Positions 1 through 64,000 of a DNA stretch of 64,000 nucleotides are shown in pieces. Each line of letters opens with the position of its first letter. Position 1 is the stretch's first letter. Under the pieces are notes generated by a model. The model was given only the letters and a program-made list of their open reading frames with translations. It did no database searches and was not told the DNA's origin. This stretch comes from Endomicrobiales bacterium (GTDB lineage: Bacteria; Elusimicrobiota; Endomicrobiia; Endomicrobiales; JALOBY01), in NCBI GenBank assembly GCA_963796955.1, contig CAWCNJ010000006.1, positions 102,691-166,690 on the forward strand. Reading direction: 5' to 3'. The position numbers and the translations under genes were made by a program.

Positions 1-2
1 TG

Positions 3-1097
3 TTCGGCAACCCCGACATACTGCTGCTGGACGAACCGACGAACAACCTGGACGTTGAGACGGTAGAGTGGCTTGAGGACTTTTTGTATGATTTTAAGAA
101 CACCGTCATAGTAGTCTCGCATGACCGCCACTTCCTGGATAAAGTTTGCACGCATATCGCCGACATAGATTTCGGCAAGATAACGCTGTTTACCGGCAAC
201 TTCAGCTTCTGGAAAGAGGCGAGCCAGCTGGTGCTGAACCAGAAAAAAGATTATAACCGCAAGATGGAAGCGAAAGTTGATGAGCTGAAAGAATTCATTG
301 CGCGGTTTTCCGCGAACCTTTCGAAATCGCGGCAGGCGACCTCACGTCGGAACCTGCTGGAGAAGATCACCCTTGAAGATATCAAGCCTTCCAGCCGCAA
401 GTACCCTTTTGTCGGTTTCAAACCGGACCGCGAAGCGGGCGACCAGATCCTTTCGGTAACCGATCTTTCTAAAAAAGAATTGTTCAGCAACCTGTCATTT
501 ACCGTCAACAAAGGAGACAAGATAGCCCTGGTGGGCCGCAACCGCCTTGCCATCACGGCGCTGATGCAGCTGCTGGCCTGTGAAGAACAGGCGGATTCGG
601 GTGAGATCAAGTGGGGCAGTACCATAACCAAATCCTATTTCCCTAAGGATAACACGAAATATTTTGAATCGAACGACAACCTGGTGGACTGGCTGCGGCA
701 ATATTCAAAAGAAAAAGATGAAGGTTTCATTCGAGGTTATCTGGGCCGAATGCTGTTTTCCGGCGAGGAAACGCAGAAAAAGTGCAATGTGCTTTCCGGC
801 GGCGAGAAAGTGCGCTGTATGCTTTCCCGCATGATGCTGAGCGGAGCCAATTTTCTTATTTTCGACGAGCCGACGAACCACCTGGACCTTGAATCCATTA
901 CCGCCCTTAACGACGGCGTCGCCGAATTCAAAGGGACGGCACTATTCTCCTCGCACGACCATCAATTCGTTCAGACCATTGCCAACCGTATCATAGAGAT
1001 CGGGCCCGACGGTATGCTGGACAAGAACGTTACCTACGACGAATTTTTACACGACGAACGCACCAAACAGCAGCGTGCCCAACTATATGGCGAGTAA
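3..1097 (+). CDS. ABC-F family soluble ATPase (two nucleotide-binding domains, no TM segments); 5' end outside the window
   Basis: Frame 3 is open from nt 3; the ORF track starts at internal ATG 84. Translation from nt 3 shows FGNPDILLLDEPTNNLD (Walker B of NBD1), VVSHDRHFLD (H-loop) and a charged inter-domain linker. NBD2 has the LSGGEKVR signature, LIFDEPTNHLD Walker B and SSHDHQF H-loop. The NBD2 Walker A reads GRNRLAIT (degenerate). Confidence 0.85.
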   Translation, partial: FGNPDILLLDEPTNNLDVETVEWLEDFLYDFKNTVIVVSHDRHFLDKVCTHIADIDFGKITLFTGNFSFWKEASQLVLNQKKDYNRKMEAKVDELKEFIARFSANLSKSRQATSRRNLLEKITLEDIKPSSRKYPFVGFKPDREAGDQILSVTDLSKKELFSNLSFTVNKGDKIALVGRNRLAITALMQLLACEEQADSGEIKWGSTITKSYFPKDNTKYFESNDNLVDWLRQYSKEKDEGFIRGYLGRMLFSGEETQKKCNVLSGGEKVRCMLSRMMLSGANFLIFDEPTNHLDLESITALNDGVAEFKGTALFSSHDHQFVQTIANRIIEIGPDGMLDKNVTYDEFLHDERTKQQRAQLYGE

Positions 1098-1112
1098 TAG
1101 GAGGCAGCGAAG

Positions 1113-1484
1113 ATGCCGAAAGTTATTCTTGTGGCCGATGACGACGAAAATATCCGTACTTCAATAAAGGATATTTTGGAGCTGGAAGGTTACACCGTCT
1201 ATGAGGCTGATAACGGAATTAAAACGCTGGCTCTCTACGAGCAGGTGAACCCCGACCTGATGGTGCTGGATATCATGATGCCGGAAATGGACGGTGCTTC
1301 CCTTTCGTTTGAGTTGAACAGCAGGTTTTCCGCCAAGAAAGTACCGATCATTTTTATTTCGGGCATGGTCGCCAAGGATGTTAAAAAAGCGGATTCCTGG
1401 CCGGCAAACACGGTGTATCTGCCGAAGCCGTTCGCGGTCCACGAACTTTTGGCGCTGGTGAAAAAAAGTCTGGGCGAAAATTAA
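1113..1484 (+). CDS. stand-alone response-regulator receiver domain protein (CheY-like)
   Basis: 123 aa. AGGAGG (1099-1104) lies 8 nt upstream of the ATG. It has an acidic pocket VADDDE, a phospho-acceptor context MVLDIMMPEMDG, and conserved FISG and LPKPF (Lys) motifs. There is no output domain. Confidence 0.85.
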   Translation: MPKVILVADDDENIRTSIKDILELEGYTVYEADNGIKTLALYEQVNPDLMVLDIMMPEMDGASLSFELNSRFSAKKVPIIFISGMVAKDVKKADSWPANTVYLPKPFAVHELLALVKKSLGEN

Positions 1485-1548
1485 TTTTAATTTTCCGTCG
1501 GGGAAATGGAAGATCGAAAAATAGTATTCTAATTACGCTAAAAAACTC

Positions 1549-1580
1549 TTGAATTCTATTTACGTTTGTGTCATACTAAT
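1549..1580 (+). promoter_or_regulatory. candidate sigma70-like promoter for a short transcript
   Basis: TTGAAT at 1549-1554 is followed 17-20 nt later by CATACT/ACTAAT (1572-1580). Each -10 candidate matches only 4 of 6 positions. Confidence 0.3.
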
Positions 1581-1584
1581 GACA

Positions 1585-1661
1585 GATGAAAACACGATGC
1601 TTCGTCTACGAAATCGATCTTATTTAAAATCACGCTGCGAAAGCAGGCCGTGATTTTTTTT
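1585..1661 (+). ncRNA. candidate ~75-nt small RNA or leader transcript ending at an intrinsic terminator
   Basis: The interval lies between the candidate promoter (1549-1580) and the terminator (1629-1661). It contains only a 13-codon ORF (1586-1627, MKTRCFVYEIDLI) with no SD. I recognise no RNA family. Confidence 0.3.
1629..1661 (+). terminator. rho-independent terminator
   Basis: ATCACG (1629-1634) pairs with CGTGAT (1649-1654). Inner CTGC (1635-1638) pairs with GCAG (1643-1646) around a GAAA tetraloop, with a 2-nt bulge. A run of 8 T follows (1654-1661). Confidence 0.65.
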
Positions 1662-1702
1662 GTTTCATGCCGTTCATCTTAACAAAAAGGGGTGATACAG
1701 AA

Positions 1703-1768
1703 ATGGCAGCCAAGAAAAAAGTAGCCAAGAAAGCCGTAAAGAAAGTAGCAAAAAAGAAAAAGAAATAA
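1703..1768 (+). CDS. candidate 21-aa lysine-rich micro-ORF (MAAKKKVAKKAVKKVAKKKKK)
   Basis: ATG 1703 is preceded by AAGGGGTGA (1687-1695); the stop TAA is at 1766-1768. The product is a highly basic AKK-type repeat. It is too short for compositional or homology support. Confidence 0.3.
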   Translation: MAAKKKVAKKAVKKVAKKKKK

Positions 1769-1895
1769 CTTTTTCTGTTCCATGGGGGCGTTTCTATAGC
1801 CTGATGCAGCATTATAATTTTTCCGCTGCATGCCGATCGCCGTTAGACTTTTCAGGCGAATAGAAATGCCCCTCTAGTCATTGCCGCGCTAAATA

Positions 1896-1904
1896 TGCTA
1901 TAAT
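1896..1904 (+). promoter_or_regulatory. candidate extended -10 promoter element upstream of typA
   Basis: TGCTATAAT: TG at 1896-1897 and TATAAT at 1899-1904. No good -35 at proper spacing (TTGCCG at 1881-1886 is only 12 nt away). Confidence 0.35.
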
Positions 1905-1911
1905 CTTGCAA

Positions 1912-1951
1912 CCTTCACCCAGTAAGTACGGGTGGGGGATTATTTATTTTA
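1912..1951 (+). promoter_or_regulatory. 5'-leader hairpin plus U-rich tract (attenuator or 5' stabiliser) in front of typA
   Basis: CCTTCACCC (1912-1920) pairs with GGGTGGGGG (1930-1938): 9 bp including 2 G-U pairs, with a 9-nt loop. ATTATTTATTTTA follows (1939-1951). The structure sits between the -10 element and the typA SD (AGGAG 1953-1957). Confidence 0.4.
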
Positions 1952-1963
1952 TAGGAGCAACCA

Positions 1964-3769
1964 TTGAAGACCATGCAAAAGAACGAAAAGATCCGTAACA
2001 TCGCCGTTATAGCCCACGTTGACCACGGCAAAACCACCCTGGTGGATTTTATGCTTCGCCAGAGCGGTACATTTCGCGAAAATCAGGATGTTAACGACCG
2101 CGTAATGGACAATATGGATCTGGAAAAAGAGCGAGGTATCACTATTGCCGCGAAGAACTGCGCGATCTGGCATAAGGGCGTTCGCATAAATATCCTTGAT
2201 ACACCGGGCCATGCCGATTTCGGCGGAGAAGTTGAACGCAGCCTTAAAATGGTTGATGGTGTTATCCTGCTTGTTGATTCTTCCGAGGGCCCGTTGCCTC
2301 AGACGCGTTTTGTGCTGCGCAAGGCGCTGGAAGGCGGCTTGAAAGTTATAGTTGTCGTCAATAAAATAGACCGCAAAGATGCCCGCCCCAAAGAAGTGCT
2401 GGATGAAGTTTATTCTTTGTTCATGGACCTGGACGCCAAAGACGATCAGATAGAATTCCCGATCCTTTACGCTATAGGAAGGGAAGGCATCGCGCAGAAG
2501 ACTTTGGAAGAAAAAGGCGTTAACCTGCAGCCGTTGTTCGATTGTATCGTCGATGAAATTCCTGCCCCGACTTTTGACCCTGCCGAGCCCTTTCAGATGC
2601 TGGTTTGCGACCTGGATTATTCGGATTATGTTGGCCGTCTTGCGATCGGACGCGTATTTAACGGCTCCATTAAAATGGGCCAGGACCTGGTTTGCGTCGG
2701 CGAAGACAACCAGGTGGTGCCCTTGCGCGTAACAAAATTACAGGCTTACGACGGTGTAAGTATCCGGGAAGTAGAATCTGTCTCCGCCGGCGACATCACC
2801 ATTATTGCCGGGATAGAAAATGTGCGCATAGGCGATACCGTTTGTACAAAAGAATCTCCAAAGCCGCTTAAGCGCATAAAAGTTGATGAACCGACATTGT
2901 CTATGATATTCACGATAAATTCTTCGCCGCTATCGGGCAAAGAAGGCAAATTTGTTCAGTCCAAAAAGATCGGCGAACGCCTGCAACGCGAAACCTTGCA
3001 GAACGTAGCCATTGTTGTTGAGCCTATGGCTGACTCTGATAAGTTCATGGTCAAGGGCAGGGGCGAATTCCAGATGGAAATTCTGCTGGAGACCATGCGC
3101 CGGGAAGGTTTTGAACTGAGCGTAGGCCGCCCGAAAGTGATTTTCAAACAGATAAACGGCGCCAACTGCGAACCTATTGAACATCTGTTCGTTGACTGCG
3201 ATGAAACTTTCATAGGTGTAATAACCGAGAAGCTTTCTCGTCGGAAAGGCCGCATGACGAACCTTATAAACCACGGCACCGGCCGCGTACGCATGGAGTT
3301 TTCCATACCCAGCCGTGGCTTGATCGGTTATCGCAGCGAGTTTCTCACCGATACACGCGGCACCGGCATAATGAATTCATATTTAAGCGGCTATGAAGAA
3401 TTCCGCGGCGAATTCATTACCCGCCAGAACGGCTCGCTGGTCTCAGACCGCGCGGGTAATGGCGTCGCCTATGCGATATTCAACTTGGAGCCCAGAGGCA
3501 TAATGTTCGTGGTGCCCGGTGACCCTGTTTATGAAGGCATGATAGTGGGCGAGCACAACCGCGAGAACAACCTGAACGTTAACCCCACAAAAGAAAAGAA
3601 ACTCACCAACATGCGAGCGGCGGGAAGCGATGATAATGTGCTGCTTACCCCGGTACAGCCGATGTCCCTTGAACGCGCTATAATGTTCATAAAAGATGAC
3701 GAGATGGTAGAGATCACTCCCAAATCCATCCGCCTGCGCAAAATGAAGCTTTCGATACATGATCGGTAA
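1964..3769 (+). CDS. typA: translational GTPase TypA/BipA
   Basis: 601 aa. G1 is [10 protein letters not shown]3 is [15 protein letters not shown]4 is VVNKIDR. It has an EF-G-like domain order and a BipA-type C-terminus ([13 protein letters not shown]...). TTG 1964 lies 6 nt after AGGAG; an in-frame ATG at 1973 is an alternative start. Confidence 0.93.
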
Positions 3770-3770
3770 G
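3734..3770 (+). repeat. direct repeat, left copy (the functional typA 3' end)
   Basis: CTGCGCAAAATGAAGCTTTCgATACAtGAtCGGTAaG matches 4974-5010 at 33 of 37 nt. All four mismatches are at third codon positions or in the stop codon. Confidence 0.85.
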
Positions 3771-3797
3771 GGAAATAACATTGTATGTAATATGGAG

Positions 3798-3826
3798 TTG
3801 ACAACATCCAAATATACATGTAAAAT
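3798..3826 (+). promoter_or_regulatory. near-consensus promoter of ATPase gene 1, geometry implies a leaderless mRNA
   Basis: TTGACA (3798-3803), a 17-nt spacer, then TAAAAT (3821-3826). The A of ATG 3833 is the 7th nt after the -10 hexamer. There is no usable SD. Confidence 0.55.
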
Positions 3827-3832
3827 GGAAGT

Positions 3833-4972
3833 ATGTATTCCAGAATAATTAAACCACCGACGGATAAAAGCTTCTTTTTGTTCGGGCCGAGAGGCACGGG
3901 TAAGACAACGTGGGTAAAGTCTTGCTTCCCTGATGCGTTGTACATTGACCTTCTTGAGGCCGAAATGTATAACGATCTTCTGGCAAACCCGCAACGGCTT
4001 GAAAACTTTATTCCCAAAGAGTCTAAGAATTGGGTGATAATTGATGAAATACAGCGCGTGCCGGAATTGCTAAATGAAGTACACCGGCTGATCGAAAAAT
4101 ACAAGTACAAATTTATACTAACCGGATCGAGCGCACGCAAACTGAGAAAAAAAGGAAATAATCTGTTGGGAGGGCGCGCTCTCTCGTACTCAATGTATCC
4201 ATTGGCTGCCGTCGAACTTGGAAAAGATTTTGTTTTGGCAAGCTCGCTGAAATATGGGTTCTTACCAAGCGTCTATCTTGAAAAAGAACCGAAGGCGTAT
4301 CTTGAAAGTTATGTGAAGACGTATTTGGATGAGGAAATACGCCACGAAGGGTTGACTAGAAATTTAGGCGCATTCGCAAGATTTTTAGAAGCCGCCAGCT
4401 TTTCACAGGGATCAATATTAAGCGTATCCGCTATCGCTCGGGAGTGTGCGGTAGAAAGAAAAGTTGTTGAAAACTATTTTTCCATCCTTGAAGACCTTCT
4501 TATCGCCTACAAATTGCCTGTTTTTACCAAAAAAGCCAAAAGGCGTATGGTTTCTCATCCAAAATTCTATTTTTTCGACGTAGGTGTATACAGGACACTA
4601 CGGCCCATGGGACCATTAGACAGGCCGGAAGAAGTTGAAGGCATTGCACTTGAGACAGTACTGTACCAGCAATTGATCGCGGTTAACGAATCTCTGCGAT
4701 TGGGCTATTCAATTTACTACTGGCGGACGGCCAACAACATGGAAGTCGATTTTGTTTTGTATGGCGAAAAGGGAATAATGGCGTTTGAGATCAAAAGAAC
4801 CGGTAAAGTTTCGGGCTCAATGCTTTCAGGTTTAAAAGCATTTTTGAAAGACTATCCGATGGCAAAAGCATATTTTGTATATGGCGGAGATAGGTACATG
4901 AGGGATGGCAATATAGAAATAGTGCCGGTTAACGATATGATAAAAAAGCTGCCATCTGTCCTGCAGCAATAA
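3833..4972 (+). CDS. AAA ATPase of the COG1373 / AAA_14 + DUF4143 type with a C-terminal PD-(D/E)xK-like motif
   Basis: 379 aa. Walker A is GPRGTGKTT and Walker B is VIIDEIQ. Helical DUF4143-like middle region. The C-terminus carries EVDFVLYGEKGIMAFEIK (D..E.K nuclease-like motif). Confidence 0.8.
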   Translation: MYSRIIKPPTDKSFFLFGPRGTGKTTWVKSCFPDALYIDLLEAEMYNDLLANPQRLENFIPKESKNWVIIDEIQRVPELLNEVHRLIEKYKYKFILTGSSARKLRKKGNNLLGGRALSYSMYPLAAVELGKDFVLASSLKYGFLPSVYLEKEPKAYLESYVKTYLDEEIRHEGLTRNLGAFARFLEAASFSQGSILSVSAIARECAVERKVVENYFSILEDLLIAYKLPVFTKKAKRRMVSHPKFYFFDVGVYRTLRPMGPLDRPEEVEGIALETVLYQQLIAVNESLRLGYSIYYWRTANNMEVDFVLYGEKGIMAFEIKRTGKVSGSMLSGLKAFLKDYPMAKAYFVYGGDRYMRDGNIEIVPVNDMIKKLPSVLQQ

Positions 4973-4973
4973 G

Positions 4974-5010
4974 CTGCGCAAAATGAAGCTTTCCATACAC
5001 GACCGGTAGG
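4974..5010 (+). repeat. direct repeat, right copy (orphan typA 3' end, still encodes [11 protein letters not shown])
   Basis: CTGCGCAAAATGAAGCTTTCcATACAcGAcCGGTAgG begins 2 nt after the ATPase stop. It translates to the same 11 aa plus stop as the typA terminus (tcg/tcc, cat/cac, gat/gac, taa/tag). Confidence 0.85.
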
Positions 5011-5040
5011 CTTGAAAGGATTTTCCAGAATAAAAACAAA

Positions 5041-5076
5041 AAAACACACACTTGGAATAATTGGTGTGTGTTTTTT
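5041..5076 (+). terminator. rho-independent terminator (ACACAC hairpin), copy 1
   Basis: CACACAC (5045-5051) pairs with GTGTGTG (5064-5070). The stem is extended by A/T pairs, the loop is 12 nt (TTGGAATAATTG), and TTTTTT follows (5071-5076). It is homologous to 41893-41930. Confidence 0.7.
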
Positions 5077-5088
5077 GTTGCTTTTTTA

Positions 5089-5117
5089 TTGAAAATTCAG
5101 TAAGATTTTGTGTTGCC
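5089..5117 (+). promoter_or_regulatory. conserved upstream box, copy 1 (candidate regulator-binding site)
   Basis: TTGAAAATTCAGTAAGATTTTGTGTTGCC versus TTGAAAATTCAGTAATATTTGTTGTTACC at 41942-41970. The first 15 nt are identical. The box starts 61-62 nt upstream of the -35 hexamer in both copies. Confidence 0.5.
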
Positions 5118-5149
5118 AGCCTGAAAATACTGCAAAACGCATAAAAGAA

Positions 5150-5177
5150 TTGATATTTATAGTATTTAACATATAAT
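5150..5177 (+). promoter_or_regulatory. candidate promoter of giant gene A
   Basis: TTGATA (5150-5155), a 16-nt spacer, then TATAAT (5172-5177). The same hexamers and spacing occur upstream of gene B (42004-42031). Confidence 0.55.
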
Positions 5178-5189
5178 TTATAGTGACGA

Positions 5190-8100
5190 ATGAGCGTAAC
5201 ATTGCTCCGATTCACGTTTTTTTTATTTTGCATGGGACCTGCAATGCTCGGCCGCTCGATCTCGCGAATCGTACCATTCAAAAGCGCCATGGCCGCGATT
5301 ATTTTTGCGGTTATCGCGCTGTTGTTTTTTTCAATAGTTTCCAACGCGGCCCCAAACGCTCCCAGTAACCTGACGCAGTGCAGTTCCACCGGCCTTAGCC
5401 TTTCGTCGTTTACCTGGACCAATTCCACGCTTATCACCTCATCCTTCACGCTGACAACTGCGAGCGTTCACTATCGTATTCAGGTATCAACGGTCACTGA
5501 TGCAAACGGGGCGGCTGTTTGGAATAAAGGCTTATTCGTGGATGCTACCTCGGCGGCGTTGCTGCCTGCGGGCACTACCTGGTACGCCTGGACACCGGCC
5601 ATTCCAGCTTTCTATTGGTGGCGTGTCTCCTGTTTCGACGGTTCGAATGTGTATTCCTCAACAACTTCGGTTTTGCAAAGCGGTGGCCCGGCGGTGGTTG
5701 CCTGGAATACGCCCTTCGACCCGAAGTACCGGGAACCCATGCCGGGTGACGGTATCGGCGGCGGCGGCTCCAGTCTTGCCTGGGGCGACTTCGACGGCGA
5801 CGGGTATCAGGATCTTGCCATACTTGGCAACAGCAATAGCAGCGGTGACATAACCAAAGTGTTTCCCGGCAAGAGCGACGGTACATTCAACGCGGCGGTA
5901 ACCTTGCCTTCGGGGCAAACGTTCAGCTCTGGCGGTGTGGCCTGGGGAGATTTTAACAACGACGGTTTGCTTGACCTGGCCATTGCCGGCAAGAATAGTA
6001 CTACGGGTAATGGCTCAGTGCGCGTGTACCGAAATACCGGAGGCGCCTTCAGCGCCACATTTGTGTCGCCGGAAACCGTGGGATACAGCTTCTCCAATCT
6101 GGCCTGGGGCGACTATGACAATGACGGCTGCCTCAACCTGGTCGTAGCGGGGTGGACCGATAGCTATGCAATCGTGTCGCGGGTATATCACAATAATGGC
6201 AATGCCGGGTTCACCGTCGCCTACAATAATAACTTTGGAGTCGCCTCTACTGATGTCGGTTCTTGTGCCCCCTCGCTTCAGTGGCTGGATGTTGAAAATG
6301 ATGGCGATCTGGATCTCGCGATGGCCGGCAACGCGGGCGGCACCTACAGTATGTCAATATACCGCAACCAGAACAGTACCTTTGCGTTCGGCTCGGCCCC
6401 GGTCTTCGAATACGACCCTGTCTCCGCCGCCGCCTGGGGCGATTTTAACAACGACGGTTTTATGGATTTCGCGGGCGTTGACTCTAATTCCCGGGTAGCT
6501 GTTTTCCTCAACACCGGTAATTTCACCTTCAATACCGTGTCTCCCATTGTACTGACATCCACTATCAACAATTTCACGAACGTCGCCGCGGGTGACGTTG
6601 ATAATGACGGCCTCTCGGACGTATTTGTCGCCGGCAGCACCGGCACGGCATTGTATTACAATCGTAATGGAAGTTTTGTAAATCAACCCACCTTTCCATT
6701 CTGGCCGCTGTATGGTGACGAAAGTATTGCCCTTGCCGATTATAACGCCGATGGCGCCCTGGATGCCGCCTTTGCCGGCGGCGATCTTTTCAGTGCCGAC
6801 TACCTCAGGGTTTTTAACGGCAAGCAGGCGAATGCCGCGCCGGTGCCGCCAACTATTTCCACGGTGACATTTAGCTATAGCGCTACCCGAAGCACATTTA
6901 CCGTTGCCTGGGCCCCGGGATATTACGACGTAGGCCATTCTTCCAACTCGGTTTATTACAATGTGGAAGTCGCCACATACCCTACTACGCTGCAATCGGA
7001 TAATAAACGTGTCGTAAATTCAAACAAGTTCGTGGAGTCCTGGGATTTCGGCAGCCCGAACCTTGGCAGTTACATCCGTCCCGCGGTTTCCACCAACTGG
7101 GCCGGTGTTAAAGGTACCCAGATGGTTGGTTATACGATCGCACCTTCAACAAGTAATTATCTGCTGAACGCCACAACATTCTATTTCCGCGTGCAAACCA
7201 TCGATTCAGGCCTAATGCGCAGCGTCTGGTCGTCGGAATATGCCTGCATCGCCAGTTCCTATGTCGTTTTTACTAATCATGCTCCTGACGCACCCGCGAA
7301 CCTCGTCCAACTGGACGGCTCGTTTGTTTCACTCTCGTCTTTCAGCTGGACGAATTCCGGTACGATAATATCATCGTTTACGCTTACCGACCAGGATGCC
7401 GGCACTCAGGTGAAATACCATTTACAGATCACTACCGTCTCAGACTCCGGCCTTGCCACCTGGACCAGTGGTTACTTCCTGAATTATACGTCACCGTTGT
7501 TGAACCAGGGAACCACTACGTATACCTGGCCGGCATTAGCTGCGAATAAATTTTACTGGTGGCAGGTGTGGACGGAAGACGCAGGCGGTTTAGCTTCAAC
7601 ATCAACCTCAACTTCACTGTTAAGCGGCGGCCCGGCGGCGCTGGCGTATAAAACGGTGTATGATCCGAACGCAATGGATGTGCTGCCCGGCTGGGGTGTT
7701 GGTTACACTAAAACGGAACTGGCCTGGGGCGATATGGATAACGACGGCTACGCGGACCTGGCCATTGCGGGCGATGGTGAATTCAGAGTATTCAAAAACA
7801 ACAAAGACGGAACAATGGATCCCAACTCTATAGCGGTCGACCCTGCCTTGGGTGGCCTTAATACTGTTTCCGTTAAATGGGGGGATTTTAACAACGACGG
7901 TAAGCTGGACCTGGTAGAAATGGGTGGTTGGTGGTATGGGACTGGATACAATTTACGTGTGTATTATAACAACGGCGCGGGCGGCTTTGATCCAAACTAT
8001 GAAGAACCGGTACCCGATTGGGGGCTTGAAGGCGGCTGCGTGGCGCCGGGAGATTATGACAATGATGGAAATCTTGATATCGCTGTTATGGGATACGACG

Positions 8101-11100
8101 GATCGAACGCATATTTTCAGGTATACCGTAACAACGGCGACGGTACTTTTGATCCCGATTACATAGAGCCTCAACCAGGCTGGGGCACCTATGCGGGAAC
8201 ACTTGCCTGGGGCGATTATAATAATGACGGAGACCTGGATATAGCGGTACATGGCACTGATAGCTATTTGCGCATATTTAAGAACAATGGCAATGGAAGT
8301 TTTGACCCCCACCCAATAGAACTCGGTACCAGCGGTGATTGGGAGGCGCTTGCCTGGGGTGATTTTAATAATGACGGTAATCTTGACATATCTGGCCTGG
8401 ATTCTTCCGATTGGTTGTACTTATACACCAATAACGGCGATGGATCTTTTGATGACACGCGGGTAACTATAGACGGGGTAGCAGGTTCTAATAATAATAC
8501 TTTGTGCGTTGGCGACTTCGACAATGATGGATACACAGACATAGCGGGATCTTATGGTGTGGGGAATTACCCTTATGTTGATAACAGGGCGTATATTTAC
8601 CACAACAACAGCGGCGCAGGAACATTTGCAAAAAGCGAGATATTGCCCGGCTGGGGTGTTTCATTCGGCAGCCTTGCCTTTGCGGATTTTGACAACGACA
8701 ACGACCTGGATCTTGCGGTTTCCGGGCGGGAAAACAACTGCATAGATTATGCGACAGGTGGTTACAGAACATGTATCTACAAGAACAAAGAAGCCCAACT
8801 GGGCAACCCCAACACCCCGCCGACTGCGCCCACCGGCCTTACCGCGCTTTACGCCTACGACGTTAATACCTCAACGCTGACCCTGTGCTGGACGCCGGCG
8901 GCTTCTTACTACAACATAGAGCTGAGCACATTCCCTACCACGCTTTCGGGCGGCAATTTACAGCTGGCCACCACCGGCCATTACGAAATGCCCTGGAACT
9001 TCGGCAGCCCCAACACCGGCAATTACACACGCCCGCCGTCAAAAACATGGCCCGGCTTGAGCGGCACTAAAGCAGGCCAGCTCTACACCGTGCCGGATTA
9101 CGACATTGAACCCGGCGCAACCTACTATTTCCGCGCACAGGCGATAAATGCCAGCCTGATAAAGGGCCAGTGGTCTTCTGAGTTCTCAATCTGCCCCCAG
9201 GGCGCTTTTTCGCCGAACCCGCCGACAGGCATAAGCCAGTACAAAGAAAACGGTGGTGCTGTTTACCTGAGCTCTTACAGTTGGGTACAGGGTTCCGATA
9301 TCGTAGTGTCATCTTTTACGCTCACATCGCCCAACGCCGGCATGCAGGTACGCTACCGTATACAAATAACGACAGTAACGCTGCCAAATACGGCCGCAGC
9401 CGACTGGGGCCATGGGATACTGGTAGACTACACCTCCGGGTTGTTAACGCAAGGAGCTACAAACTATCACTGGCAGTTGCCGGGCAGTGTTTCAAGCCTG
9501 TGCTGGTGGCGCATAAGCTGTATAGACCAAAACGGTTATAGCTCAGAGCCTGTTCCGGTATTAAATGATGGCGGTGCTGCGATGGTGGCATATAAAACCA
9601 TTTTCGCGCCGAAGGCGCTTGACGTGATGCCCGGTTGGGGTGTCGTCTATTATAAAACAGGCCTGGCCTGGGGGGATATGAACAATGACGGCTGGCAGGA
9701 TCTGGCTGCTATAGGCAACAATAATTTTCTGTTGTTTAAAAACAAGAAAGATGGTACCTTTGACCCCATAACGGTTGATCCTGCCTGGTCCGGTGCGGCT
9801 ACCTCGGCCGCACTTAAATGGGGGGATTTCAACAACGATGGTAATTTAGACCTTGTAGCGCTGGGCTATACCGGCGCAGGAAATCTGCGGGTGTACTACA
9901 ACAACGGATCAGGCGGTTTTAGGTCCAGCTATCAGGAACCGATACCCGGTTGGGGGCTGTACAATGGTGATATAGCCCCCGGTGATTACAATAACGACGG
10001 CAACCTTGACATCGCGGTCATTGGAACAGACGGCTCGAACAACTATTTCCGCATATTCCGTAACAAAGGCGATGGGACATTCGATCCAAATCCGATAGAG
10101 CCTCAGCCTGGTTGGGGAACTTATGCGGGAGCGCTTGCCTGGGCCGATTATAACAATGATGGTGATCTTGATATAGCAGTAAAAGGTATAGATTCCGCTC
10201 TGCGTATATACAAGAACAATGGTGATGGATCGTTTTACTCTCCGATGGATCTCAGTTCGGTGGCGTATGGTGACTGGAACGCAATGGCCTGGGATGATTA
10301 CAATAACGACGGTTACCTTGATCTATTCTGCCAGGATTATAACGGCCTGGATCTTTATCAAAATAAAGGTGATGGGACGTTCAATACGTCGGGTGTGAGT
10401 GTATATAACGGGGCATCAGCAAATACATTTGCGATGTGCATCGGAGATTTTGATAATGATGGATATGCCGATATTGCCGATCTCGGTTCTATCAACGCAC
10501 ATCTTTATCATAATAACGGCGGTTCGGGAAGCTTTACCACAAGCCCGCTCAGGCCGGCCTGGGGAGTGCCAAACAACGTCAGCATTGCCTTTGCGGATTT
10601 TGATAATGACAACGATCTTGATCTGGCGGTGTCCGGGCAAGACAGCACTTCCCAAAATTTATTCTGCATCTTTAGCAATGAAGAAGCCCAGATGGGCAAC
10701 GCCAACACGGCGCCGGTGCCGCCTTCTGGCATACAATCGCAGACAGCCTACAACATAACAAAGTCGACGATGATCATAACCTGGCCGCCGGCCCAGTATG
10801 ACATCGGCAAATCTTCATGCACGCTTTCCTATCAGGTGGTTATCGCTACCTGTTCCATGACTCTGGCTGCGGATCAAAAATTAATAGCAGCACCAGGCTC
10901 GTTTATTACTACATGGGCCGCTGAGGGGGATAGCTTTGGAAACTATAACCGGCCTCCTGTAAAGATATGGGGAACCGATTCAACGCCCAGGCAGGGGTTT
11001 GGGTTATGCCTCAGTACGGCTTCTATTAAAGCTGACACCACTTATTATTACCGGGTGCAAACCATTGACTCCTGTCTTGCCCGCAGTACCTGGTCGGTGG

Positions 11101-12233
11101 AAGGCATGGTCTACATGGGTGTGGGCGCGCCCCCCGCTGCGATAACTAACCTTACCGCTCTGAAAGGTTCATCCGGCGGAGAAATTAAATTAAGCTGGAG
11201 CTCGCCCGGCGCCGACGGCACAGCAAATAATATTATTAACGGCGCCTTTAAAATACGCTATTCCACATACACAACGGGTTCTGCAAATTTCTGGACGGAT
11301 GCAGCATCCAACTGGGTAGATCAAACCAATAAATATCAGATTACAATACCTACTAATTCCATACCAGGCGTAACGCAATCAGCCACGCTTGTCGGCCTTA
11401 CACCGGGCGGAACGTATTACGTGCGCGCCTGGGCACGGGATGAAGTTGGCGTAGACAGCACCAGCTGGAACGGCAACTGGTCTGCATTGTCTAACGCAGC
11501 TACAGCCTATTCGATGTCGGCAACAACGCCGCAGGTGATAAGCGATCTTGTGGCTACCAACAATAGCGCGCTCAGCGCGATAACCTTAACCTGGACAGCT
11601 CCGGGAAGCAACGGGCAGACCGGCGACCTGAACGCCGGCTCGGCATTTAAGATAGAATACTCGACGGTAAATGTTATCAATACAAACAACTTTGCCGTTA
11701 TGCAGGCCACCATGGCAATACAGGGCGTAACAATTTCAACGGTTACAACGGCAATGAGCAGGCAGACCTATAATATAGGCGGACTTACAAACAACAAAAA
11801 GTACTGGTTCGCTATAGAGACGGAAAACTCCGGCGGTGTATGGTCAGCGTGGTATTCCTCGGCTCCCGAAGACGGTCATACTACCTACAACGTACTCGCA
11901 AGCACGGTTTGCTCATTCACCAATACCCCGCCGACCATATCCGCACTGGAACAACTGGATGGCTCACTGGTTTCCATGACCTCGTTTACATGGACCAACT
12001 CGGGAACCATTATCTCATCATTTACTATTAGCGATGCTAATTACGGCCAGCTGGTGCATTATAACATTCAAATCACTTCTGTCGTTACAAATAATGGCGT
12101 CGATTGGACTAACATTTTTGCAAGTTCACGTTCAGCGTTAATAAGCCAGGGAACCGTATCCTACACCTGGCCGGCCTTGACTCCAAACGCCTTCTACGCA
12201 TGGCGAGCAGGGCGGAGGATAGCTTCGGCCTGA
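5190..12233 (+). CDS. giant FG-GAP/VCBS + FN3-like repeat surface protein, gene A, N-terminal fragment (frame lost at 12209/12210)
   Basis: 2347-aa ORF. The likely true start is ATG 5244 (MLGRSISRIVPFKSAMAAIIFAVIALLFFSIVSNA|AP), which aligns residue for residue with gene B from ATG 42098. It is a signal-peptide-like N-terminus followed by three complete supermodules. The last 8 codons (GRRIASA*) are out of frame. Confidence 0.9.
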   Translation: MSVTLLRFTFFLFCMGPAMLGRSISRIVPFKSAMAAIIFAVIALLFFSIVSNAAPNAPSNLTQCSSTGLSLSSFTWTNSTLITSSFTLTTASVHYRIQVSTVTDANGAAVWNKGLFVDATSAALLPAGTTWYAWTPAIPAFYWWRVSCFDGSNVYSSTTSVLQSGGPAVVAWNTPFDPKYREPMPGDGIGGGGSSLAWGDFDGDGYQDLAILGNSNSSGDITKVFPGKSDGTFNAAVTLPSGQTFSSGGVAWGDFNNDGLLDLAIAGKNSTTGNGSVRVYRNTGGAFSATFVSPETVGYSFSNLAWGDYDNDGCLNLVVAGWTDSYAIVSRVYHNNGNAGFTVAYNNNFGVASTDVGSCAPSLQWLDVENDGDLDLAMAGNAGGTYSMSIYRNQNSTFAFGSAPVFEYDPVSAAAWGDFNNDGFMDFAGVDSNSRVAVFLNTGNFTFNTVSPIVLTSTINNFTNVAAGDVDNDGLSDVFVAGSTGTALYYNRNGSFVNQPTFPFWPLYGDESIALADYNADGALDAAFAGGDLFSADYLRVFNGKQANAAPVPPTISTVTFSYSATRSTFTVAWAPGYYDVGHSSNSVYYNVEVATYPTTLQSDNKRVVNSNKFVESWDFGSPNLGSYIRPAVSTNWAGVKGTQMVGYTIAPSTSNYLLNATTFYFRVQTIDSGLMRSVWSSEYACIASSYVVFTNHAPDAPANLVQLDGSFVSLSSFSWTNSGTIISSFTLTDQDAGTQVKYHLQITTVSDSGLATWTSGYFLNYTSPLLNQGTTTYTWPALAANKFYWWQVWTEDAGGLASTSTSTSLLSGGPAALAYKTVYDPNAMDVLPGWGVGYTKTELAWGDMDNDGYADLAIAGDGEFRVFKNNKDGTMDPNSIAVDPALGGLNTVSVKWGDFNNDGKLDLVEMGGWWYGTGYNLRVYYNNGAGGFDPNYEEPVPDWGLEGGCVAPGDYDNDGNLDIAVMGYDGSNAYFQVYRNNGDGTFDPDYIEPQPGWGTYAGTLAWGDYNNDGDLDIAVHGTDSYLRIFKNNGNGSFDPHPIELGTSGDWEALAWGDFNNDGNLDISGLDSSDWLYLYTNNGDGSFDDTRVTIDGVAGSNNNTLCVGDFDNDGYTDIAGSYGVGNYPYVDNRAYIYHNNSGAGTFAKSEILPGWGVSFGSLAFADFDNDNDLDLAVSGRENNCIDYATGGYRTCIYKNKEAQLGNPNTPPTAPTGLTALYAYDVNTSTLTLCWTPAASYYNIELSTFPTTLSGGNLQLATTGHYEMPWNFGSPNTGNYTRPPSKTWPGLSGTKAGQLYTVPDYDIEPGATYYFRAQAINASLIKGQWSSEFSICPQGAFSPNPPTGISQYKENGGAVYLSSYSWVQGSDIVVSSFTLTSPNAGMQVRYRIQITTVTLPNTAAADWGHGILVDYTSGLLTQGATNYHWQLPGSVSSLCWWRISCIDQNGYSSEPVPVLNDGGAAMVAYKTIFAPKALDVMPGWGVVYYKTGLAWGDMNNDGWQDLAAIGNNNFLLFKNKKDGTFDPITVDPAWSGAATSAALKWGDFNNDGNLDLVALGYTGAGNLRVYYNNGSGGFRSSYQEPIPGWGLYNGDIAPGDYNNDGNLDIAVIGTDGSNNYFRIFRNKGDGTFDPNPIEPQPGWGTYAGALAWADYNNDGDLDIAVKGIDSALRIYKNNGDGSFYSPMDLSSVAYGDWNAMAWDDYNNDGYLDLFCQDYNGLDLYQNKGDGTFNTSGVSVYNGASANTFAMCIGDFDNDGYADIADLGSINAHLYHNNGGSGSFTTSPLRPAWGVPNNVSIAFADFDNDNDLDLAVSGQDSTSQNLFCIFSNEEAQMGNANTAPVPPSGIQSQTAYNITKSTMIITWPPAQYDIGKSSCTLSYQVVIATCSMTLAADQKLIAAPGSFITTWAAEGDSFGNYNRPPVKIWGTDSTPRQGFGLCLSTASIKADTTYYYRVQTIDSCLARSTWSVEGMVYMGVGAPPAAITNLTALKGSSGGEIKLSWSSPGADGTANNIINGAFKIRYSTYTTGSANFWTDAASNWVDQTNKYQITIPTNSIPGVTQSATLVGLTPGGTYYVRAWARDEVGVDSTSWNGNWSALSNAATAYSMSATTPQVISDLVATNNSALSAITLTWTAPGSNGQTGDLNAGSAFKIEYSTVNVINTNNFAVMQATMAIQGVTISTVTTAMSRQTYNIGGLTNNKKYWFAIETENSGGVWSAWYSSAPEDGHTTYNVLASTVCSFTNTPPTISALEQLDGSLVSMTSFTWTNSGTIISSFTISDANYGQLVHYNIQITSVVTNNGVDWTNIFASSRSALISQGTVSYTWPALTPNAFYAWRAGRRIASA
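5682..6712 (+). repeat. 1,031-bp tract near-identical to 50714..51743 in gene B
   Basis: Line-by-line comparison finds one substitution (A at 6136 versus G at 51167; CLNL versus CLDL) and one T indel (6263/6264 versus 51295). Flanks diverge abruptly upstream of 5682 and gradually after 6712. Confidence 0.9.
5700..6825 (+). repeat. 7-bladed FG-GAP/VCBS beta-propeller A1
   Basis: Seven blades counted: LAWGDFDGDGYQDLAI, VAWGDFNNDGLLDLAI, LAWGDYDNDGCLNLVV, LQWLDVENDGDLDLAM, AAWGDFNNDGFMDFAG, VAAGDVDNDGLSDVFV, IALADYNADGALDAAF. Confidence 0.85.
7641..8790 (+). repeat. 7-bladed FG-GAP/VCBS beta-propeller A2
   Basis: Seven blades counted, from LAWGDMDNDGYADLAI to LAFADFDNDNDLDLAV. Ends at YKNKEAQLGNPNT. 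Confidence 0.85.
9581..10680 (+). repeat. FG-GAP/VCBS beta-propeller A3
   Basis: Runs from LAWGDMNNDGWQDLAA to IAFADFDNDNDLDLAV. Ends at FSNEEAQMGNANT. Confidence 0.8.
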
Positions 12234-15200
12234 CTTCGTCAACTTCCACAGCACTGGTCTCCGGCGGCCTGGCGGTGCTGGCATATAAAACGCCTTTCGA
12301 TTCAAGGTACGTTGAGCCCACACCCGGCTGGGGTTGCGGACATTATGGATCGGCGCTTGCCTGGGGAGACCTTAACGATGACGGCTATCAGGACCTTGCA
12401 GTAAGCGGCATCATTGGTACGACGCCCTATACCCGTATATATAAAAATAATAAAGACGGCACTTTTAGTGCATATTCCACCCTGCCCGGCGGTGTAGATG
12501 CCGGTTGTCCGGAACTACAGTTCAGCGACTTTAATAACGACGGAAAAATGGACCTTTTGGTTGCAGGCTGGCCAGGCAGCGATCCCGGTATAGAAAGAAT
12601 TTATCTCGGTAACGGCGACGGAACGCTCAACCCGGCATACGTTGATGCAATGCCGGGGTTTGGACGGTATTGGGTCTCGGCTAAACTGGGCGATTATGAC
12701 AATGACGGTAACCTGGACATAGCAATAATGGGCGCCGATGATGCAGGGCCGGGGGTTTCAACCTTCAGGATATACCGTAATAACGGTAACGGTGCCTTTA
12801 GTCCAAATTATATAGAACCTGAAACGGGCTGGGGTCTTTGCACGCAGGCGCCCGGCTGGAATTATGTCGGCGGCCGTCTGCTCTGGGGCGACTACGATAA
12901 TGACGGCGATCTTGACCTGGCCGTTTGCGGCGATGATGTTAACGATAATCAGTTAATGCGCGTATACCATAACAGCGGCAGCGGCAATCATTTTGGCCCG
13001 GCGCACGAGTTGCAGGTAAGCGATATAAACGATATCAGCTGGATAGATTATGATAACAACGGTTATCTGGATATAGCCGCCTTTTCTCAGGCAGCCCAAA
13101 AAACCCGGATATACCGCAATAACGGCAATGGCTCATTCAATACTACGCCGCTTGAGATCTTCCCGGGCATATCAATGCAGAATGTGGCGATCGCAGTCGG
13201 CGATTATGACAATGACGGCAATTCCGATCTGTTCCTTACCGGTAACACCAATACGCAGGGTGATATAGCAGGCGTTTACCGTAACCGCGGTGACGGAACA
13301 TTCGATCAGTCCATCGTCTCGCCGCTGCCGCTATGGGGCATAAACGGCTGTGGGTCGATCGCGTTGTCCGACTACAACAATGACGGCGGCCTGGATATGG
13401 CCGTTGACGGCTTCGGCTCAGGCGGCGATCTGAGCCTGCGCGTCTTCAAAAACATGGAAGCACAGCTGGGCAACGCAAACACCGCGCCCGTGCCGCCGGG
13501 TACGGCAAACATCAACTTTAATTACAGCGCGTCAAAGAGCACATTTACAATAACATGGCAGCCTTCGCAATATGACATAGGCCATTCGTCTAATTCTGTC
13601 TTCTTTAACGTGGAAGCCTCAACTTCGCCGACTACGCTTTCCACGGACAAAACGCGCATAACAGCCCCCGATCATTTTGTGGAACCCTGGAACTTCGGCA
13701 GCTCCAACCTGGGCAATTTCGTGCGCCCCGCGGTTTCCACTTCTTGGGCCGGAGTGACTGGCACATCAATGCATGGCTTTACCCTGGCGCCCTCGACAAA
13801 CACTTGGTTGTTGAACACCACAACATTCTATTTCCGTATCCAAACAATAGATTCCGGCCTTATGCGCAGCACCTGGTCCGCCGAGTTTTCTTGCTTTGCA
13901 TCTTCAACGTCGAACTTGGCGCCCAATGCTCCAACGAACCTTGCGCAGCTGGATGGGACGCATGTTTCGCTCTCATCCTTCGGCTGGACGAACTCGGGTA
14001 CTATAATTTCATCGTTCACCCTAACCGACCCAGACGACGGCCAGCAGGTGCGCTTTAACCTGCAGATAACTTCTGTTACCACTAACGGCGCGGCAGATTG
14101 GACAAGCATATTCGCCAGCACGCGCTCCGCCCTGCTCAACCAGGGAACCACAACCTATAGTTGGCCGACGCTTAACCCGAATGCTTTCTACTGGTGGCGT
14201 GCCTGGACGGAAGATAGTTATGGTTTAACGTCGGCTACGTCAGCTGCGCTTGGAGTTAATGGAAGCAGTGGCACGGCTGTCCTTGCGTACGATACATTCT
14301 TCGATCCTCATACGGTCCGGCTGGACCCGTCCGCCGGGACCGGATTGTGGGGTGGCAACATAATCAGCGGCGATTTTGATAATGACGGGTATCAGGATAT
14401 CGCCACATGCGGAGCCAATGCTGTGGCATCTGCGGGGCATCTTGATGTCTTATTCTACGATCACGTCTCCGGCACATTCGGCAGCCCCGTAATTCAGGGC
14501 AATATGTGGGGCCATATTCAGACCGCGGATTTCAATAATGACGGATCGCTCGACATTGTGGCTATCGTTGAAGATTTCAATGACTATTCCAACAGGGTAT
14601 ACACGATAAATAATCTCGGCGGGCGCGTGTTTGGTACGCCAACGGATATAAGCCCCGGGTTGTCGCCATCTATCACAAATGCCACCGTTGCCTGTGGAGA
14701 TTACGATAATGACGGCAGTCCTGATATCGCGGTTGCCGGCACTATAGGAGGCGGGGCTCACATGTACGCTTTGCATAATAACGGCAATGGCTCCTTCGAC
14801 CCGACGCCCAGAGACATTCTATATCCCGGCAATGGCACGAGTGCTATTGGCGGATTAGCGTGGGGCGATTACAACAACGACGGCTATTTGGACCTACTGG
14901 CGACCGATAACGGTTACAACTATTGTGTTTTCAAAAACAACAGCAATTGCACGTTCAACTACGTTTCCCTGAGCGCAGGCGCAGATCATTATGGGGCATG
15001 GGCAGATTATGACAATGACGGTAACATAGACATAGTAATCTCGGGCGCTGTTGTGAGGAACAAAGGCGATGGCTCTGCGAATCCCTTCGATCCATCGCTC
15101 GTAGTTATTGATCCCAATTGTTCTTTATATGCCGGAGATCTGGCCGTAGGCGATCTGAACAACGATGGCAACATAGATATGGCGATTTTTGGCGAATATA

Positions 15201-18200
15201 ATTATCAGGCCAGCGATTGCCGCATGCAGGCATATTTAAACAAAGGCAATGGTAGTTTCGACCCTCAACAACATGCGTTTATGCCTGGTTTAGGCTTATA
15301 CGATGGCGGCATCACACTTGCAGATTTTGACGGGGATGGCGACCTGGATATGGCGGCGTGCGGCATGGATTCCAGTGGCAATCTCTTTTGTGGTCTCTTC
15401 ACTTCAAAATATACACAGATGTTCAGCGCCAACACCGCGCCCGTGCCGCCCGCAATATCCAGTATGACGTTCGTCTACAGCGGCTACACGACGGCAAAAA
15501 GCACATTTACCATAACCTGGCACCCGGCACAATACGATGTGGGCCATTCTTCCAACTCTGTTTACTTCAATGTTGAGGCGTCAACGTTCCCGACCACGCT
15601 TTCCACCGATAGGCTGCGCCTGGCCACCACGGGCCACTATCAGGAGGCTTGGAACTTCGGCACACCCAACATGGGTAACTTCATTCGCCCATCGGTATCC
15701 ACCAGCTGGGCCGGCGTAACCGGCACGCAGATGGTGGGCTACTTGTTCCAGCCATCAACCAGCGCATTTACGTTTAACACAACGTATTACTTCCGAGTAC
15801 AGACCATAGACAGTAGTCTTGCGCGCAGCACCTGGTCTGTGGAACAATCATACTATTGCGGCGACACCACGCCGCCCGCCGCTTTAACCAACCTTGCGGC
15901 GATAACCGGTTTCGGCCCTGGCACAATAAATCTTACATGGACCTCGCCGGGCGATGACGGCATAAGCGGCAACATAGTGGGTGGCGCTTACAAGATACGT
16001 TATTCCACTTACACGCCGTCATCATGGAATGACGCGGCTTCAAACTGGACTGATTATCTAAATAAATACCAGATAACGATCGCCACAAATTCTACGCCCG
16101 GCGTAACGCAGTCGTACTTGTTAACGGGCCTGACGGGCGGTGTCACCTATTACGTCCGCGCCTGGACGCGCGACGAAGTGGGTGTAGACAGCACCAGCTG
16201 GAACGGCAACTGGTCGGCGCTGTCGAATGGTGCGACATGCTGGGCGCAAATAAACCATGCGCCGAACGCCCCGACGAATCTAGCGCAACTTGATAGTTCA
16301 CTGGTAAATCTTTCATCCTTCAGCTGGACGAACTCGGGCACTATAATTTCGTCGTTTACGATAACCGACCCCGACGCCGGCCAGCAGGTGAAATATCATA
16401 TTCAGATAACAACTGTTTCCAGCAGCGGCCTTGCCACGTGGACGAGCGGTTACTTCCTGAACTACACTTCGTCGCTGTTGAACCAGGGAACAACAACTTA
16501 CACATGGTCCGCGCTTACGGCCGGCAACTTCTACTGGTGGAGGGTGTGGACTGAAGATGCAGGCGGCCTTACGTCGTCAACCTCAACATTGCTTGGTGTT
16601 AGCGGCAGCGGCGGCCCGGCGGTGTTGGCGTATAAAACTATGTTCGATCCTGTAGCGCTACAGCCGGATCCTGGGTTTAGTCCTAACGGCCAGGTTGATG
16701 TTAGCTCTGTGTGGGGCGATTTCGATAATGACGGATATCAGGACATTGCTGTAACAGGTAACAATTACACCGGGGAGGTTTTGTTCTATGACCATACCTC
16801 CGGCACATTCCCAGCTAAAACACAGATCGGGCAGTTAAGCGGACGCATACAGGCTGTAGATTACAATAACGATGGATCGCTTGATCTGGTGTTTGCGGGT
16901 TATGATAACAGCGTTTATGAGCAAAGATGCCGCGTTATTAAGAACCTTGGCGGCAAGGCATTCGCGGCGCCGGCTGATGTTGTGTCGGGCCTTACGGTAG
17001 GTAATTTTATGATCGCCGCGGCAGATTACGATAACGACGGGTATGCCGATATCGCACTTTGCGGCGGCGGAACTGGTAACGCTTTGTTTGTTTATACCAT
17101 TCACAACAATGGCGATGCTACATTTGGCAACGTCGTGTTGTTAGACACCGGTGGTAACAGCTATTACGGTTATGTGCCAGTTGCCTGGGGCGACATTAAT
17201 AACGATGGCTACCTGGATCTGCTGGCGAACATGAGTAGTACCAGGGAACTATGCGTTTACAAAAATAATTGCAACGGTACGCTGAACCATACGCCGATAG
17301 TGCCCGTGCCGGCCATGTCATATAACAGCCAGGTTGCATTTGCGGATTTCAACAATGACGGCAACCTTGATATTGTGTTGACTGGTCAACCCGGGATTAA
17401 TTTTATTAAGAACACCGGCAGCGGAAATAATCCGTTTGATCCTTCATATACCACAGTGGCAGGCAATGCCACCGGCGGCTATTTTGGGATTGGCGACCTT
17501 AACAATGATGGGTACCCCGATGTAATGCTTGAAGGCGAGAATAACTATCATAGTGACGACTTAAATTTCATGGCCTATTTAAATAAAAGCGGTAATTTCG
17601 ATCAGGATTACGTTGAAGTTGTCCCGGGCGGCGGTGTGGACAGAGGTAGTATAACTTTCGCAGATTTTGACGCTGACGGCGATCTGGATGTTCTCAGGCA
17701 GGGTATGGACGCAAACAGTGTAACCTCGCTAAGTGTATTTAAATCTAAGTACGCCGATATGAATGGCGCAAATATTGCGCCAGTGCCGCCCTCCGGCCTT
17801 GCCTGCCAGCCGGTTTACGCAACAACGGGTTCAACCGTAACGGTAACCTGGCCTGTTGCGCAGTATGATGCCGGCATCTCTTCGTGCGCGTTGTCTTTTC
17901 AGGTTGTTATATCCTCCGTTCCAATGACGTTGGATACCTCTAAAAAACTTGTAACAGCGCCAGGAGCATTTCTAAACAGCTGGACCTCGGAAGGCGATGG
18001 CTACGGAAGTTTTAACCGGCCAGCTGTAAAAGCCTGGGGCCTGGAACCAGCCGTTAAGTTTGGTTACCAGATGCGTATTAGCACAACGCAAATTGCTGTG
18101 GCAACAACCTATTATTACCGCGTGCAAACTATAGATTCCAGCCTGGCACGAAGCACCTGGTCTGCTGAAAGTATCATATACTTTGTGGCCAACAGTTCGC

Positions 18201-21200
18201 CGGCGGCTATTACCAATCTTTCTGCGTTAACAGGCAATTCAGCCGGTGAGATAAGCTTAAGCTGGGCATCTCCCGGAGCAGATGGAGCCATGAACGATAT
18301 TTACGGCGGGGCGTTCAAGATACGTTATTCCACCTATACCACGGCCTCCGCCGGTTTCTGGTTGGACGCGGCCTCTAACTGGACGGACCAGGCCAACAAG
18401 TATCAGGTGACCATTAACACTAATACTACGCCAGGCGCAATCCAATACTATACACTTGTTGGACTGTTGCCGGGTGTGACATATTATGTGCGTACCTGGA
18501 CGCGCGATGAAGTCGGCGTAGACAGCACCAGCTGGAACGGTAACTGGTCTACTCTATCTAATGGCGCGACGGCCTGGGCTATGACAACAACAATGCCTGC
18601 CGGTATTACCGACCTTGTGGCCACAAACAATAGTGCGCTCAGCACCGTTTTGCTAACATGGACGGCCCCGGGCGGTAACGGCCAGACGGCAGGCCTTCTA
18701 AGCGGTTCTGCTTTTAAGATAGCGTATTCCACCGTAAATGTGATATCCGCTGATAACTTTAACGTCTTGCCTTCGACCATGGCAATACAAACCATAACTA
18801 TCTCAACGGTTGCCGCGGCCATGAGCCCGCAAAGCTATAATGTTGGCGGCCTTGTAAACAACACCAAATATTGGTTTGCCATAAAGACCATGAACTCGGT
18901 CGGAAATTGGTCTGTCTGGCAGTCGTCGGCAGATGTTGCCGCCGATAACACACTTGCCAGCACGGTGTGTTCTTACGCTAATGTTGCCCCTACTATATCC
19001 AGCCTGCAAACGTTAAACGGTTCGTTCATTCCCATCAACTGGACAAACGCCGGCACCGTAATTTCATCGTTTACCATAAGCGATGCTAATGTTGGCCAGC
19101 TGGTAAGGTACAACGTCCAGATAACATCGCTCACGACGAATGGGGCGGCGGACTGGTCAGGTATATTTGTCAGCACCCGCTCAGCTTTAGTCAACCAGGG
19201 CGTTGAAACCTTTACCTGGCCCGCTCTTAATTCCAATGCCACCTTCTACTGGTGGCGCGCCTGGGCGGAAGACATAAATGGGGCAGTATCTTCCACCACA
19301 ACGGTTTCAGTTAGCGGCGACAAGGCCTTGGTGGCGAACAGGTCTATGTTTGATCCTGGTTACATCGCCCTTGACGCCGGCACACCGGCACCGGATTATG
19401 GAAAAACAGTCACTTTTGGTGATTTTAACGGCGACGGGTACCAGGACATAGCGACAGCGGGCTATCGCGATGCCGGCGGGTATACAGACATTACAAGAGT
19501 ATTTCTAAATAACGGCACGGGTGACGGTACTTTTAACGCGTCGTATATTACGCCGCCGCTACAAGCAGGCAATACCAGAAATATAATGAGATGGGGCGAC
19601 TTCAATAATGACGGTAATCTGGACCTGGTGCTTGGCGGATTCAACAAGCGCCTTGCTATTTGCCAGAACAACGGGGCCGGCGACTTTAACAACCCGCCGA
19701 TCTACCTTGATCCTGATGCCAGTTTCTGGTGTTGCAACGGTGCAGGTGCCGTTGGTGATGTGGATAATGACGGCCAGCTGGACATAGTGGTAAGTGGAAA
19801 TACCAATACTTCCGTCCTGATGCGTATATACCGCAATAATGGCGACGGCACATTTACGCAAAGCGAGCCTCAGGCCGGGTGGGGTACCAATACAGGCGCA
19901 TTGTCGTTGGTGGATGTTGATAATAACGGCAGTTTGGATATCGCGATGGGTGGTATTGACACCAACAGCGCTCCAGCATTCCGCATTTACAGGAATAACG
20001 GCAATGGAACCTATACATCTTACATTACGCCGGAAACTATCGATACGCCGTTTACAAGCATTTATACTGCCTGGGCAGATTTTGACAACGATGGCTTGCT
20101 GGATTGCGCTTTGGAAGGCGATGGCGTAGTGCGGCAGTACCATAATAACGGCAACAACACTTTTACCAGGTCGTCAATAACAAGCGATGTGTATTATAAC
20201 GGCGCTATTGATGCCGCTGATCTTAACAGCGATGGTTTTGTTGATGTTATCGTTACCGGCCGTGACGCCGGCTTTATAAGAGACCTGAAGACCTATCTAA
20301 ACAATGGTAACGGAACATTTGCCGCAGGCGATAGTATTCTGCCCGGTTGGGGCGTAGGCGGCACAAATTATTATGATAACGGCAGTATGGAAGCTGCCGA
20401 TACGAACAACGACGGTTTTCCCGACCTGGCAGCATATGGAGAAGACACCGCTCATACCGTATCATTGCGCGTATTTACCAACAAAGAAGCTGCTTTAGGC
20501 AATACGAACACGGCTCCCGTGCCGCCTGGAATTTCCAATATGACGTTTACCTACAGCGCCTCAAGAAGCACATTTACCGTAACGTGGCAGCCGTCTCGGT
20601 ATGATGTGGGCCATTCCTCCAACTCGGTTTATTATAATGTGGAAGTTTCCACTTATCCCACAACACTGCGATCAGACAAAAAGCGCATCGTAAATTCAAA
20701 CAAGTTCGTAGAAACCTGGGATTTTGGCAGCCCGAATCTGGGTAGTTTCATCCGCCCGTCTGTTTCCACCAGCTGGGCAGGCGTTAGCGGTACATCGATG
20801 GTGGGTTATACGATCGCACCCTCAACAAACAATTACCTGTTGAACGCCACCACCTTCTATTTCCGCATTCAGACAATAGATTCCGGATTAATGCGCAGTA
20901 CCTGGTCGGCGGAGTTCTCATGCCTTGCTTCAACGAACATTGCACCTGCTGGTCCTGCAGGCATAACGGATCTTTATGCAGCAAACAACGCCGGCATCAG
21001 CGGCATTTCGCTGACTTGGACAGCCTCCGGCGACGCTGGCCAAAGCGGCAACCTTACCAGCGGCTCGGCTTTCAAGATAGAATATTCGACAGTAGGAATA
21101 ATTACCACCGGCAATTTCGATACGCCGCCTGCAAACCTTGCCGTGACAACGATCAATATCTCTACAACGACAACGGCACAAAGCCGCCAGAGCTGGAGCC

Positions 21201-24200
21201 TGCCCGGGCTGCTTAATAACACCACCTACTGGTTCGCGATTAAGACAGAAAACAGCGAAGGCCAGTGGTCAACGTGGCAGTCATCAGCTGATGTGGCGGC
21301 TTACAATTTATTCTCAAGCACTGTTTGCCTCTATTCGAATGTTGCACCCGATGCGCCCGCAAATCTTGTTCAGATAGATGGCACACTGGGCAATGTATCT
21401 TCATTTACCTGGACAAGTTCCGGCAACATTGTTTCGTCGTTCACGATAACCGATCCAAATGGCGGCCAGCAGGTGCGCTACCACATACAGGTTTCAACGG
21501 TTTCGGATTTTGTGTCTGGCCTTGCCACGTGGACTAGCGGCTACTTCCTTAACTACACATCGTCATATTTGAACCAGGGAACAACGACATATGCATGGCC
21601 TGCCCTTACAGCCGGTAAATTCTACTGGTGGCGCGCGTGGGTGGAAGATGCTTATGGCCTTGCATCATCCACTTCTTCGGTGCTCTTAAGCGGCGGCACC
21701 GCGGCATTCGCTTACAAGACCTCATTTGATCCGCAGGGCAGCAATCCAATACCATGGACGGCGAACGCGTCAGCCAATGGCCAATTTACCTTTGGAGATT
21801 ATAACAACGACGGTTACCCTGACCTTGCAATATGGGGCGACGACCCTACGGCGAAACTGCACGTTTACAACAATTTGGGCGGTGGATCTTTTAACGCGAC
21901 ACCGGTGCAGCCAGCTTCCGGCTTTGGCGTCGATCACACTTCAAATGACGCTTGCAGCTGGGGAGATTTCAACAACGATGGTTACCTGGACCTTGCGGTT
22001 TCGGGCTGGGGCAGTGGGTCAGCATACACCTGTGAAGTTTTCAAAAATAACGGAAGCGGGGGTTTTGCAGCGACACCGATATTGCCAATAACCGGCTGGG
22101 GCGTTGCGTATAGCCCATCTGTCGCCTGGGGCGATATTAATAATGACGGCAATCTGGATCTTGCTGTTATGGGTGGTTATAATGCTGTCAACTTCCTTCG
22201 TATCTTCAAGAACAAAGGAGATGGAACTTTTGACACGAATTATATTGAGCCAACCCCCGGCTGGTCGCCAAAATCGGGTTATATAAACGGAAGCCTTACT
22301 TTTGCCGACATCAACAACGATGGAGCCATGGACCTTATTGTGGGCGTAGATGCTCCGGGCACGGAAGGAAGGGTTTACCTGAACAAGGGAGACGGCACCT
22401 TTAACCCGGCTTACGTATCGATAGACGCTGCCAAGACGGTCTGCGGTGATCTTGACAATGATGGATGGATAGATCTGGCTATGTCGGAATACAATAATAT
22501 CAGGATCTACACCAACAACCACAGTGGCGGTTTTACCACAAGCACTTTGCCAAACTCAAACTATAATGACGGGATCCTTGCCTGCGGCGATTTTGACGGT
22601 GATGGTTTCCTGGATTTAGCGGCGGCGGGGCAGGTTCTTAACAATAATGCCAATTCTGCTTCATTGAAGATAATACGCAATAACGGCGCTGGAAGCTATG
22701 CGGCGGCTGTGGATGTTTTCCCGGGCTGGGGCCTGTTTAGCTCCTGCATAGGTGCCATCGATTACGAAAACGATGGAGACCTGGATATAGCCGTTTGCGG
22801 CACCGACAGGAACAACAGCAGCAATGTTTTCAGGATATTAAAAAACACACAAGCGCAGATGTCCAACGCCAATGTGGCGCCCACTCCGCCCGCAGGCATA
22901 ACGGCTTTGTCTTCTTACGACCTTAATATCGCGTCCATAACCCTATGCTGGACGCCCGCGCAATATGATGTAAGCCATTCGTCTAACTCCATTTATTATA
23001 ACGTGGAGATGTCCACATTCCCTACAACGCTTTCCGGTGATAATCTGCGCCTGGCAACCAACGGCCGCTACACTTTGCCCTGGGACTTTGGCAACCAAAC
23101 CCTTGGCTCATACGTCCGCCCGCCGGTAAAACAGTGGCCGGGTTCGTCTCAGCCAACACACGGAACTGCCTTTAATGTTTCACTTGCCGCTTTAGGCGCG
23201 AACCCTACATATTATTACCGCGTTCAGACCATTGACAGCGGCCTTATGCGCAGCACCTGGTCGGCGGAATACCAAGTTTGTATTCCCGCGCCCTCTGCCC
23301 CCAATGCGCCCACAGGTTTAACGCAGTATATTGTCGGTGGCTCCACGCTTGTAACGTTTGGCTGGGCTGGCAAGACGGGCGATGTTGTAGCTTCGTCATT
23401 TACCATAACTGACCCTAACGGAAGCACGCAGGTTAAATACCATATTCAGATAACCTCCGTAACGCCGCAAAATTCGCCTCTTTGGAGCCAGGGTTTGTTC
23501 GTGGATTATACTTCCGGCTGGCTTACTCAGGGCTCAACAACCTATTCCTGGCCGGCACCGCCCAATGGCGGCAGGTACTGGTGGCGTGTATACGCGATAA
23601 ACCAGAGCAGCGTGGCATCCTCCGCCGCGACACTGCTTCTCGATGGTTCGAACCCAGTAATATCTTTAAAAACGGACATAGACCCGATAGGCGCCGACAT
23701 TGTGCCCGGCCTTGGGGTTACAGACGGTTCTTTAGAGCTTGGTGATTTTGATAACAACGGAACGCTTGACCTTGCGGTTATCGGTTGGAACGGCACCGGC
23801 CAGATATGCCGCGTATATAAAAATAACGGGGACGGGACATTTAACCAGACACCGGTTTCACCGATCACAGGCTTTGGCGCCGAACGCGGCCAGGCCGCCT
23901 GGGGAGATTTCAACAATGACGGCTATTTGGATCTCGCCGTTTGCGGCAATGGCTCCACCCGGTCGTGTTATGTTTTCCGCAACAAAGGGAACAGCACGTT
24001 TGACTCTACACCCATACAGCCACAAACAGGCTTCACAGCAAGATGGGCCGCTATAGCCTGGGGCGATTTCAATGGCGACGGTTACCTTGACCTTGCCGTA
24101 ACCGGCAGGGATGACTCGAACAATTACAAGTTCTATACATTTAATAATTTTGGCAACGGCAGCTTTAATCAAACGCCTGTAGAGCCCGATCCAGGCTGGG

Positions 24201-27200
24201 GCGTTGGCAACTACCAATCAGGCCTGGCCTGCGCGGATTACGATAACAATGGCACCCTGGACCTTGCAATTACGGGACTGGCTCAAAATGGTAGCGGTTA
24301 TGCGCGAATTTACAAGGGTTATGGCAATGGAACATTCAATCCTGCGTTCGTAAATCCCGACGTAAACAGCGATACGTTCCTTGGCACGAACGCATTCGCA
24401 GATTATAACAATGACGGTAATCTGGATCTGGCGATAGCTGCCGGCACATTCAGGATAGATACAAACAAAGGCGACGGCACTTTTAACGCTACTCCAGTTA
24501 TGCCTGAAGGCAGCGGCGGTTACCAACGTGCCGCTACCAATGGTTATATGGCAAGCCTTGCCTGGGGCGACCTTAACAATGACGGTAAGCCTGACTTGGT
24601 AATGAACGGCGCGACTATTGGCGGCACAAACACCTCACGCACATACACTAACAACGGGAACGGCACATTTACCGCGGCTGATATTTCTCCGGGTTGGGGT
24701 GTTAATGGCGCTGTGGCCATCGGAGATATTGACAACGACGGCGACGAAGATATTATTGCAGAGGGCACTCAGGCTTCTAACAGCGCAATATACTTGCGTG
24801 CCTTCCGTAACAGAAACAACGATATGGGCAATGTTAACGTTGCACCCAGCGCCCCAAGCGGTATGTTGTCGCAGGTTTCGTATTCTGTAACATCATCCAC
24901 CATAATTATCACCTGGCCGCCATCTCAATACGACAGCGGCATGTCTTCCTGCTCGCTTTCTTATCAGGTAGCTGTTGCCACGATGTCTATGACGCTGGCC
25001 TCGAACCAGACGTTGATACAATCCCCCACATCATTCATGACCCCATGGGCCAGTGAAGGCGACAGCTACGGCACATTCAACCGCCCGCCGGTAAAGGTGT
25101 GGGGAACAGATGTTACGCCTAAACATGGCTACCAGCTGAACTTAAGCACCAACTCAATAAAAGCCAACACCACCTATTATTACCGCGTGCAGACAATAGA
25201 CAGCAGCCTTGCAAGAAGCAACTGGTCAACGGAATTTACGTATTTCACGGGCACACCGCCCTCTGGCGTAACAGACCTGTATGCAACCGCCGGCGGAATC
25301 GGCACTGGTGCCGTAATGCTAACATGGACGGCCCCCGGCGATGCCGGCCAAATTGGTAACCTAGCCACTGGCTCAGCGTTCAAGATCGAGTATTCATCGG
25401 TTGGCATTATCAATTCCAGCACGTTTACTTCGCCGCCGGCGAGCCTTGCCGTTAAGAGCATTACTATATCCACTAACACCACCGCCATGAGCCCGCAAAG
25501 CTACAACGTTACGGGACTTATCGGCAGTACCACCTATTGGTTCACCCTGGAAACAGAAAACGCCGAGGGCGTGTGGTCTGTCTGGCAGTCATCGGCAGAT
25601 GTCGCCGCCTACAACGACTTTGCCTGGGCTTATACAAATTATGTAAATCTCGCCCCGAATGCGCCGTTCAACCTTGCGCAGATAGACGGCAGCCTCGGCA
25701 ATATCTCGTCGTTTACGTGGACGAATTCCGGCAACATTGTTTCGTCGTTTACTATAACCGACCCCAATGTTGGCGATCAGGTGCGGTTTGATATTCAGAT
25801 CACCTCGGTAACAACAAATGAAGCCGCCGATTGGACGAGATTGTTCGTTAGCACTCGTTCAGCGCTGATGAACCAGGGAACCACAACCTACACCTGGCCA
25901 ACGCTCAATCCCAACGCCTTCTACTGGTGGCGCGTCTGGGCGGAAGATAGTTTTGGCTTAACGTCGGCTACATCTGCCGCGCTTGGTGTTATTGGCAGCA
26001 CGGGCCCTGCGGTAGTTGCATACAAAACGCCGTTTAATGCGGCTTACCTAGAGCCTACTCCCGGCTGGGGATTTGGGTGGTGGACAGCACTTGCCTGGGG
26101 CGACTTGAATGGCGATGGTTACCAAGACCTTGCAGTGATCGGTACGGATGTTAGTTATACACGCACTCTGAGAGTGTATTTAAACAATGGCGATGGCACC
26201 GGATCCATGAATCCATCTTACATAGTACCCGAGGCTGGTGTTGGCTTGGCCCTGGGAGATTTAGCGTGGGGTGATTTTAATAATGATGGAAATATGGACC
26301 TTGCGGTTACCGGATTTAACGGCAGTGACCCCGGCCTGCTAAGAGTTTATGTTAACAACGGCTCCGGTGGCTTTAGTGCCAGCCACGTTGATCCCATCCC
26401 TGGCTGGGGCAGATACGGGAGCGCTGTTGCCTGGGGCGACTATGATAATGACGGCAACCTTGACCTGGCGATGATGGGTTCCGACGGCGGCCCTGTCAGC
26501 GACGGTGTATTTAGAATATTCCGCAACAAAGGCGATGGAACATTTGACCCTAACTTTATTGAGCCGCAAACAGGCTGGGGTATGTCAAGTGGCCGTATGT
26601 GCTGGGCAGATTACAACAACGACGGCGATCTGGATATATCTTTATGCGGCAATAACACAAGCGGTGCGACTGAGGTGCGTGTATATAGAAACAATGGCAA
26701 TGGCACATTTAACCCGACGCCAGCCTTTGTAAAGAGCGGTATTGGTGACATAGCCTGGGGCGATTACAGTAATGGCGGTTTCCTGGACATGTGTGTTTAT
26801 GATATGGCCGCTGGCATACAGATTTATTCAAACACTGGTAGCGGTTCTCTTAGCGGAACACCAACAAATATCTGTTCCGACGGCGGCGGCATGTGGAGCA
26901 TAAAGCTAGCTGCTGCTGATTATGATAACGACGGCAACATTGATGTGGCGGCTTCAGGGCAAATTGGCAGCCTTAACATGGGCAACGTAAGATTCCTTCA
27001 TAACAACGGAAATTCCACATTCTCAGGTTCACGTTCAACGCCCCTGCCTGGTTTGGGAATTAACGGTACTCTCGCGCTATCAGATAATAATAACGACGGC
27101 GATGTTGATATAGCCGCAGCCGGTGTAAGTCAAGCCGGCGACAGATGTTTCCTTGGCATTTTCCAAAACATGGAAGCCCAGATGGGCAATGCCAATACAC

Positions 27201-30200
27201 CGCCCATGCCGCCCTCTGCCAGCATAAACTTTAATTACAGCGGCTTTGCAACGCAGAAGAGTACCTTCACCATAACCTGGCAGCCAAGCCAGTACGATGT
27301 GGGCCACTCGTCTAACTCTATTTACTTTAATGTTGAAGCCTCCACATTCCCGACGACACTTGGCAGCGGCGACAAACGCATAGCCACCACCGGCCGTTTT
27401 GCACAATCCTGGAACTTCGGCAGCCCCAACCTTGGCAGCTTCATACGCCCGGCTATCTCCACCAGCTGGGCCGGCGCAACAGGCACAAGCATTGTGGGCT
27501 ATACTTTCGCGCCCTCAACCAGCGCGTTCGTATATAACACCACATACTATTTCCGAATTCAGACAATTGATTCCGGCTTAATGCGCAGCACCTGGTCTGC
27601 CGAATGTAAATGCCAATCCGCCGTGCCGCCAGCCGTTGTAACAGACCTTTATGCTACCGCCGGCGGCATAGGTTCTGGCGCGGTAATGCTTACCTGGACA
27701 GCCCCCGGCGATGCCGGACAGACCGGAAACCTTACAGCAGGCTCGGCGTTTAAGATAGAATACTCCACTGTTGGCATTATCAATTCAAGCACATTCACTT
27801 CGCCGCCGGCAAATCTTGCGGTGAAGACGGTAACGATCTCAACCAACACCACCGCCATGAGCCTGCAAAGCTACAACATAACGGGCCTAATTGGCAGCAC
27901 CACCTACTGGTTCGCCTTGGAAACTGAAAATGCCGAGGGTGGCTGGTCCATCTGGCAATCATCAGCCGATGTTGCCGCCTACAACCTGTACGCCAGCACC
28001 TGCACGGCGTTTATACCGCCCGCCATGATATATCGTTCCGTTGGGCCCGGCAGCACAACTGCATTAGTTACGGGCGCGGGAAATGGGCTTGTTATTTCCG
28101 GCAGTACCGCGACATTCGATAGCGGCCTTCCAAATAAAGTAGGCGTAGGTGATGCCATACAGTACGATGCTAACAACGATGGTACTGTTGATGCTATTCT
28201 CTTTATTTCAAGCAGAACGTCGGCGACAAGTTATACTGTGCAAAGCGCTGATGGCAAAACTGCACCAACTGCTACATCGGTAAAAACCAACACCTGGTCG
28301 GTATTTAGATCGTACACATCTTTGCATAATGTGCTTCAGTCACTGACGGTAAACAGCGGCATTAGCGGCCTGGTAAGCGGTAGCGTTAACCCGGGCATAA
28401 ACCTGGTGTCAAATAATGTGCAGCTGAATATCGCCTGTTACGGTGATGCGGCCGACACCACCAAGGTAGCTTTTAGCGGAATGTGGGTAACAAGCCCATC
28501 GAATAAGATCAGGATATTTACACCAGTTTCCAGCGGCGAGGCCGGCGTCAGTCAGCGCCATACAGGTATATGGGATACGGGCAAATATTACATTGAGAGT
28601 GGCAATGGGCATATCCTCTTGTTAGAAGTTAACTATATAGTAGTTGATGGTTTGCAAGTACATCTTAACTCAACTAGCAGTTCCGATACACGAGCAATAG
28701 GAATGAGTACACCCGCAGGCGCTTGCGATATCACTGTTGAGAACTGTATAGTAAGAGGTTCTACGAGTACCAGTAATACATATGACTACTTCGGTGGCAT
28801 TGTTGATGGAGGCGGAAGCGGAACTGGCGTGATAAAGATAGTAAACAATATAGTATATGATTTCGCTGCGGGTGGCGGGGGGATTACTCACGTTGGCATT
28901 GCAGGGGTTGATGGCGGTGTCTGGTACTACGTTTATAATAATACGGTATATAATTGTAAGGATGGTTTATTTTTTGGCGGTAACGACACTCTTAAAAATA
29001 ACATCTCGTATGGAAACTCAGAGTCAAATTACAACAATGCCGGTGTTGGCAATAATAATAACCTTTCCGGCCCTACGCTGGCGGATGCACCAGGTACAAA
29101 CCCCCTTAACAGCGCTCCCGTGCAATTTGTTGATGCCAACCGCTACGACTTGCGCCTTAGTGTAAGCGAAAGCTCCGCTACCGATAAGGGCGCTAACCTT
29201 TCGTCCGACGCCAATTTGCCATTCTCCACCGATGTTCTCGGCAACGCCCGCCCATACGGCGCGGCATGGGACGTTGGCGCATTTGAAAATTATCAAAATG
29301 TTCTCGGCGTGCCGCAGACTCTTACGGTTACCAATGTATATTATAGTTCTGTAACAGTTACATGGAACCTTATCAACGGCGCGACAGGCTATACGCTGAT
29401 CGCCTCTACATCGTCCAATATTCCGGTTACCGTATCCGCTTCAACCACCACGACCGGTGTAAATGCAACATCCGCGACGGTATACTCTCCCGCATTAAGC
29501 CTAGCAACCACCTATTATTTCTTCGTTCAGTCCACCGGCAACGCACTCGCAAGCGCCTGGTCGCTGCCGGTCTCAACAGTAACCTTGTCTGGCGACATCA
29601 CACCGCCAGCCGCGATAACCAATCTTGCGGCAGTCACCGGTTTTGGCCCCGGCACCATTAACCTTTCCTGGACCTCACCCGGTGATGACGGCATAACTGG
29701 CAATATTACCGGCGGCGCGTATAAGATACGTTACTCCACCTATACCCCAACATCGTGGAATGATGCCGATACCAGCTGGGCTGACTACGTCAATAAATAT
29801 CAGATAACGATAGCCACAAATTCTGTTCCAGGTGTAACGCAGTCTTATCCGCTTACCGGACTTACCGCTGGCGTAACCTATTACATTCGCGCCTGGACGC
29901 GTGACGAAGTGGGCGTAGACAGCACCAGCTGGAACGGCAACTGGTCGGCGCTGTCAAACGGCGCCACAAGCTGGGCGCAGATGGATACGGCGCCAAACAC
30001 CCCAATCAACCTTGTGCAGATAGACGGCACGCTGGGCAATATCTCTTCATTTACGTGGACAAACTCCGGCGTAATAACGTCGTCGTTCACACTGAGCGAC
30101 CCAGATAGCGGCCAGCAGATTAAATATCATATCCAAATAACCACTGTTTCCAGCAACGGTCTTGCCACGTGGACCAGCGGCTATTTCCTGAATTATACCT

Positions 30201-33200
30201 CGCCGTTATTGAATCAGGGCACAACCACTTACACCTGGCCCGCGATGACAGCCGGGAACTTCTACTGGTGGCGCGTCTGGGCGGAAGACAGTTATGGTTT
30301 AACATCTGCGACAACAACTGCCTTGATGAGCGGCGGTCCGGCAGTCTTTGCTTACAAAACCGCGTATGACGCAAAATATATAGAGGTTAACCCGGGCTGG
30401 GGAGTTGGGGGCAACGCCCATGGATCTTCAATTAAGTGGGGCGATATAGAAAATGACGGTTACCAGGATCTGATGGTGGCGGGCGAAAATCAGATTGGAG
30501 GCGAAGAGTTCTGCATTTATGATAACGCCAAAAATGGTTCCTTTAATGCTTCACCAATACATCCTAAACCGGGTTTCGGGGTGTCATGGTCGCCTTCCTG
30601 CGCTTGGGGCGACGTTAACAACGACGGCATTCAGGATGTGGCGGTTATAGGCGCCTCCGCTGATGATGTTTCTGGTTATACATTCAGGGTCTTTGCGAGC
30701 AATGGGAACGGCACGTTTGGCGCCGCCCAGGAGCCTACTGCCAACTGGGGCGAAGAAAATGCGGGCATAGCTTTGGGTGATTTTGACAACGATGGCTGCC
30801 TTGATGTTGTTGTTAGCGGCGCGGACGATGCTAAGGTGTCGGCCAATTTTAGAATTTATCGCAATAACGGCGACGGCACTTTCGGCCCTAACTTTATAAG
30901 GCCGGATATACCGCTTGAAAGCTCGGGTGATGAAAACGGCGGCGGCGACACATTGGCGTGCGGCGACTACAATAATGACGGTCTTATGGATATAGCGATT
31001 TCCTGGCCGACAGGCCTTGTACGAGTCTATAAAAACAATGGCGATCTTTCATTTGCCCATTTGACCAATGATATTTGTTCGTTCTTTGATTCCAATATTG
31101 CCTGGGGGGATTACAACAATGATGGATACCTTGACCTGTTTGTAGCAGGCCATGGTTTTACCGGCGTATTTCACAATAAAGGCGATGGCACGTTCGACTC
31201 TTCCGTAAATATTGCCGGTAATAATACTTTTACAGGAATTTCAGGCCAGGCGCCACTGTCACTTTGTGTCGGAGATTATGACAACGATGGCAATCTAGAC
31301 CTTGCCGCCGCCGGCCTTGACTATGCTGCCGGTACTGCGCGGAAATTGTATTTGTTCCACAACAACGGCCATGGCGCGTTTGACAGCGGCCCCGTTGAGA
31401 CGATGCCTGGCTGGGGTGTTGTAGATTGTTCGCTTGCCTTCGCGGATTACAACAACGATGGCGGCCTTGACCTGGCTGTTTCCGGGGCAGACAACAATAA
31501 TATAGCCCGCTGCTGCGTCTTTAATAACATGGAAGCCCAGATGGGCAATGCCAATACGCCGCCCATGCCGCCCTCTGCCAGCATAAACTTTAATTACAGC
31601 GGCTTTGCAACGCAGAAGAGTACCTTCACCATAACCTGGCAGCCAAGCCAGTACGATGTGGGCCACTCGTCTAACTCTATTTACTTTAATGTTGAAGCCT
31701 CCACATTCCCGACGACACTTGGCAGCGGCGACAAACGCATAGCCACCACCGGCCGTTTTGCACAACCCTGGAACTTCGGCAGCCCCAACCTTGGCAGCTT
31801 CATACGCCCGGCTATCTCCACCAGCTGGGCCAGCGCGCCCGGCACCTCAATGGTCGGTTATACGTTTGCGCCCTCCACCAGCGCCTTCTTGATGAACACA
31901 ACATGTTATTTCCGTATTCAGACGATAGATTCCGGCCTTGCGCGCAGTACCTGGTCAACGGAGAGTTCGGTGTATGTGTGTGGTTCTCCTACGGTGCCTG
32001 TGCTTGTTTCGCCGTTAGACAATTATGCTACAAACCAAATGACCGTTACATTCAATTGGGCTGACTCAACGGACACGATCTCAAATTCCAATTACACACT
32101 CAGGCTATCATCGTCTCCCGATTTCTCAGGAGTAACCTATTCATCTAATACCGTAAATATGTATGCCTCAATGGCCTTGACTACCAGTAAATGGTATTGG
32201 AGCGTTCGGGCGGGTAACCCGGTGGGCGCCTACAGCGCGTGGTCGTCAACGTGGTCGGTGGTGGTAGACACCCTAGCGCCGAGCGTGCCGATACTAACAT
32301 CGCCACTAGATAATTTCACAACCAACCAGATGGTGCTGACATTTGGCTGGAGCAGCGCGACCGATAACCTGACCGGTGTGAATGATTACACGCTGAGGCT
32401 TTCTACTGCGCCGGATTTCACGGGCGTAACGTATTCATCGATAACAGCGAACATTGTAGCCCAAATGTCGCTGACAACTGGCCATTGGTTCTGGGCAGTG
32501 CGTTCATTAGATAACGTAGGAAATTATTCAGCCTGGGCCTCGACATACACGCTGATTGTTGACACAACACCGCCGACGGTGCCTATCCTTACCGGCCCTC
32601 TGGACGGCTCAACGACCAATCAGACGGTGTTGACGTTCAACTGGGGCATATCCACGGATGACATAACAGGCCTGGCTAACTACACGCTTACCTTATCAAC
32701 AGCAGCTGATTTCAGTGGGGTAATATATTCGTCAATTACGACGAACACATCAGCCGCGATGACTATCCAGAGCTCCGATAAATGGTATTGGACGGTGCGT
32801 TCAGTCGATAATGCTGTAAATTATTCAGCATGGGCGAGCACGTGGTCGGTGGTCGTTGATACGCATGCTCCGACGGTACCGATACTTATAACGCCGCTTG
32901 ATAACTTCACAACGAACCAAATGACGCCTGCATTCGCCTGGCAAGGTTCAACGGATACGCTTTCAGGCATAGCGAATTATACGTTGCGCTTGTCGACCGC
33001 GCCAGATTTTAGCGGTACTATATACAGCTCAACAACAGCCAACACCCTTGCCAGCAGGGCGTTAGTTTCGTGCCGGTGGTACTGGTCGGTTCGAGCCGCA
33101 AACAATTCCGGCAACTACAGCGCCTGGTCGTCAACGTGGTCGGTGGTCATAGATACCGTATCCTCAAGCATACCGGTACTAACGGCGCCGTTAGATAACT

Positions 33201-36200
33201 ATACTACGAACCAAATGACGCTGACGTTTAACTGGAATATATCGATGGACAATCTGTCCGGCGTGAACGGCTATACGCTGCAGCTTTCAACGGCTCCCGA
33301 TTTCACCGGCGTGACGTATTCGTCGATAACAGCGAACAATTCAGCCGTAATGGCGTTGACAACGAACAAATGGTATTGGACGGTGCGTTCGCAAGACAAT
33401 GCGGCGAACTATTCAGCGTGGGCTTCAACGTGGTCGGTGGTCGTGGACACGATAGCGCCGACAATGCCGATACTAACGACGCCGCTGGACAACTTCACCA
33501 CGAACCAGATGACACTGGCGTTTAACTGGGGAAGCGCGACGGACAACCTTTCCGGTGTGTCCGGCTATACGCTGAGGTTGTCGACAGCAGCCGATTTCAG
33601 TGGGGTGATAATGTTGTCGGTAACCGATAACACCGCTGCCACAATGAACCTGACTTCTAACAAATGGTACTGGACGGTCCGTTCAGGCGACAACGCGGGC
33701 AACTACAGCACGTGGGCATCCACGTATTCTCTGGTGGTGGACACGGTAGCATCAACCGTGCCGCTGCTGCTTTCGCCGTTGGATAACTTTGCGACGAACC
33801 AAATGACGCTGTCGTTCAGCTGGAGCAGCGCAACGGACAATTTAACGGGTGTGAATGATTATACGGTGCAGTTGTCTACAGCGGCGGATTTCACCGGTGT
33901 AACCTATTCTTCAATCACAGCGAACACGGCAGCTCAAATGGCGCTGACCTCCGACCGGTGGTACTGGACAGTACGCTCACTGGACAACGCGGCCAACTAT
34001 TCAGCCTGGGCCTCGACATGGTCGCTGGTAATAGACACAACACCGCCAACGGTGCCTATCCTTACCAACCCGCTGGATGGTTCGACAACCAACCAGACGG
34101 TTTTAACGTTTAACTGGGGTGCCTCGACGGATGACATAACAGGCCTTGCCGGCTACACCCTGCGGTTATCAACAGCGCCTGATTTCAGTGGGGTGATATA
34201 TTCGTCAGTTACCGGAAACACCGCAGCAAGAATGACTATTCAGAGCTCCGACAAATGGTATTGGTCGGTGCGGTCAGTTGATAATGCTGAGAACTATTCA
34301 GCGTGGACGAGCACGTGGTCGGTGGTGGTAGACACGCGTGCGCCGACCGTGCCGCTGCTGCTTTCACCATTGGACAACTTCACCACAAACCAGATGACAC
34401 TGGCGTTCAATTGGCAGGGCTCAACGGACACGGTTTCAGGTATTACGAACTATACGCTGCGGTTATCGACGGCCCCCGACTTCAGTGGTACGACGTATAG
34501 CTCAACAACGGCCATCACCGCAGCCATCATGAACTTAACGACTAACAAATGGTACTGGTCGGTACGCGCCTTAAATAATTCGGGCAACTATTCCAACTGG
34601 TCGTCAACATGGGCGGTGATTATGGATACTGTAGTGCCGAGCGTGCCGATATTGACCTCGCCGCTGAATAATTTCACAACGAACCAAATGACGCTGGCGT
34701 TCAACTGGAACAGCGCGACCGACAATCTGACAGGTGTGAACGATTACACACTGCGGCTTTCTACCGCGCCAGATTTCACTGGTGTAACATATTCATCAAT
34801 AACAGCGAACACCGCAGCCCAGATGGCAATGACCTCCGGCCGGTGGTACTGGACGGTGCGTTCGCTGGATAACGCGGCTAACTACAGCGCCTGGGCATCT
34901 ACGTATACGCTGGTGGTGGACACAACACCTCCGACGGTGCCGGCCCTCACTGGCCCTCTGGATGGCTCAACGACCAACCAGACTATGGTAACATTCGGCT
35001 GGAATTCTTCAACAGATGACTTAACCGGTGTGGCATGCTATACCTTGCGATTCTCGACAGCGCCTGACTTTAGCGGGGCGATATATTCATCAGCCACGAC
35101 AAATACTATTGCTGCAATGACAATACCTGCTTGTGCAAAGTGGTACTGGACAGTGCGTTCCAGTGACAATGCCGGGAATTATTCGGCGTGGGCTAGTACG
35201 TGGACGGTACTCGTCGATACACGTGCCCCGACCGTGCCGCTGCTGCTGTCGCCGCTGGACAATTACACCACGAACCAGATGGCGCTGACGTTCAGCTGGC
35301 AGGGCTCAACGGATACGCTTTCGGGTGTTGCGGATTATACGCTGCGAATATCTACCGCGCTGGATTTTAGCGGTACAGTATACAGTTCAACAACGGGCAA
35401 TACTCTGGCCGGCATGACACAGGTTTCAAACAAATGGTATTGGTCGGTGCGTGCCGCAAACAATTCCGGTAACTACAGCGCCTGGTCGTCAACGTGGTCG
35501 GTAGTGATCGATTCCACGCCATCAAGCGTACCGGTGCTGACGGCGCCGTTGGATAATTATACAACGAATCAAATAACGCTGGCGTTCAGCTGGAACAGTG
35601 CGACCGACAATATATCCGGCGTGTCCGGTTATACGCTACGGTTATCTACTGCCTCAGATCTCAGCGGGGTGGTGTATTCATCGGTGACGGCAAACAATGC
35701 GGCTGTCATGATGTTGTCGACGAACAGATGGTACTGGACGGTGCGCTCGGTGGACAATGCAGCGAACTATTCTGCCTGGGCGTCAACGTGGTCGGTGATC
35801 ATTGACACCGTTGTGCCTAACGCGCTGAACGACCTTGCAGCCGCCCCGGGTTTTGCGCTGGGCAGCATAGCTCTGCACTGGACTTCGCCGGGTGATGACG
35901 GCCCAAGCGGCGCTATTATCGGTGGTTACTACAAAGTGCGGTATTCTACGTATACCACCGCCTCGGGAGCTTTCTGGACGGATGCGGCGGCGAACTGGGT
36001 GGACCCGGTCAACAAATATCAGATAACGATCGCAACTAATACGAATGTCGGCGATACACAATCGTACACCTTGAGCGGTTTAACGCAGGGCGTTACCTAT
36101 TATATTCGTGCCTGGACGCGAGACGAAGTTGGCGTTGACAGCACGACTTGGACCGGCAATTGGTCGGCGTTGTCGAACGGGGCGACATGCTGGGCGGCCT

Positions 36201-38653
36201 GCGTGGGGATACCGCAGAATTTAACGGTGAGCAGGGTGTACCAGAGTTCCATAGCGGTTACCTGGGATATGATAGCCAACGCGACCGGATATACGCTGGC
36301 AGCATCGACGTCGCCTAACAATCCTGTTACTGTCTACGCCTCCACAACCACACTGGGTGTTAATGCGATCAGCGCAATTGTTCTGAACCCCGCGTTACAG
36401 CCGGCAACGACGTATTACCTGTTCGTAAAGGCAAACGGCAATGGCGGGGAAAGCGGGTGGTCCACATCTGTATCGACAGTAACGCCGGATTATCTGCCGG
36501 GTGCTATAACAAACCTTTCGGCGCTGACAGGACAAGGCGCCGGCTCGATAGATCTGAGCTGGACAGCGCCGGGGACGGATGGTTACAACGGAAACATCGT
36601 CGGCGGCGTGTACAAGATACGCTATTCAACCTATACAACGGCAGCCGGGACATTCTGGACGGACGCTGCAGGGAACTGGACTGACCCGGTGAATAAATAT
36701 CAAATCACTATTAACACGAACACGGCGCCCGGCGAAGCGCAATCGTACCTGTTGTCGGGTCTCGGCCAGGGTGTGACCTACTACATTCGCGCCTGGACGC
36801 GTGATGAGGTTGGGATAGACAGTACGACCTGGAACGGCAATTGGTCGGCGGTGTCGAATGGCGCGACCTGCTGGGCTATGCGGGTAAAGACCCTGCCGCC
36901 GCCACCGGTAACTGACCTGACAGCCGTTAATGGTTTAAACGAGGGAAATGTGCTTCTTACCTGGACGGCGCCCTCGGCCTCTACATCCGCGCCGGTCACG
37001 GTGTCGTTGTATGAAGTCAGGGCCGCCACGTTCAGCGTCGGCGCCCTTACCGACGATACAACGGCCTGGTGGAACGCAGCGCCCTTCATCCATACGTTCC
37101 CGGAGCCCGGAACGCCCGCGAACCCCGATGCCATCACTCTTACCGGCCTGGCGGTAAGCACCTCGTGGTATTTCGCTATTGAGAGCGTGGGTCTAGCCGG
37201 GACCGTTTCGTTGATAGACGCAAATTCTTCGACGCACAACAGCCAGGCGTTCGTATTCACCACTGATGTGCAACCGGTACCTCCTACAGGGCTGACGGTG
37301 GTTGCCAGTACTTCGCCTATTGTTGTTCTAAAATGGGACGATATGAGAAGCTTCCAGGGATATCTGGACTTCGACCGTTATCAAATATGGCGTTCGTTAA
37401 CTTTTGCGCCGCAATCGTCGTTCGCTTCCATAGGCACCAGTACGAATACGGTCTTTATCGACGAAGCTGTCAGCGCCGGCGCCACGTATTATTATTTCAT
37501 AGTAGGGGTCGACAGCGCGCCGCAAGTGCTGGTCAGCAGCCCTTCGGCGGTTGTAACCGCGGTGGTAACGGTGCCGCGTAAGAAGACCGATATAACGCAG
37601 CCCCTGCCCCCTTCCGGCATACAGATAGCCGTTGTTGACGCGCATCCCGTTATTTCCTGGGATATGCCTCAATATAATACCGACGGCACGCAGTGTGTAG
37701 ACCAGGCCTCAAGCGTTATTTATCGCACGACTGGTCTGGACGATCCGTGGGATAACGTTGCCGCCATACCCTATGCCGGCGGTGTCGGCTGCCAGTGGAC
37801 GGATACCGCGATCGACCTGAGTAACTCGGCTGTCTATTATTACAAGGTGCAATGCGTCGATACCAGCGGGAACGCCAGCGCCGCTTCCATGTATTGCGAC
37901 ACCAGCCGCGACCTTAACCTGATCGTAGAATCGTCTGATAAACAGGTGAATCTTGTTATGCCTCAAAGTGAAGCAGGCCTGTTGTACAGGCGCGGTCCGA
38001 ACAAGGAAAATATCGATATCGTCGTGGATCAGGAAACAATGCCGGCGGATCCTGCCATTCTCCTGCAATTCGAATTTAAGGCCGTTACCGCCGGCACACG
38101 TCAAAAGATAAGCAGTTTTATGTTCGATAAGCCGCTTAACAAGGTCGTGTGGCAATTCTCGCAAAACCCTGTGTTCGGCTCAGGCAAACGCGTTAACTTA
38201 AGCGCTGCTCCCGTAAATATCGCGCAGGACATTTCCATGTTCTGGCACAGCGGCGTTGAATGGATAAAACTTAACAAATTAACGAATACGAATTCCATGC
38301 AAGTGTCGGTCAGACATCTGGGCAAATTCATGATCAAGCGTTCAATCGCCGCCACCAGTTTCTCAATGACAAAAGTTTTTCCGACGATATTTACCCCTAA
38401 CGGTGATCACCGCAACGATTATGTGGTATTCCAGTATGAAAACCCGAAAGATGACGCCGTTAGAGGAAAAATATATACTCCGGAAGGGGCTTTTGTAAGC
38501 AACCTGGTTAAATCCGATGATAACTCCTCGCTGATCTGGGACGGCACCAGAGACGGCGGCAAGGTAGCGGAGCCTGGTGCGTACGTCTATCAGATAGAGG
38601 TGATAGGCTCCGACGCGAAGGTGATCAACGGGGTAATAATATTGGCGAAATAA
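12200..38653 (+). CDS. giant FG-GAP/VCBS + FN3-like repeat surface protein, gene A, main fragment (8817 aa) with type-B T9SS-like C-terminal domain
   Basis: Uninterrupted 26.4-kb ORF. It holds eight 7-bladed FG-GAP propellers (DxDxDG motifs such as WGDYDNDGNLD), many FN3-like modules, a beta-helix insert, 13 tandem 98-aa modules and a C-terminal FTPNGDHRND...WDG...GAYVYQIEV domain. ATG 12200 is probably not a real start; it is a continuation of the ORF from 5190. Confidence 0.92.
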   Translation: MASRAEDSFGLTSSTSTALVSGGLAVLAYKTPFDSRYVEPTPGWGCGHYGSALAWGDLNDDGYQDLAVSGIIGTTPYTRIYKNNKDGTFSAYSTLPGGVDAGCPELQFSDFNNDGKMDLLVAGWPGSDPGIERIYLGNGDGTLNPAYVDAMPGFGRYWVSAKLGDYDNDGNLDIAIMGADDAGPGVSTFRIYRNNGNGAFSPNYIEPETGWGLCTQAPGWNYVGGRLLWGDYDNDGDLDLAVCGDDVNDNQLMRVYHNSGSGNHFGPAHELQVSDINDISWIDYDNNGYLDIAAFSQAAQKTRIYRNNGNGSFNTTPLEIFPGISMQNVAIAVGDYDNDGNSDLFLTGNTNTQGDIAGVYRNRGDGTFDQSIVSPLPLWGINGCGSIALSDYNNDGGLDMAVDGFGSGGDLSLRVFKNMEAQLGNANTAPVPPGTANINFNYSASKSTFTITWQPSQYDIGHSSNSVFFNVEASTSPTTLSTDKTRITAPDHFVEPWNFGSSNLGNFVRPAVSTSWAGVTGTSMHGFTLAPSTNTWLLNTTTFYFRIQTIDSGLMRSTWSAEFSCFASSTSNLAPNAPTNLAQLDGTHVSLSSFGWTNSGTIISSFTLTDPDDGQQVRFNLQITSVTTNGAADWTSIFASTRSALLNQGTTTYSWPTLNPNAFYWWRAWTEDSYGLTSATSAALGVNGSSGTAVLAYDTFFDPHTVRLDPSAGTGLWGGNIISGDFDNDGYQDIATCGANAVASAGHLDVLFYDHVSGTFGSPVIQGNMWGHIQTADFNNDGSLDIVAIVEDFNDYSNRVYTINNLGGRVFGTPTDISPGLSPSITNATVACGDYDNDGSPDIAVAGTIGGGAHMYALHNNGNGSFDPTPRDILYPGNGTSAIGGLAWGDYNNDGYLDLLATDNGYNYCVFKNNSNCTFNYVSLSAGADHYGAWADYDNDGNIDIVISGAVVRNKGDGSANPFDPSLVVIDPNCSLYAGDLAVGDLNNDGNIDMAIFGEYNYQASDCRMQAYLNKGNGSFDPQQHAFMPGLGLYDGGITLADFDGDGDLDMAACGMDSSGNLFCGLFTSKYTQMFSANTAPVPPAISSMTFVYSGYTTAKSTFTITWHPAQYDVGHSSNSVYFNVEASTFPTTLSTDRLRLATTGHYQEAWNFGTPNMGNFIRPSVSTSWAGVTGTQMVGYLFQPSTSAFTFNTTYYFRVQTIDSSLARSTWSVEQSYYCGDTTPPAALTNLAAITGFGPGTINLTWTSPGDDGISGNIVGGAYKIRYSTYTPSSWNDAASNWTDYLNKYQITIATNSTPGVTQSYLLTGLTGGVTYYVRAWTRDEVGVDSTSWNGNWSALSNGATCWAQINHAPNAPTNLAQLDSSLVNLSSFSWTNSGTIISSFTITDPDAGQQVKYHIQITTVSSSGLATWTSGYFLNYTSSLLNQGTTTYTWSALTAGNFYWWRVWTEDAGGLTSSTSTLLGVSGSGGPAVLAYKTMFDPVALQPDPGFSPNGQVDVSSVWGDFDNDGYQDIAVTGNNYTGEVLFYDHTSGTFPAKTQIGQLSGRIQAVDYNNDGSLDLVFAGYDNSVYEQRCRVIKNLGGKAFAAPADVVSGLTVGNFMIAAADYDNDGYADIALCGGGTGNALFVYTIHNNGDATFGNVVLLDTGGNSYYGYVPVAWGDINNDGYLDLLANMSSTRELCVYKNNCNGTLNHTPIVPVPAMSYNSQVAFADFNNDGNLDIVLTGQPGINFIKNTGSGNNPFDPSYTTVAGNATGGYFGIGDLNNDGYPDVMLEGENNYHSDDLNFMAYLNKSGNFDQDYVEVVPGGGVDRGSITFADFDADGDLDVLRQGMDANSVTSLSVFKSKYADMNGANIAPVPPSGLACQPVYATTGSTVTVTWPVAQYDAGISSCALSFQVVISSVPMTLDTSKKLVTAPGAFLNSWTSEGDGYGSFNRPAVKAWGLEPAVKFGYQMRISTTQIAVATTYYYRVQTIDSSLARSTWSAESIIYFVANSSPAAITNLSALTGNSAGEISLSWASPGADGAMNDIYGGAFKIRYSTYTTASAGFWLDAASNWTDQANKYQVTINTNTTPGAIQYYTLVGLLPGVTYYVRTWTRDEVGVDSTSWNGNWSTLSNGATAWAMTTTMPAGITDLVATNNSALSTVLLTWTAPGGNGQTAGLLSGSAFKIAYSTVNVISADNFNVLPSTMAIQTITISTVAAAMSPQSYNVGGLVNNTKYWFAIKTMNSVGNWSVWQSSADVAADNTLASTVCSYANVAPTISSLQTLNGSFIPINWTNAGTVISSFTISDANVGQLVRYNVQITSLTTNGAADWSGIFVSTRSALVNQGVETFTWPALNSNATFYWWRAWAEDINGAVSSTTTVSVSGDKALVANRSMFDPGYIALDAGTPAPDYGKTVTFGDFNGDGYQDIATAGYRDAGGYTDITRVFLNNGTGDGTFNASYITPPLQAGNTRNIMRWGDFNNDGNLDLVLGGFNKRLAICQNNGAGDFNNPPIYLDPDASFWCCNGAGAVGDVDNDGQLDIVVSGNTNTSVLMRIYRNNGDGTFTQSEPQAGWGTNTGALSLVDVDNNGSLDIAMGGIDTNSAPAFRIYRNNGNGTYTSYITPETIDTPFTSIYTAWADFDNDGLLDCALEGDGVVRQYHNNGNNTFTRSSITSDVYYNGAIDAADLNSDGFVDVIVTGRDAGFIRDLKTYLNNGNGTFAAGDSILPGWGVGGTNYYDNGSMEAADTNNDGFPDLAAYGEDTAHTVSLRVFTNKEAALGNTNTAPVPPGISNMTFTYSASRSTFTVTWQPSRYDVGHSSNSVYYNVEVSTYPTTLRSDKKRIVNSNKFVETWDFGSPNLGSFIRPSVSTSWAGVSGTSMVGYTIAPSTNNYLLNATTFYFRIQTIDSGLMRSTWSAEFSCLASTNIAPAGPAGITDLYAANNAGISGISLTWTASGDAGQSGNLTSGSAFKIEYSTVGIITTGNFDTPPANLAVTTINISTTTTAQSRQSWSLPGLLNNTTYWFAIKTENSEGQWSTWQSSADVAAYNLFSSTVCLYSNVAPDAPANLVQIDGTLGNVSSFTWTSSGNIVSSFTITDPNGGQQVRYHIQVSTVSDFVSGLATWTSGYFLNYTSSYLNQGTTTYAWPALTAGKFYWWRAWVEDAYGLASSTSSVLLSGGTAAFAYKTSFDPQGSNPIPWTANASANGQFTFGDYNNDGYPDLAIWGDDPTAKLHVYNNLGGGSFNATPVQPASGFGVDHTSNDACSWGDFNNDGYLDLAVSGWGSGSAYTCEVFKNNGSGGFAATPILPITGWGVAYSPSVAWGDINNDGNLDLAVMGGYNAVNFLRIFKNKGDGTFDTNYIEPTPGWSPKSGYINGSLTFADINNDGAMDLIVGVDAPGTEGRVYLNKGDGTFNPAYVSIDAAKTVCGDLDNDGWIDLAMSEYNNIRIYTNNHSGGFTTSTLPNSNYNDGILACGDFDGDGFLDLAAAGQVLNNNANSASLKIIRNNGAGSYAAAVDVFPGWGLFSSCIGAIDYENDGDLDIAVCGTDRNNSSNVFRILKNTQAQMSNANVAPTPPAGITALSSYDLNIASITLCWTPAQYDVSHSSNSIYYNVEMSTFPTTLSGDNLRLATNGRYTLPWDFGNQTLGSYVRPPVKQWPGSSQPTHGTAFNVSLAALGANPTYYYRVQTIDSGLMRSTWSAEYQVCIPAPSAPNAPTGLTQYIVGGSTLVTFGWAGKTGDVVASSFTITDPNGSTQVKYHIQITSVTPQNSPLWSQGLFVDYTSGWLTQGSTTYSWPAPPNGGRYWWRVYAINQSSVASSAATLLLDGSNPVISLKTDIDPIGADIVPGLGVTDGSLELGDFDNNGTLDLAVIGWNGTGQICRVYKNNGDGTFNQTPVSPITGFGAERGQAAWGDFNNDGYLDLAVCGNGSTRSCYVFRNKGNSTFDSTPIQPQTGFTARWAAIAWGDFNGDGYLDLAVTGRDDSNNYKFYTFNNFGNGSFNQTPVEPDPGWGVGNYQSGLACADYDNNGTLDLAITGLAQNGSGYARIYKGYGNGTFNPAFVNPDVNSDTFLGTNAFADYNNDGNLDLAIAAGTFRIDTNKGDGTFNATPVMPEGSGGYQRAATNGYMASLAWGDLNNDGKPDLVMNGATIGGTNTSRTYTNNGNGTFTAADISPGWGVNGAVAIGDIDNDGDEDIIAEGTQASNSAIYLRAFRNRNNDMGNVNVAPSAPSGMLSQVSYSVTSSTIIITWPPSQYDSGMSSCSLSYQVAVATMSMTLASNQTLIQSPTSFMTPWASEGDSYGTFNRPPVKVWGTDVTPKHGYQLNLSTNSIKANTTYYYRVQTIDSSLARSNWSTEFTYFTGTPPSGVTDLYATAGGIGTGAVMLTWTAPGDAGQIGNLATGSAFKIEYSSVGIINSSTFTSPPASLAVKSITISTNTTAMSPQSYNVTGLIGSTTYWFTLETENAEGVWSVWQSSADVAAYNDFAWAYTNYVNLAPNAPFNLAQIDGSLGNISSFTWTNSGNIVSSFTITDPNVGDQVRFDIQITSVTTNEAADWTRLFVSTRSALMNQGTTTYTWPTLNPNAFYWWRVWAEDSFGLTSATSAALGVIGSTGPAVVAYKTPFNAAYLEPTPGWGFGWWTALAWGDLNGDGYQDLAVIGTDVSYTRTLRVYLNNGDGTGSMNPSYIVPEAGVGLALGDLAWGDFNNDGNMDLAVTGFNGSDPGLLRVYVNNGSGGFSASHVDPIPGWGRYGSAVAWGDYDNDGNLDLAMMGSDGGPVSDGVFRIFRNKGDGTFDPNFIEPQTGWGMSSGRMCWADYNNDGDLDISLCGNNTSGATEVRVYRNNGNGTFNPTPAFVKSGIGDIAWGDYSNGGFLDMCVYDMAAGIQIYSNTGSGSLSGTPTNICSDGGGMWSIKLAAADYDNDGNIDVAASGQIGSLNMGNVRFLHNNGNSTFSGSRSTPLPGLGINGTLALSDNNNDGDVDIAAAGVSQAGDRCFLGIFQNMEAQMGNANTPPMPPSASINFNYSGFATQKSTFTITWQPSQYDVGHSSNSIYFNVEASTFPTTLGSGDKRIATTGRFAQSWNFGSPNLGSFIRPAISTSWAGATGTSIVGYTFAPSTSAFVYNTTYYFRIQTIDSGLMRSTWSAECKCQSAVPPAVVTDLYATAGGIGSGAVMLTWTAPGDAGQTGNLTAGSAFKIEYSTVGIINSSTFTSPPANLAVKTVTISTNTTAMSLQSYNITGLIGSTTYWFALETENAEGGWSIWQSSADVAAYNLYASTCTAFIPPAMIYRSVGPGSTTALVTGAGNGLVISGSTATFDSGLPNKVGVGDAIQYDANNDGTVDAILFISSRTSATSYTVQSADGKTAPTATSVKTNTWSVFRSYTSLHNVLQSLTVNSGISGLVSGSVNPGINLVSNNVQLNIACYGDAADTTKVAFSGMWVTSPSNKIRIFTPVSSGEAGVSQRHTGIWDTGKYYIESGNGHILLLEVNYIVVDGLQVHLNSTSSSDTRAIGMSTPAGACDITVENCIVRGSTSTSNTYDYFGGIVDGGGSGTGVIKIVNNIVYDFAAGGGGITHVGIAGVDGGVWYYVYNNTVYNCKDGLFFGGNDTLKNNISYGNSESNYNNAGVGNNNNLSGPTLADAPGTNPLNSAPVQFVDANRYDLRLSVSESSATDKGANLSSDANLPFSTDVLGNARPYGAAWDVGAFENYQNVLGVPQTLTVTNVYYSSVTVTWNLINGATGYTLIASTSSNIPVTVSASTTTTGVNATSATVYSPALSLATTYYFFVQSTGNALASAWSLPVSTVTLSGDITPPAAITNLAAVTGFGPGTINLSWTSPGDDGITGNITGGAYKIRYSTYTPTSWNDADTSWADYVNKYQITIATNSVPGVTQSYPLTGLTAGVTYYIRAWTRDEVGVDSTSWNGNWSALSNGATSWAQMDTAPNTPINLVQIDGTLGNISSFTWTNSGVITSSFTLSDPDSGQQIKYHIQITTVSSNGLATWTSGYFLNYTSPLLNQGTTTYTWPAMTAGNFYWWRVWAEDSYGLTSATTTALMSGGPAVFAYKTAYDAKYIEVNPGWGVGGNAHGSSIKWGDIENDGYQDLMVAGENQIGGEEFCIYDNAKNGSFNASPIHPKPGFGVSWSPSCAWGDVNNDGIQDVAVIGASADDVSGYTFRVFASNGNGTFGAAQEPTANWGEENAGIALGDFDNDGCLDVVVSGADDAKVSANFRIYRNNGDGTFGPNFIRPDIPLESSGDENGGGDTLACGDYNNDGLMDIAISWPTGLVRVYKNNGDLSFAHLTNDICSFFDSNIAWGDYNNDGYLDLFVAGHGFTGVFHNKGDGTFDSSVNIAGNNTFTGISGQAPLSLCVGDYDNDGNLDLAAAGLDYAAGTARKLYLFHNNGHGAFDSGPVETMPGWGVVDCSLAFADYNNDGGLDLAVSGADNNNIARCCVFNNMEAQMGNANTPPMPPSASINFNYSGFATQKSTFTITWQPSQYDVGHSSNSIYFNVEASTFPTTLGSGDKRIATTGRFAQPWNFGSPNLGSFIRPAISTSWASAPGTSMVGYTFAPSTSAFLMNTTCYFRIQTIDSGLARSTWSTESSVYVCGSPTVPVLVSPLDNYATNQMTVTFNWADSTDTISNSNYTLRLSSSPDFSGVTYSSNTVNMYASMALTTSKWYWSVRAGNPVGAYSAWSSTWSVVVDTLAPSVPILTSPLDNFTTNQMVLTFGWSSATDNLTGVNDYTLRLSTAPDFTGVTYSSITANIVAQMSLTTGHWFWAVRSLDNVGNYSAWASTYTLIVDTTPPTVPILTGPLDGSTTNQTVLTFNWGISTDDITGLANYTLTLSTAADFSGVIYSSITTNTSAAMTIQSSDKWYWTVRSVDNAVNYSAWASTWSVVVDTHAPTVPILITPLDNFTTNQMTPAFAWQGSTDTLSGIANYTLRLSTAPDFSGTIYSSTTANTLASRALVSCRWYWSVRAANNSGNYSAWSSTWSVVIDTVSSSIPVLTAPLDNYTTNQMTLTFNWNISMDNLSGVNGYTLQLSTAPDFTGVTYSSITANNSAVMALTTNKWYWTVRSQDNAANYSAWASTWSVVVDTIAPTMPILTTPLDNFTTNQMTLAFNWGSATDNLSGVSGYTLRLSTAADFSGVIMLSVTDNTAATMNLTSNKWYWTVRSGDNAGNYSTWASTYSLVVDTVASTVPLLLSPLDNFATNQMTLSFSWSSATDNLTGVNDYTVQLSTAADFTGVTYSSITANTAAQMALTSDRWYWTVRSLDNAANYSAWASTWSLVIDTTPPTVPILTNPLDGSTTNQTVLTFNWGASTDDITGLAGYTLRLSTAPDFSGVIYSSVTGNTAARMTIQSSDKWYWSVRSVDNAENYSAWTSTWSVVVDTRAPTVPLLLSPLDNFTTNQMTLAFNWQGSTDTVSGITNYTLRLSTAPDFSGTTYSSTTAITAAIMNLTTNKWYWSVRALNNSGNYSNWSSTWAVIMDTVVPSVPILTSPLNNFTTNQMTLAFNWNSATDNLTGVNDYTLRLSTAPDFTGVTYSSITANTAAQMAMTSGRWYWTVRSLDNAANYSAWASTYTLVVDTTPPTVPALTGPLDGSTTNQTMVTFGWNSSTDDLTGVACYTLRFSTAPDFSGAIYSSATTNTIAAMTIPACAKWYWTVRSSDNAGNYSAWASTWTVLVDTRAPTVPLLLSPLDNYTTNQMALTFSWQGSTDTLSGVADYTLRISTALDFSGTVYSSTTGNTLAGMTQVSNKWYWSVRAANNSGNYSAWSSTWSVVIDSTPSSVPVLTAPLDNYTTNQITLAFSWNSATDNISGVSGYTLRLSTASDLSGVVYSSVTANNAAVMMLSTNRWYWTVRSVDNAANYSAWASTWSVIIDTVVPNALNDLAAAPGFALGSIALHWTSPGDDGPSGAIIGGYYKVRYSTYTTASGAFWTDAAANWVDPVNKYQITIATNTNVGDTQSYTLSGLTQGVTYYIRAWTRDEVGVDSTTWTGNWSALSNGATCWAACVGIPQNLTVSRVYQSSIAVTWDMIANATGYTLAASTSPNNPVTVYASTTTLGVNAISAIVLNPALQPATTYYLFVKANGNGGESGWSTSVSTVTPDYLPGAITNLSALTGQGAGSIDLSWTAPGTDGYNGNIVGGVYKIRYSTYTTAAGTFWTDAAGNWTDPVNKYQITINTNTAPGEAQSYLLSGLGQGVTYYIRAWTRDEVGIDSTTWNGNWSAVSNGATCWAMRVKTLPPPPVTDLTAVNGLNEGNVLLTWTAPSASTSAPVTVSLYEVRAATFSVGALTDDTTAWWNAAPFIHTFPEPGTPANPDAITLTGLAVSTSWYFAIESVGLAGTVSLIDANSSTHNSQAFVFTTDVQPVPPTGLTVVASTSPIVVLKWDDMRSFQGYLDFDRYQIWRSLTFAPQSSFASIGTSTNTVFIDEAVSAGATYYYFIVGVDSAPQVLVSSPSAVVTAVVTVPRKKTDITQPLPPSGIQIAVVDAHPVISWDMPQYNTDGTQCVDQASSVIYRTTGLDDPWDNVAAIPYAGGVGCQWTDTAIDLSNSAVYYYKVQCVDTSGNASAASMYCDTSRDLNLIVESSDKQVNLVMPQSEAGLLYRRGPNKENIDIVVDQETMPADPAILLQFEFKAVTAGTRQKISSFMFDKPLNKVVWQFSQNPVFGSGKRVNLSAAPVNIAQDISMFWHSGVEWIKLNKLTNTNSMQVSVRHLGKFMIKRSIAATSFSMTKVFPTIFTPNGDHRNDYVVFQYENPKDDAVRGKIYTPEGAFVSNLVKSDDNSSLIWDGTRDGGKVAEPGAYVYQIEVIGSDAKVINGVIILAK
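12209..12210 (+). other. frameshift site 1 (one T missing) joining ORF 5190..12233 to ORF 12200..38653
   Basis: The observed sequence is gca ggg cgg agg. Inserting T gives gca tgg gcg gag gat agc = AWAEDSFGLTS, matching the module consensus FYWWRAWAEDS(F/Y)GLTS seen near 14180-14230 and 25915-25965. Confidence 0.85.
12270..13455 (+). repeat. 7-bladed FG-GAP/VCBS beta-propeller A4
   Basis: Seven blades counted, from LAWGDLNDDGYQDLAV to IALSDYNNDGGLDMAV. Ends at FKNMEAQLGNANT. Confidence 0.85.
13456..13912 (+). repeat. 'QYD' FN3-like module (exemplar; one follows every propeller)
   Basis: EAQLGNANTAPVPP..FNYSASKSTFTITWQPSQYDIGHSSNSVFFNVEASTSPTTL..WNFGSSNLGNFVRPAVSTSWAGVTGT..TTFYFRIQTIDSGLMRSTWSAE. 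It has FN3-like W/Y/YFR.Q..D landmarks with a ~45-aa insertion. Confidence 0.6.
14277..15410 (+). repeat. FG-GAP/VCBS beta-propeller A5
   Basis: Runs from IISGDFDNDGYQDIAT to ITLADFDGDGDLDMAA. Ends at FTSKYTQMFSANT. Confidence 0.8.
15862..16248 (+). repeat. FN3 module type D (exemplar)
   Basis: PPAALTNLAAITGFGPGTINLTWTSPGDDG..GGAYKIRYSTYT..NKYQITIATNSTPGVTQSYLLTGLTGGVTYYVRAWTRDEVGVDSTSWNGNWSALS. Similar copies occur near 11110, 18190, 29590, 35815, 36490, 46090, 49580, 54600, 59700 and 62490. Confidence 0.75.
16250..16617 (+). repeat. 'WWR' beta-sandwich module (exemplar; one precedes every propeller)
   Basis: NHAPNAPTNLAQLDSSLVNLSSFSWTNSGTIISSFTITDPDAGQQVKYHIQITTVSS..LNQGTTTYTWSALTAGNFYWWRVWTEDAGGLTSSTS. 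Approximate starts of the other copies in gene A: 5340, 7270, 9200, 11910, 13915, 18970, 21340, 23280, 25650, 29980. In gene B: 42200, 44090, 46870, 50360, 52680, 55390, 57780, 60490, 62880. Confidence 0.6.
16618..17750 (+). repeat. FG-GAP/VCBS beta-propeller A6
   Basis: Runs from SVWGDFDNDGYQDIAV to ITFADFDADGDLDVLR. Ends at FKSKYADMNGANI. Confidence 0.8.
18581..18972 (+). repeat. FN3-like module type E (exemplar)
   Basis: PAGITDLVATNNSALSTVLLTWTAPGGNGQTAGLLSGSAFKIAYSTVNVIS..SPQSYNVGGLVNNTKYWFAIKTMNSVGNWSVWQSSADVAA. Similar copies occur near 11500, 20930, 25250, 27620, 46480, 49970, 52300, 55000, 57390 and 60100. Confidence 0.7.
19321..20485 (+). repeat. FG-GAP/VCBS beta-propeller A7
   Basis: Runs from VTFGDFNGDGYQDIAT to MEAADTNNDGFPDLAA. 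Ends at FTNKEAALGNTNT. Confidence 0.8.
21700..22850 (+). repeat. FG-GAP/VCBS beta-propeller A8
   Basis: Runs from FTFGDYNNDGYPDLAI to IGAIDYENDGDLDIAV. Ends at LKNTQAQMSNANV. Confidence 0.8.
23651..24815 (+). repeat. FG-GAP/VCBS beta-propeller A9
   Basis: Runs from LELGDFDNNGTLDLAV to VAIGDIDNDGDEDIIA. Ends at FRNRNNDMGNVNV. Confidence 0.8.
26005..27170 (+). repeat. FG-GAP/VCBS beta-propeller A10
   Basis: Runs from LAWGDLNGDGYQDLAV to LALSDNNNDGDVDIAA. Ends at FQNMEAQMGNANT. Confidence 0.8.
27167..27472 (+). repeat. 306-bp intragenic near-identical repeat, copy 1 (partner 31526..31831)
   Basis: 304 of 306 nt are identical by line comparison; the mismatches are at 27198 (a/g) and 27407 (t/c). 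It covers the propeller/QYD junction MEAQMGNANTPPMPPSASINFNYSGFATQKSTFTITWQPSQYDVGHSSNSIYFNVEAS... Confidence 0.9.
28008..29292 (+). other. right-handed parallel beta-helix (pectate-lyase-fold) insert domain in gene A
   Basis: The only copy in the window. PbH1-like turns: ITVENCIVRGS, IKIVNNIVYDF, YVYNNTVYNC, DTLKNNISYGN. The hallmark C-terminal cap is FVDANRYDLRLSVSESSATDKGANL..DVLGNARPYGAAWDVGAFEN. The N-terminal part is IYRSVGPGSTTALVTGAGNGLVISGSTATFDSGLP..VGDAIQYD. Confidence 0.7.
30338..31528 (+). repeat. FG-GAP/VCBS beta-propeller A11
   Basis: Runs from IKWGDIENDGYQDLMV to LAFADYNNDGGLDLAV. Ends at FNNMEAQMGNANT. Confidence 0.8.
31526..31831 (+). repeat. 306-bp intragenic near-identical repeat, copy 2 (partner 27167..27472)
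   Basis: See copy 1. The offset between copies is 4,359 nt. Confidence 0.9.
31984..35811 (+). repeat. tandem array of 13 copies of a ~98-aa (294-nt) Ig/FN3-like module
   Basis: The unit consensus is PTVPILTxPLDNFTTNQMTLxFNWxSATDNLxGVxxYTLRLSTAPDFxGVxYSSxTANTxAxMxLTxxKWYWTVRSxDNAxNYSAWASTWSxVVDT. Thirteen units were counted in the translation with no spacers. Sub-types recur in the order A-B-C(-D). Confidence 0.9.
38359..38650 (+). other. C-terminal sorting domain resembling the T9SS type-B / gliding-motility CHU_C domain
   Basis: FSMTKVFPTIFTPNGDHRNDYVVFQYENP..RGKIYTPEGAFVSNLV..LIWDGTRDGGKVAEPGAYVYQIEVIGSDAKVINGVIILAK*. It matches the remembered pattern FTPNGDG.ND ... I..R.G..V ... WDG...G ... 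G.Y.Y ... G.I.L at the extreme C-terminus. Confidence 0.6.
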
Positions 38654-38656
38654 ATT

Positions 38657-40354
38657 ATGAAAAACACTATACAGCGCACCATTATCACGGGATTTCTACT
38701 TTGCGGGGCGGCTGCCGCCCACGCTGAATTCAACGAACTGGGCAGCAGCGCACGCTCTGCCGGCATGGGGGACTGCTATGTGGCTATCGCCGACGACGCG
38801 TATGCCACGTTCTATAACCCTGCGGGCCTTGGGCGGCTGCACCACAAAGAGATCGCGACCACCTCAAGCCGGCTGCTGATGGGTTTGAGCGACCTTAATA
38901 CGATCGATGAGAACATCATAAGCGCGGTGTACGGGACGCAGCTGTACGGCGGCATCGGCCTGGGCATCCATACGTTCGACGTTTCCGGGTTGTACAAGGA
39001 AAGCACCTCAATGCTCTCGTATGGAAAGCTCGTCGGTAAAGAAGTGTACCTCGGCGCCTCTATGAAATTCATGTCGAAAGACTACGTGCCTAATCTCTAC
39101 ACTGAAAACGCCATAGACTTTTCAGGCGAATCGTTCGGGCGCGACCCCGTGTTCGCCAACGGGTATTCCAAAGCTTTCATGTCCTACGATCTGGGCAGCT
39201 ATTACCAGTACAGCAAAAGGTTGGCCCTGGCCCTGGTGGCGAAGGATATAACCAGCCCCGATACCGGCCTTGCCGCCGCAAACCCGCTGCCCATGACGAC
39301 AACCCTGGGCCTGTGCTACCAGGACGAAGGCCTGTTAATACCGCTTGAAATACAGACCAGAAGCGACGCGATAACATACGCGGCCGGCTTTGAAAGATGG
39401 CTATTCTCCGACCAGCTGGCGCTGCGCGCGGGCCTGCAGGAAGGCAGCGGCAATCTGTCGGTGGTGTCGTGCGGCGTGTCATACAGCTATAACAATATCA
39501 TCCGTTTTGATTACGGTTTTTCCATGCCCTTGTCGGGTATAACGAACACCAGCGGCTCGCACCGGCTGAGCCTGGTGGTATCGATCGGCAAACCGAAAAC
39601 GAACACTTTTGAGCTTGCGAAACAGCCGCGCGATTATATAGACGCGGTCACCGCCTTCGACAAAGGCCAGTACTTTACCGCCTACGATATGTTCGAGACA
39701 CTGATAAAATCCCTGGAGACCAGCCGGCAGTTAAAGGACCACGCCATCGCGTATGTCAAAGAGATCCTTTCCCGGATGCAGGCGAACATCAAGGCGAACG
39801 CGGCGCCCTCGGAAGTAGCCTACGCCAAGGGCCTTATGGCGTACAGCGTGCCGGATTACGAGGATGCTTTGAACGAACTGCAGGTGTTCGCGGGCATTAT
39901 CCCCGGCAACACGGAAGTGAACTATTATATCGAGCTGCTGAAAAAGATGCTGGGTAAAGGATCGGCAAAGCCGCAGGAAAACCAGTCCGGTGAGAACGGC
40001 GGGGGCAAGGGCGGCAAAGGGTCTGACCAGAAAGACGAATTCCCCGGGCTCGACGATAAAGCGCCGGACCCGATGCTGTCGAACATGTCGCGGGACGAAT
40101 ATATCAATTACAAACTGCGCAACGCGGTAACGGATTTCAACCAGGGGTATTACGACCTGTCGGCGAAAGACTGTTTATACGCCCTGCGCGCGGACCCGAA
40201 CAAGGACCTGAGCTACGTGCGGCTTGGCTCGGCGTATTACGCGATGGGTATGCGCCAGTACGCGGTTAAAGCCTGGCAGAAGGCCCTGCAGCTGAACCCG
40301 GGCAACGCGGACCTCAGGGAATTTATGCAGGAAAAAAATATACCGGTGAAATAA
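38657..40354 (+). CDS. outer-membrane beta-barrel protein (PorV/PorQ/FadL-like N-terminal motif) fused to a C-terminal TPR domain
   Basis: 565 aa. The ATG lies 3 nt after the gene A stop. The signal peptide is MKNTIQRTIITGFLLCGAAAAHA|EF. The opening motif is GSSARSAGMGDCYVAIADDAYATFYNPAGLG. An alternating beta-strand pattern runs to ~aa 310 (HRLSLVVSIG). A G/K-rich linker follows (ENGGGKGGKGSDQKDE). TPR-like helices end the protein (YVRLGSAYYAMGMRQYAVKAWQKALQLNPGNADL). Confidence 0.7.
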   Translation: MKNTIQRTIITGFLLCGAAAAHAEFNELGSSARSAGMGDCYVAIADDAYATFYNPAGLGRLHHKEIATTSSRLLMGLSDLNTIDENIISAVYGTQLYGGIGLGIHTFDVSGLYKESTSMLSYGKLVGKEVYLGASMKFMSKDYVPNLYTENAIDFSGESFGRDPVFANGYSKAFMSYDLGSYYQYSKRLALALVAKDITSPDTGLAAANPLPMTTTLGLCYQDEGLLIPLEIQTRSDAITYAAGFERWLFSDQLALRAGLQEGSGNLSVVSCGVSYSYNNIIRFDYGFSMPLSGITNTSGSHRLSLVVSIGKPKTNTFELAKQPRDYIDAVTAFDKGQYFTAYDMFETLIKSLETSRQLKDHAIAYVKEILSRMQANIKANAAPSEVAYAKGLMAYSVPDYEDALNELQVFAGIIPGNTEVNYYIELLKKMLGKGSAKPQENQSGENGGGKGGKGSDQKDEFPGLDDKAPDPMLSNMSRDEYINYKLRNAVTDFNQGYYDLSAKDCLYALRADPNKDLSYVRLGSAYYAMGMRQYAVKAWQKALQLNPGNADLREFMQEKNIPVK

Positions 40355-40362
40355 GGCCGTTC

Positions 40363-40380
40363 CATGCAAACATGGTTGCA
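40363..40380 (+). terminator. weak hairpin after the OMP-TPR gene
   Basis: ATGCAA (40363-40368) pairs with TTGCAT (40375-40380) around a 6-nt loop. Only a short T-rich tail follows. Confidence 0.25.
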
Positions 40381-40474
40381 TTTAGTATCCTTTTAAATTA
40401 ATTTTGGATTGATATATTGTACATGTCAGTTAAATGTTGGCTTGATATTGTTGTCAAAATAGCTTAAACTTGAC

Positions 40475-40503
40475 TTGACTATGTTAACATTAGTGTGTAT
40501 AAT
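40475..40503 (+). promoter_or_regulatory. near-consensus promoter of ATPase gene 2, geometry implies a leaderless mRNA
   Basis: TTGACT (40475-40480), a 17-nt spacer, then TATAAT (40498-40503). The A of ATG 40510 is the 7th nt after the -10 hexamer, the same geometry as at 3798-3833. Confidence 0.55.
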
Positions 40504-40509
40504 TGTGGT

Positions 40510-41832
40510 ATGGAAAGACACATAGATAGGCTTCTGTCTGAATGGAAAAATGACGATCATAGAAAAGTTTTGCTTTTGCGCGGCGCCAGGCAAGTTGGTA
40601 AAACGTATTCTGTAAGGGCGTTAGGGAAAACTTTTCCGCATTACCTTGAAGTAAACTTTGAGGAAGAAAAACCGGTTAAGGAATTTTTTAAGGGTTCCCT
40701 GAACCCGGAGATGCTTTGTCAGAAACTTTCTGCGTATTTTAAGAAACCTGTAATCCAGGGTAAAACACTCCTCTTTTTCGATGAGATCCAATCCTGCCCG
40801 GAAGCCTTAAGTTCGCTGAGATACTTTTATGAAAAGATGCCTCGTCTTCACTTGATAGCAACCGGCTCATTGCTGGAATTTGCTCTTTCGCAAATACCGG
40901 CACAGGGAGTGGGAAGGATCACTTCATTATATCTCTATCCGATGTCATTTGATGAGTTTTTGATCGCTTTGGATGAACGTAAGCTTACTGAAATAAAAAC
41001 CGGATCCAGTTATAAGTCTCCCCTTGATACCGCGTTCCATGAGAAACTGATCGATTATCTAAAGATTTTTTTTATTATCGGTGGAATGCCTGAGGTAGTA
41101 AAAGAATACGTCGAACGAAAAGATCTGTTAGCATGCCAAAAAAAAATAAATGATTTGATCGAAACGTTTAAAGACGATTTTGCAAAATATAAGAACCGGT
41201 CGCCTTCGCAGAGAATAAATGAGGTTTTCAGCTCGATAGTATATCAGTCCGGAAATAAATTTAAGTATTCAAACGTCGATTCCCATTCTTCGCATATCGC
41301 CATTAAAGATGCTTTAGACATGATCGTTATGGCGGGGCTGGCAATTAAAGTATTCCATACTTCCGCGCAGGGCTTGCCTTTGGGCGCGGGTATCGACAGC
41401 AGAAAGTTCAAAGTTATTCTTTTTGATTTTGGACTTTATCAAAAATTGCTCGGGTTAGACATCTCGTCGATAATTGCGGATAATAATTTTACGGCGCTCA
41501 ATAAAGGAAGCCTTGCGGAATTATTTGTCGGGCTTGAAATTATTAAAAATAATCCATCATCTTTACGAAGTGATTTGTATTATTGGCACAGGGAAAAAAG
41601 AGCAAGCAACGCAGAAGTTGATTATGTTATACAGAAAGGGAATGATATTTTACCGGTTGAGGTAAAATCCGGCTATTCGGGACAAATGCAGAGCCTGAGA
41701 TTATTCATGCAGGAGCACAACTCTAAAATGGGCATAAGAGTGTCGTTGGAAAATTTCGCAAAATTTGAGAAAATAGAAGTATATCCCATGTATGCGGTGA
41801 AAAACATTTTGCAAGGGAATAGGGGGGAGTAA
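40510..41832 (+). CDS. AAA ATPase of the COG1373 / AAA_14 + DUF4143 type with a C-terminal PD-(D/E)xK-like motif (second, divergent copy)
   Basis: 440 aa from ATG 40510 (MERHIDRLL...). The ORF-track start at 40495 is a GTG inside the -10 region. Walker A is GARQVGKTY and Walker B is LFFDEIQ. The C-terminus carries AEVDYVIQKGNDILPVEVKSG. The gene is AT-rich: the sample line 40501-40560 has 22/60 G+C by hand count. Confidence 0.8.
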   Translation: MERHIDRLLSEWKNDDHRKVLLLRGARQVGKTYSVRALGKTFPHYLEVNFEEEKPVKEFFKGSLNPEMLCQKLSAYFKKPVIQGKTLLFFDEIQSCPEALSSLRYFYEKMPRLHLIATGSLLEFALSQIPAQGVGRITSLYLYPMSFDEFLIALDERKLTEIKTGSSYKSPLDTAFHEKLIDYLKIFFIIGGMPEVVKEYVERKDLLACQKKINDLIETFKDDFAKYKNRSPSQRINEVFSSIVYQSGNKFKYSNVDSHSSHIAIKDALDMIVMAGLAIKVFHTSAQGLPLGAGIDSRKFKVILFDFGLYQKLLGLDISSIIADNNFTALNKGSLAELFVGLEIIKNNPSSLRSDLYYWHREKRASNAEVDYVIQKGNDILPVEVKSGYSGQMQSLRLFMQEHNSKMGIRVSLENFAKFEKIEVYPMYAVKNILQGNRGE

Positions 41833-41892
41833 TACCCAAGTAACCTTGAGTACTAAAACGATGGCCGCGTTACGTATGATGGTGCATTGTTT

Positions 41893-41930
41893 AAAAACAC
41901 ACACTTAGATTAATTGGTGTGTGTTATTTA
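41893..41930 (+). terminator. rho-independent terminator (ACACAC hairpin), copy 2
   Basis: CACACAC (41898-41904) pairs with GTGTGTG (41917-41923) around a 12-nt loop (TTAGATTAATTG). TTATTTATT follows. It is homologous to 5041-5076. Confidence 0.6.
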
Positions 41931-41941
41931 TTGCTTTATCG

Positions 41942-41970
41942 TTGAAAATTCAGTAATATTTGTTGTTACC
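41942..41970 (+). promoter_or_regulatory. conserved upstream box, copy 2
   Basis: TTGAAAATTCAGTAATATTTGTTGTTACC; see 5089-5117. Confidence 0.5.
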
Positions 41971-42003
41971 TGCCATACAGACGCCCTTAAACGTCTAAAT
42001 GTA

Positions 42004-42031
42004 TTGATATTCATACGATTCATCTTATAAT
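42004..42031 (+). promoter_or_regulatory. candidate promoter of giant gene B
   Basis: TTGATA (42004-42009), a 16-nt spacer, then TATAAT (42026-42031). It is followed by the conserved ATAATTTATAGTGA. Confidence 0.55.
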
Positions 42032-42067
42032 TTATAGTGAAGAAGTTACTGTATACCTTTTTTACTC

Positions 42068-45000
42068 ATGTATCACTATTTTCGCATGGAGAACGTCATG
42101 GTCGTTCGATTGTGTTTGCGAACAGTTAACTCTAAAAGCGCTACACTCGCGATAATTTTCGCGGTTGCTGCGCTATTATTTTTGCCCTCCGTTTCAATGG
42201 CTACCAGCGCGCCGACCAATGTAATGCAGCGTGTCAGCGGTTCTGTTACTCTTTCATCGTTCTCATGGACCAGCTCGTCTCTCATAGTCTCTTCGTTCAC
42301 TCTTCCCGGCAGCAGCTCATACTGCATTCAGGCAACCTCCGCCACCGTTAACGACCAACCGGACTGGACAAAGTTATTGTGGGGCACCAAGCGTTCCAGC
42401 GTACTGAACGCCGGCACGACCTGGTATAACTGGCCCGCCCTTACTTCTCCCGGCATTTACTGGTGGCGCATCTGGGCGGAAAGCGCCGGTGTGGCTTCCT
42501 CGACGATCACCGTGCTCTCCGCAGGCGGCCCGGCGGCATTCGCCTACAAGACTGATGTGGACCCGCGGGGCATCGATGTTTCGTCGGGTCTCGGTGTTGA
42601 TTTTGGGGAAGGCAATGGGGTTTTTGGCGGCCTGGCGCTTGGCGATTATGATAATAACGGCACGCTGGATCTTGCCGTGGCCGGTTACACAGGGTCTCAG
42701 ACCATATGCCGCGTTTATAAAGGCAATGGCGATGGAACATTTAACCAGGCGTTCGTTGAGCCGATCACCGGCTGGGGCTCCGATAACGGATCCATCAATT
42801 GGGGCGACTACAATAACGATGGTTCCCTTGACCTGCTGGTGAACGGTAATGGTTCTGATGGCCCGGTACATTTGTACGTTTTTAAAAACAACGGCGACGG
42901 TACGTTCAATTCAACGCCGATAGAGCCGAAACCTGGCTGGGGACTTCACTATGGAAATGCACAATGGGGAGATTATAACAACGACGGTTATCTGGACATA
43001 GTAACAGAGGGCCAGGATTATCCGGCATACCAAAATCGTTTCTATTTGTTCACGAATCTGGGCAATGGAAGCTTCAACCCTGTACCCATAGATCCCGATC
43101 CCAGTGACGCCTCAGGATATTCCACTGCAGGTTTTTTCGATTACAATAATGATGGTTACCTTGATATCTGCATGACCGGGACAGGAAGTTGGGACAACCG
43201 CATTTACAAGAACAACGGTGACGGTACCTTTACCAATTCAGGCAACGATGTGCCCTGGCCGTACGGCGGCGGGTATACCTACGGCGATTACGATAACGAC
43301 GGCAATGTGGATGTGTGCCTGCCCGACGGCATATGGCAGAACAACGGTAATGGCACGTTTTCCGGGGGCGTTCAGTTTGGTGGAAATGAGGGTACACCGG
43401 CTTTAGCAGACATGAATAATGATGGTAAATTGGATGTAGTCGTTGTCGGAAGTTATCAAGGCAACTTCTTAAAGCTGATCGCTAATAATGGCGGCAGCAA
43501 TTTTACGGCGACAGACCTGAGCCCCGCGACCACCGGGCAGAATTTTTCCTACATAGTTTTGGGAGATCTTGACGGTGACGGGGATGCCGACATAGTTGTA
43601 GCCGGCCAGAAGAATGATGGTTCGAACGCCAGGTTCCTGAGCGTATACAAGAATAAGAATTACGAAATGGGCAACACTAATACCGCGCCGCAGCCGCCCG
43701 CCGGTCTTACCGCCCTGTTTAGCTACAACGTTAACAGCGCCAGTATAACGCTGTGCTGGACGCCCGCCCAGTATGATGTGGGCCATTCCTCGTACTCGAT
43801 CTATTACAACGTGGAAATGGCGACCGCGCCCACAACGCTTACCGGCAGCAATATGAGGGTGTCCGGGGCTAACGGCTACAAAATACCCTGGGATTACCCT
43901 TCTGATCAAGGTAATTATATCCGCCCTGCGGTAAAACAGCGGGCAGGCCTTTCCCAAATTACACAGGGATCAAGTTATCAGGTTCCGTATGGCAATTTGC
44001 AGGCGAACGCCACCTATTACTTCCGCGTACAAACTATTGATGCCGGCTTGATGCGCAGTACCTGGTCTGCGGAAAGATCTATTTGTGCTGCGGCGCCGCT
44101 CCCGCCGAACACACCATCCGGGCTTATGCAATGCCTTGTGGGGGGTGCAACGGTATCGTCATACGGCTGGGTCGGCAAGGCGGGTGACGTTATATTTTCA
44201 TCGTTCACGCTTACGGACCCCAACGGCAGTAGCCCGGTTAAATACCGCATTCAAATAACCTCGGTTACCGCCGCCGGCATTGCCCCGGTCTGGAACCAGG
44301 GCATTGCGGTAGACTACACGTCCGGCTGGCTGCCGCAGGGGGCGACCACCTATTACTGGCCTGGCTTGCCGGTCGGATTGTACTGGTGGCAAGTGTATTG
44401 CATAAACGGAAGCAGCGTTGCATCGTCCGTAGCAACCACTCTTGCCGACGGCAACAACCCGGTGCTATCCTACAAGACGAATTTCGACCCTACCGGAATT
44501 GATCTGGTGCCCGGCCTGGGTGTTAACAGCGGTTTTGTCTCTCTCGGTGATTTCGATAACAACGGCACGCTTGATATGGCGGTTATTGGTTATACCGGCT
44601 CAAGCTACATTAGCAAGGTTTATAAAAACAACGGAGACGGGAGTTTTAACCAGATCGCAGTAGCGCCGAGCAACAGCGTGGGCGTTAATGGTTCCGCCGC
44701 CTGGGGTGATTATAATAACGACGGCGACCTGGACCTTGCGGTAAGTGGTTACGATGGCGGCTCTCCACGCCTGCGCATTTACAAAAATAGCGGTCTCGGA
44801 ACATTTAATTCTTCGCTGGACCTGATATCTGGCGGCGGTTTGGGTAGCAGCGGTGACCAAGGGGTTATTGCCTGGGGCGATTTCAACAATGACGGTTATC
44901 TTGACCTTGCAGGCGCAGGAACGGATGGTAGTGCGGAGCGTTTTTATGTGTTCATGAATAATGGCAATGGAAGTTTTAACACAACCCCTGTGCAGCCTGA

Positions 45001-48000
45001 TCCCGGCTGGGGTGTAGACAACTGGTGGGGCGGGATATGTACCGTTGATTGCAACAACGACGGTAACCTGGATATAGCCGTCGCAGGTACCAGTGACGGC
45101 TTCGCGGGCTATGCCAGAATATACAAAGGCAACGGCAACGGGAAATTTAATTCAGCTTTTACCACACCGGACGCGGGTTACAATGGGGGCGACCAGGGGT
45201 ATGCCTCAATGACGTTTGGGGATTATAACCTTGACGGCAACCTGGACGCAGCGGTAGGCGGTGTTGCGGGTTTCAGGGTGGATAAGGGCAATGGCGATGC
45301 GACCTTTACCGATACAACCCTTCAGCCTGACGGCGCCGGCTGGTTTGGCAGCGCCGACGGCGGTGCGGTAATCGCCTGGGCCGATATCAACAACGATGGT
45401 AAGCCCGATATGGTAATTGGCGGGCTTCAGAATGGCAACGGCGGTAAGTTCAGGCTGGAACTGAACAATGGCAATGGCACGTTCACGTCCAGCGATATCC
45501 AGCCCGGCTGGAACAGTTTCTGCAATGTTGCTCTTGGCGACCTGGACAACGACGGCGATGCGGACGCTGTCGTGTCGAATCAAAATGGTAATGACAGCGG
45601 CCACTACTATTTGAAAGCCTTCTTTAACAAAACCCATGAAATGGGTATCGCTACCAATGCGCCCGTCCCGCCGGGAAGTCTTACCTACCAGTCTTCATAC
45701 GCGATAACCGGTTCCACGGTAATGATAACCTGGCCGGCAGCGCAGTACGACGCAACCGCATCGTCGCGCACGCTTTCTTTCCAGGTGGAAATATCAACGG
45801 CTCAAACGACGCTTGCATCGAACAAAAAATTGATATCAGCGCCCTCGTCAGCCGGTGCATTCATAAATACCTGGGCGTCTGAAGGCGATGATTATGGAAC
45901 GTTTTACCGTCCTGCGGCAAAGGTCTGGGGTACGGATCCCTCGCCGAAATTCGGCATTCAGTTGAATTTAAGCACTGCCACCATCCAGGGCGGAACATCG
46001 TACTATTACCGCATACAAACCATTGATGGCAGTCTTTTGCGCAGTACCTGGTCGGTGGAAGGCACACTGTATATGCCCATGGGCACGGCGCCGGCTGCTA
46101 TCACCAACCTTACCGCATTGAAAGGCAACTCCGGTGGCGAGCTGAAACTAAACTGGACCTCCCCCGGCGCGGACGGAACCGCGAACAACATATACGGTGG
46201 TGTCTTTAAAATACGCTATTCCACCTACACCATCGCATCGGCCGGTTTCTGGACGGATGCGGCATCTAACTGGACGGACCCGTTAAACAAATATCAGATA
46301 ACGATACCTACCAACTCCACGCCGAGCACAACACAGTCAACGACGCTTGTAGGGCTTACCCCAGGCGGGACCTATTACGTCCGTGCCTGGGTGAGGGATG
46401 AGGTAGGCGTAGACAGTACCAGCTGGAACGGTAACTGGTCGGCGTTGTCTAATGCCGCGACCGCGTATGCGATGACGGCGACAACCCCGCAGGTGATAAG
46501 CGACCTGGTAGCCACGAACAATGCGGCTCTGGGCGCCGTTAATCTTGCCTGGACGGCACCCGGCGGTAACGGGCAGACCGGCGACCTGAACGCAGGTTCC
46601 GCCTTCAAAATTAAATATTCGACGGTGAACGTTATCACGACCGATAATTTTACGACCATGCAGTCTACTATGGCTATCCAGAGTATAACTATTTCAACGG
46701 TTGCTACTGCCATGAGCAGGCAGAGCTACAACGTAGGGGGGCTTACCAACGGCAAAAAATACTGGTTCGCGATCGAAACAGAAAATTCCCAGGCCGCCTG
46801 GTCGACATGGTACTCTTCAGCCACAGGGGACGGTCATACCACCTACAGCATACTGGCAAGCACGATCTGTTCGTACACTAACCATGCGCCGACAATATCC
46901 AGCCTGGAACAGCTGAACGGTTCAATGGTTTCAATGACTTCGTTTACCTGGATAAATTCCGGCGCTATCATTTCATCGTTCACTATCATCGATACCGACC
47001 TGGGCCAGCAGGTGCGGTTCAATATCCAGATAACGTCAATAACAACTAACGATGCTGCCGATTGGACCAGTATATTCGCCAGCACGCGCTCAGCTTTGAC
47101 CAGCCAGGGCACGTTGAACTATACCTGGCCGGCGTTGAACCCGAATGTGTACTACTGGTGGCGCGCCTGGGCGGAAGATCAATTTGGCTTAACATCAGCT
47201 ACCTCCACCGCGCTGGTAAGCGACGGTGCAGCGGTAATTGCCTATAAAACACCGTATGATCCGCATTTTATAGAACCTACCCCCGGCTGGGGAGTAGGAT
47301 ATTGGGGCGGCGGTACTGCCTGGGGCGACTTTAACGGTGACGGTAATCAGGACATCGCAGTTACCGGCTGCGGCTTTTGGGGCGGGAACGATTACCTCAG
47401 GGTTTATTTGAACAATGGTGACGGCACATTCAGTTCCTCGTATATAGAGCCGCAGATCGGCGTGGGTTTCCGCAGCGGCGCAGTGGCCTGGGGGGATTTT
47501 GATAACGATGGTGATCTGGATCTGGCGGCAACCGGCTCTGTCGACGGTGATGTTACCGGTATACTGAGAGTATACCGGAACAACGGCAATGGAGCTTCAT
47601 TTAGTACAACCTATACGGATGCGCCCGGTTGGGGCGGGTTCTACAGCTCAGTTGCCTGGGGCGATTATGATAACGACGGCAACCTTGATGTAGCTGTAAC
47701 GGGGACGTTGGATGGGACGGCAGCTAACGGAAGATTCAGGATATACCATAACACCGGCAACGGGACTTTTGACACGAATTACCTGCAACCCACGGCCAAT
47801 TGGGGCGTGACTTACAGTAACACAACTCCACGTATTGGCTGGGCGGATTATGAAAATGACGGAGACCTGGACATTGCTGTCTGCGGCACTGATATCAGCA
47901 GCACGAATGTTTTGCGTGTATACAAAAACAACGGCGACGGAACGTTCGCCTCCTCCCCTGCTCTCCTGGTCAATGATGTTATTGATTTTACCTGGAGCGA

Positions 48001-51000
48001 CTATGATAACGACGGTTATCTAGACATTATAGGCGTAACCGCAACCGGCAGGGACGTGAGGGTTTTTCCCAATAACCGGAACGGCACTTTAAACGCGTCC
48101 CCGGTGATGATTCTTCCCGGTCTCAATGTAGATTTTTATGCGCTTTGTGCAGGGGATTATGATAATGATGGCAATGTAGATGTGGTAGTTACGGGCCATG
48201 ATTTGACCAGCGATAACGGTTGTCTCAGGCAATACCGCAGCCTGGGTAACGGAACCTTTGATCAGAAGCCTACAAACCTTCTTCCCGGATGGGGGCCGCG
48301 TGTTTCAGGTTCCCTTGCGTTGTCGGACTACAATAACGATGGCGCTCTTGATATTGCGGTTACGGGTTGTTACGATACGGGGTGGACACCCACCTGGTTC
48401 CGCATCTTCCAAAATATGGAAGCCCAACTTGGCAACGCCAACACCGCCCCGGTGCCGCCAACTATTTCCACCGCGACGTTTAGCTATAGCGCCACCAGAA
48501 GCACATTTACTGTTGCCTGGGCACCGGGATATTACGACGTAGGCCATTCCTCCAACTCGGTTTATTACAATGTGGAAGTCGCCACATATCCTACCACGCT
48601 GCAATCGGACAATAAACGCATCGTAAATTCAAACAAGTTTGTCCAGACTTGGGATTTCGGCAGCCCCAACCTTGGCAGTTACATTCGCCCCGCGGTTTCC
48701 ACCAGCTGGGCCGGTGTTAAAGGCACCCAGATGGTTGGTTATACGATCGCCCCTTCAACAAACAATTATTTGCTTAACGCCACCACCTTCTATTTCCGTG
48801 TGCAAACCATAGATTCAGGACTTATGCGCAGCACCTGGTCTGCTGAATATTCCTGCCTCGCCTCATCGTTTGTTGCTTCACCATCGGCAGGTATTATGAT
48901 CGTAGCAGGGGCAACGGCCAGCAACCGGAACGACTCTGCGGGGACAGCCCTGACTGCCATGTTTGCCCAAGGCGTTCCGGCGGGAGATCTTCTGGTCGCC
49001 GCTGTAGCATATGAAGGTAACGGTGCAATTACCGTTGCTGACGGTAAAGGTCAGACCTGGCAGCCGGCGGTCACGAGATATGATTCCGGTAATACTACAA
49101 CGTGGGCCATATATTACATCTACAACACGCAGGCGCTGTCTTCTACCGCTGAGAAAACCGTAACACTGACGACGGTGTCTGGAACAACGTACCGGTATAT
49201 GGTGATAACTGAGTTTTCTGGGGCTCAGGCGAGTTCTGACCCGCTTGATAAAACTACTTCCGGCAACCGGTCTTTTTCTACAGGGGCGAACGGAATATTC
49301 ACCGATGCCTCGCCTACCCCGTCGGTCAACGGTGAACTGTTATTTTGCAGTCTTATGCAGGATTCTAACACCCATGTACCGCAAACAGCCGGGACAGATT
49401 TTACGATGGTAACGAACGGTATTGTACCCAATGATAGTATCAGTTCCAACTATCATTTGCATACTGAATACTATGTACAGCCGACCGCTGCCGCTCATCT
49501 GGGAACGTATACCTGTTCAGGTTCAGACGCCGATACGTACGCTATAGCGATGGCTACGTTCAAGCCTGCAACAGCCGGCGATACTACTCCCCCTGCGGCG
49601 ATAACGAACATTTCAGCCGTTACCGGTCTCTCGGGCGGCAGTATAAATCTAACTTGGACTGCGCCCGGGGATGACGGCATTTCCGGCGCCATTTCCGGCG
49701 GCGCTTTCAAGATCCGCTACTCGTCCTATACCCCCACCTCTTGGACGGATGCCGCTTCCAACTGGACTGACTACCTGAATAAATACCAGATCACCTTGTC
49801 CACCAATGCCACACCGGGCGCCTGGCAGGCACGTACTCTTACGGGCTTAACCGAAGGTGTTACCTATTACATCCGCGCCTGGAGCCGCGACGAAGTTGGT
49901 GTAGACAGCACCAGCTGGAACGGCAACTGGTCGACGTTATCGAACGGGGCGACAGCCTGGGCAACGGTTTCGCCCAAGCCGTCCTGCATAACGGACCTTG
50001 TTGCGACAACTAACGTTGCCGCGAACGGCATAACCCTTACCTGGACCGCTCCCGGCGATAACGGTCAAACCGGCAGTCTTACGGCCGGCTCCGTATTCAA
50101 AATAGAGTACTCTACGGTGAACGTTATCAACGGCGCAGATTTTGCATTATTGCCCTCCACCATGGTGATCCAGAGCGTGACGATATCTACAACAACAACT
50201 GCCATGAGCCGGCAGAGCTATACCCTTCCTTCGTTGAGCAATAACACAAAATACTGGTGCGCCATAAAGACCTGCAATGCCGAAGGGGGATGGTCGGTGT
50301 GGCAATCATCCGCAGATGTCGCGGCGTATAACATGCTTGCCGCCACGGTCTGTGTAAACGGGCCGAATAGCCCCCCGAACGCGCCGGCGAACCTGGTGCA
50401 ATACGACGGCTCTTTTGTAAATCTCTCGTCGTTCACCTGGACGAATTCAAGCACGATCATCTCATCGTTCACGCTTACCGACCCTGACGCAGGCCAGCAG
50501 GTGAAATACCGTTTACAGATCACCACTGTTTCCAGTAACGGCCTTGCCATCTGGACGAACGGGTATTTTATAGACTATACCTCGCCGCTTTTGAATCAGG
50601 GCACCACCACTTATTACTGGCCCACGCTGACGGCCGGTAAGTTCTACTGGTGGCGCGTCTGGGCGATAGATGCGGCAAATGCAACATCTTCCACTTCGAC
50701 CGTGCTCAGCTCGGGTGGCCCGGCGGTGGTTGCCTGGAATACGCCCTTCGACCCGAAGTACCGGGAACCCATGCCGGGTGACGGTATCGGCGGCGGCGGC
50801 TCCAGTCTTGCCTGGGGCGACTTCGACGGCGACGGGTATCAGGATCTTGCCATACTTGGCAACAGCAATAGCAGCGGTGACATAACCAAAGTGTTTCCCG
50901 GCAAGAGCGACGGTACATTCAACGCGGCGGTAACCTTGCCTTCGGGGCAAACGTTCAGCTCTGGCGGTGTGGCCTGGGGAGATTTTAACAACGACGGTTT

Positions 51001-51529
51001 GCTTGACCTGGCCATTGCCGGCAAGAATAGTACTACGGGTAATGGCTCAGTGCGCGTGTACCGAAATACCGGAGGCGCCTTCAGCGCCACATTTGTGTCG
51101 CCGGAAACCGTGGGATACAGCTTCTCCAATCTGGCCTGGGGCGACTATGACAATGACGGCTGCCTCGACCTGGTCGTAGCGGGGTGGACCGATAGCTATG
51201 CAATCGTGTCGCGGGTATATCACAATAATGGCAATGCCGGGTTCACCGTCGCCTACAATAATAACTTTGGAGTCGCCTCTACTGATGTCGGTTCTGTGCC
51301 CCCTCGCTTCAGTGGCTGGATGTTGAAAATGATGGCGATCTGGATCTCGCGATGGCCGGCAACGCGGGCGGCACCTACAGTATGTCAATATACCGCAACC
51401 AGAACAGTACCTTTGCGTTCGGCTCGGCCCCGGTCTTCGAATACGACCCTGTCTCCGCCGCCGCCTGGGGCGATTTTAACAACGACGGTTTTATGGATTT
51501 CGCGGGCGTTGACTCTAATTCCCGGGTAG
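42068..51529 (+). CDS. giant FG-GAP/VCBS + FN3-like repeat surface protein, gene B, N-terminal fragment (frame lost at 51295/51296)
   Basis: 3153-aa ORF. The likely true start is ATG 42098, with GGAGA 5 nt upstream (MVVRLCLRTVNSKSATLAIIFAVAALLFLPSVSMA|TS). It has three complete supermodules, a unique 235-aa insert and part of a fourth propeller. The last ~78 codons (VPPRFSGWMLKMM...) are out of frame. Confidence 0.9.
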   Translation: MYHYFRMENVMVVRLCLRTVNSKSATLAIIFAVAALLFLPSVSMATSAPTNVMQRVSGSVTLSSFSWTSSSLIVSSFTLPGSSSYCIQATSATVNDQPDWTKLLWGTKRSSVLNAGTTWYNWPALTSPGIYWWRIWAESAGVASSTITVLSAGGPAAFAYKTDVDPRGIDVSSGLGVDFGEGNGVFGGLALGDYDNNGTLDLAVAGYTGSQTICRVYKGNGDGTFNQAFVEPITGWGSDNGSINWGDYNNDGSLDLLVNGNGSDGPVHLYVFKNNGDGTFNSTPIEPKPGWGLHYGNAQWGDYNNDGYLDIVTEGQDYPAYQNRFYLFTNLGNGSFNPVPIDPDPSDASGYSTAGFFDYNNDGYLDICMTGTGSWDNRIYKNNGDGTFTNSGNDVPWPYGGGYTYGDYDNDGNVDVCLPDGIWQNNGNGTFSGGVQFGGNEGTPALADMNNDGKLDVVVVGSYQGNFLKLIANNGGSNFTATDLSPATTGQNFSYIVLGDLDGDGDADIVVAGQKNDGSNARFLSVYKNKNYEMGNTNTAPQPPAGLTALFSYNVNSASITLCWTPAQYDVGHSSYSIYYNVEMATAPTTLTGSNMRVSGANGYKIPWDYPSDQGNYIRPAVKQRAGLSQITQGSSYQVPYGNLQANATYYFRVQTIDAGLMRSTWSAERSICAAAPLPPNTPSGLMQCLVGGATVSSYGWVGKAGDVIFSSFTLTDPNGSSPVKYRIQITSVTAAGIAPVWNQGIAVDYTSGWLPQGATTYYWPGLPVGLYWWQVYCINGSSVASSVATTLADGNNPVLSYKTNFDPTGIDLVPGLGVNSGFVSLGDFDNNGTLDMAVIGYTGSSYISKVYKNNGDGSFNQIAVAPSNSVGVNGSAAWGDYNNDGDLDLAVSGYDGGSPRLRIYKNSGLGTFNSSLDLISGGGLGSSGDQGVIAWGDFNNDGYLDLAGAGTDGSAERFYVFMNNGNGSFNTTPVQPDPGWGVDNWWGGICTVDCNNDGNLDIAVAGTSDGFAGYARIYKGNGNGKFNSAFTTPDAGYNGGDQGYASMTFGDYNLDGNLDAAVGGVAGFRVDKGNGDATFTDTTLQPDGAGWFGSADGGAVIAWADINNDGKPDMVIGGLQNGNGGKFRLELNNGNGTFTSSDIQPGWNSFCNVALGDLDNDGDADAVVSNQNGNDSGHYYLKAFFNKTHEMGIATNAPVPPGSLTYQSSYAITGSTVMITWPAAQYDATASSRTLSFQVEISTAQTTLASNKKLISAPSSAGAFINTWASEGDDYGTFYRPAAKVWGTDPSPKFGIQLNLSTATIQGGTSYYYRIQTIDGSLLRSTWSVEGTLYMPMGTAPAAITNLTALKGNSGGELKLNWTSPGADGTANNIYGGVFKIRYSTYTIASAGFWTDAASNWTDPLNKYQITIPTNSTPSTTQSTTLVGLTPGGTYYVRAWVRDEVGVDSTSWNGNWSALSNAATAYAMTATTPQVISDLVATNNAALGAVNLAWTAPGGNGQTGDLNAGSAFKIKYSTVNVITTDNFTTMQSTMAIQSITISTVATAMSRQSYNVGGLTNGKKYWFAIETENSQAAWSTWYSSATGDGHTTYSILASTICSYTNHAPTISSLEQLNGSMVSMTSFTWINSGAIISSFTIIDTDLGQQVRFNIQITSITTNDAADWTSIFASTRSALTSQGTLNYTWPALNPNVYYWWRAWAEDQFGLTSATSTALVSDGAAVIAYKTPYDPHFIEPTPGWGVGYWGGGTAWGDFNGDGNQDIAVTGCGFWGGNDYLRVYLNNGDGTFSSSYIEPQIGVGFRSGAVAWGDFDNDGDLDLAATGSVDGDVTGILRVYRNNGNGASFSTTYTDAPGWGGFYSSVAWGDYDNDGNLDVAVTGTLDGTAANGRFRIYHNTGNGTFDTNYLQPTANWGVTYSNTTPRIGWADYENDGDLDIAVCGTDISSTNVLRVYKNNGDGTFASSPALLVNDVIDFTWSDYDNDGYLDIIGVTATGRDVRVFPNNRNGTLNASPVMILPGLNVDFYALCAGDYDNDGNVDVVVTGHDLTSDNGCLRQYRSLGNGTFDQKPTNLLPGWGPRVSGSLALSDYNNDGALDIAVTGCYDTGWTPTWFRIFQNMEAQLGNANTAPVPPTISTATFSYSATRSTFTVAWAPGYYDVGHSSNSVYYNVEVATYPTTLQSDNKRIVNSNKFVQTWDFGSPNLGSYIRPAVSTSWAGVKGTQMVGYTIAPSTNNYLLNATTFYFRVQTIDSGLMRSTWSAEYSCLASSFVASPSAGIMIVAGATASNRNDSAGTALTAMFAQGVPAGDLLVAAVAYEGNGAITVADGKGQTWQPAVTRYDSGNTTTWAIYYIYNTQALSSTAEKTVTLTTVSGTTYRYMVITEFSGAQASSDPLDKTTSGNRSFSTGANGIFTDASPTPSVNGELLFCSLMQDSNTHVPQTAGTDFTMVTNGIVPNDSISSNYHLHTEYYVQPTAAAHLGTYTCSGSDADTYAIAMATFKPATAGDTTPPAAITNISAVTGLSGGSINLTWTAPGDDGISGAISGGAFKIRYSSYTPTSWTDAASNWTDYLNKYQITLSTNATPGAWQARTLTGLTEGVTYYIRAWSRDEVGVDSTSWNGNWSTLSNGATAWATVSPKPSCITDLVATTNVAANGITLTWTAPGDNGQTGSLTAGSVFKIEYSTVNVINGADFALLPSTMVIQSVTISTTTTAMSRQSYTLPSLSNNTKYWCAIKTCNAEGGWSVWQSSADVAAYNMLAATVCVNGPNSPPNAPANLVQYDGSFVNLSSFTWTNSSTIISSFTLTDPDAGQQVKYRLQITTVSSNGLAIWTNGYFIDYTSPLLNQGTTTYYWPTLTAGKFYWWRVWAIDAANATSSTSTVLSSGGPAVVAWNTPFDPKYREPMPGDGIGGGGSSLAWGDFDGDGYQDLAILGNSNSSGDITKVFPGKSDGTFNAAVTLPSGQTFSSGGVAWGDFNNDGLLDLAIAGKNSTTGNGSVRVYRNTGGAFSATFVSPETVGYSFSNLAWGDYDNDGCLDLVVAGWTDSYAIVSRVYHNNGNAGFTVAYNNNFGVASTDVGSVPPRFSGWMLKMMAIWISRWPATRAAPTVCQYTATRTVPLRSARPRSSNTTLSPPPPGAILTTTVLWISRALTLIPG
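42530..43660 (+). repeat. FG-GAP/VCBS beta-propeller B1
   Basis: Runs from LALGDYDNNGTLDLAV to IVLGDLDGDGDADIVV. Ends at YKNKNYEMGNTNT. Confidence 0.8.
44455..45635 (+). repeat. FG-GAP/VCBS beta-propeller B2
   Basis: Runs from VSLGDFDNNGTLDMAV to VALGDLDNDGDADAVV. Ends at FNKTHEMGIATNA. Confidence 0.8.
47227..48415 (+). repeat. FG-GAP/VCBS beta-propeller B3
   Basis: Runs from TAWGDFNGDGNQDIAV to LALSDYNNDGALDIAV. Ends at FQNMEAQLGNANT. Confidence 0.8.
48868..49580 (+). other. unique ~235-aa insert domain of unknown function in gene B
   Basis: FVASPSAGIMIVAGATASNRNDSAGTALTAMFAQGVPAGDLLVAAVAYEGNGAITVADGKGQTWQPAV...YAIAMATFKPATAG. It has no FG-GAP or FN3 landmarks and no second copy in the window. 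It lies between a QYD module and an FN3-D module. Confidence 0.6.
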
Positions 51530-51743
51530 CTGTTTTCCTCAACACCGGTAATTTCACCTTCAATACCGTGTCTCCCATTGTACTGACATCCACTATCAAC
51601 AATTTCACGAACGTCGCCGCGGGTGACGTTGATAATGACGGCCTCTCGGACGTATTTGTCGCCGGCAGCACCGGCACGGCATTGTATTACAATCGTAATG
51701 GAAGTTTTGTAAATCAACCCACCTTTCCATTCTGGCCGCTGTA
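50714..51743 (+). repeat. 1,030-bp tract near-identical to 5682..6712 in gene A
   Basis: See 5682..6712. This copy carries the 1-nt deletion that breaks gene B. Confidence 0.9.
51295..51296 (+). other. frameshift site 2 (one T missing relative to the gene A copy)
   Basis: Gene A reads ggt tct tgt gcc ccc tcg ctt cag tgg ctg gat (6258-6290). Gene B reads ggt tct gtg ccc cct cgc ttc. Restoring the T gives GSCAPSLQWLDVENDGDLDLAMAG and runs straight into ORF 51352..61947. Confidence 0.9.
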
Positions 51744-54700
51744 CGCAGACGAAAGCATTGCCCTTGCCGATTATAACGCCGACGGCGCTTTGGATGCCGC
51801 CTTTGCCGGCGGCGATCTTCTCGGTGCCGACTACTTCAGGGTTTTTAACGGCAAGCAGACGAATACCGCGCCGGTCCCTCCCAGCCCCAGCGTTACGCTT
51901 ACCTATAGCGGGGCGGCGGTCAACCGCAGTACCTTTACCGTTACCTGGCCGCCCTCTCAGTATGATACGGGCAATTCTTCCAACTCGCTCTATTACCAGG
52001 TTGAGGTTTCCACTTTCCCGACCGCGCTTTCCGGCGATGCCCTGCGCATAACGACGGGAGGGAGGTACCAGAATCCGTGGAATTTCGGCACGCCCGGCCT
52101 GGGTGGTTTTGTGCGTCCGGCGGTTTCCACTAGCTGGGCCGGCGTAACGGGCAGCCAGATGCAGGGGTTCATGTTCAGCCCCTCAACGGCGACGCTGGCG
52201 GCGAGTACCAGTTTCTACTTCCGCGTGCAGACGATAGACGCGGGCCTTAAGCGCAGTACCTGGTCGGCGGAGTATATGTGCGTTATTGCCACCTACGCGC
52301 CGTCCGGCGTTACCGACCTGACTGCTACTACTAATATCGGCATAAATGGAATATCACTGGCCTGGACGGCGCCGGGCGACCACGCGCTTTCCGGGAATCT
52401 TACCAGCGGCTCGCAGTTCAAGATAGAGTACTCATCCGTCGGAATAATCAATACGGCAAATTTCGACTCTCCGCCCGCGAACCTCGCGGCAACCGCTATC
52501 TACATCTCCACCGTTACTACGGCGCGCAGCCGCCAGAGTTGGAGCGTGCCGAACCTGCAGAACAATACGGTCTACTGGTTCGCCGTTAAAACCGAGAATA
52601 GCGCGGGCCTGTGGTCGGTGTGGCAGTCGTCCGCGGACGTGGCAACATACAACCTGCAAGCCAGCACCCGCTGTGTTGCTGTTAACCATGCCCCGAACGC
52701 GCCGGCGAACCTGGTGCAATACGATGGCTCTTTTGTAAGCCTCTCGTCGTTCACCTGGACGAATTCAAGCACGATCATTTCATCCTTCACTCTTACCGAC
52801 CCGGATGCAGGCCAGCAGGTGAAATACTGTTTGCAGATCACCACCGTTTCCAGCGCCGGTCTTGCCACTTGGACGAGCGGCTATTTTTGGAATTATACTT
52901 CCCCGCTTTTGAACCAGGGCACAACCACGTATTACTGGCCCACACTGACGGCCGGTAAGTTCTACTGGTGGCGCGTCTGGGCGATAGACGCGGCAAATGC
53001 GACATCTTCCACTTCTACCGCCCTCAGTTCGGGCGGGGCCGCAGTATTAACCTATAAAACCGATTTCGACCCTAATGGAATACGCATTGTACCCGGCCTC
53101 GGTTTATACGGAAATGACGTTTATAGCCAGCTTGCCCTTGGTGACTTTGACAACAACGGCACCCTTGACCTTGCTGTTACTGGTGAGGATATTAATTCGC
53201 TTTTTGATTTTAGAGTATACTCAGGCAATGGCGATGGAACATTCAACTTCTTGCCTGCACTGCGTAATGATGGTACCTATTTCGCATCGTTGGCATGGGG
53301 TGATTACAATAATGACGGCGATCTGGATATCGCGCTCAGTGCGGGTAACATAGAAAACACCATAGGACTGTATGTTTACCGTAACAAGGGAAACGGCACA
53401 TTTGATACTACGCCGCTGCAGCCTGCCGGAGCCGGTGTCGGTATAGGCGGCGGGCTTGCCTGGGGAGATTTTAACAACGACGGCTTTTTAGATCTTGCTG
53501 CCTCCGGGTGGATAAATGCAACGACTGAAAAATTCTACATTTACAAAAACAATTGCAACGGCAGCTTCAATACAACCCCCGTTCAGCCTGACAGCGCAAT
53601 GCTATTTGGCGGCTACGAAGGTTCGCCCATCAGCTGCGCGGACTTTAACAATGACGGTCTTTTGGATATAAGTGTGTGTGCGGATTATTGGCAGTCCAGG
53701 CTTTACAAGAATGACGGTGACGGCACATTTACGATAACGAACGTCGGCGTTACGGATGTACCGTACGGCCAGGCCTACGCGTTTGGCGATTATGATAATG
53801 ACGGCAGCCTGGACATCGCATCTCCCGGCGGAGTATATCAGAACAACGGTGCCGGATCATTTTCAATGGGGCCAGCCCTTCCGTCTAATGGCGACTATTA
53901 CTGCCCTTCAAGCTGGGCGGATTTTAATAATGATGGTAAGCTGGATCTTGTTGAAAGCGGCGGGTTCGATTATGAATATTTGATCGAGCTGACAAACAAC
54001 GGCAGTAGTGGTTTTTCCGGGACTGAAATAATGCCTGGTTTCGGGCTCGGCGATGCGTCATTAGCTGTCGGGGATGTGGATAACGATGGCGATACCGATA
54101 TTATTGCCAGTGGCGGTAACGGCGCTGCCAATTTGCTTTTGTTCAAGAATAAAAACAGTGAGATGGGCAATGCCAACATCGCTCCAGTGCCGCCGTCAGG
54201 CTTGTCATACCAGTCTTCATATTTCATATCAAATTCAACCGTCATTATAACCTGGCCTGCCGCCCAATATGATACCGGCATGTCATCGCGCACATTGTCC
54301 TTTCAGGTGGTTATCGCTTCCGCCCCCATGATGCTTGCCTCTAACCAGTCGCTGATAACATCGCCGGGGGCTTTTATAACCACCTGGGCGGCCGAGGCAG
54401 ACGGTTTCGGCACCTTTAACCGCCCCGTGGCAAAGATCTGGGGCTCGGATATATCGCCCAAGTTCGGTTATCAGCTGAATTTAACCACAGCATCTATTAC
54501 CGGCGACACGTCGTACTACTACCGCGTGCAGACGATAGACGGAGACCTCAAGCGCAGTACCTGGTCTGCGGAAAGTAAGTTGTATATACCCATGGGGCCT
54601 GCGCCGGCAGCCATTACGAACCTTACAGCGCTTACCGGCGCTTCCGGCGGAGAAATAAAGCTGAGCTGGACGTTCCCTGGCGCGGACGGCACAGCGAACA

Positions 54701-57700
54701 ACCTAGTCGGCGGCGTATTTAAGATACGCTACTCATCCTACACTACCGGGTCAGCCGGGTTCTGGACCGATGCGGCCTCTAACTGGGTCGATCAGGTCAA
54801 TAAATATCAGGTAACCATAGCAACGAATGCCACATTGAGCAAAACGCAATCAGCCACGCTGGTCGGTTTAACTCCCGGCGTAACGTATTATGCCCGCGCC
54901 TGGACCCGCGACGAGGTTGGCGTTGACAGTACCAGCTGGAACGGTAACTGGTCGGCGTTGTCTAACGGCGCGACCGCCTGGGCGATGACGGCAACATCAC
55001 CGCAGGTAGTAAGCGACCTGGTGGCTACGAACAACAGCGCGATAGGCGCCGTTAAGCTTACCTGGACGGCCCCCGGCGGCAACGGGCAGACCGGCGACCT
55101 GAACGCAGGTTCCGCCTTTAAGATAGAATATTCGACGGTCAATGTCATCACCACCAATAACTTTACCGCAATGCAGTCCACCATGGCTATCCAGAGCATA
55201 ACTATTTCCACGGTTACCAGGGCCATGACCACGCAAACCTATAACGTCGGCGGTCTGACGAACAATAAGCAATACTGGTTTGCGATCGAGACGGAAAACT
55301 CCCAGGGCAACTGGTCTACATGGTATTCCTCCGCCACGGGAGACACACACACTACCTACAATATACTCGCAAGCACCGTTTGTTCCTTCGCCAATCATCA
55401 GCCCGCTATATCCAATCTGGAACAGTTGAATGGCTCACTGGTCTCCATGACTTCGTTTACCTGGACGAACTCCGGCACGCTTATGTCGTCTTTCACGATC
55501 AGCGATGCTGATTACGGCCAGCAGGTGCGGTTTGTTGTACAAATAACTTCCGCCACTAACAACGCCGGCGCCGCTAACTGGGCAACGCTATTCCAAACCG
55601 CCCGCTCAGGCCTGATTCCTCAGGGAACAACGACGTATATTTGGCCCGCATTGAACCCGAACGCATTCTACTGGTGGCGGGCGTGGGCGGAAGATTCGTA
55701 CGGGTTATCCTCCACCACATCAACGGCGCTCGTCAGCGGCGGCTCGGCCGTGCTCGCCTACAAAACACCGTTCAATCCGGCTTTTATAGAGCCGCAGCCC
55801 GGCTGGGGAATTGGTTGGCATGGCCCGGCCGTTTCATGGGGAGATTTCAACGGTGACGGTTATCAAGACCTTGCCATCGGCGGTAACGATAGCAACAATC
55901 AGTATATGAGGGTGTACATGAACAACGGCGCGGGGGGCTTTAATTCTTATGTGGAGCCGCAGCCCGGCCACGGTGTGCGTCTGGGGGAGATGCAGTGGGG
56001 AGACTTTAATAACGACGGAAAACTGGACCTGGCCGTTACCGGTTACGATGGTGATCCAGGACTTTGCCGGGTTTATATAAACGCAGGCAACGGCACATTC
56101 AGTGCAAGTTATGTGGACGCAACCTCGGGCTGGGGAAGGTATTACGGCAACCTTGCCATGGGAGATTATAACAACGACGGCAACCTGGACCTGGCCGTTA
56201 TCGGTACCGCCGACATAAACCCGCTGCGCGTTTTCAGGATATACCGTAATAAAGGCGACGGCACCTTTGATACCAATTTTGTCTCGCCGCAATCAGGCTG
56301 GGGTATCAGCGGTGATGACAGTAACAGCACGGATTATACCCGTGTGGCCTGGGGTGACTTTGAGAACGACGGCGACCTGGATATAGCCACTTGCGGTATT
56401 GATACCAACAACACGCAGGTTATGCGCGTTTACAAAAATAACGGGGACGGTTCCTTTAATTCGACTGCGGCTTTGATAACGAACACCGTCTATGATCTGG
56501 CCTGGGGCGATTACGATAACGACGGCTTTCTGGATGTTATTGCCGCATCGGCAACGACCATCTGCGCCTTCCGAAATAACGGCAACGGCACATTGAACGC
56601 AACGCCGGTAAATATACTGGGGAATCTTAACATTGCCAACACCAGGATATCCCTGGGAGATTATGATAACGACGGCAATATCGATATAGCTGCTACCGGC
56701 CAGGATATCGCGTCGGGTCAAGGTATGCTGCGGTTTTACCACAGCCTCGGCAACGGTAACTTCGATCAGTCCCCTGTGAATATACTGCCAGGGTGGGGAA
56801 TGTACCAATGCGGGGCGATGGCGCTGGCGGATTATGACAATGACGGAGGTATTGATATCGCTGTAGCCGGCCAGGGAAGCGGAACGGCCACCGATTGTTA
56901 TCTGCGCGTCTTCAATGATATGCAGGCACAGCTCGGGAACGCAAATACTGCGCCGACGGCGCCGGCCATATCCAGTATGACCTTCAGCTACAGTGCGCCA
57001 CAGAGCACTTTCACTATAACCTGGCTGCCCGGCCAGTACGATGTAAGCCATTCATCCAATTCAGTTTATTATGAGCTGGCAGTTTCAACATTTTCCACAA
57101 GCCTTTCTGCCGACAGTAAACGGCTTACGACTGGCGGCTGCTACCAGTCTCCCTGGAATTTCGGAACCCCGAACCTGGGCAGTTTCATCCGTCCCGCTGT
57201 CTCCACCAACTGGGCAGGCGTTAAGGGCACCCAGATGGTTGGCTATACCATTACGCCCTCAACAAATGATTATCTGCTGAACGCCACAACGTTCTATTTC
57301 CGAGTTCAGACCATAGACTCGGGACTAACGCGCAGCGCCTGGTCTTCGGAATATACCTGTCTTGCGTCGTCTTACGTCGCCCTTCCGGGAACGCCCGCCG
57401 GGATAACCGACTTGACCGCGGCAAACAATTCTTCCATCAGCGGGATCTCACTGGTCTGGACCGCCACCGGCGATAGCGGTCAGAGCGGTAATCTTACCAG
57501 CGGTTCTGTGTTTAAAGTTGAATATTCCACGGTAGGGATATTGACCACCGGCAATTTTGATTCGCCGCCGGCCGGTCTTGCGGTAACGACGGTAAATATC
57601 TCAACGACCGCGACCGCTATGAGCCGGCAAAGCTACAACCTGCCCGGATTGCTTACCAACACGACGTATTGGTTCGCTATCAAGACCGAGAACGGCGAAG

Positions 57701-60700
57701 GCCAGTGGTCCACCTGGCAGTCTTCCTCGGACGCGGCGGCCTACAATCTTCGAGCCAGTACGGTATGTAAGTACACAAATTCCGCCCCTCTGGCGCCCTC
57801 AGGCCTGGTACAGTACGACGGTTCAATGGTAAGCCTTTCGTCGTTCACCTGGACGAACTCTAGCACGATCATCTCATCCTTCACGCTTACCGACCCGGAT
57901 GCAGGCCAGCAGGTGAAATACTGTTTGCAGATCACCACCGTTTCCAGCGCCGGTCTTGCCACTTGGACGAGCGGCTATTTTTGGAATTATACTTCCCCGC
58001 TTTTGAACCAGGGCACGACCACCTATTACTGGCCCGCGCTTACAGCAGGTAATTACTACTGGTGGCGCGTTTGGGCGATAGATGCGTTCGGCGCGACCTC
58101 CTCAACCACCACGGCACTGATGAGCGGCGGCGCGCCGGTGTTTGCCTACAAAACGCACTTTGATCCCGTTGCCAGAAATATAATCAACGGTTTAAGTGTG
58201 GCCAATGCATTTGCCGCTCTTGGCGATTTTGACGGTAACGGCACGCTGGATCTGGCGATCACCGGCAATACGGGTTCCGGCTTTGTCAGCAGGGTTTATA
58301 AAAATAACGGTGACGGGAGTTTTAACCAGGCGCCGGTATCCATACCGGTCATCCCCCTCGGCAGCGGCTTGTCCGACGGAGCGGTAGCCTGGGGCGATTT
58401 TGACAACGATGGGGATCTGGATATCGCAATTAACGGCACGCTCAATCCCGGCAACAGGTTGTTTGTTTTCCGCGGTAACGGTAATGGAACATTCAACCCG
58501 TCGCCGATATACCCAAACCCAGGGTGGGGCGATACCGGAATGATCACCTGGGCTGATTTCAACAATGACGGCTACCTGGACCTTGCTGCTTCGGGATACG
58601 ACGGATCGGCAGGCCACAATTATATATTCCTGAACAACCGCCTTGGCGATTTTAATCACACTCCCGTGGAGCCTGATGCCACCTGGGGGCCGGCTAGCTT
58701 TGACAACTGGGTTTCCGCCGCCGATTTTAACAATGACGGTAATCTTGATCTTGCTGTCGTCGGCACCGATGCAGGATACAACGGGCATGCAAGGATATAT
58801 AAAGGTAATGGCAATGGTACCTTTAACGCTTCCTATGTATCGCTTGATGCCAACAACGATCAGGGCTATTCTTCCATCACCTTCGGTGACTATAACCTTG
58901 ACGGCAACCTGGATGTCGAGGTGGGTGGTAACGATCTGTTCGCGGTGAACACGAATAACGGTAACGGTACTTTCGGAACGGCTGTAACGCCTGAAGGCGG
59001 GGCCGGCGGCGGGCAGTTCGGTAACAATTTTGGCGGTGTATTTGCTGCCTGGGCTGATATTAACAACGACGGTAAACCCGATATGGTGGTCAGCGGGTAT
59101 CGGGAAACGAATTCGGGCATGGTTCGTCTTGAGCTGAACAACGGTAATGGAACATTCACTCCCACTGAGATCCAGCCGGCATTGCAAAGTTTCTGTCAGG
59201 TAGCACTTGGTGACCTGGATAACGACGGCGATGTCGACGCGGTAATGTTGGGTTCTTCTCCAAATTATTATCTTGCGGCCTTCTTCAACAAGAACAGTGA
59301 TATGGGGAATGCGAATACCATCCCTGTGCCGCCCGCAGGCTTGTCGTATCAGTCTTCGTATAACATAACGAATTCAACGGTTGTCGTTACCTGGCCTGCG
59401 GCGCAGTATGACGCAGGTATGTCTTCCCGCACCCTTTCTTTCCAGGTCGTCATTGCATCCGTGCCCATGACGCTCGCAACCGACCAGACGAAGATAGCAT
59501 CGCCGGGCGCGTTTTTAACTACCTGGGTCTCTCAGGGCGACGGATTCGGGGCGTTTAACCGGCCGAACTTCAGCTACCGGTTGAACCTGAGCACCGCGGG
59601 AATTACCGCAGATACCTCCTATTACTACCGTGTACAGACGATAGACGGCAGCCTTGCGCGCAGCACCTGGTCTGCGGAAAGTAAGTTGTATATGCCTATG
59701 GGCCTGGCGCCTGCTGCCATTACCAACCTTACCGCATTGAAAGGCAATTCCGGCGGCGAACTGAAACTAAGCTGGACCTCTCCGGGCGCGGACGGCACCG
59801 CGAACAACATATACGGCGGCGTCTTTAAAATACGCTATTCCACCTACACCATCGCATCAGCCGGCTTCTGGACGGACGCGGCAACCAACTGGACGGATCC
59901 GGTAAACAAATATCAGATAACGATACCCACAAATTCTGTGCCGAGCGTAACGCAGTCGGCAACCCTTGTCGGGCTTACTCCCGGCGGGACGTATTACATC
60001 TGCGCCTGGACGAGGGATGAAGTGGGTGTGGACAGTACCAGCTGGAACGGTAACTGGTCGGCGTTGTCCAACGGCGCAACTGCCTGGGCTATGACGGCAA
60101 CTGCGCCGCAGGTGGTAAGCGACCTGGTGGCTGTCAACAATGCCGCATTGGGCGTCATCAATCTTACCTGGACTGCTCCGGGCGGTAACGGACAAACGGG
60201 CGACCTGAACGCAGGTTCCGCCTTCAAGATAGAATATTCGACGGTGAACGTTATAACTACCAATAATTTTACCGTCATGCAGTCCACTATGGCTATCCAG
60301 AGCATAACTATTTCAACGGTAACTACTGCCATGAGCAGGCAAAGCTATAACGTAGGAGGGCTTACCAGCGGCAAACAATACTGGTTCGCGATCGAAACGG
60401 AAAATTCCCAAGCCGCCTGGTCTACGTGGTACTCTTCAGCTACAGGGGACGGTCATACCACCTACAACATACTGGCAAGCACGATCTGTTCATACACCAA
60501 CCATGCGCCAACCATATCCAGTCTGGAACAGTTGAACGGTTCGATGGTGTCAATGTCTTCGTTTACCTGGACGAATGCCGCTACGATCATTTCGTTGTTC
60601 ACTATCAGGGATACCGACCTGGGCCAGCAGGAGAAATATCATATACAAATATCTACGGTTATAAGTGCGTCGGGTCTTGCCACCTGGACGAGCGGGTATT

Positions 60701-61947
60701 TTGTCAATTATACGTCGACGCTGATAACCCAGGGTACCACGGCATATTATTGGCCCGTGCTGACGGCCGGCAATTTCTATTGGTGGCGCGCCTGGGTGGA
60801 AGACCAGTATGGCCTATCGTCGGCTACTTCAACGGCGCTGGTAAGCGGCGGTGCTGCGGTACTGGCGTATAAAACAGTGTTCAATCCGATATACACTGAA
60901 CCGCAGCCGGGGTATGGGTATGGTGTAAGTTTCGGCTCATCGCTCTCCATGGGTGATTTTGACGGCGATGGGTATCAGGATATCGCGGCCTGCGGCATAC
61001 GGCAGGATGGATATTACACCGCCGTGTATTTGAACAATAGTTTCGGTGATGGAACATTCAGTGCAAACTATATTGAGCCACAGCCAGGGCTGGGCGGGGT
61101 AAGCAACGGCGATGTCGCCTGGGGTGACTTCAATAATGACGGCAAACTTGACCTTGCGGTCACGGGCTACAACGGCGATCCGGGTATACTCAGGGTGTAT
61201 ATCAATGCGGGGAATAATTCATTCTCCGGATACGTTGAGCCGACTCCCGGCTGGGGCCGTTATTGGAGCGCCGTCGCCTGGGGTGATTATAATAACGACG
61301 GTAACCTTGATCTTGCGATGTACGGCGGCGATGACAGCAGCTCCGCAGACGGTATATGCAGGATATACCGCAATAAGGGCGACGGGTCGTTCGATCCGAA
61401 CTATTATGTGCCGACGGCCGGCTGGGGCATGAGTTACAATAATACCAATATCGGACGTATCGCCTGGGCGGATTATGACAACGACGGCGATCTGGATATC
61501 GCTTTCAGCGGCGACGATAACAGCGGTGTGCATGCGCAACGCGTGTACCGCAACAACGGCGACGGCACTTTCTCGGCCGCGCCGGTGTTTACATTAAGCT
61601 GGAATGCAGATGATATAGCTTGGGGCGACTACAATAACGACGGCTTTTTGGACCTCATGGCTACGTCCGGCAATACGGTGGTGGTATATCCCAATAACGG
61701 CAATGGTACCATCAACTCGACGCCGGTCACCTTAGTCACAAATACGCTAAGCGCATGCCATCTGGTGCTGGGCGATTATGATAACGACGGTAATACCGAT
61801 GCCGGCGTGATCGGCCAGTCTAATGGCGCCGGTGTTCTGAAATTCTATCATAACCATGGCAACGGTACGTTTGATGCCACAGATGTTACGCCGCTGCCGG
61901 GATGGGGCATTTACGGCAAGGGTAACATAAGGCTCTGGGGATGTTAA
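51352..61947 (+). CDS. giant FG-GAP/VCBS + FN3-like repeat surface protein, gene B, middle fragment (3531 aa)
   Basis: It continues propeller B4 mid-blade (MAGNAGGTYSMSIYRNQ...), so ATG 51352 is not a genuine start. It contains four further supermodules and terminates inside blade 7 of propeller B8 (GKGNIRLWGC*). Confidence 0.9.
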   Translation: MAGNAGGTYSMSIYRNQNSTFAFGSAPVFEYDPVSAAAWGDFNNDGFMDFAGVDSNSRVAVFLNTGNFTFNTVSPIVLTSTINNFTNVAAGDVDNDGLSDVFVAGSTGTALYYNRNGSFVNQPTFPFWPLYADESIALADYNADGALDAAFAGGDLLGADYFRVFNGKQTNTAPVPPSPSVTLTYSGAAVNRSTFTVTWPPSQYDTGNSSNSLYYQVEVSTFPTALSGDALRITTGGRYQNPWNFGTPGLGGFVRPAVSTSWAGVTGSQMQGFMFSPSTATLAASTSFYFRVQTIDAGLKRSTWSAEYMCVIATYAPSGVTDLTATTNIGINGISLAWTAPGDHALSGNLTSGSQFKIEYSSVGIINTANFDSPPANLAATAIYISTVTTARSRQSWSVPNLQNNTVYWFAVKTENSAGLWSVWQSSADVATYNLQASTRCVAVNHAPNAPANLVQYDGSFVSLSSFTWTNSSTIISSFTLTDPDAGQQVKYCLQITTVSSAGLATWTSGYFWNYTSPLLNQGTTTYYWPTLTAGKFYWWRVWAIDAANATSSTSTALSSGGAAVLTYKTDFDPNGIRIVPGLGLYGNDVYSQLALGDFDNNGTLDLAVTGEDINSLFDFRVYSGNGDGTFNFLPALRNDGTYFASLAWGDYNNDGDLDIALSAGNIENTIGLYVYRNKGNGTFDTTPLQPAGAGVGIGGGLAWGDFNNDGFLDLAASGWINATTEKFYIYKNNCNGSFNTTPVQPDSAMLFGGYEGSPISCADFNNDGLLDISVCADYWQSRLYKNDGDGTFTITNVGVTDVPYGQAYAFGDYDNDGSLDIASPGGVYQNNGAGSFSMGPALPSNGDYYCPSSWADFNNDGKLDLVESGGFDYEYLIELTNNGSSGFSGTEIMPGFGLGDASLAVGDVDNDGDTDIIASGGNGAANLLLFKNKNSEMGNANIAPVPPSGLSYQSSYFISNSTVIITWPAAQYDTGMSSRTLSFQVVIASAPMMLASNQSLITSPGAFITTWAAEADGFGTFNRPVAKIWGSDISPKFGYQLNLTTASITGDTSYYYRVQTIDGDLKRSTWSAESKLYIPMGPAPAAITNLTALTGASGGEIKLSWTFPGADGTANNLVGGVFKIRYSSYTTGSAGFWTDAASNWVDQVNKYQVTIATNATLSKTQSATLVGLTPGVTYYARAWTRDEVGVDSTSWNGNWSALSNGATAWAMTATSPQVVSDLVATNNSAIGAVKLTWTAPGGNGQTGDLNAGSAFKIEYSTVNVITTNNFTAMQSTMAIQSITISTVTRAMTTQTYNVGGLTNNKQYWFAIETENSQGNWSTWYSSATGDTHTTYNILASTVCSFANHQPAISNLEQLNGSLVSMTSFTWTNSGTLMSSFTISDADYGQQVRFVVQITSATNNAGAANWATLFQTARSGLIPQGTTTYIWPALNPNAFYWWRAWAEDSYGLSSTTSTALVSGGSAVLAYKTPFNPAFIEPQPGWGIGWHGPAVSWGDFNGDGYQDLAIGGNDSNNQYMRVYMNNGAGGFNSYVEPQPGHGVRLGEMQWGDFNNDGKLDLAVTGYDGDPGLCRVYINAGNGTFSASYVDATSGWGRYYGNLAMGDYNNDGNLDLAVIGTADINPLRVFRIYRNKGDGTFDTNFVSPQSGWGISGDDSNSTDYTRVAWGDFENDGDLDIATCGIDTNNTQVMRVYKNNGDGSFNSTAALITNTVYDLAWGDYDNDGFLDVIAASATTICAFRNNGNGTLNATPVNILGNLNIANTRISLGDYDNDGNIDIAATGQDIASGQGMLRFYHSLGNGNFDQSPVNILPGWGMYQCGAMALADYDNDGGIDIAVAGQGSGTATDCYLRVFNDMQAQLGNANTAPTAPAISSMTFSYSAPQSTFTITWLPGQYDVSHSSNSVYYELAVSTFSTSLSADSKRLTTGGCYQSPWNFGTPNLGSFIRPAVSTNWAGVKGTQMVGYTITPSTNDYLLNATTFYFRVQTIDSGLTRSAWSSEYTCLASSYVALPGTPAGITDLTAANNSSISGISLVWTATGDSGQSGNLTSGSVFKVEYSTVGILTTGNFDSPPAGLAVTTVNISTTATAMSRQSYNLPGLLTNTTYWFAIKTENGEGQWSTWQSSSDAAAYNLRASTVCKYTNSAPLAPSGLVQYDGSMVSLSSFTWTNSSTIISSFTLTDPDAGQQVKYCLQITTVSSAGLATWTSGYFWNYTSPLLNQGTTTYYWPALTAGNYYWWRVWAIDAFGATSSTTTALMSGGAPVFAYKTHFDPVARNIINGLSVANAFAALGDFDGNGTLDLAITGNTGSGFVSRVYKNNGDGSFNQAPVSIPVIPLGSGLSDGAVAWGDFDNDGDLDIAINGTLNPGNRLFVFRGNGNGTFNPSPIYPNPGWGDTGMITWADFNNDGYLDLAASGYDGSAGHNYIFLNNRLGDFNHTPVEPDATWGPASFDNWVSAADFNNDGNLDLAVVGTDAGYNGHARIYKGNGNGTFNASYVSLDANNDQGYSSITFGDYNLDGNLDVEVGGNDLFAVNTNNGNGTFGTAVTPEGGAGGGQFGNNFGGVFAAWADINNDGKPDMVVSGYRETNSGMVRLELNNGNGTFTPTEIQPALQSFCQVALGDLDNDGDVDAVMLGSSPNYYLAAFFNKNSDMGNANTIPVPPAGLSYQSSYNITNSTVVVTWPAAQYDAGMSSRTLSFQVVIASVPMTLATDQTKIASPGAFLTTWVSQGDGFGAFNRPNFSYRLNLSTAGITADTSYYYRVQTIDGSLARSTWSAESKLYMPMGLAPAAITNLTALKGNSGGELKLSWTSPGADGTANNIYGGVFKIRYSTYTIASAGFWTDAATNWTDPVNKYQITIPTNSVPSVTQSATLVGLTPGGTYYICAWTRDEVGVDSTSWNGNWSALSNGATAWAMTATAPQVVSDLVAVNNAALGVINLTWTAPGGNGQTGDLNAGSAFKIEYSTVNVITTNNFTVMQSTMAIQSITISTVTTAMSRQSYNVGGLTSGKQYWFAIETENSQAAWSTWYSSATGDGHTTYNILASTICSYTNHAPTISSLEQLNGSMVSMSSFTWTNAATIISLFTIRDTDLGQQEKYHIQISTVISASGLATWTSGYFVNYTSTLITQGTTAYYWPVLTAGNFYWWRAWVEDQYGLSSATSTALVSGGAAVLAYKTVFNPIYTEPQPGYGYGVSFGSSLSMGDFDGDGYQDIAACGIRQDGYYTAVYLNNSFGDGTFSANYIEPQPGLGGVSNGDVAWGDFNNDGKLDLAVTGYNGDPGILRVYINAGNNSFSGYVEPTPGWGRYWSAVAWGDYNNDGNLDLAMYGGDDSSSADGICRIYRNKGDGSFDPNYYVPTAGWGMSYNNTNIGRIAWADYDNDGDLDIAFSGDDNSGVHAQRVYRNNGDGTFSAAPVFTLSWNADDIAWGDYNNDGFLDLMATSGNTVVVYPNNGNGTINSTPVTLVTNTLSACHLVLGDYDNDGNTDAGVIGQSNGAGVLKFYHNHGNGTFDATDVTPLPGWGIYGKGNIRLWGC
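53041..54155 (+). repeat. 7-bladed FG-GAP/VCBS beta-propeller B5
   Basis: Seven blades counted, from LALGDFDNNGTLDLAV to LAVGDVDNDGDTDIIA. Ends at FKNKNSEMGNANI. Confidence 0.85.
55744..56920 (+). repeat. FG-GAP/VCBS beta-propeller B6
   Basis: Runs from VSWGDFNGDGYQDLAI to MALADYDNDGGIDIAV. Ends at FNDMQAQLGNANT. Confidence 0.8.
58131..59295 (+). repeat. FG-GAP/VCBS beta-propeller B7
   Basis: Runs from AALGDFDGNGTLDLAI to VALGDLDNDGDVDAVM. Ends at FNKNSDMGNANT. Confidence 0.8.
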
Positions 61948-62025
61948 TAATGACGGTGTTTTGGATGTTGCCGTAACAGGGGGCGATGCAGGCAATAATC
62001 CCTATTTCCGCGTTTTCCAGAATAT
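60852..62025 (+). repeat. FG-GAP/VCBS beta-propeller B8 (contains frameshift 3)
   Basis: Runs from LSMGDFDGDGYQDIAA through the frameshift to GDVNNDGVLDVAV. Ends at FQNMEAQLGAGNT. Confidence 0.8.
61927..61930 (+). other. frameshift site 3 (one extra A)
   Basis: The observed sequence is ggt aac ata agg ctc tgg gga tgt taa. Removing one A (ataagg to atagg) gives GNIGSGDVNNDGVLDVAV. GWGIYGKGNIGSGDVNNDG then aligns without gaps to GWGINGCGSIALSDYNNDG of propeller A4. Confidence 0.8.
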
Positions 62026-64000
62026 GGAAGCTCAGCTGGGCGCCGGCAACACAGCGCCTGTGCCGCCTGCTATTTCCAATGTTAATTTCAACTACAGCGC
62101 TTCACGCAGCACGTTTACCATAACCTGGAATCCTGCGCAATATGACGTAAGCCACTCATCCTGCTCGCTCTATTTCAACGTGGAAGCTTCTACTTCGCCG
62201 ACGACGCTTTCCGCGAACAAAATGGGAATGACCGTACCCAACAGCCATTTTGTGCAGACTTGGAATTTCGGCAGTCCAAATCAGGGCAGCTATATCCGGC
62301 CCTCAGTTTCCACCAACTGGGCCGGTGTTGCCGGCACGTCGATGGTCGGCTATACTCTGGCTCCCGCGACGAATACCTGGCTGTTGAACGCTACCACGTT
62401 TTATTTCCGCGTCCAAACCATCGATTCTGGCCTGATGCGCAGCACCTGGTCGGCGGAGTTTTCCTGCTTTGCCTCTACCGGGGCGGCCGATATCACGCCG
62501 CCGGCGGCGATAACGAACATCGCCGCAGTTACCGGTTTTACAGCCGGAACGATAAATTTAGCCTGGACCGCTCCCGGTGATGACGGCATAACCGGCAGCA
62601 TAGTCGGGGGTGCCTTCAAGATCAGATATTCCACTTTCACGCCTGCATCGTGGAGCGATGCGGCCGCGAACTGGACGGATTTCACCAATAAATACCAACT
62701 CACGATCGCGACGGATGCGGTGCCCAGCGTTACGCAGTCGTATACCCTCACCGGTTTAACGGGTGGCGTAACGTACTATATTCGCGCCTGGACGCGCGAT
62801 GAGGTTGGCGTAGACAGCACCAGCTGGAACGGCAACTGGTCGGCGTTGTCTAACGGCGCTACCAGCTGGGCGCAGATAAACCACGCGCCCAACGCCCCGG
62901 CGAACCTTGCGCAGCTGGACGCTTCGCTGGCAAATCTCTCATCCTTCACCTGGACGAATTCAGGCACGATAATTTCTTCATTTACGCTCACCGACCCCGA
63001 CGCCGGCACACAGGTGCGGTTCAATCTGCAAATAACTTCCGTTACAACCGGCGGCGCGGCCGATTGGTCAAGATTGTTCGTCAGCACCCGTTCCGCATTA
63101 TTAAATCAGGGGACTACAACGTTTATCTGGCCGACGTTGAACCCGAACGCCTTCTACTGGTGGCGCGTATGGACGGAAGACAGCGGCGGTCTTACCTCTT
63201 CGACCTCTACTGCCCTGATGAACGGCGGACCGGCTGTTCTTGCTTACAAAACGCCGTTTGACCCGAGGTTCGTTGAGCCTACACCGGGCTGGGGATGCGG
63301 GCATTACGGCTCGGCGCTGGCTTGGGGAGATCTTAACGGCGACGGCAATCAAGAACTTGCGGTAGCGGGTATCATAGGCACAACACCGCAAACACACATA
63401 TACATGAACAATGGCGATGGCACATTCAACCCGTCGTATAACACCCTTCCATCGGGCGTAGAGATCGGCTGTCCGGACCTGCAATTTAGTGATTTTAATA
63501 ACGATGGAAAAATGGACCTGCTTGCCGCCGGCTGGCCCAGCGCCGACCCCGGTATCGTAAGAATATATCTTGGCAATGGCGATGGCACATTAAATCCCAC
63601 GTATGTTGACGCGATGCCCGGTTATGGCAGGTATTGGATATCGGCCCGCCTCGGCGATTATGATAACGACGGTAACCTGGATATCGCGATAACCGGTTCT
63701 GATGATGCCGGGCCGCAGACCTCTACCTTCAGGATATATCACAACAAAGGAGACGGGACATTTGACGCTAATTTCATAGAGCCAAACCCCGGTTGGGGAG
63801 TTTCAAATCAGGGACCAGGTTGGGATCCTGTTGGTGGTCGTCTGCTCTGGGGCGACTACGATAATGACGGCGACCTGGACATCGCCTTATGCGGCCAGGA
63901 CATTAACAACAACCAGCTGATGCGCATCTACCGCAACAGCGGTACGGGTACGTTTTTTAGCGCAACGCCAATTATGCAGGTCAGCGATATAAACGATATT
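61931..64000 (+). CDS. giant FG-GAP/VCBS + FN3-like repeat surface protein, gene B, third fragment; 3' end outside the window
   Basis: Frame 2 is open from 61931 to the window edge, exactly 690 codons: GSGDVNNDGVLDVAVTGGDAGNNPYFRVFQNMEAQLGAGNTAPVPP... followed by QYD, FN3-D and WWR modules and the first four blades of propeller B9. It is not listed in the ORF track because it has no ATG start or stop. Confidence 0.85.
63230..64000 (+). repeat. FG-GAP/VCBS beta-propeller B9 (truncated by window end)
   Basis: LAWGDLNGDGNQELAV, LQFSDFNNDGKMDLLA, ARLGDYDNDGNLDIAI, LLWGDYDNDGDLDIAL. It is colinear with propeller A4 (12270-13040). Confidence 0.8.

Follow-up and report, generated by a model that had tools for sequence, protein, structure and literature searches.

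How an ATPase gene (ATPase-1) came to lie between two copies of the typA 3′-end that differ only at a few bases is the question raised by a 64,000-nucleotide stretch of an Endomicrobiales bacterium contig, hereafter the window. The functional end of typA (DR1, CTGCGCAAAATGAAGCTTTCGATACATGATCGGTAAG) and the orphan copy behind the ATPase gene (DR2, CTGCGCAAAATGAAGCTTTCCATACACGACCGGTAGG) are identical at 33 of 37 nt, and a recount returned the same four mismatches that the initial annotation had listed (tcg/tcc, cat/cac, gat/gac and taa/tag); each changes the third position of a typA codon, so that both copies encode the same 11 residues, as had been claimed. The local alignment of the two copies scored 55, compared with 28 for the best of 500 shuffles, a degenerate pattern of the repeat was matched at only these two sites in the 64 kb (0 expected), and no similarity was found past either boundary of the repeats. 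The window typA protein is 90% identical in amino acids to P0122, which ends in RLRKTMLSVHDR followed by the stop; P0122 having the same kind of ending, the short typA C-terminus is native to the clade. An alternative start of the typA ORF is possible at the TTG at 1964. Both junctions were 100% identical in a Logan assembly made independently (L001, 2122 bp, run ERR11718638), which speaks against misassembly.

Features of the typA–ATPase-1 locus, and ATPase-2, in the window
Feature	Position	Strand	Evidence or remark
typA/bipA translational GTPase, target gene	1973..3769	+	Pfam GTP_EFTU, EFG_C, BipA_C
DR1, functional typA 3′-end (last 11 codons, stop and 1 nt)	3734..3770	+	
Spacer, 13 nt, from DR1 to the conserved left end; within the inserted DNA	3771..3783	+	blastn homology to family loci starts at 3779-3807
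Conserved cassette left end (LE), carries the promoter	3784..3832	+	conserved 5′ of the ATG in 144 family loci
ATPase-1, AAA_14 + DUF4143, PADLOC PDC-S01, 379 aa	3833..4972	+	Pfam, PADLOC
DR2, orphan typA 3′-end, joined to native downstream sequence	4974..5010	+	
A-tract / ACACAC hairpin / T-tract, terminator-like	5039..5076	.	inverted repeat I8, 13 nt, 100% complementary
Promoter-like site TTGATA-16-TATAAT of the giant gene starting at 5190, inside the repeated module	5150..5177	+	
ATPase-2, PDC-S01, other subfamily	40495..41832	+	28% identical to ATPase-1

The DNA between the 37-nt repeats measures 1203 nt (3771–4973), of which a single base (4973) separates the ATPase-1 stop from the orphan copy, and contains ATPase-1 as its only real gene. 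Neither a transposase domain nor terminal inverted repeats were found in this insert, and no integrase was found between DR1 and DR2 nor any integrase-sized candidate in the ORF list of the 64-kb window, in agreement with the initial annotation, which had seen no integrase or transposase here. Homology to ∼160 family loci is confined to window positions 3779–4953 and breaks off sharply at both limits, so this span, made up of a 49-nt leaderless promoter and the ORF, represents the mobile unit. The LE, found once in the window, carries a −35 element TTGACA (3798–3803), a 17-nt spacer and a −10 element TAAAAT (3821–3826), matches the promoter scan at 11 of 12 positions and has TGGAGTT/AACTCCA half-sites on both sides of the promoter; as the ATG follows the −10 by 6 nt, the mRNA is probably leaderless. 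Folded as an RNA, the LE was no more stable than its shuffles (z = −0.4). With a GC content of 42.6% versus 50–56% of the host genes, ATPase-1 is compositionally foreign to its host.

By its domain matches and motifs, ATPase-1 is an AAA+ ATPase fused to a predicted PD-(D/E)xK nuclease domain. Pfam assigned AAA_14 to the N-terminal part (6e-25) and DUF4143 to the C-terminal part (3e-31), and a Walker A (GPRGTGKT), a Walker B (IIDEIQ) and a PD-(D/E)xK-type motif EVDF...E-I-K (E304-V-D306...E319-x-K321) were recognized, the ATPase and nuclease motifs being at least 95% conserved among 158 family sequences. The PADLOC models of PDC-S01 matched both ATPases of the window, with E = 3e-53 for ATPase-1 and 3e-141 for ATPase-2. 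A Foldseek search with the AF2 model of ATPase-1 (mean pLDDT 66.8) returned AAA+ proteins and, among the top matches, the nucleases Can2 and Cdn1, though at low TM-scores (0.22–0.26), and a PDB sequence search yielded no homologue.

Homologues of ATPase-1 at 58–86% amino acid identity are distributed in at least 18 phyla, and the closest of them (83–86%) reside in unrelated genomic contexts. Flanking direct repeats with a score of at least 27 were detected at 21 of 131 non-redundant family loci (∼16%), compared with 4 of 1048 mismatched flanks and 5 of 135 neighbouring genes used as controls; ∼84% of the family loci are without such a repeat. The repeats are target-derived and 17–154 nt long, hold identical blocks of 17–74 nt, and their downstream copy usually starts 0–15 nt past the ATPase stop. 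They mark insertions mostly at the 3′-ends of housekeeping genes and at tRNA-Gln, the targets being typA, QueH, TyrS, SucD, a HemN_C protein, Aminotran_4, LPG_synthase_TM and tRNA-Gln, and no recombinase gene was found inside any family repeat pair. About one-sixth of the relatives share the footprint, so that members of the family travel as minimal cassettes with neither integrase nor transposase. The initial annotation had proposed a search for the same cassette with similar flanks elsewhere in the genome or metagenome; among the family loci, a second, independent insertion at a typA 3′-end was found in a CPR bacterium (locus L066), with a 36-nt repeat and an orphan that retains the native terminator; there the cassette is oriented opposite to that of the window, so that both orientations relative to typA occur.

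With the conserved 49-nt leaderless promoter and the ORF as its parts, ATPase-1 forms a compact cassette of one gene that moves horizontally. It lies at the very 3′-end of typA, inserted directly past the stop codon, and its arrival has duplicated the target: the upstream copy completes typA, while the downstream copy is the displaced orphan beside the native hairpin and promoter. The insertion footprint originally proposed is borne out by the foreign GC content, the sharp homology breaks, the absence of the ATPase from the nearest relative, the unrelated contexts of the closest homologues and the recurrent target duplications; its likeness to integrative elements at gene 3′-ends holds as an analogy, in that the typA end is duplicated and the gene regenerated. 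The reading of the ACACAC hairpin as the original typA terminator is doubtful, as the hairpin belongs to a repeated module. Its arms (5039–5051 and 5064–5076, the former starting 28 nt past the orphan copy; fold energy −21 kcal/mol, z = −3.5) and the promoter that follows make up a ∼160-nt module, a second copy of which lies at 41892–42060 (alignment with 41833–42078), after ATPase-2 and upstream of the second giant-gene operon. ATPase-2 itself is low in GC and has its own promoter, TTGACT-17-TATAAT, whose end lies 6 nt from the ATG. Around this gene no flanking repeat was detected; a candidate pairing the sequences after the stops of the TPR gene and of ATPase-2 scored 17, a value matched by 306 of 500 shuffles, and was rejected.

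A comparison with related typA loci had likewise been proposed initially. In the nearest typA relative (L082, 90% amino acid identity) a single typA end is present without the ATPase and is followed by an IS200-like gene, and the typA 3′-ends of L082–L084 are all without an ATPase; the ATPase is thus absent from the nearest relative, but a clean empty site for the window insertion was not found with this one close relative, whose contig ends after the IS200-like gene, so that the right flank is not alignable, and which differs downstream of typA too. Exact look-ups of the typA protein for empty-site contigs returned no record, and among the fetched family loci only the shared insertions of a tRNA-Gln lineage appeared. 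Nor was a circular form of the cassette found, or a donor lineage with typA beside a near-identical ATPase, the closest ATPase being 86% identical; plasmid and phage relatives were found only at <40% identity. Three further clues were tried and discarded. At the four differing sites L082 agrees with the orphan at three, but typA third positions are saturated against it (51% identity), so this outgroup gives no polarity; the variant codons displayed no host preference; and microhomology between the ATPase 3′-end and typA left of DR1 was not significant (p = 0.73), with no general trend over the 21 loci.

As for how the cassette integrates, we infer recombination without a transposase or integrase, and we hold it moderately probable that the full account combines a mobile cassette, recombination-based integration and a carried gene end that replaces the typA terminus. 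The cassette would most likely travel with a short gene-end segment from its previous site, in an attP-like manner, and this segment would pair with the homologous gene end of a new host via an identical block of 17–24 nt. It could then be duplicated by a single crossover, or by short-homology repair of a break possibly induced by the putative nuclease of the cassette, whereupon the cassette-borne end would finish the gene and the native end would become the orphan. The four synonymous differences in the window would then represent allelic differences between donor and recipient typA, and a new target would first have to be colonised by an illegitimate event, of the kind known as ‘insertion with long target duplication’. 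The carried gene end is favoured by the differing tails at two loci and by a passenger at a third. At L015 the two QueH ends differ by four synonymous changes and then close with RQ and a stop (AGG CAA TAA) versus RK and a stop (CGC AAA TGA); at L055 the functional and orphan SucD tails diverge after a 17-nt identical block; and at L127, a site without a tRNA, the 3′ half of tRNA-Gln has come along with the cassette, together with terminator and leader. The same three loci lend weight to the initial suggestion that the two typA copies had evolved, as coding sequence, in different lineages, which is nevertheless not established.

A plain target duplication, in which 37-nt staggered breaks at the typA stop, made perhaps by a nuclease, captured the cassette and were filled in to give identical copies that diverged later, with synonymous change in the constrained copy and, by chance, nothing but silent-looking change in the orphan, is a possible though rather doubtful alternative to the carried end. 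It accommodates the variable repeat lengths and the use of either orientation relative to typA, and it has been documented for restriction-modification genes, with 46-bp repeats (44/46) overlapping gene 3′-ends (PMC2853133). Several perfect or near-perfect repeats that span the stop and non-coding bases fit it as well (L170, 25/25; L144, 43/43; L116, 27/28; L119, 93% over 154 nt), and repeats running 1–14 nt past the stop, some of them perfect as at L170 and L144, are equally expected from a staggered cut. Orphans with non-synonymous differences or a stop (L066, L099 and L073) fit decay after a simple duplication equally, and identical blocks of 17–20 nt are short for RecA-type recombination. 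Synonymous drift after duplication would, by our own estimate, make all four of four differences look synonymous with a probability of only ∼0.02–0.05; the tails at L015, with their stops in register, and the differing tails at L055 are hard to reach by decay, and the cassette does take adjoining gene ends along, as the passenger at L127 shows.

We consider it improbable that an integrase of the tyrosine or serine type, encoded elsewhere, mobilises the cassette in trans, which would make the locus a CIME-like or MITE-like integrative remnant and its repeats attL and attR. Integrases do classically leave such a footprint, in which the 3′-end of a gene or tRNA is duplicated and the gene restored. 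A 43-nt repeat of the tRNA-Gln lineage extends from the anticodon loop to the 3′-end, an intact integrase adjoins a tRNA-Gln fragment at L176, an integrase remnant is present at L026, and at L127 the passenger has its left edge at the boundary of the repeat. Against these stand at least 12 unrelated targets for one narrow ATPase subfamily, which would need equally many integrase specificities; integrase homologues are absent from inside the repeat pairs and from the ORF list of the window, and occur near the cassette only at L176, L026 and L104 (2–3 of ∼160 loci), and repeats of up to 154 nt with variable left junctions are atypical. That there is no insertion footprint, the two copies resembling each other by chance, stemming from a local duplication that has nothing to do with the ATPase, or coming from a two-strain assembly chimera, is very improbable: the exact locus was seen in one population only and the contig is metagenome-assembled, but the repeat score (55) exceeds the shuffle maximum (28), the junctions are identical in the independent assembly, and the same architecture recurs at >20 other loci.

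The PDC-S01 family (COG1373, DUF4143), with ∼39,000 instances counted (PMC12988326), is reported to rank fourth in frequency among prokaryotic ‘defence’ families; its ATPase plus PD-(D/E)xK architecture has been described (PMC12988326, PMC3424549), and DUF4143 is listed in the PD-(D/E)XK superfamily (PMC3424549). In the literature, PDC-S01 figures as a static candidate for a defence gene that is often transferred horizontally; the PDC-S01 papers found do not mention a cassette of defined limits that has a conserved promoter and duplicates its targets, and searches for DUF4143 and COG1373 returned almost nothing functional. One representative gave no protection against T4, T5 and T7 in E. coli B (bioRxiv 10.1101/2024.09.26.614923), and an anti-phage role of the family is a candidate only. 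PDC-S01 ranks among the most abundant candidate defence families but is without a demonstrated function, and the finding that a subfamily is mobile as a unit of one gene and promoter with sharp limits, leaving long target duplications at housekeeping gene ends, gives a testable mobility model for single-gene ‘defence’ cassettes and extends Kobayashi's ‘insertion with long target duplication’ past restriction-modification systems. The LE motif, the ORF and a flanking repeat together provide a practical signature for recent insertions and empty sites. More speculatively, and in our view unlikely, PDC-S01 genes may be minimal integrase-less integrative elements, each a single gene under a universal leaderless promoter, whose own AAA+/PD-(D/E)xK protein drives break-induced short-homology integration at housekeeping gene 3′-ends with a portable replacement gene end; if so, they would constitute a new minimal class of integrative element, and the ‘defence island’ abundance of the family would partly reflect selfish mobility rather than immunity.

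Among the known systems, free-standing homing endonuclease genes (such as the seg/mob genes of phage T4, with their intronless homing) are single nuclease genes located between conserved genes or beside one. The cassette resembles them as a single, predicted nuclease gene with its own promoter, which would spread by flanking-homology recombination and is accompanied by silent polymorphisms in the neighbour; unlike it, homing leaves no duplicated gene end, and the cassette protein combines AAA+ with PD-(D/E)xK, belongs to none of the GIY-YIG, HNH and LAGLIDADG enzymes and has no known cleavage site. Two lineages that are very far apart, that of the window and that of L066, have an insertion at the typA 3′-end, and most family members lie elsewhere. 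With integrative elements and CIMEs at the 3′-ends of tRNA, tmRNA and protein genes, the cassette shares the duplicated, att-like end, the element-borne regeneration of the gene, the orphan downstream and the use of tRNA-Gln from the anticodon loop to the 3′-end, but it is a 1.2-kb, one-gene unit with no tyrosine or serine recombinase encoded in cis, many unrelated targets and a right junction at the ORF stop. DNA transposons and insertion sequences differ from it in all three hallmarks, as it has no terminal inverted repeats, no transposase and no fixed repeat length (17–154 nt). The closest known phenomenon is the insertion with long target duplication of restriction-modification gene complexes, reportedly described by Nobusato et al. 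in 2000. For such insertions Furuta, Abe & Kobayashi (2010) required an insert of <20 kb, direct repeats of >30 bp, no mobility gene and an empty site in a relative, with a single repeat copy and an alignment on either side; the 46-bp repeats cited above are from H. influenzae, and a virus-like cycle using the repeats was proposed (PMC2853133); the window insertion agrees in size, repeat length and lack of a mobility gene. Both are nuclease gene units without transposase or integrase, bounded by long, variable, target-derived direct repeats, whereas the cassette is a single ATPase–nuclease gene with a cross-phylum promoter and no methyltransferase, its repeats can be shorter (17–37 nt), and at some of its loci the gene tails differ, suggesting that the cassette brought a replacement end and that the target was not simply duplicated.

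The ATPase-1 gene was found to be bracketed by a direct repeat of 37 nt, of which 33 match between the copies. The upstream copy is the terminus of typA (Pfam GTP_EFTU, EFG_C and BipA_C), whose ORF ends at 3769, and the orphan copy, i.e. the one displaced beyond ATPase-1, begins one base past the ATPase-1 stop codon. Read in the typA frame, the four differences (tcg/tcc, cat/cac, gat/gac and taa/tag) are all third-position changes, and the two copies therefore encode the same 11-residue peptide. The repeat aligned with a score of 55 versus a maximum of 28 in 500 shuffles, and its pattern occurred nowhere else in the window. The separately assembled Logan contig L001 is identical to the window across both junctions, which argues against a misassembly. 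The typA-end duplication with only synonymous differences, as claimed in the initial annotation, was thus confirmed.

The 379-aa product of ATPase-1 carries AAA_14 and DUF4143 (Pfam), the latter a member of the PD-(D/E)XK nuclease superfamily without assigned function (PMC3424549). The Walker A (GPRGTGKT), Walker B (IDExQ) and E-V-D-F...E-x-K motifs are each at least 95% conserved among 158 family sequences, and the AlphaFold model (mean pLDDT 66.8; 80–93 in the C-terminal domain) gave low-TM-score matches to AAA+ proteins and to the PD-(D/E)xK nucleases Can2/Cdn1. PADLOC assigned both ATPase-1 and the very different ATPase-2 to PDC-S01, a candidate single-gene defence family that is reported to be the fourth commonest ‘defence’ in prokaryotes and is still unvalidated (PMC12988326); one representative did not block T4, T5 or T7 (bioRxiv 10.1101/2024.09.26.614923). 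The GC contents of ATPase-1 and ATPase-2 are 42.6% and 39.5%, and those of neighbouring genes 50–56%. ATPase-2 (445 aa, 28% identical to ATPase-1) has its own promoter, TTGACT-17-TATAAT, ending 6 nt ahead of the ATG, and has a TPR gene on one side and the second giant-gene operon on the other; no repeat was found to flank it.

MAGs from at least 18 phylum-level groups encode homologues of ATPase-1 (58–86% amino acid identity). By blastn against about 175 fetched loci, homology to the window was confined to 3779–3807 through 4953. The 49 nt preceding the ATG were conserved in 144 loci, with the consensus TTGACAAyTCCAAAAATAnATGTAAAATGGAgTT and then ATG, and on the right family conservation ceased at the last codons of the ORF; in some loci, such as L099 and L116 (L numbers denote database contigs), the ATPase stop codon falls within the downstream repeat copy. 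Since conservation spans just promoter and ORF, these two alone make up the mobile unit, namely the cassette. From the positions of the −10 and the ATG, the ATPase-1 transcript is probably leaderless. Three TGGAGTT/AACTCCA half-sites lie in the cassette promoter, and in many loci, the window included, a partial extra copy of the promoter 3′ part (TGTAAAATGGAGTT) immediately precedes the −35; L050 and L174 have two tandem promoters each, and L094 a degenerate complete copy after the ATPase stop with its −35 mutated to TTGCTA. These half-sites and extra copies suggest an operator, or recombination at the promoter site. In L085, an ORF for a 161-aa GH1 C-terminal fragment reads into the cassette promoter and stops at the TAA of the TGTAATATGG motif; the GH2 gene that follows has its start overlapped by a diverged repeat of 36 nt.

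When the 230 nt upstream of the promoter were compared with the 130 nt after the stop, a threshold score of ≥27 was reached in 21 of 131 non-redundant loci, versus 4 of 1048 mismatched flank pairs and 5 of 135 neighbouring genes. The flanking repeats, unrelated from locus to locus, are 17–154 nt long and 72–100% identical. The distance from the ATPase stop to the downstream copy is usually 0–15 nt (range −3 to +69), and that from the upstream copy to the conserved promoter 0–170 nt. In at least 10 cases, and in either orientation, the repeat includes the stop codon of an adjacent gene. The genes targeted encode QueH (L015), a HemN_C radical-SAM protein (L073), SucD (L055), TyrS (L116), a class IV aminotransferase (L047), an LPG_synthase_TM protein (L099), a GH1 protein (L085) and, in one deltaproteobacterial lineage, tRNA-Gln(CTG). 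L066, which comes from a MAG of Candidatus Jacksonbacteria, has an ATPase with 61% identity to ATPase-1 inserted at the 3′ end of, and convergent with, a typA 48% identical to that of the window; the 36-nt repeat comprises the last ~10.7 typA codons, the stop and one base, and the orphan copy, as in the window, retains the native terminator. Two independent insertions have hence hit the typA 3′ end. The insertion initially proposed is well supported and generalizes to a family-wide mobility signature, of which no description was found in the literature. A hotspot of integration in the deltaproteobacterial lineage is tRNA-Gln(CTG), which has hisS and glnS on its two sides: L119 has three tRNA-Gln copies with the cassette between the first and second, L026 part of a tRNA copy along with the remnant of an integrase, and L176 a tRNA fragment adjoined by a PIN toxin gene and a tyrosine integrase gene that is intact.

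Coordinates of features in the window and in related contigs
Feature	Sequence	Position	Remark
Tiny lysine-rich ORF	window	1704–1769	MAAKKKVAKKAVKKVAKKKKK, then stop
Terminator-like hairpin	window	~1640–1670	
Functional repeat copy	window	3734–3770	typA terminus
Half-sites	window	3784–3832	
Cassette promoter	window	3798–3826	−35 TTGACA at 3798, 17-nt spacer, −10 TAAAAT ending 3826
ATPase-1	window	3833–4972	+ strand, ATG at 3833
Orphan repeat copy	window	4974–5010	
ACACAC hairpin	window	5039–5076	
Module	window	5036–5190; 41892–42060	
Very large ORFs	window	5190–38653; 42068–61947	
ATPase-2	window	40495–41832	+ strand
Tandem promoters	L050; L174	2645–2707; 164–226	
Promoter copy	L094	4138–4186	
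GH1 fragment ORF	L085	2473–2958	
tRNA-Gln hotspot	L119; L026; L176	2734–7002; 254–2894; 242–1753	
Y1_Tnp gene	L082	2981–3775	
Co-directional array	L088	1–7146	

The nearest typA protein, P0122 (90% amino acid identity; contig L082), ends in ...RLRKTMLSVHDR before the stop, so the short typA C-terminus is native to the clade, and L082 shares the upstream response-regulator gene with the window. There, the gene after typA is not the ATPase but one for an IS200-like Y1 transposase; the two closest genomes differ in the mobile genes that occupy the region downstream of typA. The more distant L083 and L084 have a POTRA gene downstream of typA. These relatives (L082–L084) provided typA loci without the ATPase downstream; a clean empty site that aligned on both sides was not obtained. 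The closest ATPases (83–86% amino acid identity) occur in unrelated contexts, i.e. a glycoside-hydrolase operon, a defence-like island and beside a GIY-YIG gene. The 83%-identical one in L088 stands in a co-directional array with a second DUF4143 ATPase, HEPN/NTase, Macro, ATPase_2 and PDDEXK_1 genes and an IS91 transposase, with repeated intergenic sequences (agattcttcg...actcagaatgaca). Upstream of the window typA, a tiny ORF lies 3′ of a terminator-like hairpin. The ACACAC hairpin, initially noted to be where the original typA terminator would be expected, is not simply assignable to typA, because with the following promoter it forms a ~160-nt module of which a second copy precedes the second giant-gene operon, there too directly after a PDC-S01 gene. 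The module consists of an A-tract, the hairpin, a T-tract and a promoter-like TTGATA-16-TATAAT, and stands upstream of both giant-gene operons, each time within ~65 nt downstream of a PDC-S01 gene. The four very large ORFs (2347, 8817, 3153 and 3531 aa) carry WGDFNNDG/FG-GAP-like repeats and occupy most of the window.

The cassette is the sole content of every repeat pair, which bears out the initial remark on the absence of an integrase or transposase. Integrase homologues were found near only 2–3 loci, each of them in or close to the tRNA-Gln hotspot. Together with the absence of terminal inverted repeats and the variable duplication length, this excludes a transposase or a cis-encoded integrase. 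Mobilization by integrases acting in trans is an unlikely alternative. No junction microhomology was found. We favour a mechanism by which the cassette would bring a gene-end segment from its previous site and this segment would guide integration. At L015, four synonymous changes separate the two QueH ends, which then read RQ-stop (AGG CAA TAA) and RK-stop (CGC AAA TGA), the stops being in register; in L055, a 17-nt identical block is followed by a SucD-like C-terminus in the functional copy and a different continuation in the orphan; and at the L127 site, which has no tRNA, the promoter side of the cassette bears the 3′ half of a tRNA-Gln together with the tRNA terminator and the same leader as in the tRNA-Gln insertions. 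A carried gene end would explain the window pattern directly, its differences being allelic differences in a constrained gene; in the three that change GC, the AT allele is always in the functional copy, matching the AT-richer cassette, which is weak evidence. With these three loci, the two-lineage origin suggested for the copies is plausible and the leading model; the outgroup was too saturated to polarize the four differences.

Insertion with long target duplication in its plain form, known from restriction-modification genes, is a less likely alternative and would accommodate the perfect repeats extending into non-coding DNA (L170, L144 and L116) and the orphans bearing non-synonymous changes or stops (L066, L099 and L073); however, under duplication and drift the probability that all four window differences look synonymous is, by our own estimate, ~0.02–0.05. 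Such insertion may involve double-strand breaks, and among its cases in restriction-modification genes are repeats of 46 bp that overlap the 3′ ends of genes (PMC2853133).

Follow-up and report, generated by a model that had tools for sequence, protein, structure and literature searches.

FG-GAP (VCBS) repeats form seven-bladed propellers in bacterial proteins, where they sometimes occur as two tandem copies and were presumed to be cytoplasmic (Chouhan et al. 2011, PMC3192720). Giant repetitive surface proteins are known from other systems. SprB of Flavobacterium johnsoniae, a 669-kDa adhesin and T9SS cargo with a type B C-terminal sorting domain (CTD), is held by SprF (PMC9143113), and giant RCC1-type tandem-propeller proteins of Oscillospiraceae as well as giant adhesin-like proteins of Omnitrophota have been described (bioRxiv 10.1101/2023.11.21.568195). 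Elusimicrobia are enriched in huge proteins (PMC11573180). Here, we analyzed a 64,000-nt stretch (the window) of a MAG from Elusimicrobiota, which carries two paralogous giant genes, G1 and G2, on its + strand. Both belong to an established type of protein, of which they are an extreme variant. With a probability of roughly 60%, we interpret their products as giant repetitive adhesin fibres at the cell surface that are Sec-exported, outer-membrane-anchored, calcium-stiffened and multivalent.

G1 (5190–38653) encodes 11,154 aa once the ORFs 5190–12233 and 12200–38653 are joined over one 1-nt frameshift; its true start is likely the ATG at 5232. G2 (42068–64000, continuing past the window) encodes at least 7,311 aa after bridging two frameshifts between the ORFs 42068–51529, 51352–61947 and 61931 onward, and likely starts at the ATG at 42086. 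The C-terminus of G2 lies beyond the window end. The 5′ regions of both genes are ~80% identical, each with a promoter-like TTGATA-16-TATAAT element (11/12; + strand, 5150–5177 and 42004–42031), and the start ATG and signal-peptide length are common to both. The predicted 39-aa Sec signal peptides, read off the sequence, are MGPAMLGRSISRIVPFKSAMAAIIFAVIALLFFSIVSNA followed by AP in G1 (5232–5348) and MENVMVVRLCLRTVNSKSATLAIIFAVAALLFLPSVSMA followed by TS in G2 (42086–42202). A previous sequence-only reading of this DNA had called the two genes adjacent, but they are separated by a PorV-like gene (38657–40354) and an ATPase gene (40495–41832), and the interval 38657–42067 is outside the repeat system. 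That reading included neither the secretion and anchoring context nor the frameshifts.

Using an in-house HMM, we found 62 FN3-like domains, which all-against-all clustering resolved into 20 W (11 in G1, 9 in G2), 19 Q (11 and 8), 11 D, 11 E and one odd domain. Together with the FG-GAP propellers (P7), they follow the unit order W-P7-Q-[D]-[E], where Q is succeeded by no further module, by D, by E or by D-E. The 20-fold supermodule grammar proposed earlier is therefore real by HMM and clustering (20 W, 20 propellers and 19 Q, with the last unit cut). In G1, the bare W-P7-Q form makes up units 1 (5343–7229), 2 (7275–9173), 4 (11919–13876), 8 (21338–23260) and 11 (29984–31954). D is added in unit 5 (13913–16201), E in units 7 (18977–21277) and 9 (23291–25585), and D-E in units 3 (9204–11852) and 6 (16253–18919). 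The sole exception to the order of optional modules is unit 10 (25646–29932), in which Q is followed by E, an insert and D. Unit 1 of G2 (42194–44065) is W-P7-Q, unit 8 (60496–62827) carries D, units 4 (50366–52623) and 6 (55390–57717) carry E, and units 2 (44096–46810), 5 (52684–55323) and 7 (57778–60429) carry D-E. So does unit 3 (46877–50302), with a 248-aa insert before D (48839–49582) that had no match in any library scanned. Unit 9 (62879–64000) comprises W and the first four blades.

A blade HMM placed exactly seven blades between each W and its Q in 19/19 complete units and four in the 20th propeller before the window ends at 64000, resulting in 137 blades in all. The ~360-aa propeller unit matched Pfam FG-GAP_3 (PF13517; E=2.6e-46, 156.5 bits, cutoff 26.9). 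An AF2 model of the W-P7-Q supermodule of G1 unit 10 (25646–27619) yielded a propeller of 28 strands (pLDDT 85–92), for which Foldseek returned CRTAC1 (9etn) and the headpieces of alphaV, alpha5, alpha4 and alpha6 integrins as top matches (E ~3e-8). PF13517, AF2 and Foldseek thus agree on seven-bladed FG-GAP propellers with integrin-alpha-type Ca loops, in line with the blade number given by the sequence-only reading. Its statement that each blade carries such a loop was slightly overstated, as D.[DN].[DN]G..D is complete in 126/137 blades (92%); the first Asp is present in 137/137 and the Gly in 135/137. Per-position conservation showed column identities of 0.77 in the Ca loops and 0.72 in the 3-4 turns, and was lowest in the 2-3 loops (0.33) and in strand 4 with the 4-1 loop (0.43). 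Blade 7 ends after strand 3, and the linker AVLAYKTPFDPRYVEPTPGWG resembles the blade tail FRIYRNNGNGAFSPNYIEPETGWG.

As in integrin alpha headpieces and CRTAC1, a beta-sandwich directly follows the seven-bladed Ca-loop propeller (9etn, 8w30, 4o02, 3vi4). Unlike in integrin alpha, there is no transmembrane/cytoplasmic tail, beta-subunit partner or calf domains in the sequence at hand, and the Integrin_alpha2 leg domain had no match in the G1/G2 pieces scanned. Ca loops occupy ~92% of blades here compared to 3–4 of 7 in integrin alpha, at a sequence identity of 10–15%. With bacterial FG-GAP proteins (PF13517/PF01839; PMC3192720), the propellers share seven ~55-aa blades that are more regular than those of integrins. 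They differ from these proteins in number (11 propellers in G1 and 9 or more in G2, against 1–2), in their fixed W-P7-Q frame and in their setting within proteins of >7,000–11,000 aa with predicted export/anchoring signals. The earlier view that single propellers are the norm and this array hence extraordinary holds in degree only, given the published tandem pairs (PMC3192720) and relatives whose genes carry between 2 and about 7 propellers.

Alignments of the W and Q copies reproduced the previously reported motifs (FYWWR..ED..GL.S.TS...GG.A..AYKT.FDP and N.EAQ.GN.NT.P.PP, and W.P.QYD...YYFR.QTID..L.RS.WS.E for Q), although the GG.A..AYKT.FDP tail fits better as part of the propeller than as the end of W. 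Both modules are beta-sandwiches as described, but their placement outside named families did not hold. The W copy and the Q copy that were scanned first gave no Pfam/NCBIfam model at E<0.01, nor did a later scan of a different Q copy yield a match; another W copy matched PF25788 below its cutoff (E=0.0019, 18.9 bits, cutoff 27.4). Across the families, PF25788 (Ig_Rha78A_N) matched 19 of 35 W-family sequences, of which one is from the window and 34 are relatives (best E 1.6e-11), and fn3 matched 6/33 Q-family members (best E 3e-6). The W-family profile matched FN3 domains of gp130, titin and chitinase in the PDB, and FN3 domains were the top structural matches of the Q model, which is of moderate confidence (pLDDT 75.7). 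W and Q are diverged FN3-type sandwiches and no new folds: by sequence, W is related to PF25788 at a sub-threshold score, and Q corresponds to an FN3 domain carrying a ~45-aa insert. These family and structural matches speak against unrecognisable new modules.

The insert of G1 unit 10 (27956–29596) combines beta-helix-like repeats with a choice-of-anchor Q domain and a single fn3 (NF041518, 30.3 bits, cutoff 25; fn3, E=0.0026). It would suit a carbohydrate-active scaffold, in which the propellers bind or process polysaccharides, the insert is lyase-like and the whole acts as a giant surface enzyme/binding complex for polymer degradation. FG-GAP propellers are known in aldos-2-ulose dehydratase, which was among the other Foldseek matches (4a7z) together with teichuronic-acid-bound UmbA4 (9oee). 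W and the ~98-aa stalk repeats described below are akin to the rhamnosidase N-terminal domain and SusE, and the FG-GAP relative P0006 is fused to beta-glucosidase domains. However, catalytic families scored in none of the scanned pieces, the insert occurs in 1/20 units and its search against PDB sequences gave no match, and we consider such a scaffold quite unlikely.

Downstream of unit 11, G1 continues with a stalk of 13 tandem Ig/FN3-like repeats of ~98 aa (31964–35794; 13 evenly spaced HMM matches), which matched SusE (E=1.8e-8) and Ig_Rha78A_N (E=1.9e-6). An FN3-type tail of D, fn3 (70.4 bits), D and more fn3-like domains follows (35807–37903), and then a conserved C-terminal unit of 250 aa (37901–38650). 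Its last ~105 aa (38336–38650) constitute a near-threshold T9SS-like CTD, matched by CHU_C (PF13585; 25.7 bits, cutoff 27) and type B TIGR04131 (25.6 bits, cutoff 35), two independent type-B models each covered almost entirely and at the extreme C-terminus. A local jackhmmer search connected the CTD to the C-termini of FG-GAP proteins annotated as FlgD_ig or T9SS type A, and the whole 250-aa unit to P0262, P0350 and P0285. The CTD subtype is ambiguous, being type B by direct matches and type A/FlgD_ig by iterative search.

Only 4 nt past the G1 stop begins a gene (38657–40354, + strand) for a PorV/PorP-like outer-membrane barrel that carries a TPR at its C-terminus. It matched PorV_fam (NF033709) at 61.8 bits against a cutoff of 90, covering positions 4–325 of the 326-position profile, and PorP_SprF at E=0.0037, in addition to TPR matches. 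The pairing of a giant gene with a PorV-like gene recurs at three further loci, with the homolog directly 3′ of giant P7-Q genes in L002 and L003, both labelled Elusimicrobia, and 4 kb downstream in L001. This arrangement resembles SprB/SprF in its giant repetitive surface protein, C-terminal sorting region and adjoining FadL-type PorP/PorV-family barrel gene. It differs in its host phylum (Elusimicrobiota), in a CTD and barrel that score under family cutoffs, in the fusion of the barrel to TPR, in repeats made of FG-GAP propellers and FN3 domains, and in that the window holds no evidence of gliding motility or T9SS core genes. To our knowledge, T9SS is regarded as limited to Bacteroidota and the FCB group.

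In our preferred reading as adhesin fibres, the signal peptide would direct the protein to the periplasm, and, by analogy to SprF/SprB, the T9SS/FlgD-Ig-type C-terminal beta-sandwich and the PorV/PorP-like barrel would bring G1 across the outer membrane and hold it there. Outside the cell, the chain would resemble beads on a string: the 11 seven-bladed propellers of G1, resolved at the domain level, would each be closed by the preceding AYKT.FDP linker strand and spaced by 2–4 FN3-type domains (W on the N-terminal side; Q, D and E on the C-terminal side), and the 13-repeat Ig-like stalk with additional FN3 domains would come next. With the integrin-type DxDxDGxxD loop observed in nearly all blades and presumably lining one face, extracellular Ca2+ should bind and stiffen each propeller. 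The 2-3 and 4-1 loops, which integrin topology would assign to the opposite face, vary most among copies, so that 20 propellers would offer 20 different binding surfaces. Such fibres could attach to polymers, particles or other cells in a multivalent and possibly multi-specific manner.

Equal export and anchoring signals would be predicted for a sheath, a structural layer on the cell surface or a matrix for cell-cell cohesion, with propellers and FN3 domains mainly as self-associating blocks. A very regular, Ca-dependent scaffold (motif in 126/137 blades) is consistent with this, as is the finding that Pfam/NCBIfam recognised no ligand-binding or catalytic domain besides the one beta-helix insert. 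Variability between copies, however, clusters on the putative ligand face, which points to diversified surfaces and not to a uniform lattice contact, and strictly serial domains at 11,000+ aa are usual for fibres, not for 2-D lattices. We therefore regard a layer or matrix as unlikely.

The adhesin fibres proposed here share serial seven-bladed propellers or adhesion-type repeats, and a proposed role in cell binding, with the giants of Oscillospiraceae and Omnitrophota, but are built from FG-GAP instead of RCC1 repeats, in a multi-domain supermodule instead of a single repeating domain, and in another phylum. Adhesion to other cells has been proposed for giant genes (bioRxiv 10.1101/2023.11.21.568195), and an attachment/delivery device for predation or episymbiosis, as suggested for Omnitrophota, might carry its effector beyond the window, where G2 ends. 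Foldseek also weakly matched Tc toxin propeller regions, yet at low TM-scores (0.25), and scans of the 18,000+ aa brought up no toxin, peptidase or cell-wall hydrolase domain, making such a device highly improbable.

Three 1-nt frameshifts (~12212, 51296 and 61936) cut G1 into two and G2 into three ORFs. The first (12207–12216), inside W of G1 unit 4, is one G short in GCAGGG(G)CGGAG; putting the G back gives FYAWRAGAEDSFGL, whose length agrees with the W consensus. The second (51296–51304) lacks one T that the paralogous copy at 6265 contains (GGTTCTTGTGCC versus GGTTCTGTGCC), and the third (61930–61940) is an extra base in CTCTGGGGATGTT, within a Ca-loop blade (…NIRL followed by GDVNNDG…) of the G2 unit 8 propeller. 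With such frameshifts in the public assembly, either gene, or both, could have lost activity in the host genome. Together with the MAG source, they would fit an assembly artefact or a decaying pseudogene pair, the grammar having no current function. One frameshift falls within a 1,163-bp segment shared at 98.8% DNA identity by the propellers of G2 unit 4 (50714–51875) and G1 unit 1 (5682–6844), a place where errors of assembly or polishing could plausibly arise. The remaining repeat pairs, however, are 71–92% identical in DNA and module copies 38–91% in protein, which makes reads distinguishable and the copies diverged paralogs, not collapsed assembly repeats. Moreover, past each frameshift the reading frame continues for thousands of codons without a stop and with coherent domains, dN/dS of 0.07–0.3 in young paralog pairs indicates purifying selection, and the W-P7-Q grammar recurs independently in other metagenomes (P0001, P0249, P0007 and P0290). 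An artefact or pseudogene pair is thus very doubtful, and the frameshifts most likely stem from errors in the assembly or arose very recently.

Relatives elsewhere share the P7-Q pair (up to 6–7 propellers), and the full W-P7-Q grammar is rare among them. P0249 (JGI 3300063113), P0001 and P0290 resemble the window in their Q-W-P7-Q grammar at 37–50% identity. All metagenomic relatives are fragments or shorter arrays, none reaching the 11 units of G1, and L001–L003, L005, L007 and L009 are without the W module, unlike G1 and G2. L001, L002, L003 and L007 hold 2–3 P7-Q pairs each, and L005 (JGI 3300056623) repeats P7-Q-FN3 six to seven times in an array interrupted by an ISL3 transposase.

Both giant genes of the window, G1 (5190–38653, forward strand) and its paralog G2 (from 42068 to beyond 64000, forward strand), are built from one repeated unit. 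This supermodule consists of a sandwich module (W), a seven-bladed FG-GAP propeller (P7) and a second sandwich module (Q), optionally followed by further sandwich modules (D and E). Iterating an HMM that was seeded from a single module recovered 62–63 FN3-like domains. All-against-all BLAST clustering separated them cleanly: 20 are W, 19 Q, 11 D and 11 E, and one is an odd domain. Eleven units lie in G1 and nine, within the window, in G2. After W-P7-Q comes nothing, D, E or D-E, the sole exception being the order E-insert-D in unit 10 of G1. The sequence-only reading had described a fixed grammar repeated 20 times; we find 20 W modules and 19 complete W-P7-Q units, the last unit being cut at the window edge. 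Its count of seven blades, made on four propellers, extends to the whole array: a blade HMM has exactly seven hits between W and Q in 19/19 complete units. The last G2 unit contributes four blades before the window edge, which brings the total to 137.

The copies share 38–91% identity at the protein level and 71–92% at the DNA level, and dN/dS is 0.07–0.3 for young paralog pairs. These values confirm that the repeat array in the window is real, and that its copies are diverged and under purifying selection. One 1,163-bp segment, located at 5682–6844 in the first propeller of G1 and at 50714–51875 in the fourth propeller of G2, shows 98.8% DNA identity, which suggests recent gene conversion, duplication or a local assembly problem.

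All long ORFs in the window are on the forward strand. A partial ABC-F ATPase (84–1097), TypA/BipA (1964–3769; nearest named matches in Elusimicrobia MAGs, 74–82% identity) and a first AAA_14+DUF4143 ATPase (3833–4972) precede G1, the last of them just upstream of it. Together with the related loci, the TypA similarity is the basis for assigning the window to Elusimicrobiota. A gene for a PorV-like barrel protein of 565 aa (38657–40354) lies between G1 and a second AAA_14+DUF4143 ATPase gene (40495–41832), which in turn is just upstream of G2. The two giant genes appear as five ORFs: 5190–12233 and 12200–38653 for G1 (11,154 aa when joined), and 42068–51529, 51352–61947 and an open frame from 61931 to the window end for G2 (at least 7,311 aa when joined, continuing past the window edge). 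Their junctions are single-base frameshifts within otherwise continuous domain sequence. At ~12212 in G1, a G run is one G short; at ~51296 in G2, one T is missing relative to the paralogous copy at 6265; and at ~61936, also in G2, there is one extra base. Since the frames are open and domain-coherent on both sides, errors of assembly or polishing, or else very recent mutations, are the probable cause of these three frameshifts. We judged it unlikely that they reflect programmed frameshifting or phase variation, given that the runs are just 2–4 nt long and that one of the shifts falls within a near-identical repeat. Fragment ORFs of 3,153 aa and 2,347 aa are present in a public protein library (P0241 and P0242), so the deposited assembly itself contains the frameshifts. 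Where giant repetitive genes are split in this way in public assemblies, their true architecture is easily overlooked. The frameshift at ~51296 lies inside the 98.8%-identical segment.

The 5′ regions of G1 and G2 (5080–5360 and 41935–42215) are ~80% identical, and both contain a TTGATA-16-TATAAT promoter-like element. A segmental duplication comprising ATPase and giant gene was considered and rejected: the two ATPases are ~28% identical to each other, versus ~80% for the giant-gene 5′ regions, which places the ATPase pair outside any recent segmental duplication.

The propeller belongs to the FG-GAP/FG-GAP_3 (VCBS) families, with scores of 156.5 bits against Pfam PF13517 (FG-GAP_3; cutoff 26.9, E=2.6e-46, six stretches) and 53.8 bits against PF01839 (FG-GAP; cutoff 22.1, E=1.6e-14), together with seven blades and the Ca-loop motif. 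The blade consensus reads xAWGD-[YF]-[ND]-N-D-G-x-L-D-[LI]-A-V...R-[VI]-[YF]-x-N-N-G-[ND]-G-T-F. A Ca-type loop had been ascribed to each blade; of the 137 blades, 126 have D.[DN].[DN]G..D in full (15–19 of 19 copies at each blade position), and the motif is incomplete in the remainder. This motif has been located to the strand 1-2 loop region (PMC3192720), and the DxDxDGxxD loops are putative Ca2+-binding sites.

An AlphaFold2 model of one W-P7-Q unit, built on an alignment of 16 paralogs, reached a mean pLDDT of 72.5, and its propeller part comprises 28 strands over residues 124–508 with pLDDT 85–92. Foldseek comparison of the model with the PDB returned CRTAC1 as the top match, followed by the alphaV, alphaM, alpha6, alpha4 and alpha5 integrin headpieces (E ~3e-8 to 3e-7); aldos-2-ulose dehydratase and UmbA4 were also among the matches. 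With a Foldseek probability of 1.00 to seven-bladed FG-GAP propellers, structure prediction bears out the fold proposed from sequence. Blade 7 stops after strand 3 and passes directly into the N.EAQ linker, and the conserved linker preceding the propeller (…AVLAYKTPFDPRYVEPTPGWG…) resembles the tail of strand 4 and 4-1 loop in internal blades (…FRIYRNNGNGAFSPNYIEPETGWG…). Strand count and sequence mimicry suggest that the ring closes as a 3+1 ‘velcro’, with the AYKT.FDP segment supplying the last strand of blade 7. This segment had been read as part of the W module and is here reassigned to the propeller on the basis of the blade-7 end and the likeness of the linker to blade tails.

Per-position conservation, a suggested guide to ligand-facing loops, was calculated from an alignment of 16 units. 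The Ca loops (0.77) and the NNGDGTF 3-4 turns (0.72) have the highest column identity, and the 2-3 loops (0.33) and the stretch of strand 4 plus 4-1 loop (0.43) have the lowest. The ligand-binding face of integrin-type propellers, opposite the Ca loops, is made up of the 2-3 and 4-1 loops. Given conserved Ca loops and 3-4 turns and variable 2-3 and 4-1 loops, the 20 propellers appear to combine a common scaffold with a divergent putative binding face. They thereby offer a natural experiment in how binding surfaces diversify after duplication, and could also be used as a source of regular, predicted Ca-stabilised scaffolds.

The likeness to an integrin headpiece is limited to the level of the propeller fold. 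A metazoan-type integrin alpha subunit was rejected as an identity for these proteins: Pfam scans of the supermodule pieces and the G1 C-terminus gave no match to Integrin_alpha2 or other integrin leg models, and G1 ends in a beta-sandwich C-terminal domain (CTD) instead of a TM helix.

The W and Q modules, called WWR and QYD in the sequence-only reading, had not been recognised there as named families. The first W copy scanned and two window copies of Q indeed have no match at E<0.01 in Pfam or NCBIfam. For the wider W family, a set of 35 sequences was assembled from one window copy and 34 relatives found by exhaustive profile search. PF25788 (Ig_Rha78A_N) matches 19 of these 35 (best E 1.6e-11), and the window copy reaches 18.9 bits against it (cutoff 27.4, E=0.0019). 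In the PDB, the W-family profile aligns near full-length to gp130 FN3 (E=0.01) and titin FN3 domains, and also aligns to chitinase FN3 domains and rhamnosidase N-terminal domains. The W part of the AlphaFold2 unit model is a beta-sandwich with pLDDT of about 60–90. Judged by its profile matches, W appears to be a divergent, sub-threshold member of the FN3-like family PF25788.

For Q, fn3 (PF00041) matches 6/33 family members (best E 3e-6), and the Q profile finds only FN3 domains in the PDB, with the alignment split around a ~45-residue insert. An AlphaFold2 model of Q alone, based on the 33-sequence alignment, gave a pLDDT of 75.7 and a pTM of 0.75, and its best structural matches by Foldseek are POMGNT2 FN3, cytokine receptors and PTPRZ FN3 (E ~1e-3, TM ~0.45). 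The predicted structure and profile matches support Q as an FN3 with a large insert at the fold level, the family score being sub-threshold. D and E are ordinary fn3 domains: against PF00041, E scores 26.9 bits (cutoff 25) and D just below the cutoff at 22.6 bits, and the tail region reaches 70.4 bits.

Four in-house HMMs, one per module (W, Q, D and E), converged upon iteration to one set of 62–63 domains. We did not accept this convergence alone as proof of homology that would unite the four modules in one family. Direct profile-profile tests were weak: hhalign of W and D gave E=7e-4 over 103 columns at a probability of just 27%, and the alignments of Q with E and of W with Q are confined to the F-G strands. 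The FN3 assignment therefore rests on the Pfam scans of the wider families, the PDB profile searches and the Q structure. These favour known FN3-type folds for W and Q and speak against new modules; what stands of the earlier description is that the window copies scanned score below threshold in Pfam and NCBIfam.

Two inserts occur among the modules. The one in unit 10 of G1, between E and D (27956–29596, forward strand; G1 aa 7590–8136), combines NN.VY repeats of beta-helix-like character with one fn3 and with a choice-of-anchor Q domain, the latter scoring 30.3 bits against NF041518 and so passing its cutoff. This insert may be a polysaccharide-binding or lyase-like module. The other, of 248 aa, lies between Q and D in unit 3 of G2 (48839–49582, forward strand; G2 aa 2258–2505) and had zero matches in Pfam, NCBIfam and PDB sequences; PDB sequence searches gave no useful match for the G1 insert either. 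In G1, the last supermodule is separated from the C-terminal domains by a stalk of 13 tandem 98-aa Ig/FN3-like repeats (SusE/Ig_Rha78A_N-like; 31964–35794, forward strand), which are closer to the Ig_Rha78A_N family than W is.

From a common ATG, at 5232 in G1 and 42086 in G2, each product begins with a predicted 39-aa signal peptide, and the listed ORF starts at 5190 and 42068 are probably too far upstream. Read by eye, the predicted peptides have a basic n-region, a hydrophobic core and a cleavage-type site, SNA↓AP in G1 and SMA↓TS in G2. At the other end of G1, the ~105-aa CTD scores 25.7 bits against CHU_C PF13585 (cutoff 27) and 25.6 bits against T9SS type B TIGR04131 (cutoff 35), in both cases below threshold. 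Both alignments cover nearly the whole model and stop 2–4 residues short of the C-terminus, so that position and length fit. For membership in the T9SS type B CTDs, the score thus falls short, and the adjacent PorP/SprF-like barrel gene is present. A local iterative search connected the CTD with the very ends of many FG-GAP proteins whose C-termini have a FlgD_ig or T9SS type A annotation, and by iterative search the entire last 250 aa of G1 are common to three related proteins (P0262, P0350 and P0285). A word-indexed protein search, which seems blind to giant relatives, returned no homolog for the 249-aa G1 C-terminus.

The PorV-like gene starts 4 nt past the G1 stop. The N-terminal ~300 aa of its product score 61.8 bits against NF033709 (PorV/PorQ; cutoff 90, E=7.8e-17, profile positions 4–325 of 326), and the protein has a weak match of 17.3 bits to PorP_SprF PF11751 (cutoff 22.3). 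With the PorV/PorQ score below the family cutoff, profile comparison marks the protein as a distant relative of the PorV/PorQ barrel and not as a certified member. The barrel is fused to a C-terminal TPR, and PorE of the T9SS likewise bears a TPR. Homologs of the PorV-like gene are found behind related giant FG-GAP genes at three loci (coordinates without strand): directly 3′ of giant P7-Q genes in an uncultured Elusimicrobia contig (L003, 7384–8997) and a groundwater Elusimicrobia MAG (L002, 20192–20320), and 4 kb downstream of a related giant gene at locus L001 (13397–14296). This conserved pairing of giant gene and PorV/PorP-like barrel in Elusimicrobiota suggests T9SS-type cargo handling outside the FCB group; in the literature searched, we found no paper on T9SS-type components in Elusimicrobia. 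A characterized parallel is SprB, a 669-kDa repetitive adhesin with a type B CTD, which is co-expressed with, and bound at the surface by, the adjacent PorP-like barrel SprF (PMC9143113). The sprB-sprF combination of giant repetitive cargo and adjacent PorP-like barrel is mirrored by G1 and the PorV-like gene, the CTD and barrel matches being sub-threshold here.

Based on the CTD, the conserved barrel pairing and the sprB-sprF parallel, we propose that the G1 and G2 products would be exported by Sec via the predicted signal peptide, and that the CTD and the PorV-like barrel would then provide for outer-membrane passage and anchoring of the G1 product, by analogy with SprB/SprF. The extended chain, with Ca-stiffened propeller heads on FN3 spacers, would act as a multivalent adhesin. 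Counting some 50 beta-sandwich domains of roughly 3.5–4 nm plus 11 propellers, we estimate that such fibrils would measure about 0.2–0.3 µm. In its most far-reaching form, to which we assign a probability of roughly 15%, this reading holds that Elusimicrobiota, outside the Bacteroidota/FCB, have a T9SS-like route in simplified or divergent form, which pairs a beta-sandwich signal at the C-terminus with a dedicated PorV/PorP-TPR barrel next to the cargo, and use it to display lineage-specific giant ‘multi-headed integrin-like’ adhesins. Up to 11 Ca-stiffened propellers per protein, each with its own evolved ligand face, would turn one molecule into an attachment organ that works combinatorially on particles, partner cells or prey cells. 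The scale is striking, yet all parts are known folds or families, and giant repetitive surface adhesins, to which they belong, are a known category too.

Across 185,579 species-representative genomes, the Q pattern occurs at three loci, two of them Elusimicrobia; at one of these two, three P7-Q pairs lie in an ORF of at least 6,683 aa. Four further loci were found in JGI metagenomes; on the JGI contig L005, an ISL3-family transposase (13544–14701) and a further frameshift break up a related gene of six to seven P7-Q-FN3 units. The P7-Q pair thus recurs as a building block across Elusimicrobia-like lineages. Searching 1.84 billion cluster representatives with a W profile, the metagenome-scale search envisaged for the WWR copies, gave 318 proteins with E<=1e-3, of which 15 reach E<=1e-30, and the grammar itself proved rare. 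Beyond the window ORFs, we find it in full only in P0249 (P-Q-W-P7-Q-E-D, 50% identical to G1), P0001 (P-Q-W-P7-Q), P0007 (W-P7), P0290 (P-Q-W) and possibly P0302, a 211-aa fragment whose W is preceded by a weak partial Q match. Strong W modules without propellers were found in a separate set of large proteins.

A 2011 study (PMC3192720) described seven-bladed propellers of integrin type from bacteria that have Ca motifs in almost every blade, with ‘sometimes two tandem copies’. Proteins of >5,000 aa are reported to be enriched in Elusimicrobia (PMC11573180), and giant genes of serial RCC1 propellers and adhesion repeats are known (bioRxiv 10.1101/2023.11.21.568195). The literature searched contained no description of multi-propeller FG-GAP giants or of the W-P7-Q supermodule. 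With 11 propellers per protein and 20 in the locus, versus 2 in that literature and at most ~7 in the relatives, the window holds the largest serial integrin-type propeller array found.

Giant proteins appear under-represented in the word-indexed protein search: among the 120 matches listed, all are <=1,152 aa, and the window’s own giant ORFs are absent, in contrast to the exhaustively searched library with its fragments of 3,153 aa and 2,347 aa. A conserved ~140-aa C-terminal domain (‘…LWLRLDMP..S.T…QEI.L.IRAESP’) recurs in P0243, P0245, P0248, P0251, P0254, P0257–P0259 and at the end of the L005 gene. Its owners include many metagenomic proteins with W-type modules and without propellers, and it seems to be an alternative to the G1 CTD.

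What the first reader, a model, noticed from the sequence alone, without database searches (positions are those of the whole stretch)
28008..29292. Single right-handed beta-helix domain embedded in gene A: a possible enzymatic or glycan-binding head
This is the only segment of gene A that is neither propeller nor beta-sandwich. It shows PbH1-like turns (..ENCIVRGS.., ..IVNNIVYDF.., ..VYNNTVYNC.., ..LKNNISYGN..) and the cap motif RYDLRL...S.A.D.G......D..GN.RP.G..WD.GA.E. I recognise that motif from pectate-lyase-fold / choice-of-anchor-Q-type proteins. Beta-helix domains in surface and phage-tail proteins commonly bind or cleave polysaccharides. Here one is mounted in the middle of a very long repeat protein, bracketed by the 306-bp conversion-like repeats.
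Basis: partly seen in the sequence, partly recalled or inferred. Interest (0 to 1): 0.6.

Follow-up and report, generated by a model that had tools for sequence, protein, structure and literature searches.

The report
Barrel-capped beta-helix module in giant protein
The flagged stretch is a real, well-folded ~428-residue right-handed beta-helix unit inserted once into a giant secreted protein. It belongs to a large, unnamed family of surface and phage-tail building blocks, and nothing found here shows that it is an enzyme.

Summary
All the quoted motifs lie in frame in gene A (12200-38653, 8817 aa) at aa 5271-5698.

The beta-helix fold is supported by three lines:
- an AlphaFold2 model (pLDDT 90, pTM 0.92);
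- Foldseek, whose best hits are beta-helix proteins (RbtA, Pel9A, GH136, phage proteins);
- an independent co-variation analysis showing in-register coil stacking.

The cap passes the NCBIfam choice-of-anchor Q model (about 30 bits, cutoff 25). No Pfam beta-helix, PL or GH model hits.

The unit is more than a helix. It consists of an N-terminal beta-barrel, about 7 coils and a fold-back cap.

It is not a one-off "head". Its profile finds 3,777 clusters at E<=1e-30, mostly in uncultured Patescibacteria, Bdellovibrionota, Omnitrophota and similar lineages. The unit is often chained back to back, up to 15-17 copies per protein. It also occurs as stand-alone genes in phage structural gene blocks.

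The helix faces are the least conserved part. The only near-invariant columns there are the Asn/Thr/Gly ladder. Conserved polar residues (E5447, Q5452, R5453, H5454) sit at the barrel/first-coil junction.

My best reading is a rigid, non-catalytic adhesive or structural module. An enzymatic role is not excluded. I rate it a new variant of a known kind, of moderate interest.

The parts
12200..38653 (+). Gene A: 8817-aa ORF that carries the module. It has about 45 FG-GAP repeats, fn3 and Ig-like domains and a C-terminal CHU_C sorting domain.
28010..29293 (+). The complete module (gene A aa 5271-5698): one autonomous folding unit. It is the single copy in the window.
   Evidence: Family HMM 477 bits over HMM positions 4-424. 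AF2 pLDDT 90.2, pTM 0.92. Homologues cover about 98% of it.
28022..28321 (+). N-terminal small beta-barrel (aa 5275-5374). It carries YRSVGP, VGVGD, a DxNxDGxxD loop, R5339 (R69) and R5370/Y5372 (R100/Y102).
   Evidence: AF2 strands 5-99. Modelled alone: pLDDT 93.8. Weak fold matches to barrel domains of LKA1 tailspike gp49, endosialidases and GH110. Conservation.
28322..28417 (+). Short helix plus a variable linker (aa 5375-5406). The helix packs on the first coil.
   Evidence: AF2 helix 105-111, pLDDT dip at 121-130. Co-variation pairs 108-139 and 108-141.
28418..28588 (+). First beta-helix coil and the most conserved loop, T-P-x4-E-x-G-x-S-Q-R-H-x-G-x-W (aa 5407-5463; E5447, Q5452, R5453, H5454, G5456).
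   Evidence: 97-99% conservation in 586 instances. Co-variation of position 179 with 69, 75 and 100 places the loop on the barrel.
28589..29089 (+). Beta-helix coils 2-7 (aa 5464-5630), with the Asn-ladder turns ENCIVRGS, IVNNIVYDF, VYNNTVYNC and LKNNISYGN. This is the most variable segment of the family.
   Evidence: AF2 strand pattern. In-register co-variation at offsets of about 31-32, then 20-23. 1.44 bits per column against 2.2-2.4 elsewhere.
29090..29287 (+). C-terminal cap (aa 5631-5696), including the RYDLRL...WDVGAFE motif. The NF041518 choice-of-anchor Q match covers nt 29165-29287.
   Evidence: Co-variation shows the cap packing back on the helix flank (381-314, 390-332, 400-309, 403-278, 380-187).
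27536..28009 (+). Sandwich-type (fn3-like) segment directly upstream (aa 5113-5270). It duplicates the first ~160 aa of the ~790-aa super-repeat unit.
   Evidence: blastp: 5113-5341 against 4323-4555, 59% identity.
29312..29398 (+). Start of the fn3 domain directly downstream of the module.
   Evidence: Weak Pfam fn3 hit (E 0.047) at residues 485-513 of window:27860-29420. aa 5770-6564 matches the full super-repeat unit 4324-5111 at 50%.
27156..27472 (+). Left copy of the near-identical 317-nt repeat.
   Evidence: 7 mismatches to the right copy
31515..31831 (+). Right copy of the near-identical 317-nt repeat (offset 4359 nt).
38381..38638 (+). CHU_C type IX secretion sorting domain at the C-terminus of gene A (marginal score).
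   Evidence: Pfam PF13585, 28.5 bits against a cutoff of 27.

Best explanation
The segment is one copy of a self-contained extracellular module of about 420 aa. The module has a small N-terminal beta-barrel, a right-handed parallel beta-helix of about seven coils, and a choice-of-anchor-Q cap that folds back along the helix.

It belongs to a large family with no Pfam model. Members are used in three ways: as back-to-back chains in giant surface proteins of mostly uncultured, often cell-attached or predatory bacteria; as the C-terminal tip of shorter secreted proteins; and as stand-alone genes in phage structural gene blocks.

In gene A a single copy was inserted at a boundary between two ~790-aa propeller/fn3 super-repeats. 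Gene A is secreted or surface-anchored.

The most likely working mode is a rigid, non-catalytic rod. Its conserved residues (Asn ladder, barrel/first-coil junction, acidic cap) hold the fold together. Its fast-evolving helix faces and loops provide a ligand-binding, probably glycan- or cell-envelope-binding, surface.

Shown here: fold, boundaries, family size, chaining, conservation pattern. Inferred: binding role, absence of catalysis, Ca2+ binding by the Asp-rich loops.
For: Fold: AF2 pLDDT 90.2, pTM 0.92. Foldseek best hits are all right-handed beta-helix proteins: RbtA 9cdu/9cdv, Pel9A 1ru4, GH136, and phage 'right handed beta helix region' proteins. Mean-field co-variation on 586 instances gives in-register coil-stacking pairs at offsets of about 31-32 and then 20-23.

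Cap: NF041518 scores above its cutoff.

Family: 19,456 / 9,107 / 3,777 cluster representatives at E<=1e-3 / 1e-10 / 1e-30. Arrays reach 15-17 modules; P0049 is 11 modules with no linkers. 72 genomic loci were found, all in MAGs.

Phage context: P0030 lies downstream of SU10_MCP and adaptor genes, among tail and internal-virion genes. Tandem copies occur on IMG/VR contigs.

Non-catalytic reading:
- No Pfam, PHROGs or PDB sequence hit to any PL, GH or CE family.
- Coils 2-7 are the least conserved segment; the only columns at >=90% are the ladder Asn/Thr and one Gly.
- R183/H184 are kept in 97% of 586 copies, even in 17-copy arrays, and also in the barrel-less variant. That fits a folding or capping role better than a redundant catalytic site.
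- Companion domains are adhesion or anchor types: Calx-beta, Laminin_G_3, PKD, Big_5, fn3, PG_binding_1 and T9SS tails. None is catalytic.
- Gene A itself is FG-GAP/fn3/Ig with a CHU_C tail.
Against: - A cluster of nearly invariant polar and aromatic residues (D48, R69, R100, Y102, Y144, E177, Q182, R183, H184, W188) is unusual for a purely structural interface. It could be a pocket for a ligand or for catalysis.
- The barrel-then-beta-helix order is also seen in glycan-cleaving proteins (LKA1 gp49, GH110), although the matches are weak.
- Most phage beta-helix tail proteins that have been studied are depolymerases (general knowledge).
- I could not inspect model coordinates, so residue exposure and pocket geometry are untested.
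- No ligand is known for any family member. The best structural match, RbtA, has no known function.
Confidence: 0.5

Rival explanations
1. The module is a glycan-cleaving enzyme: a new lyase, hydrolase or esterase family. Its active site lies not in a groove along the helix but at the junction of the barrel and the first coil, formed by E177/Q182/R183/H184 with D48/R69/R100/Y102/Y144. Gene A would then carry one depolymerase unit, and the phage homologues would be tailspike-type depolymerases.
For: - Near-invariant polar cluster, brought together according to co-variation (69/75/100 with 179).
- Fold-level resemblance to Pel9A, GH136, GH110 and the LKA1 gp49 tailspike.
- Position of stand-alone homologues in phage structural or tail gene blocks.
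Against: - No sequence match to any catalytic family.
- All Foldseek matches are weak (TM <=0.38, E >=2e-5).
- Chains of 11-17 copies that all keep the motif are atypical for enzymes.
- R183/H184 persist when the barrel half of the putative site, including Q182 and E177, is lost.
- No catalytic companion domains.
Confidence: 0.2
2. The module is a pure spacer: a stiff rod of about 4 nm that only adds length and rigidity, like other stalk elements of giant adhesins. It has no ligand of its own. In gene A it is a passenger of recombination between repeat units.
For: - Linker-less head-to-tail chains (P0049, 11 modules).
- Conservation concentrated at the ends (barrel, first coil, cap), which would form module-module joints.
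- Insertion at a super-repeat boundary, with near-identical flanking repeats.
Against: - The module is frequent as the C-terminal tip of shorter proteins, and as a stand-alone signal-peptide protein in phage genomes. A spacer alone makes little sense in either setting.
- The helix faces are hypervariable, with indels, as expected for diversifying binding surfaces.
Confidence: 0.25
3. The pattern is a chance resemblance or low-complexity artefact and not a real domain.
For: No Pfam beta-helix model hits.
Against: - Homologues at E 1e-94.
- 477-bit family HMM match.
- High-confidence AF2 model.
- Co-variation contacts.
- NCBIfam hit above its cutoff.
Confidence: 0.01

Closest known systems
NCBIfam NF041518, choice-of-anchor Q domain
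   Same: The last ~40 residues (L-x-x-D-x-x-P-F-x-x-D-x-x-G-x-x-R-x3-W-D-x-G-A-x-E) score above the curated cutoff. As the name implies, family members carry different anchors: T9SS tails, PG_binding_1 or none.
   Different: The model covers only the cap (about 40 of 428 residues), and only 4 of 38 aligned family members pass it at E<=0.01. It says nothing about function. No paper in the searched library mentions it.
Rhombotarget A (RbtA) N-terminal beta-helix domain of Acinetobacter baumannii (PDB 9CDV/9CDU)
   Same: It is the best PDB fold match (E 4.7e-4, prob 1.0). It is a cell-surface beta-helix protein with no detectable PDB sequence relatives.
   Different: TM-score is only 0.35-0.37, with 11-14% identity. 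RbtA's function is unknown, so the match transfers no mechanism.
Right-handed parallel beta-helix carbohydrate-active enzymes and phage tailspikes (PL9 Pel9A 1RU4, GH136 LnbX/TnX, GH110, LKA1 gp49 4RU4)
   Same: Same fold class. A barrel followed by a beta-helix is also the order in LKA1 gp49 and GH110. Stand-alone homologues sit in phage structural gene blocks.
   Different: E-values are only 1e-3 to 1e-1 and TM <=0.3. No sequence-level match to any of these families. No conserved acidic or basic residues on the helix body. No N-terminal virion-binding domain in the phage homologues; their N-termini look like signal peptides.
Giant surface proteins of predatory and episymbiotic bacteria (West-Roberts et al., bioRxiv 10.1101/2023.11.21.568195)
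   Same: The taxa overlap: Omnitrophota, Bdellovibrionota, Patescibacteria. Both are very long extracellular proteins built from repeated folding units with proposed adhesion roles.
   Different: The helices described there are long antiparallel beta-helix tubules of about 1500 aa. They are not chains of discrete ~420-aa parallel beta-helix modules. The module studied here is not described in the passages I read.

Membership tests
Choice-of-anchor Q domain (NCBIfam NF041518) | HMM score at or above the curated cutoff (25 bits) | tested here: met
   29.8 bits and 30.4 bits, E 3-5e-7, model positions 21-56 of 58, at gene A aa 5656-5696.
Right-handed parallel beta-helix fold (pectin-lyase-like) | Three-dimensional fold: stacked coils of short parallel strands with an Asn ladder | tested here: met
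   AF2 pLDDT 90.2 with a regular strand pattern over residues 137-341. Top Foldseek hits are all beta-helix proteins. In-register co-variation between successive coils. N279/N310/N330/N351 conserved at 93-100%.
Pfam Beta_helix (PF13229) / NosD (PF05048) / PbH1-repeat sequence families | Significant match to the family HMM | tested here: not met
   No such hit at E<=10 for the segment, nor at E<=1e-3 for 10 other module-bearing proteins. One of 38 family members hits TIGR03804 para_beta_helix at 2.6e-4.
Polysaccharide lyases / glycoside hydrolases / esterases with beta-helix fold (PL1, PL3, PL6, PL9, GH28, GH110, GH136, CE8) | Sequence membership (Pfam or PDB relatives) and the family's catalytic residues in a groove on the helix | tested here: not met
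   No Pfam hit. No PDB sequence hit with the single sequence or the profile. No conserved Asp, Glu, Lys or Arg at >=90% on coils 2-7. CAZy/dbCAN models as such were not available.
Polysaccharide lyases / glycoside hydrolases / esterases with beta-helix fold | Enzymatic activity on a glycan substrate | not testable with these tools
   Needs expression and assays.
Phage tailspike / tail-fibre proteins | Encoded in the tail gene block of a phage | tested here: inconclusive
   Met for homologues only. P0030 lies between SU10 MCP/adaptor genes and tail/internal-virion genes. The window copy is in a cellular giant gene. No PHROGs or GenBank-phage match.
Phage tailspike / tail-fibre proteins | Trimeric assembly and an N-terminal virion-attachment domain | not tested
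   No multimer prediction was possible. The phage homologues consist of a signal-peptide-like N-terminus plus the module only.
Type IX secretion cargo (for gene A as a whole) | C-terminal sorting domain (CHU_C / Por_Secre_tail) | tested here: met
   CHU_C at 28.5 bits against a cutoff of 27, at the extreme C-terminus. The score is marginal. The host looks like Elusimicrobiota rather than Bacteroidota.

The most novel reading that the evidence does not exclude
The barrel-helix-cap module is a previously unrecognised functional unit shared between phage tails and the giant surface proteins of predatory, episymbiotic and other uncultured bacteria. It would have a composite active or binding site at the barrel/first-coil junction (D48, R69, R100, Y144, E177, Q182, R183, H184). 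That would make it a new family of cell-envelope glycan-degrading or glycan-locking modules. Chaining up to 17 copies would give processive or highly multivalent attack on prey or host surfaces.
Probability: 0.15. Interest if true: 0.7.

Novelty: new variant of a known kind. Interest (0 to 1): 0.4.

Why it matters
Taken alone, a beta-helix domain in a giant adhesin-like protein is ordinary.

The value lies in the family it revealed. This is a well-defined unit of about 420 residues with thousands of sequence clusters and no Pfam, PHROGs or PDB coverage. It forms bead-like chains in some of the largest bacterial proteins, in Patescibacteria, Bdellovibrionota and Omnitrophota, and it also appears in phage structural gene blocks.

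Defining the module, its boundaries and its invariant residues gives annotators a handle on large stretches of currently unannotated giant proteins. It also gives experimenters a compact fragment that is confidently predicted to fold on its own, suitable for testing what these surface fibres bind or cut.

Tried and rejected
- Pfam scan of the segment at E<=10: only a weak fn3 hit from the neighbouring domain, and no Beta_helix, NosD, PL or GH model.
- PDB sequence searches with the single sequence and with the family profile: nothing meaningful. The L24 and ParM hits at E 0.15-0.6 are noise.
- PHROGs scan of the segment and four stand-alone homologues: no family.
- tblastn against 50,697 GenBank phage records: no match.
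- Literature search for 'choice-of-anchor Q': zero papers.
- 'Rhombotarget' papers give a structure but no function.
- Tracing the source contig by exact look-up of the TPR protein and of TypA (P0197): not on record. Cluster look-up gave no names.
- Bacteroidota origin, which I had assumed from CHU_C: rejected, because the best named TypA relatives are Elusimicrobiota at 74-82%.
- Paralogy of the barrel to FG-GAP repeats: rejected. There are only short DxNxDG-type matches at E>=0.07.
I substituted conservation mapping and co-variation contacts.
Full report
**1. The observation**

Gene A is an uninterrupted ORF at 12200-38653 (+), 8817 aa. The finding's start is 2 nt out of frame. In frame (from 28010) the segment is aa 5271-5698. 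It contains every quoted motif: ENCIVRGS (nt 28739), IVNNIVYDF (28838), VYNNTVYNC (28931), LKNNISYGN (28991) and RYDLRL...WDVGAFE (from 29141).

The boundaries are precise. The sequence just upstream ends an fn3-like domain (...TYWFALETENAEGGWS...). A new fn3 starts about 5 residues after the module.

A family HMM finds exactly one copy in the six-frame translation of the window (477 bits). Of gene A, only aa 5350-5701 and the C-terminal 460 aa lack paralogues in the four giant ORFs of the window. So the claim that this is the odd segment out is essentially right.

The flanking near-identical repeat is real: 27156-27472 against 31515-31831, 317 nt with 7 mismatches.

**2. Fold**

Pfam gives no beta-helix, NosD, PL or GH hit, even at E<=10. 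PDB sequence searches also give nothing. NCBIfam does recognise the cap as choice-of-anchor Q: 29.8-30.4 bits against a cutoff of 25.

An AlphaFold2 model built on 38 homologues is confident (pLDDT 90.2, pTM 0.92). Numbering below is gene A aa minus 5270. The model shows:
- a small beta domain (residues 5-99);
- a short helix (105-111);
- about seven coils of short strands (137-341);
- a C-terminal cap (about 361-426).

Foldseek against the PDB returns only right-handed beta-helix proteins at the top: RbtA 9cdu/9cdv (E 4.7e-4), Pel9A, and GH136 lacto-N-biosidases. TM-scores are at most 0.38. Against BFVD the top hits are phage 'right handed beta helix region' proteins (E 2e-5).

As a check independent of AF2, I ran mean-field direct-coupling analysis on 586 module instances (Meff 542). 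The strongest couplings are in-register pairs between successive coils. Offsets are first about 31-32 (211-242, 213-245, 244-278, 246-280, 248-282, 280-311, 282-313, 284-315) and then 20-23 (311-331, 313-333, 331-351, 334-354). This is the signature of a parallel beta-helix.

The same analysis places other parts:
- the first strand of the module against the first coil (6/7/12/15 with 138-146);
- the short helix on the first coil (108 with 139/141);
- the conserved loop on the barrel (179 with 69/75/100);
- the cap folded back along the helix flank (381-314, 390-332, 400-309, 403-278, 380-187).

The N-terminal 128 residues modelled alone are confident (pLDDT 93.8). They resemble, weakly, the barrel domains of LKA1 tailspike gp49, endosialidases, GH110, lambda tail-tip proteins and F1-ATPase (best E 1.5e-2).

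**3. The family**

The whole 430-aa segment, not just the helix, is the conserved unit. There are 46 homologues at 31-43% identity over about 98% of it. None has a Pfam domain on the module, and all are named 'hypothetical'.

A profile search of 1.84 billion cluster representatives gives 19,456 hits at E<=1e-3, 9,107 at <=1e-10 and 3,777 at <=1e-30.

In the 72 genomic loci (all MAGs) and in the top proteins, the module is very often chained head to tail. Examples are 6 copies in L004, 7 in L020, 12 in L044, 15 in P0047 (6257 aa) and 17 in P0048 (7731 aa). P0049 (4483 aa) is nothing but 11 modules without linkers.

A shorter variant lacking the barrel (HMM positions about 145-422) also recurs, with 154 instances.

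Hosts are mostly Patescibacteria, Bdellovibrionota, Omnitrophota, FCPU426, Myxococcota and Thermodesulfobacteriota, with a few Bacteroidota. The genome scan used a single sequence pattern, so this list is a sample and not a census.

In Bdellovibrionales and Myxococcota loci the module frequently forms the C-terminal end of the protein.

Companion domains are Calx-beta, Laminin_G_3, fn3, PKD, Big_5, PG_binding_1 and T9SS tails. No catalytic domain was found.

**4. Phage link**

The stand-alone ~440-aa homologue P0030 lies on ~84-97-kb contigs. It sits a few genes downstream of an SU10-type major capsid protein and two adaptor genes, among genes matching tail protein, peptidase and internal virion protein families. 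P0036 sits next to a Laminin_G_3 protein.

IMG/VR contigs carry single and four-fold tandem copies.

These phages are absent from GenBank phage records and from PHROGs.

The phage proteins consist of a signal-peptide-like N-terminus, the module and a short basic tail (YYRRR...). I saw no virion-attachment domain. Their role as tail spikes is therefore inferred from gene position only.

**5. Conservation and what it says about mechanism**

Across 586 full-length instances the gene A copy is 23-45% identical to the others (median 35%). It keeps every near-invariant residue.

Near-invariant columns fall into four groups:
- the barrel: S10, G45-V46-G47-D48, I66, G82;
- the first coil and its loop: Y144, T161, P172, E177, Q182, R183, H184, G186;
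- the ladder: G214, N279, N310, T312, N330, N351;
- the cap: F373, D380, D408, R414, D421, G423, A424.

Coils 2-7 are the least conserved segment, at 1.44 bits per column against 2.0-2.4 elsewhere. Their only columns at >=90% are ladder residues. No acidic or basic residue there reaches 90%; the best are D213 (85% acidic) and K329 (75% basic). So there is no conserved catalytic groove of the kind seen in PL1, PL9 or GH28.

The polar cluster at the barrel/first-coil junction is the one candidate site. Two observations lean towards a structural role for it:
- It is retained in 97-99% of copies, even in 15-17-copy arrays.
- The barrel-less variant keeps R183-H184-x-G186 while losing Q182, E177 and P172.

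The DxNxDGxxD loop in the barrel and the Asp-rich cap suggest Ca2+ binding. This is an inference from motif resemblance and is not tested.

**6. How the module sits in gene A**

Gene A is built from ~790-aa super-repeats (propeller plus sandwich domains). The unit that contains the module is 1453 aa long. Residues 5113-5270 duplicate the start of a unit, then comes the module, and then a full unit follows (5770-6564 matches 4324-5111 at 50%). The module is thus an insertion at a unit boundary.

Gene A has a marginal CHU_C sorting domain at its C-terminus and no signal peptide. The upstream 2347-aa ORF does have a signal or TM N-terminus. The two ORFs overlap inside what reads like a single fn3 F-G motif. 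They are therefore probably one gene of about 11,150 aa, split by a frameshift.

The window's TypA is closest to Elusimicrobiota MAGs among named hits (74-82% identity).

**7. Verdict**

The fold and the cap identity are right.

I read the module most probably as a rigid, non-catalytic adhesive or structural unit (0.5). The rivals are a pure spacer (0.25) and a new enzyme with a junction site (0.2).

Relative to what is known, it is a new variant of a known kind: a beta-helix surface or tail module. It belongs to a large family that current domain libraries do not cover, apart from the 40-residue cap.

Noticed in passing
window 12113-12233 (junction of ORF 5190-12233 and gene A): The 2347-aa upstream ORF has a signal/TM-like N-terminus and gene A has none. 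The two frames overlap by 34-121 nt inside what reads as one fn3 F-G motif (...FYAWRA | AEDSFGLTSS...). They are probably a single gene of about 11,150 aa, split by a frameshift that could be a sequencing error, a pseudogene or programmed.
   Followed up: partly
window 51352-51529 (junction of ORFs 42068-51529 and 51352-61947): The same pattern appears in a second pair of giant FG-GAP/fn3 ORFs (3153 + 3531 aa). The first has a signal/TM N-terminus and the second has none, with a 178-nt overlap.
   Followed up: partly
window 1964-3769: TypA/BipA is 100% identical to a protein from a 191-kb public contig. Its best named relatives are Elusimicrobiota MAGs (74-82%). The window is therefore probably Elusimicrobiota, even though gene A ends in a (marginal) CHU_C type IX sorting domain that is typical of Bacteroidota.
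   Followed up: partly
window 3833-4972 and 40495-41832: Two AAA_14 + DUF4143 ATPase genes flank the gene A block. The second lies in a low-GC stretch (GC 0.415 at 40001-42000 against about 0.52 around it).
   Followed up: no
window 25166-31962: Gene A has a super-repeat of about 790 aa (2370 nt spacing). One unit is enlarged to 1453 aa by the module plus a duplicated unit start. A 317-nt stretch is 97.8% identical between successive units, while the neighbouring sequence is only about 70-80% identical, which suggests recent gene conversion.
   Followed up: partly
L073-L076 (P0030) and alignment A1: Stand-alone phage-borne homologues start with a typical signal-peptide-like sequence (e.g. MRNFILILLLPFSLFAQT|AIYRSVQP) and end in a conserved basic tail (QNYYRRRLFE / YYRRRIIDP). 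Both features are odd for a virion tail protein.
   Followed up: no
P0047, P0048, P0053, P0097, L034, L044, L051, L057: A barrel-less version of the module (helix + cap only) alternates with full modules in a regular pattern within giant arrays, e.g. one short module followed by 3-4 full ones in P0047 and P0048.
   Followed up: partly
window 28154-28192 (gene A aa 5319-5331, QYDANNDGTVDAI): The barrel carries a DxNxDGxxD hairpin loop resembling the Ca2+-binding loops of the FG-GAP repeats in the same protein. It gives only short, non-significant matches to them (E>=0.07), and it is deleted in some family members.
   Followed up: partly
L064 (JBAZCR010000033.1): One module-bearing contig is binned as a Pacearchaeota archaeon. 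It is a 3.3-kb contig, so mis-binning or lateral transfer cannot be told apart.
   Followed up: no
L071 (Bacteroidia bacterium KatS3mg027): The closest genomic relative of the barrel part (46-52% identity) is split over three ORFs in different frames. This suggests a frameshifted or decaying copy.
   Followed up: no
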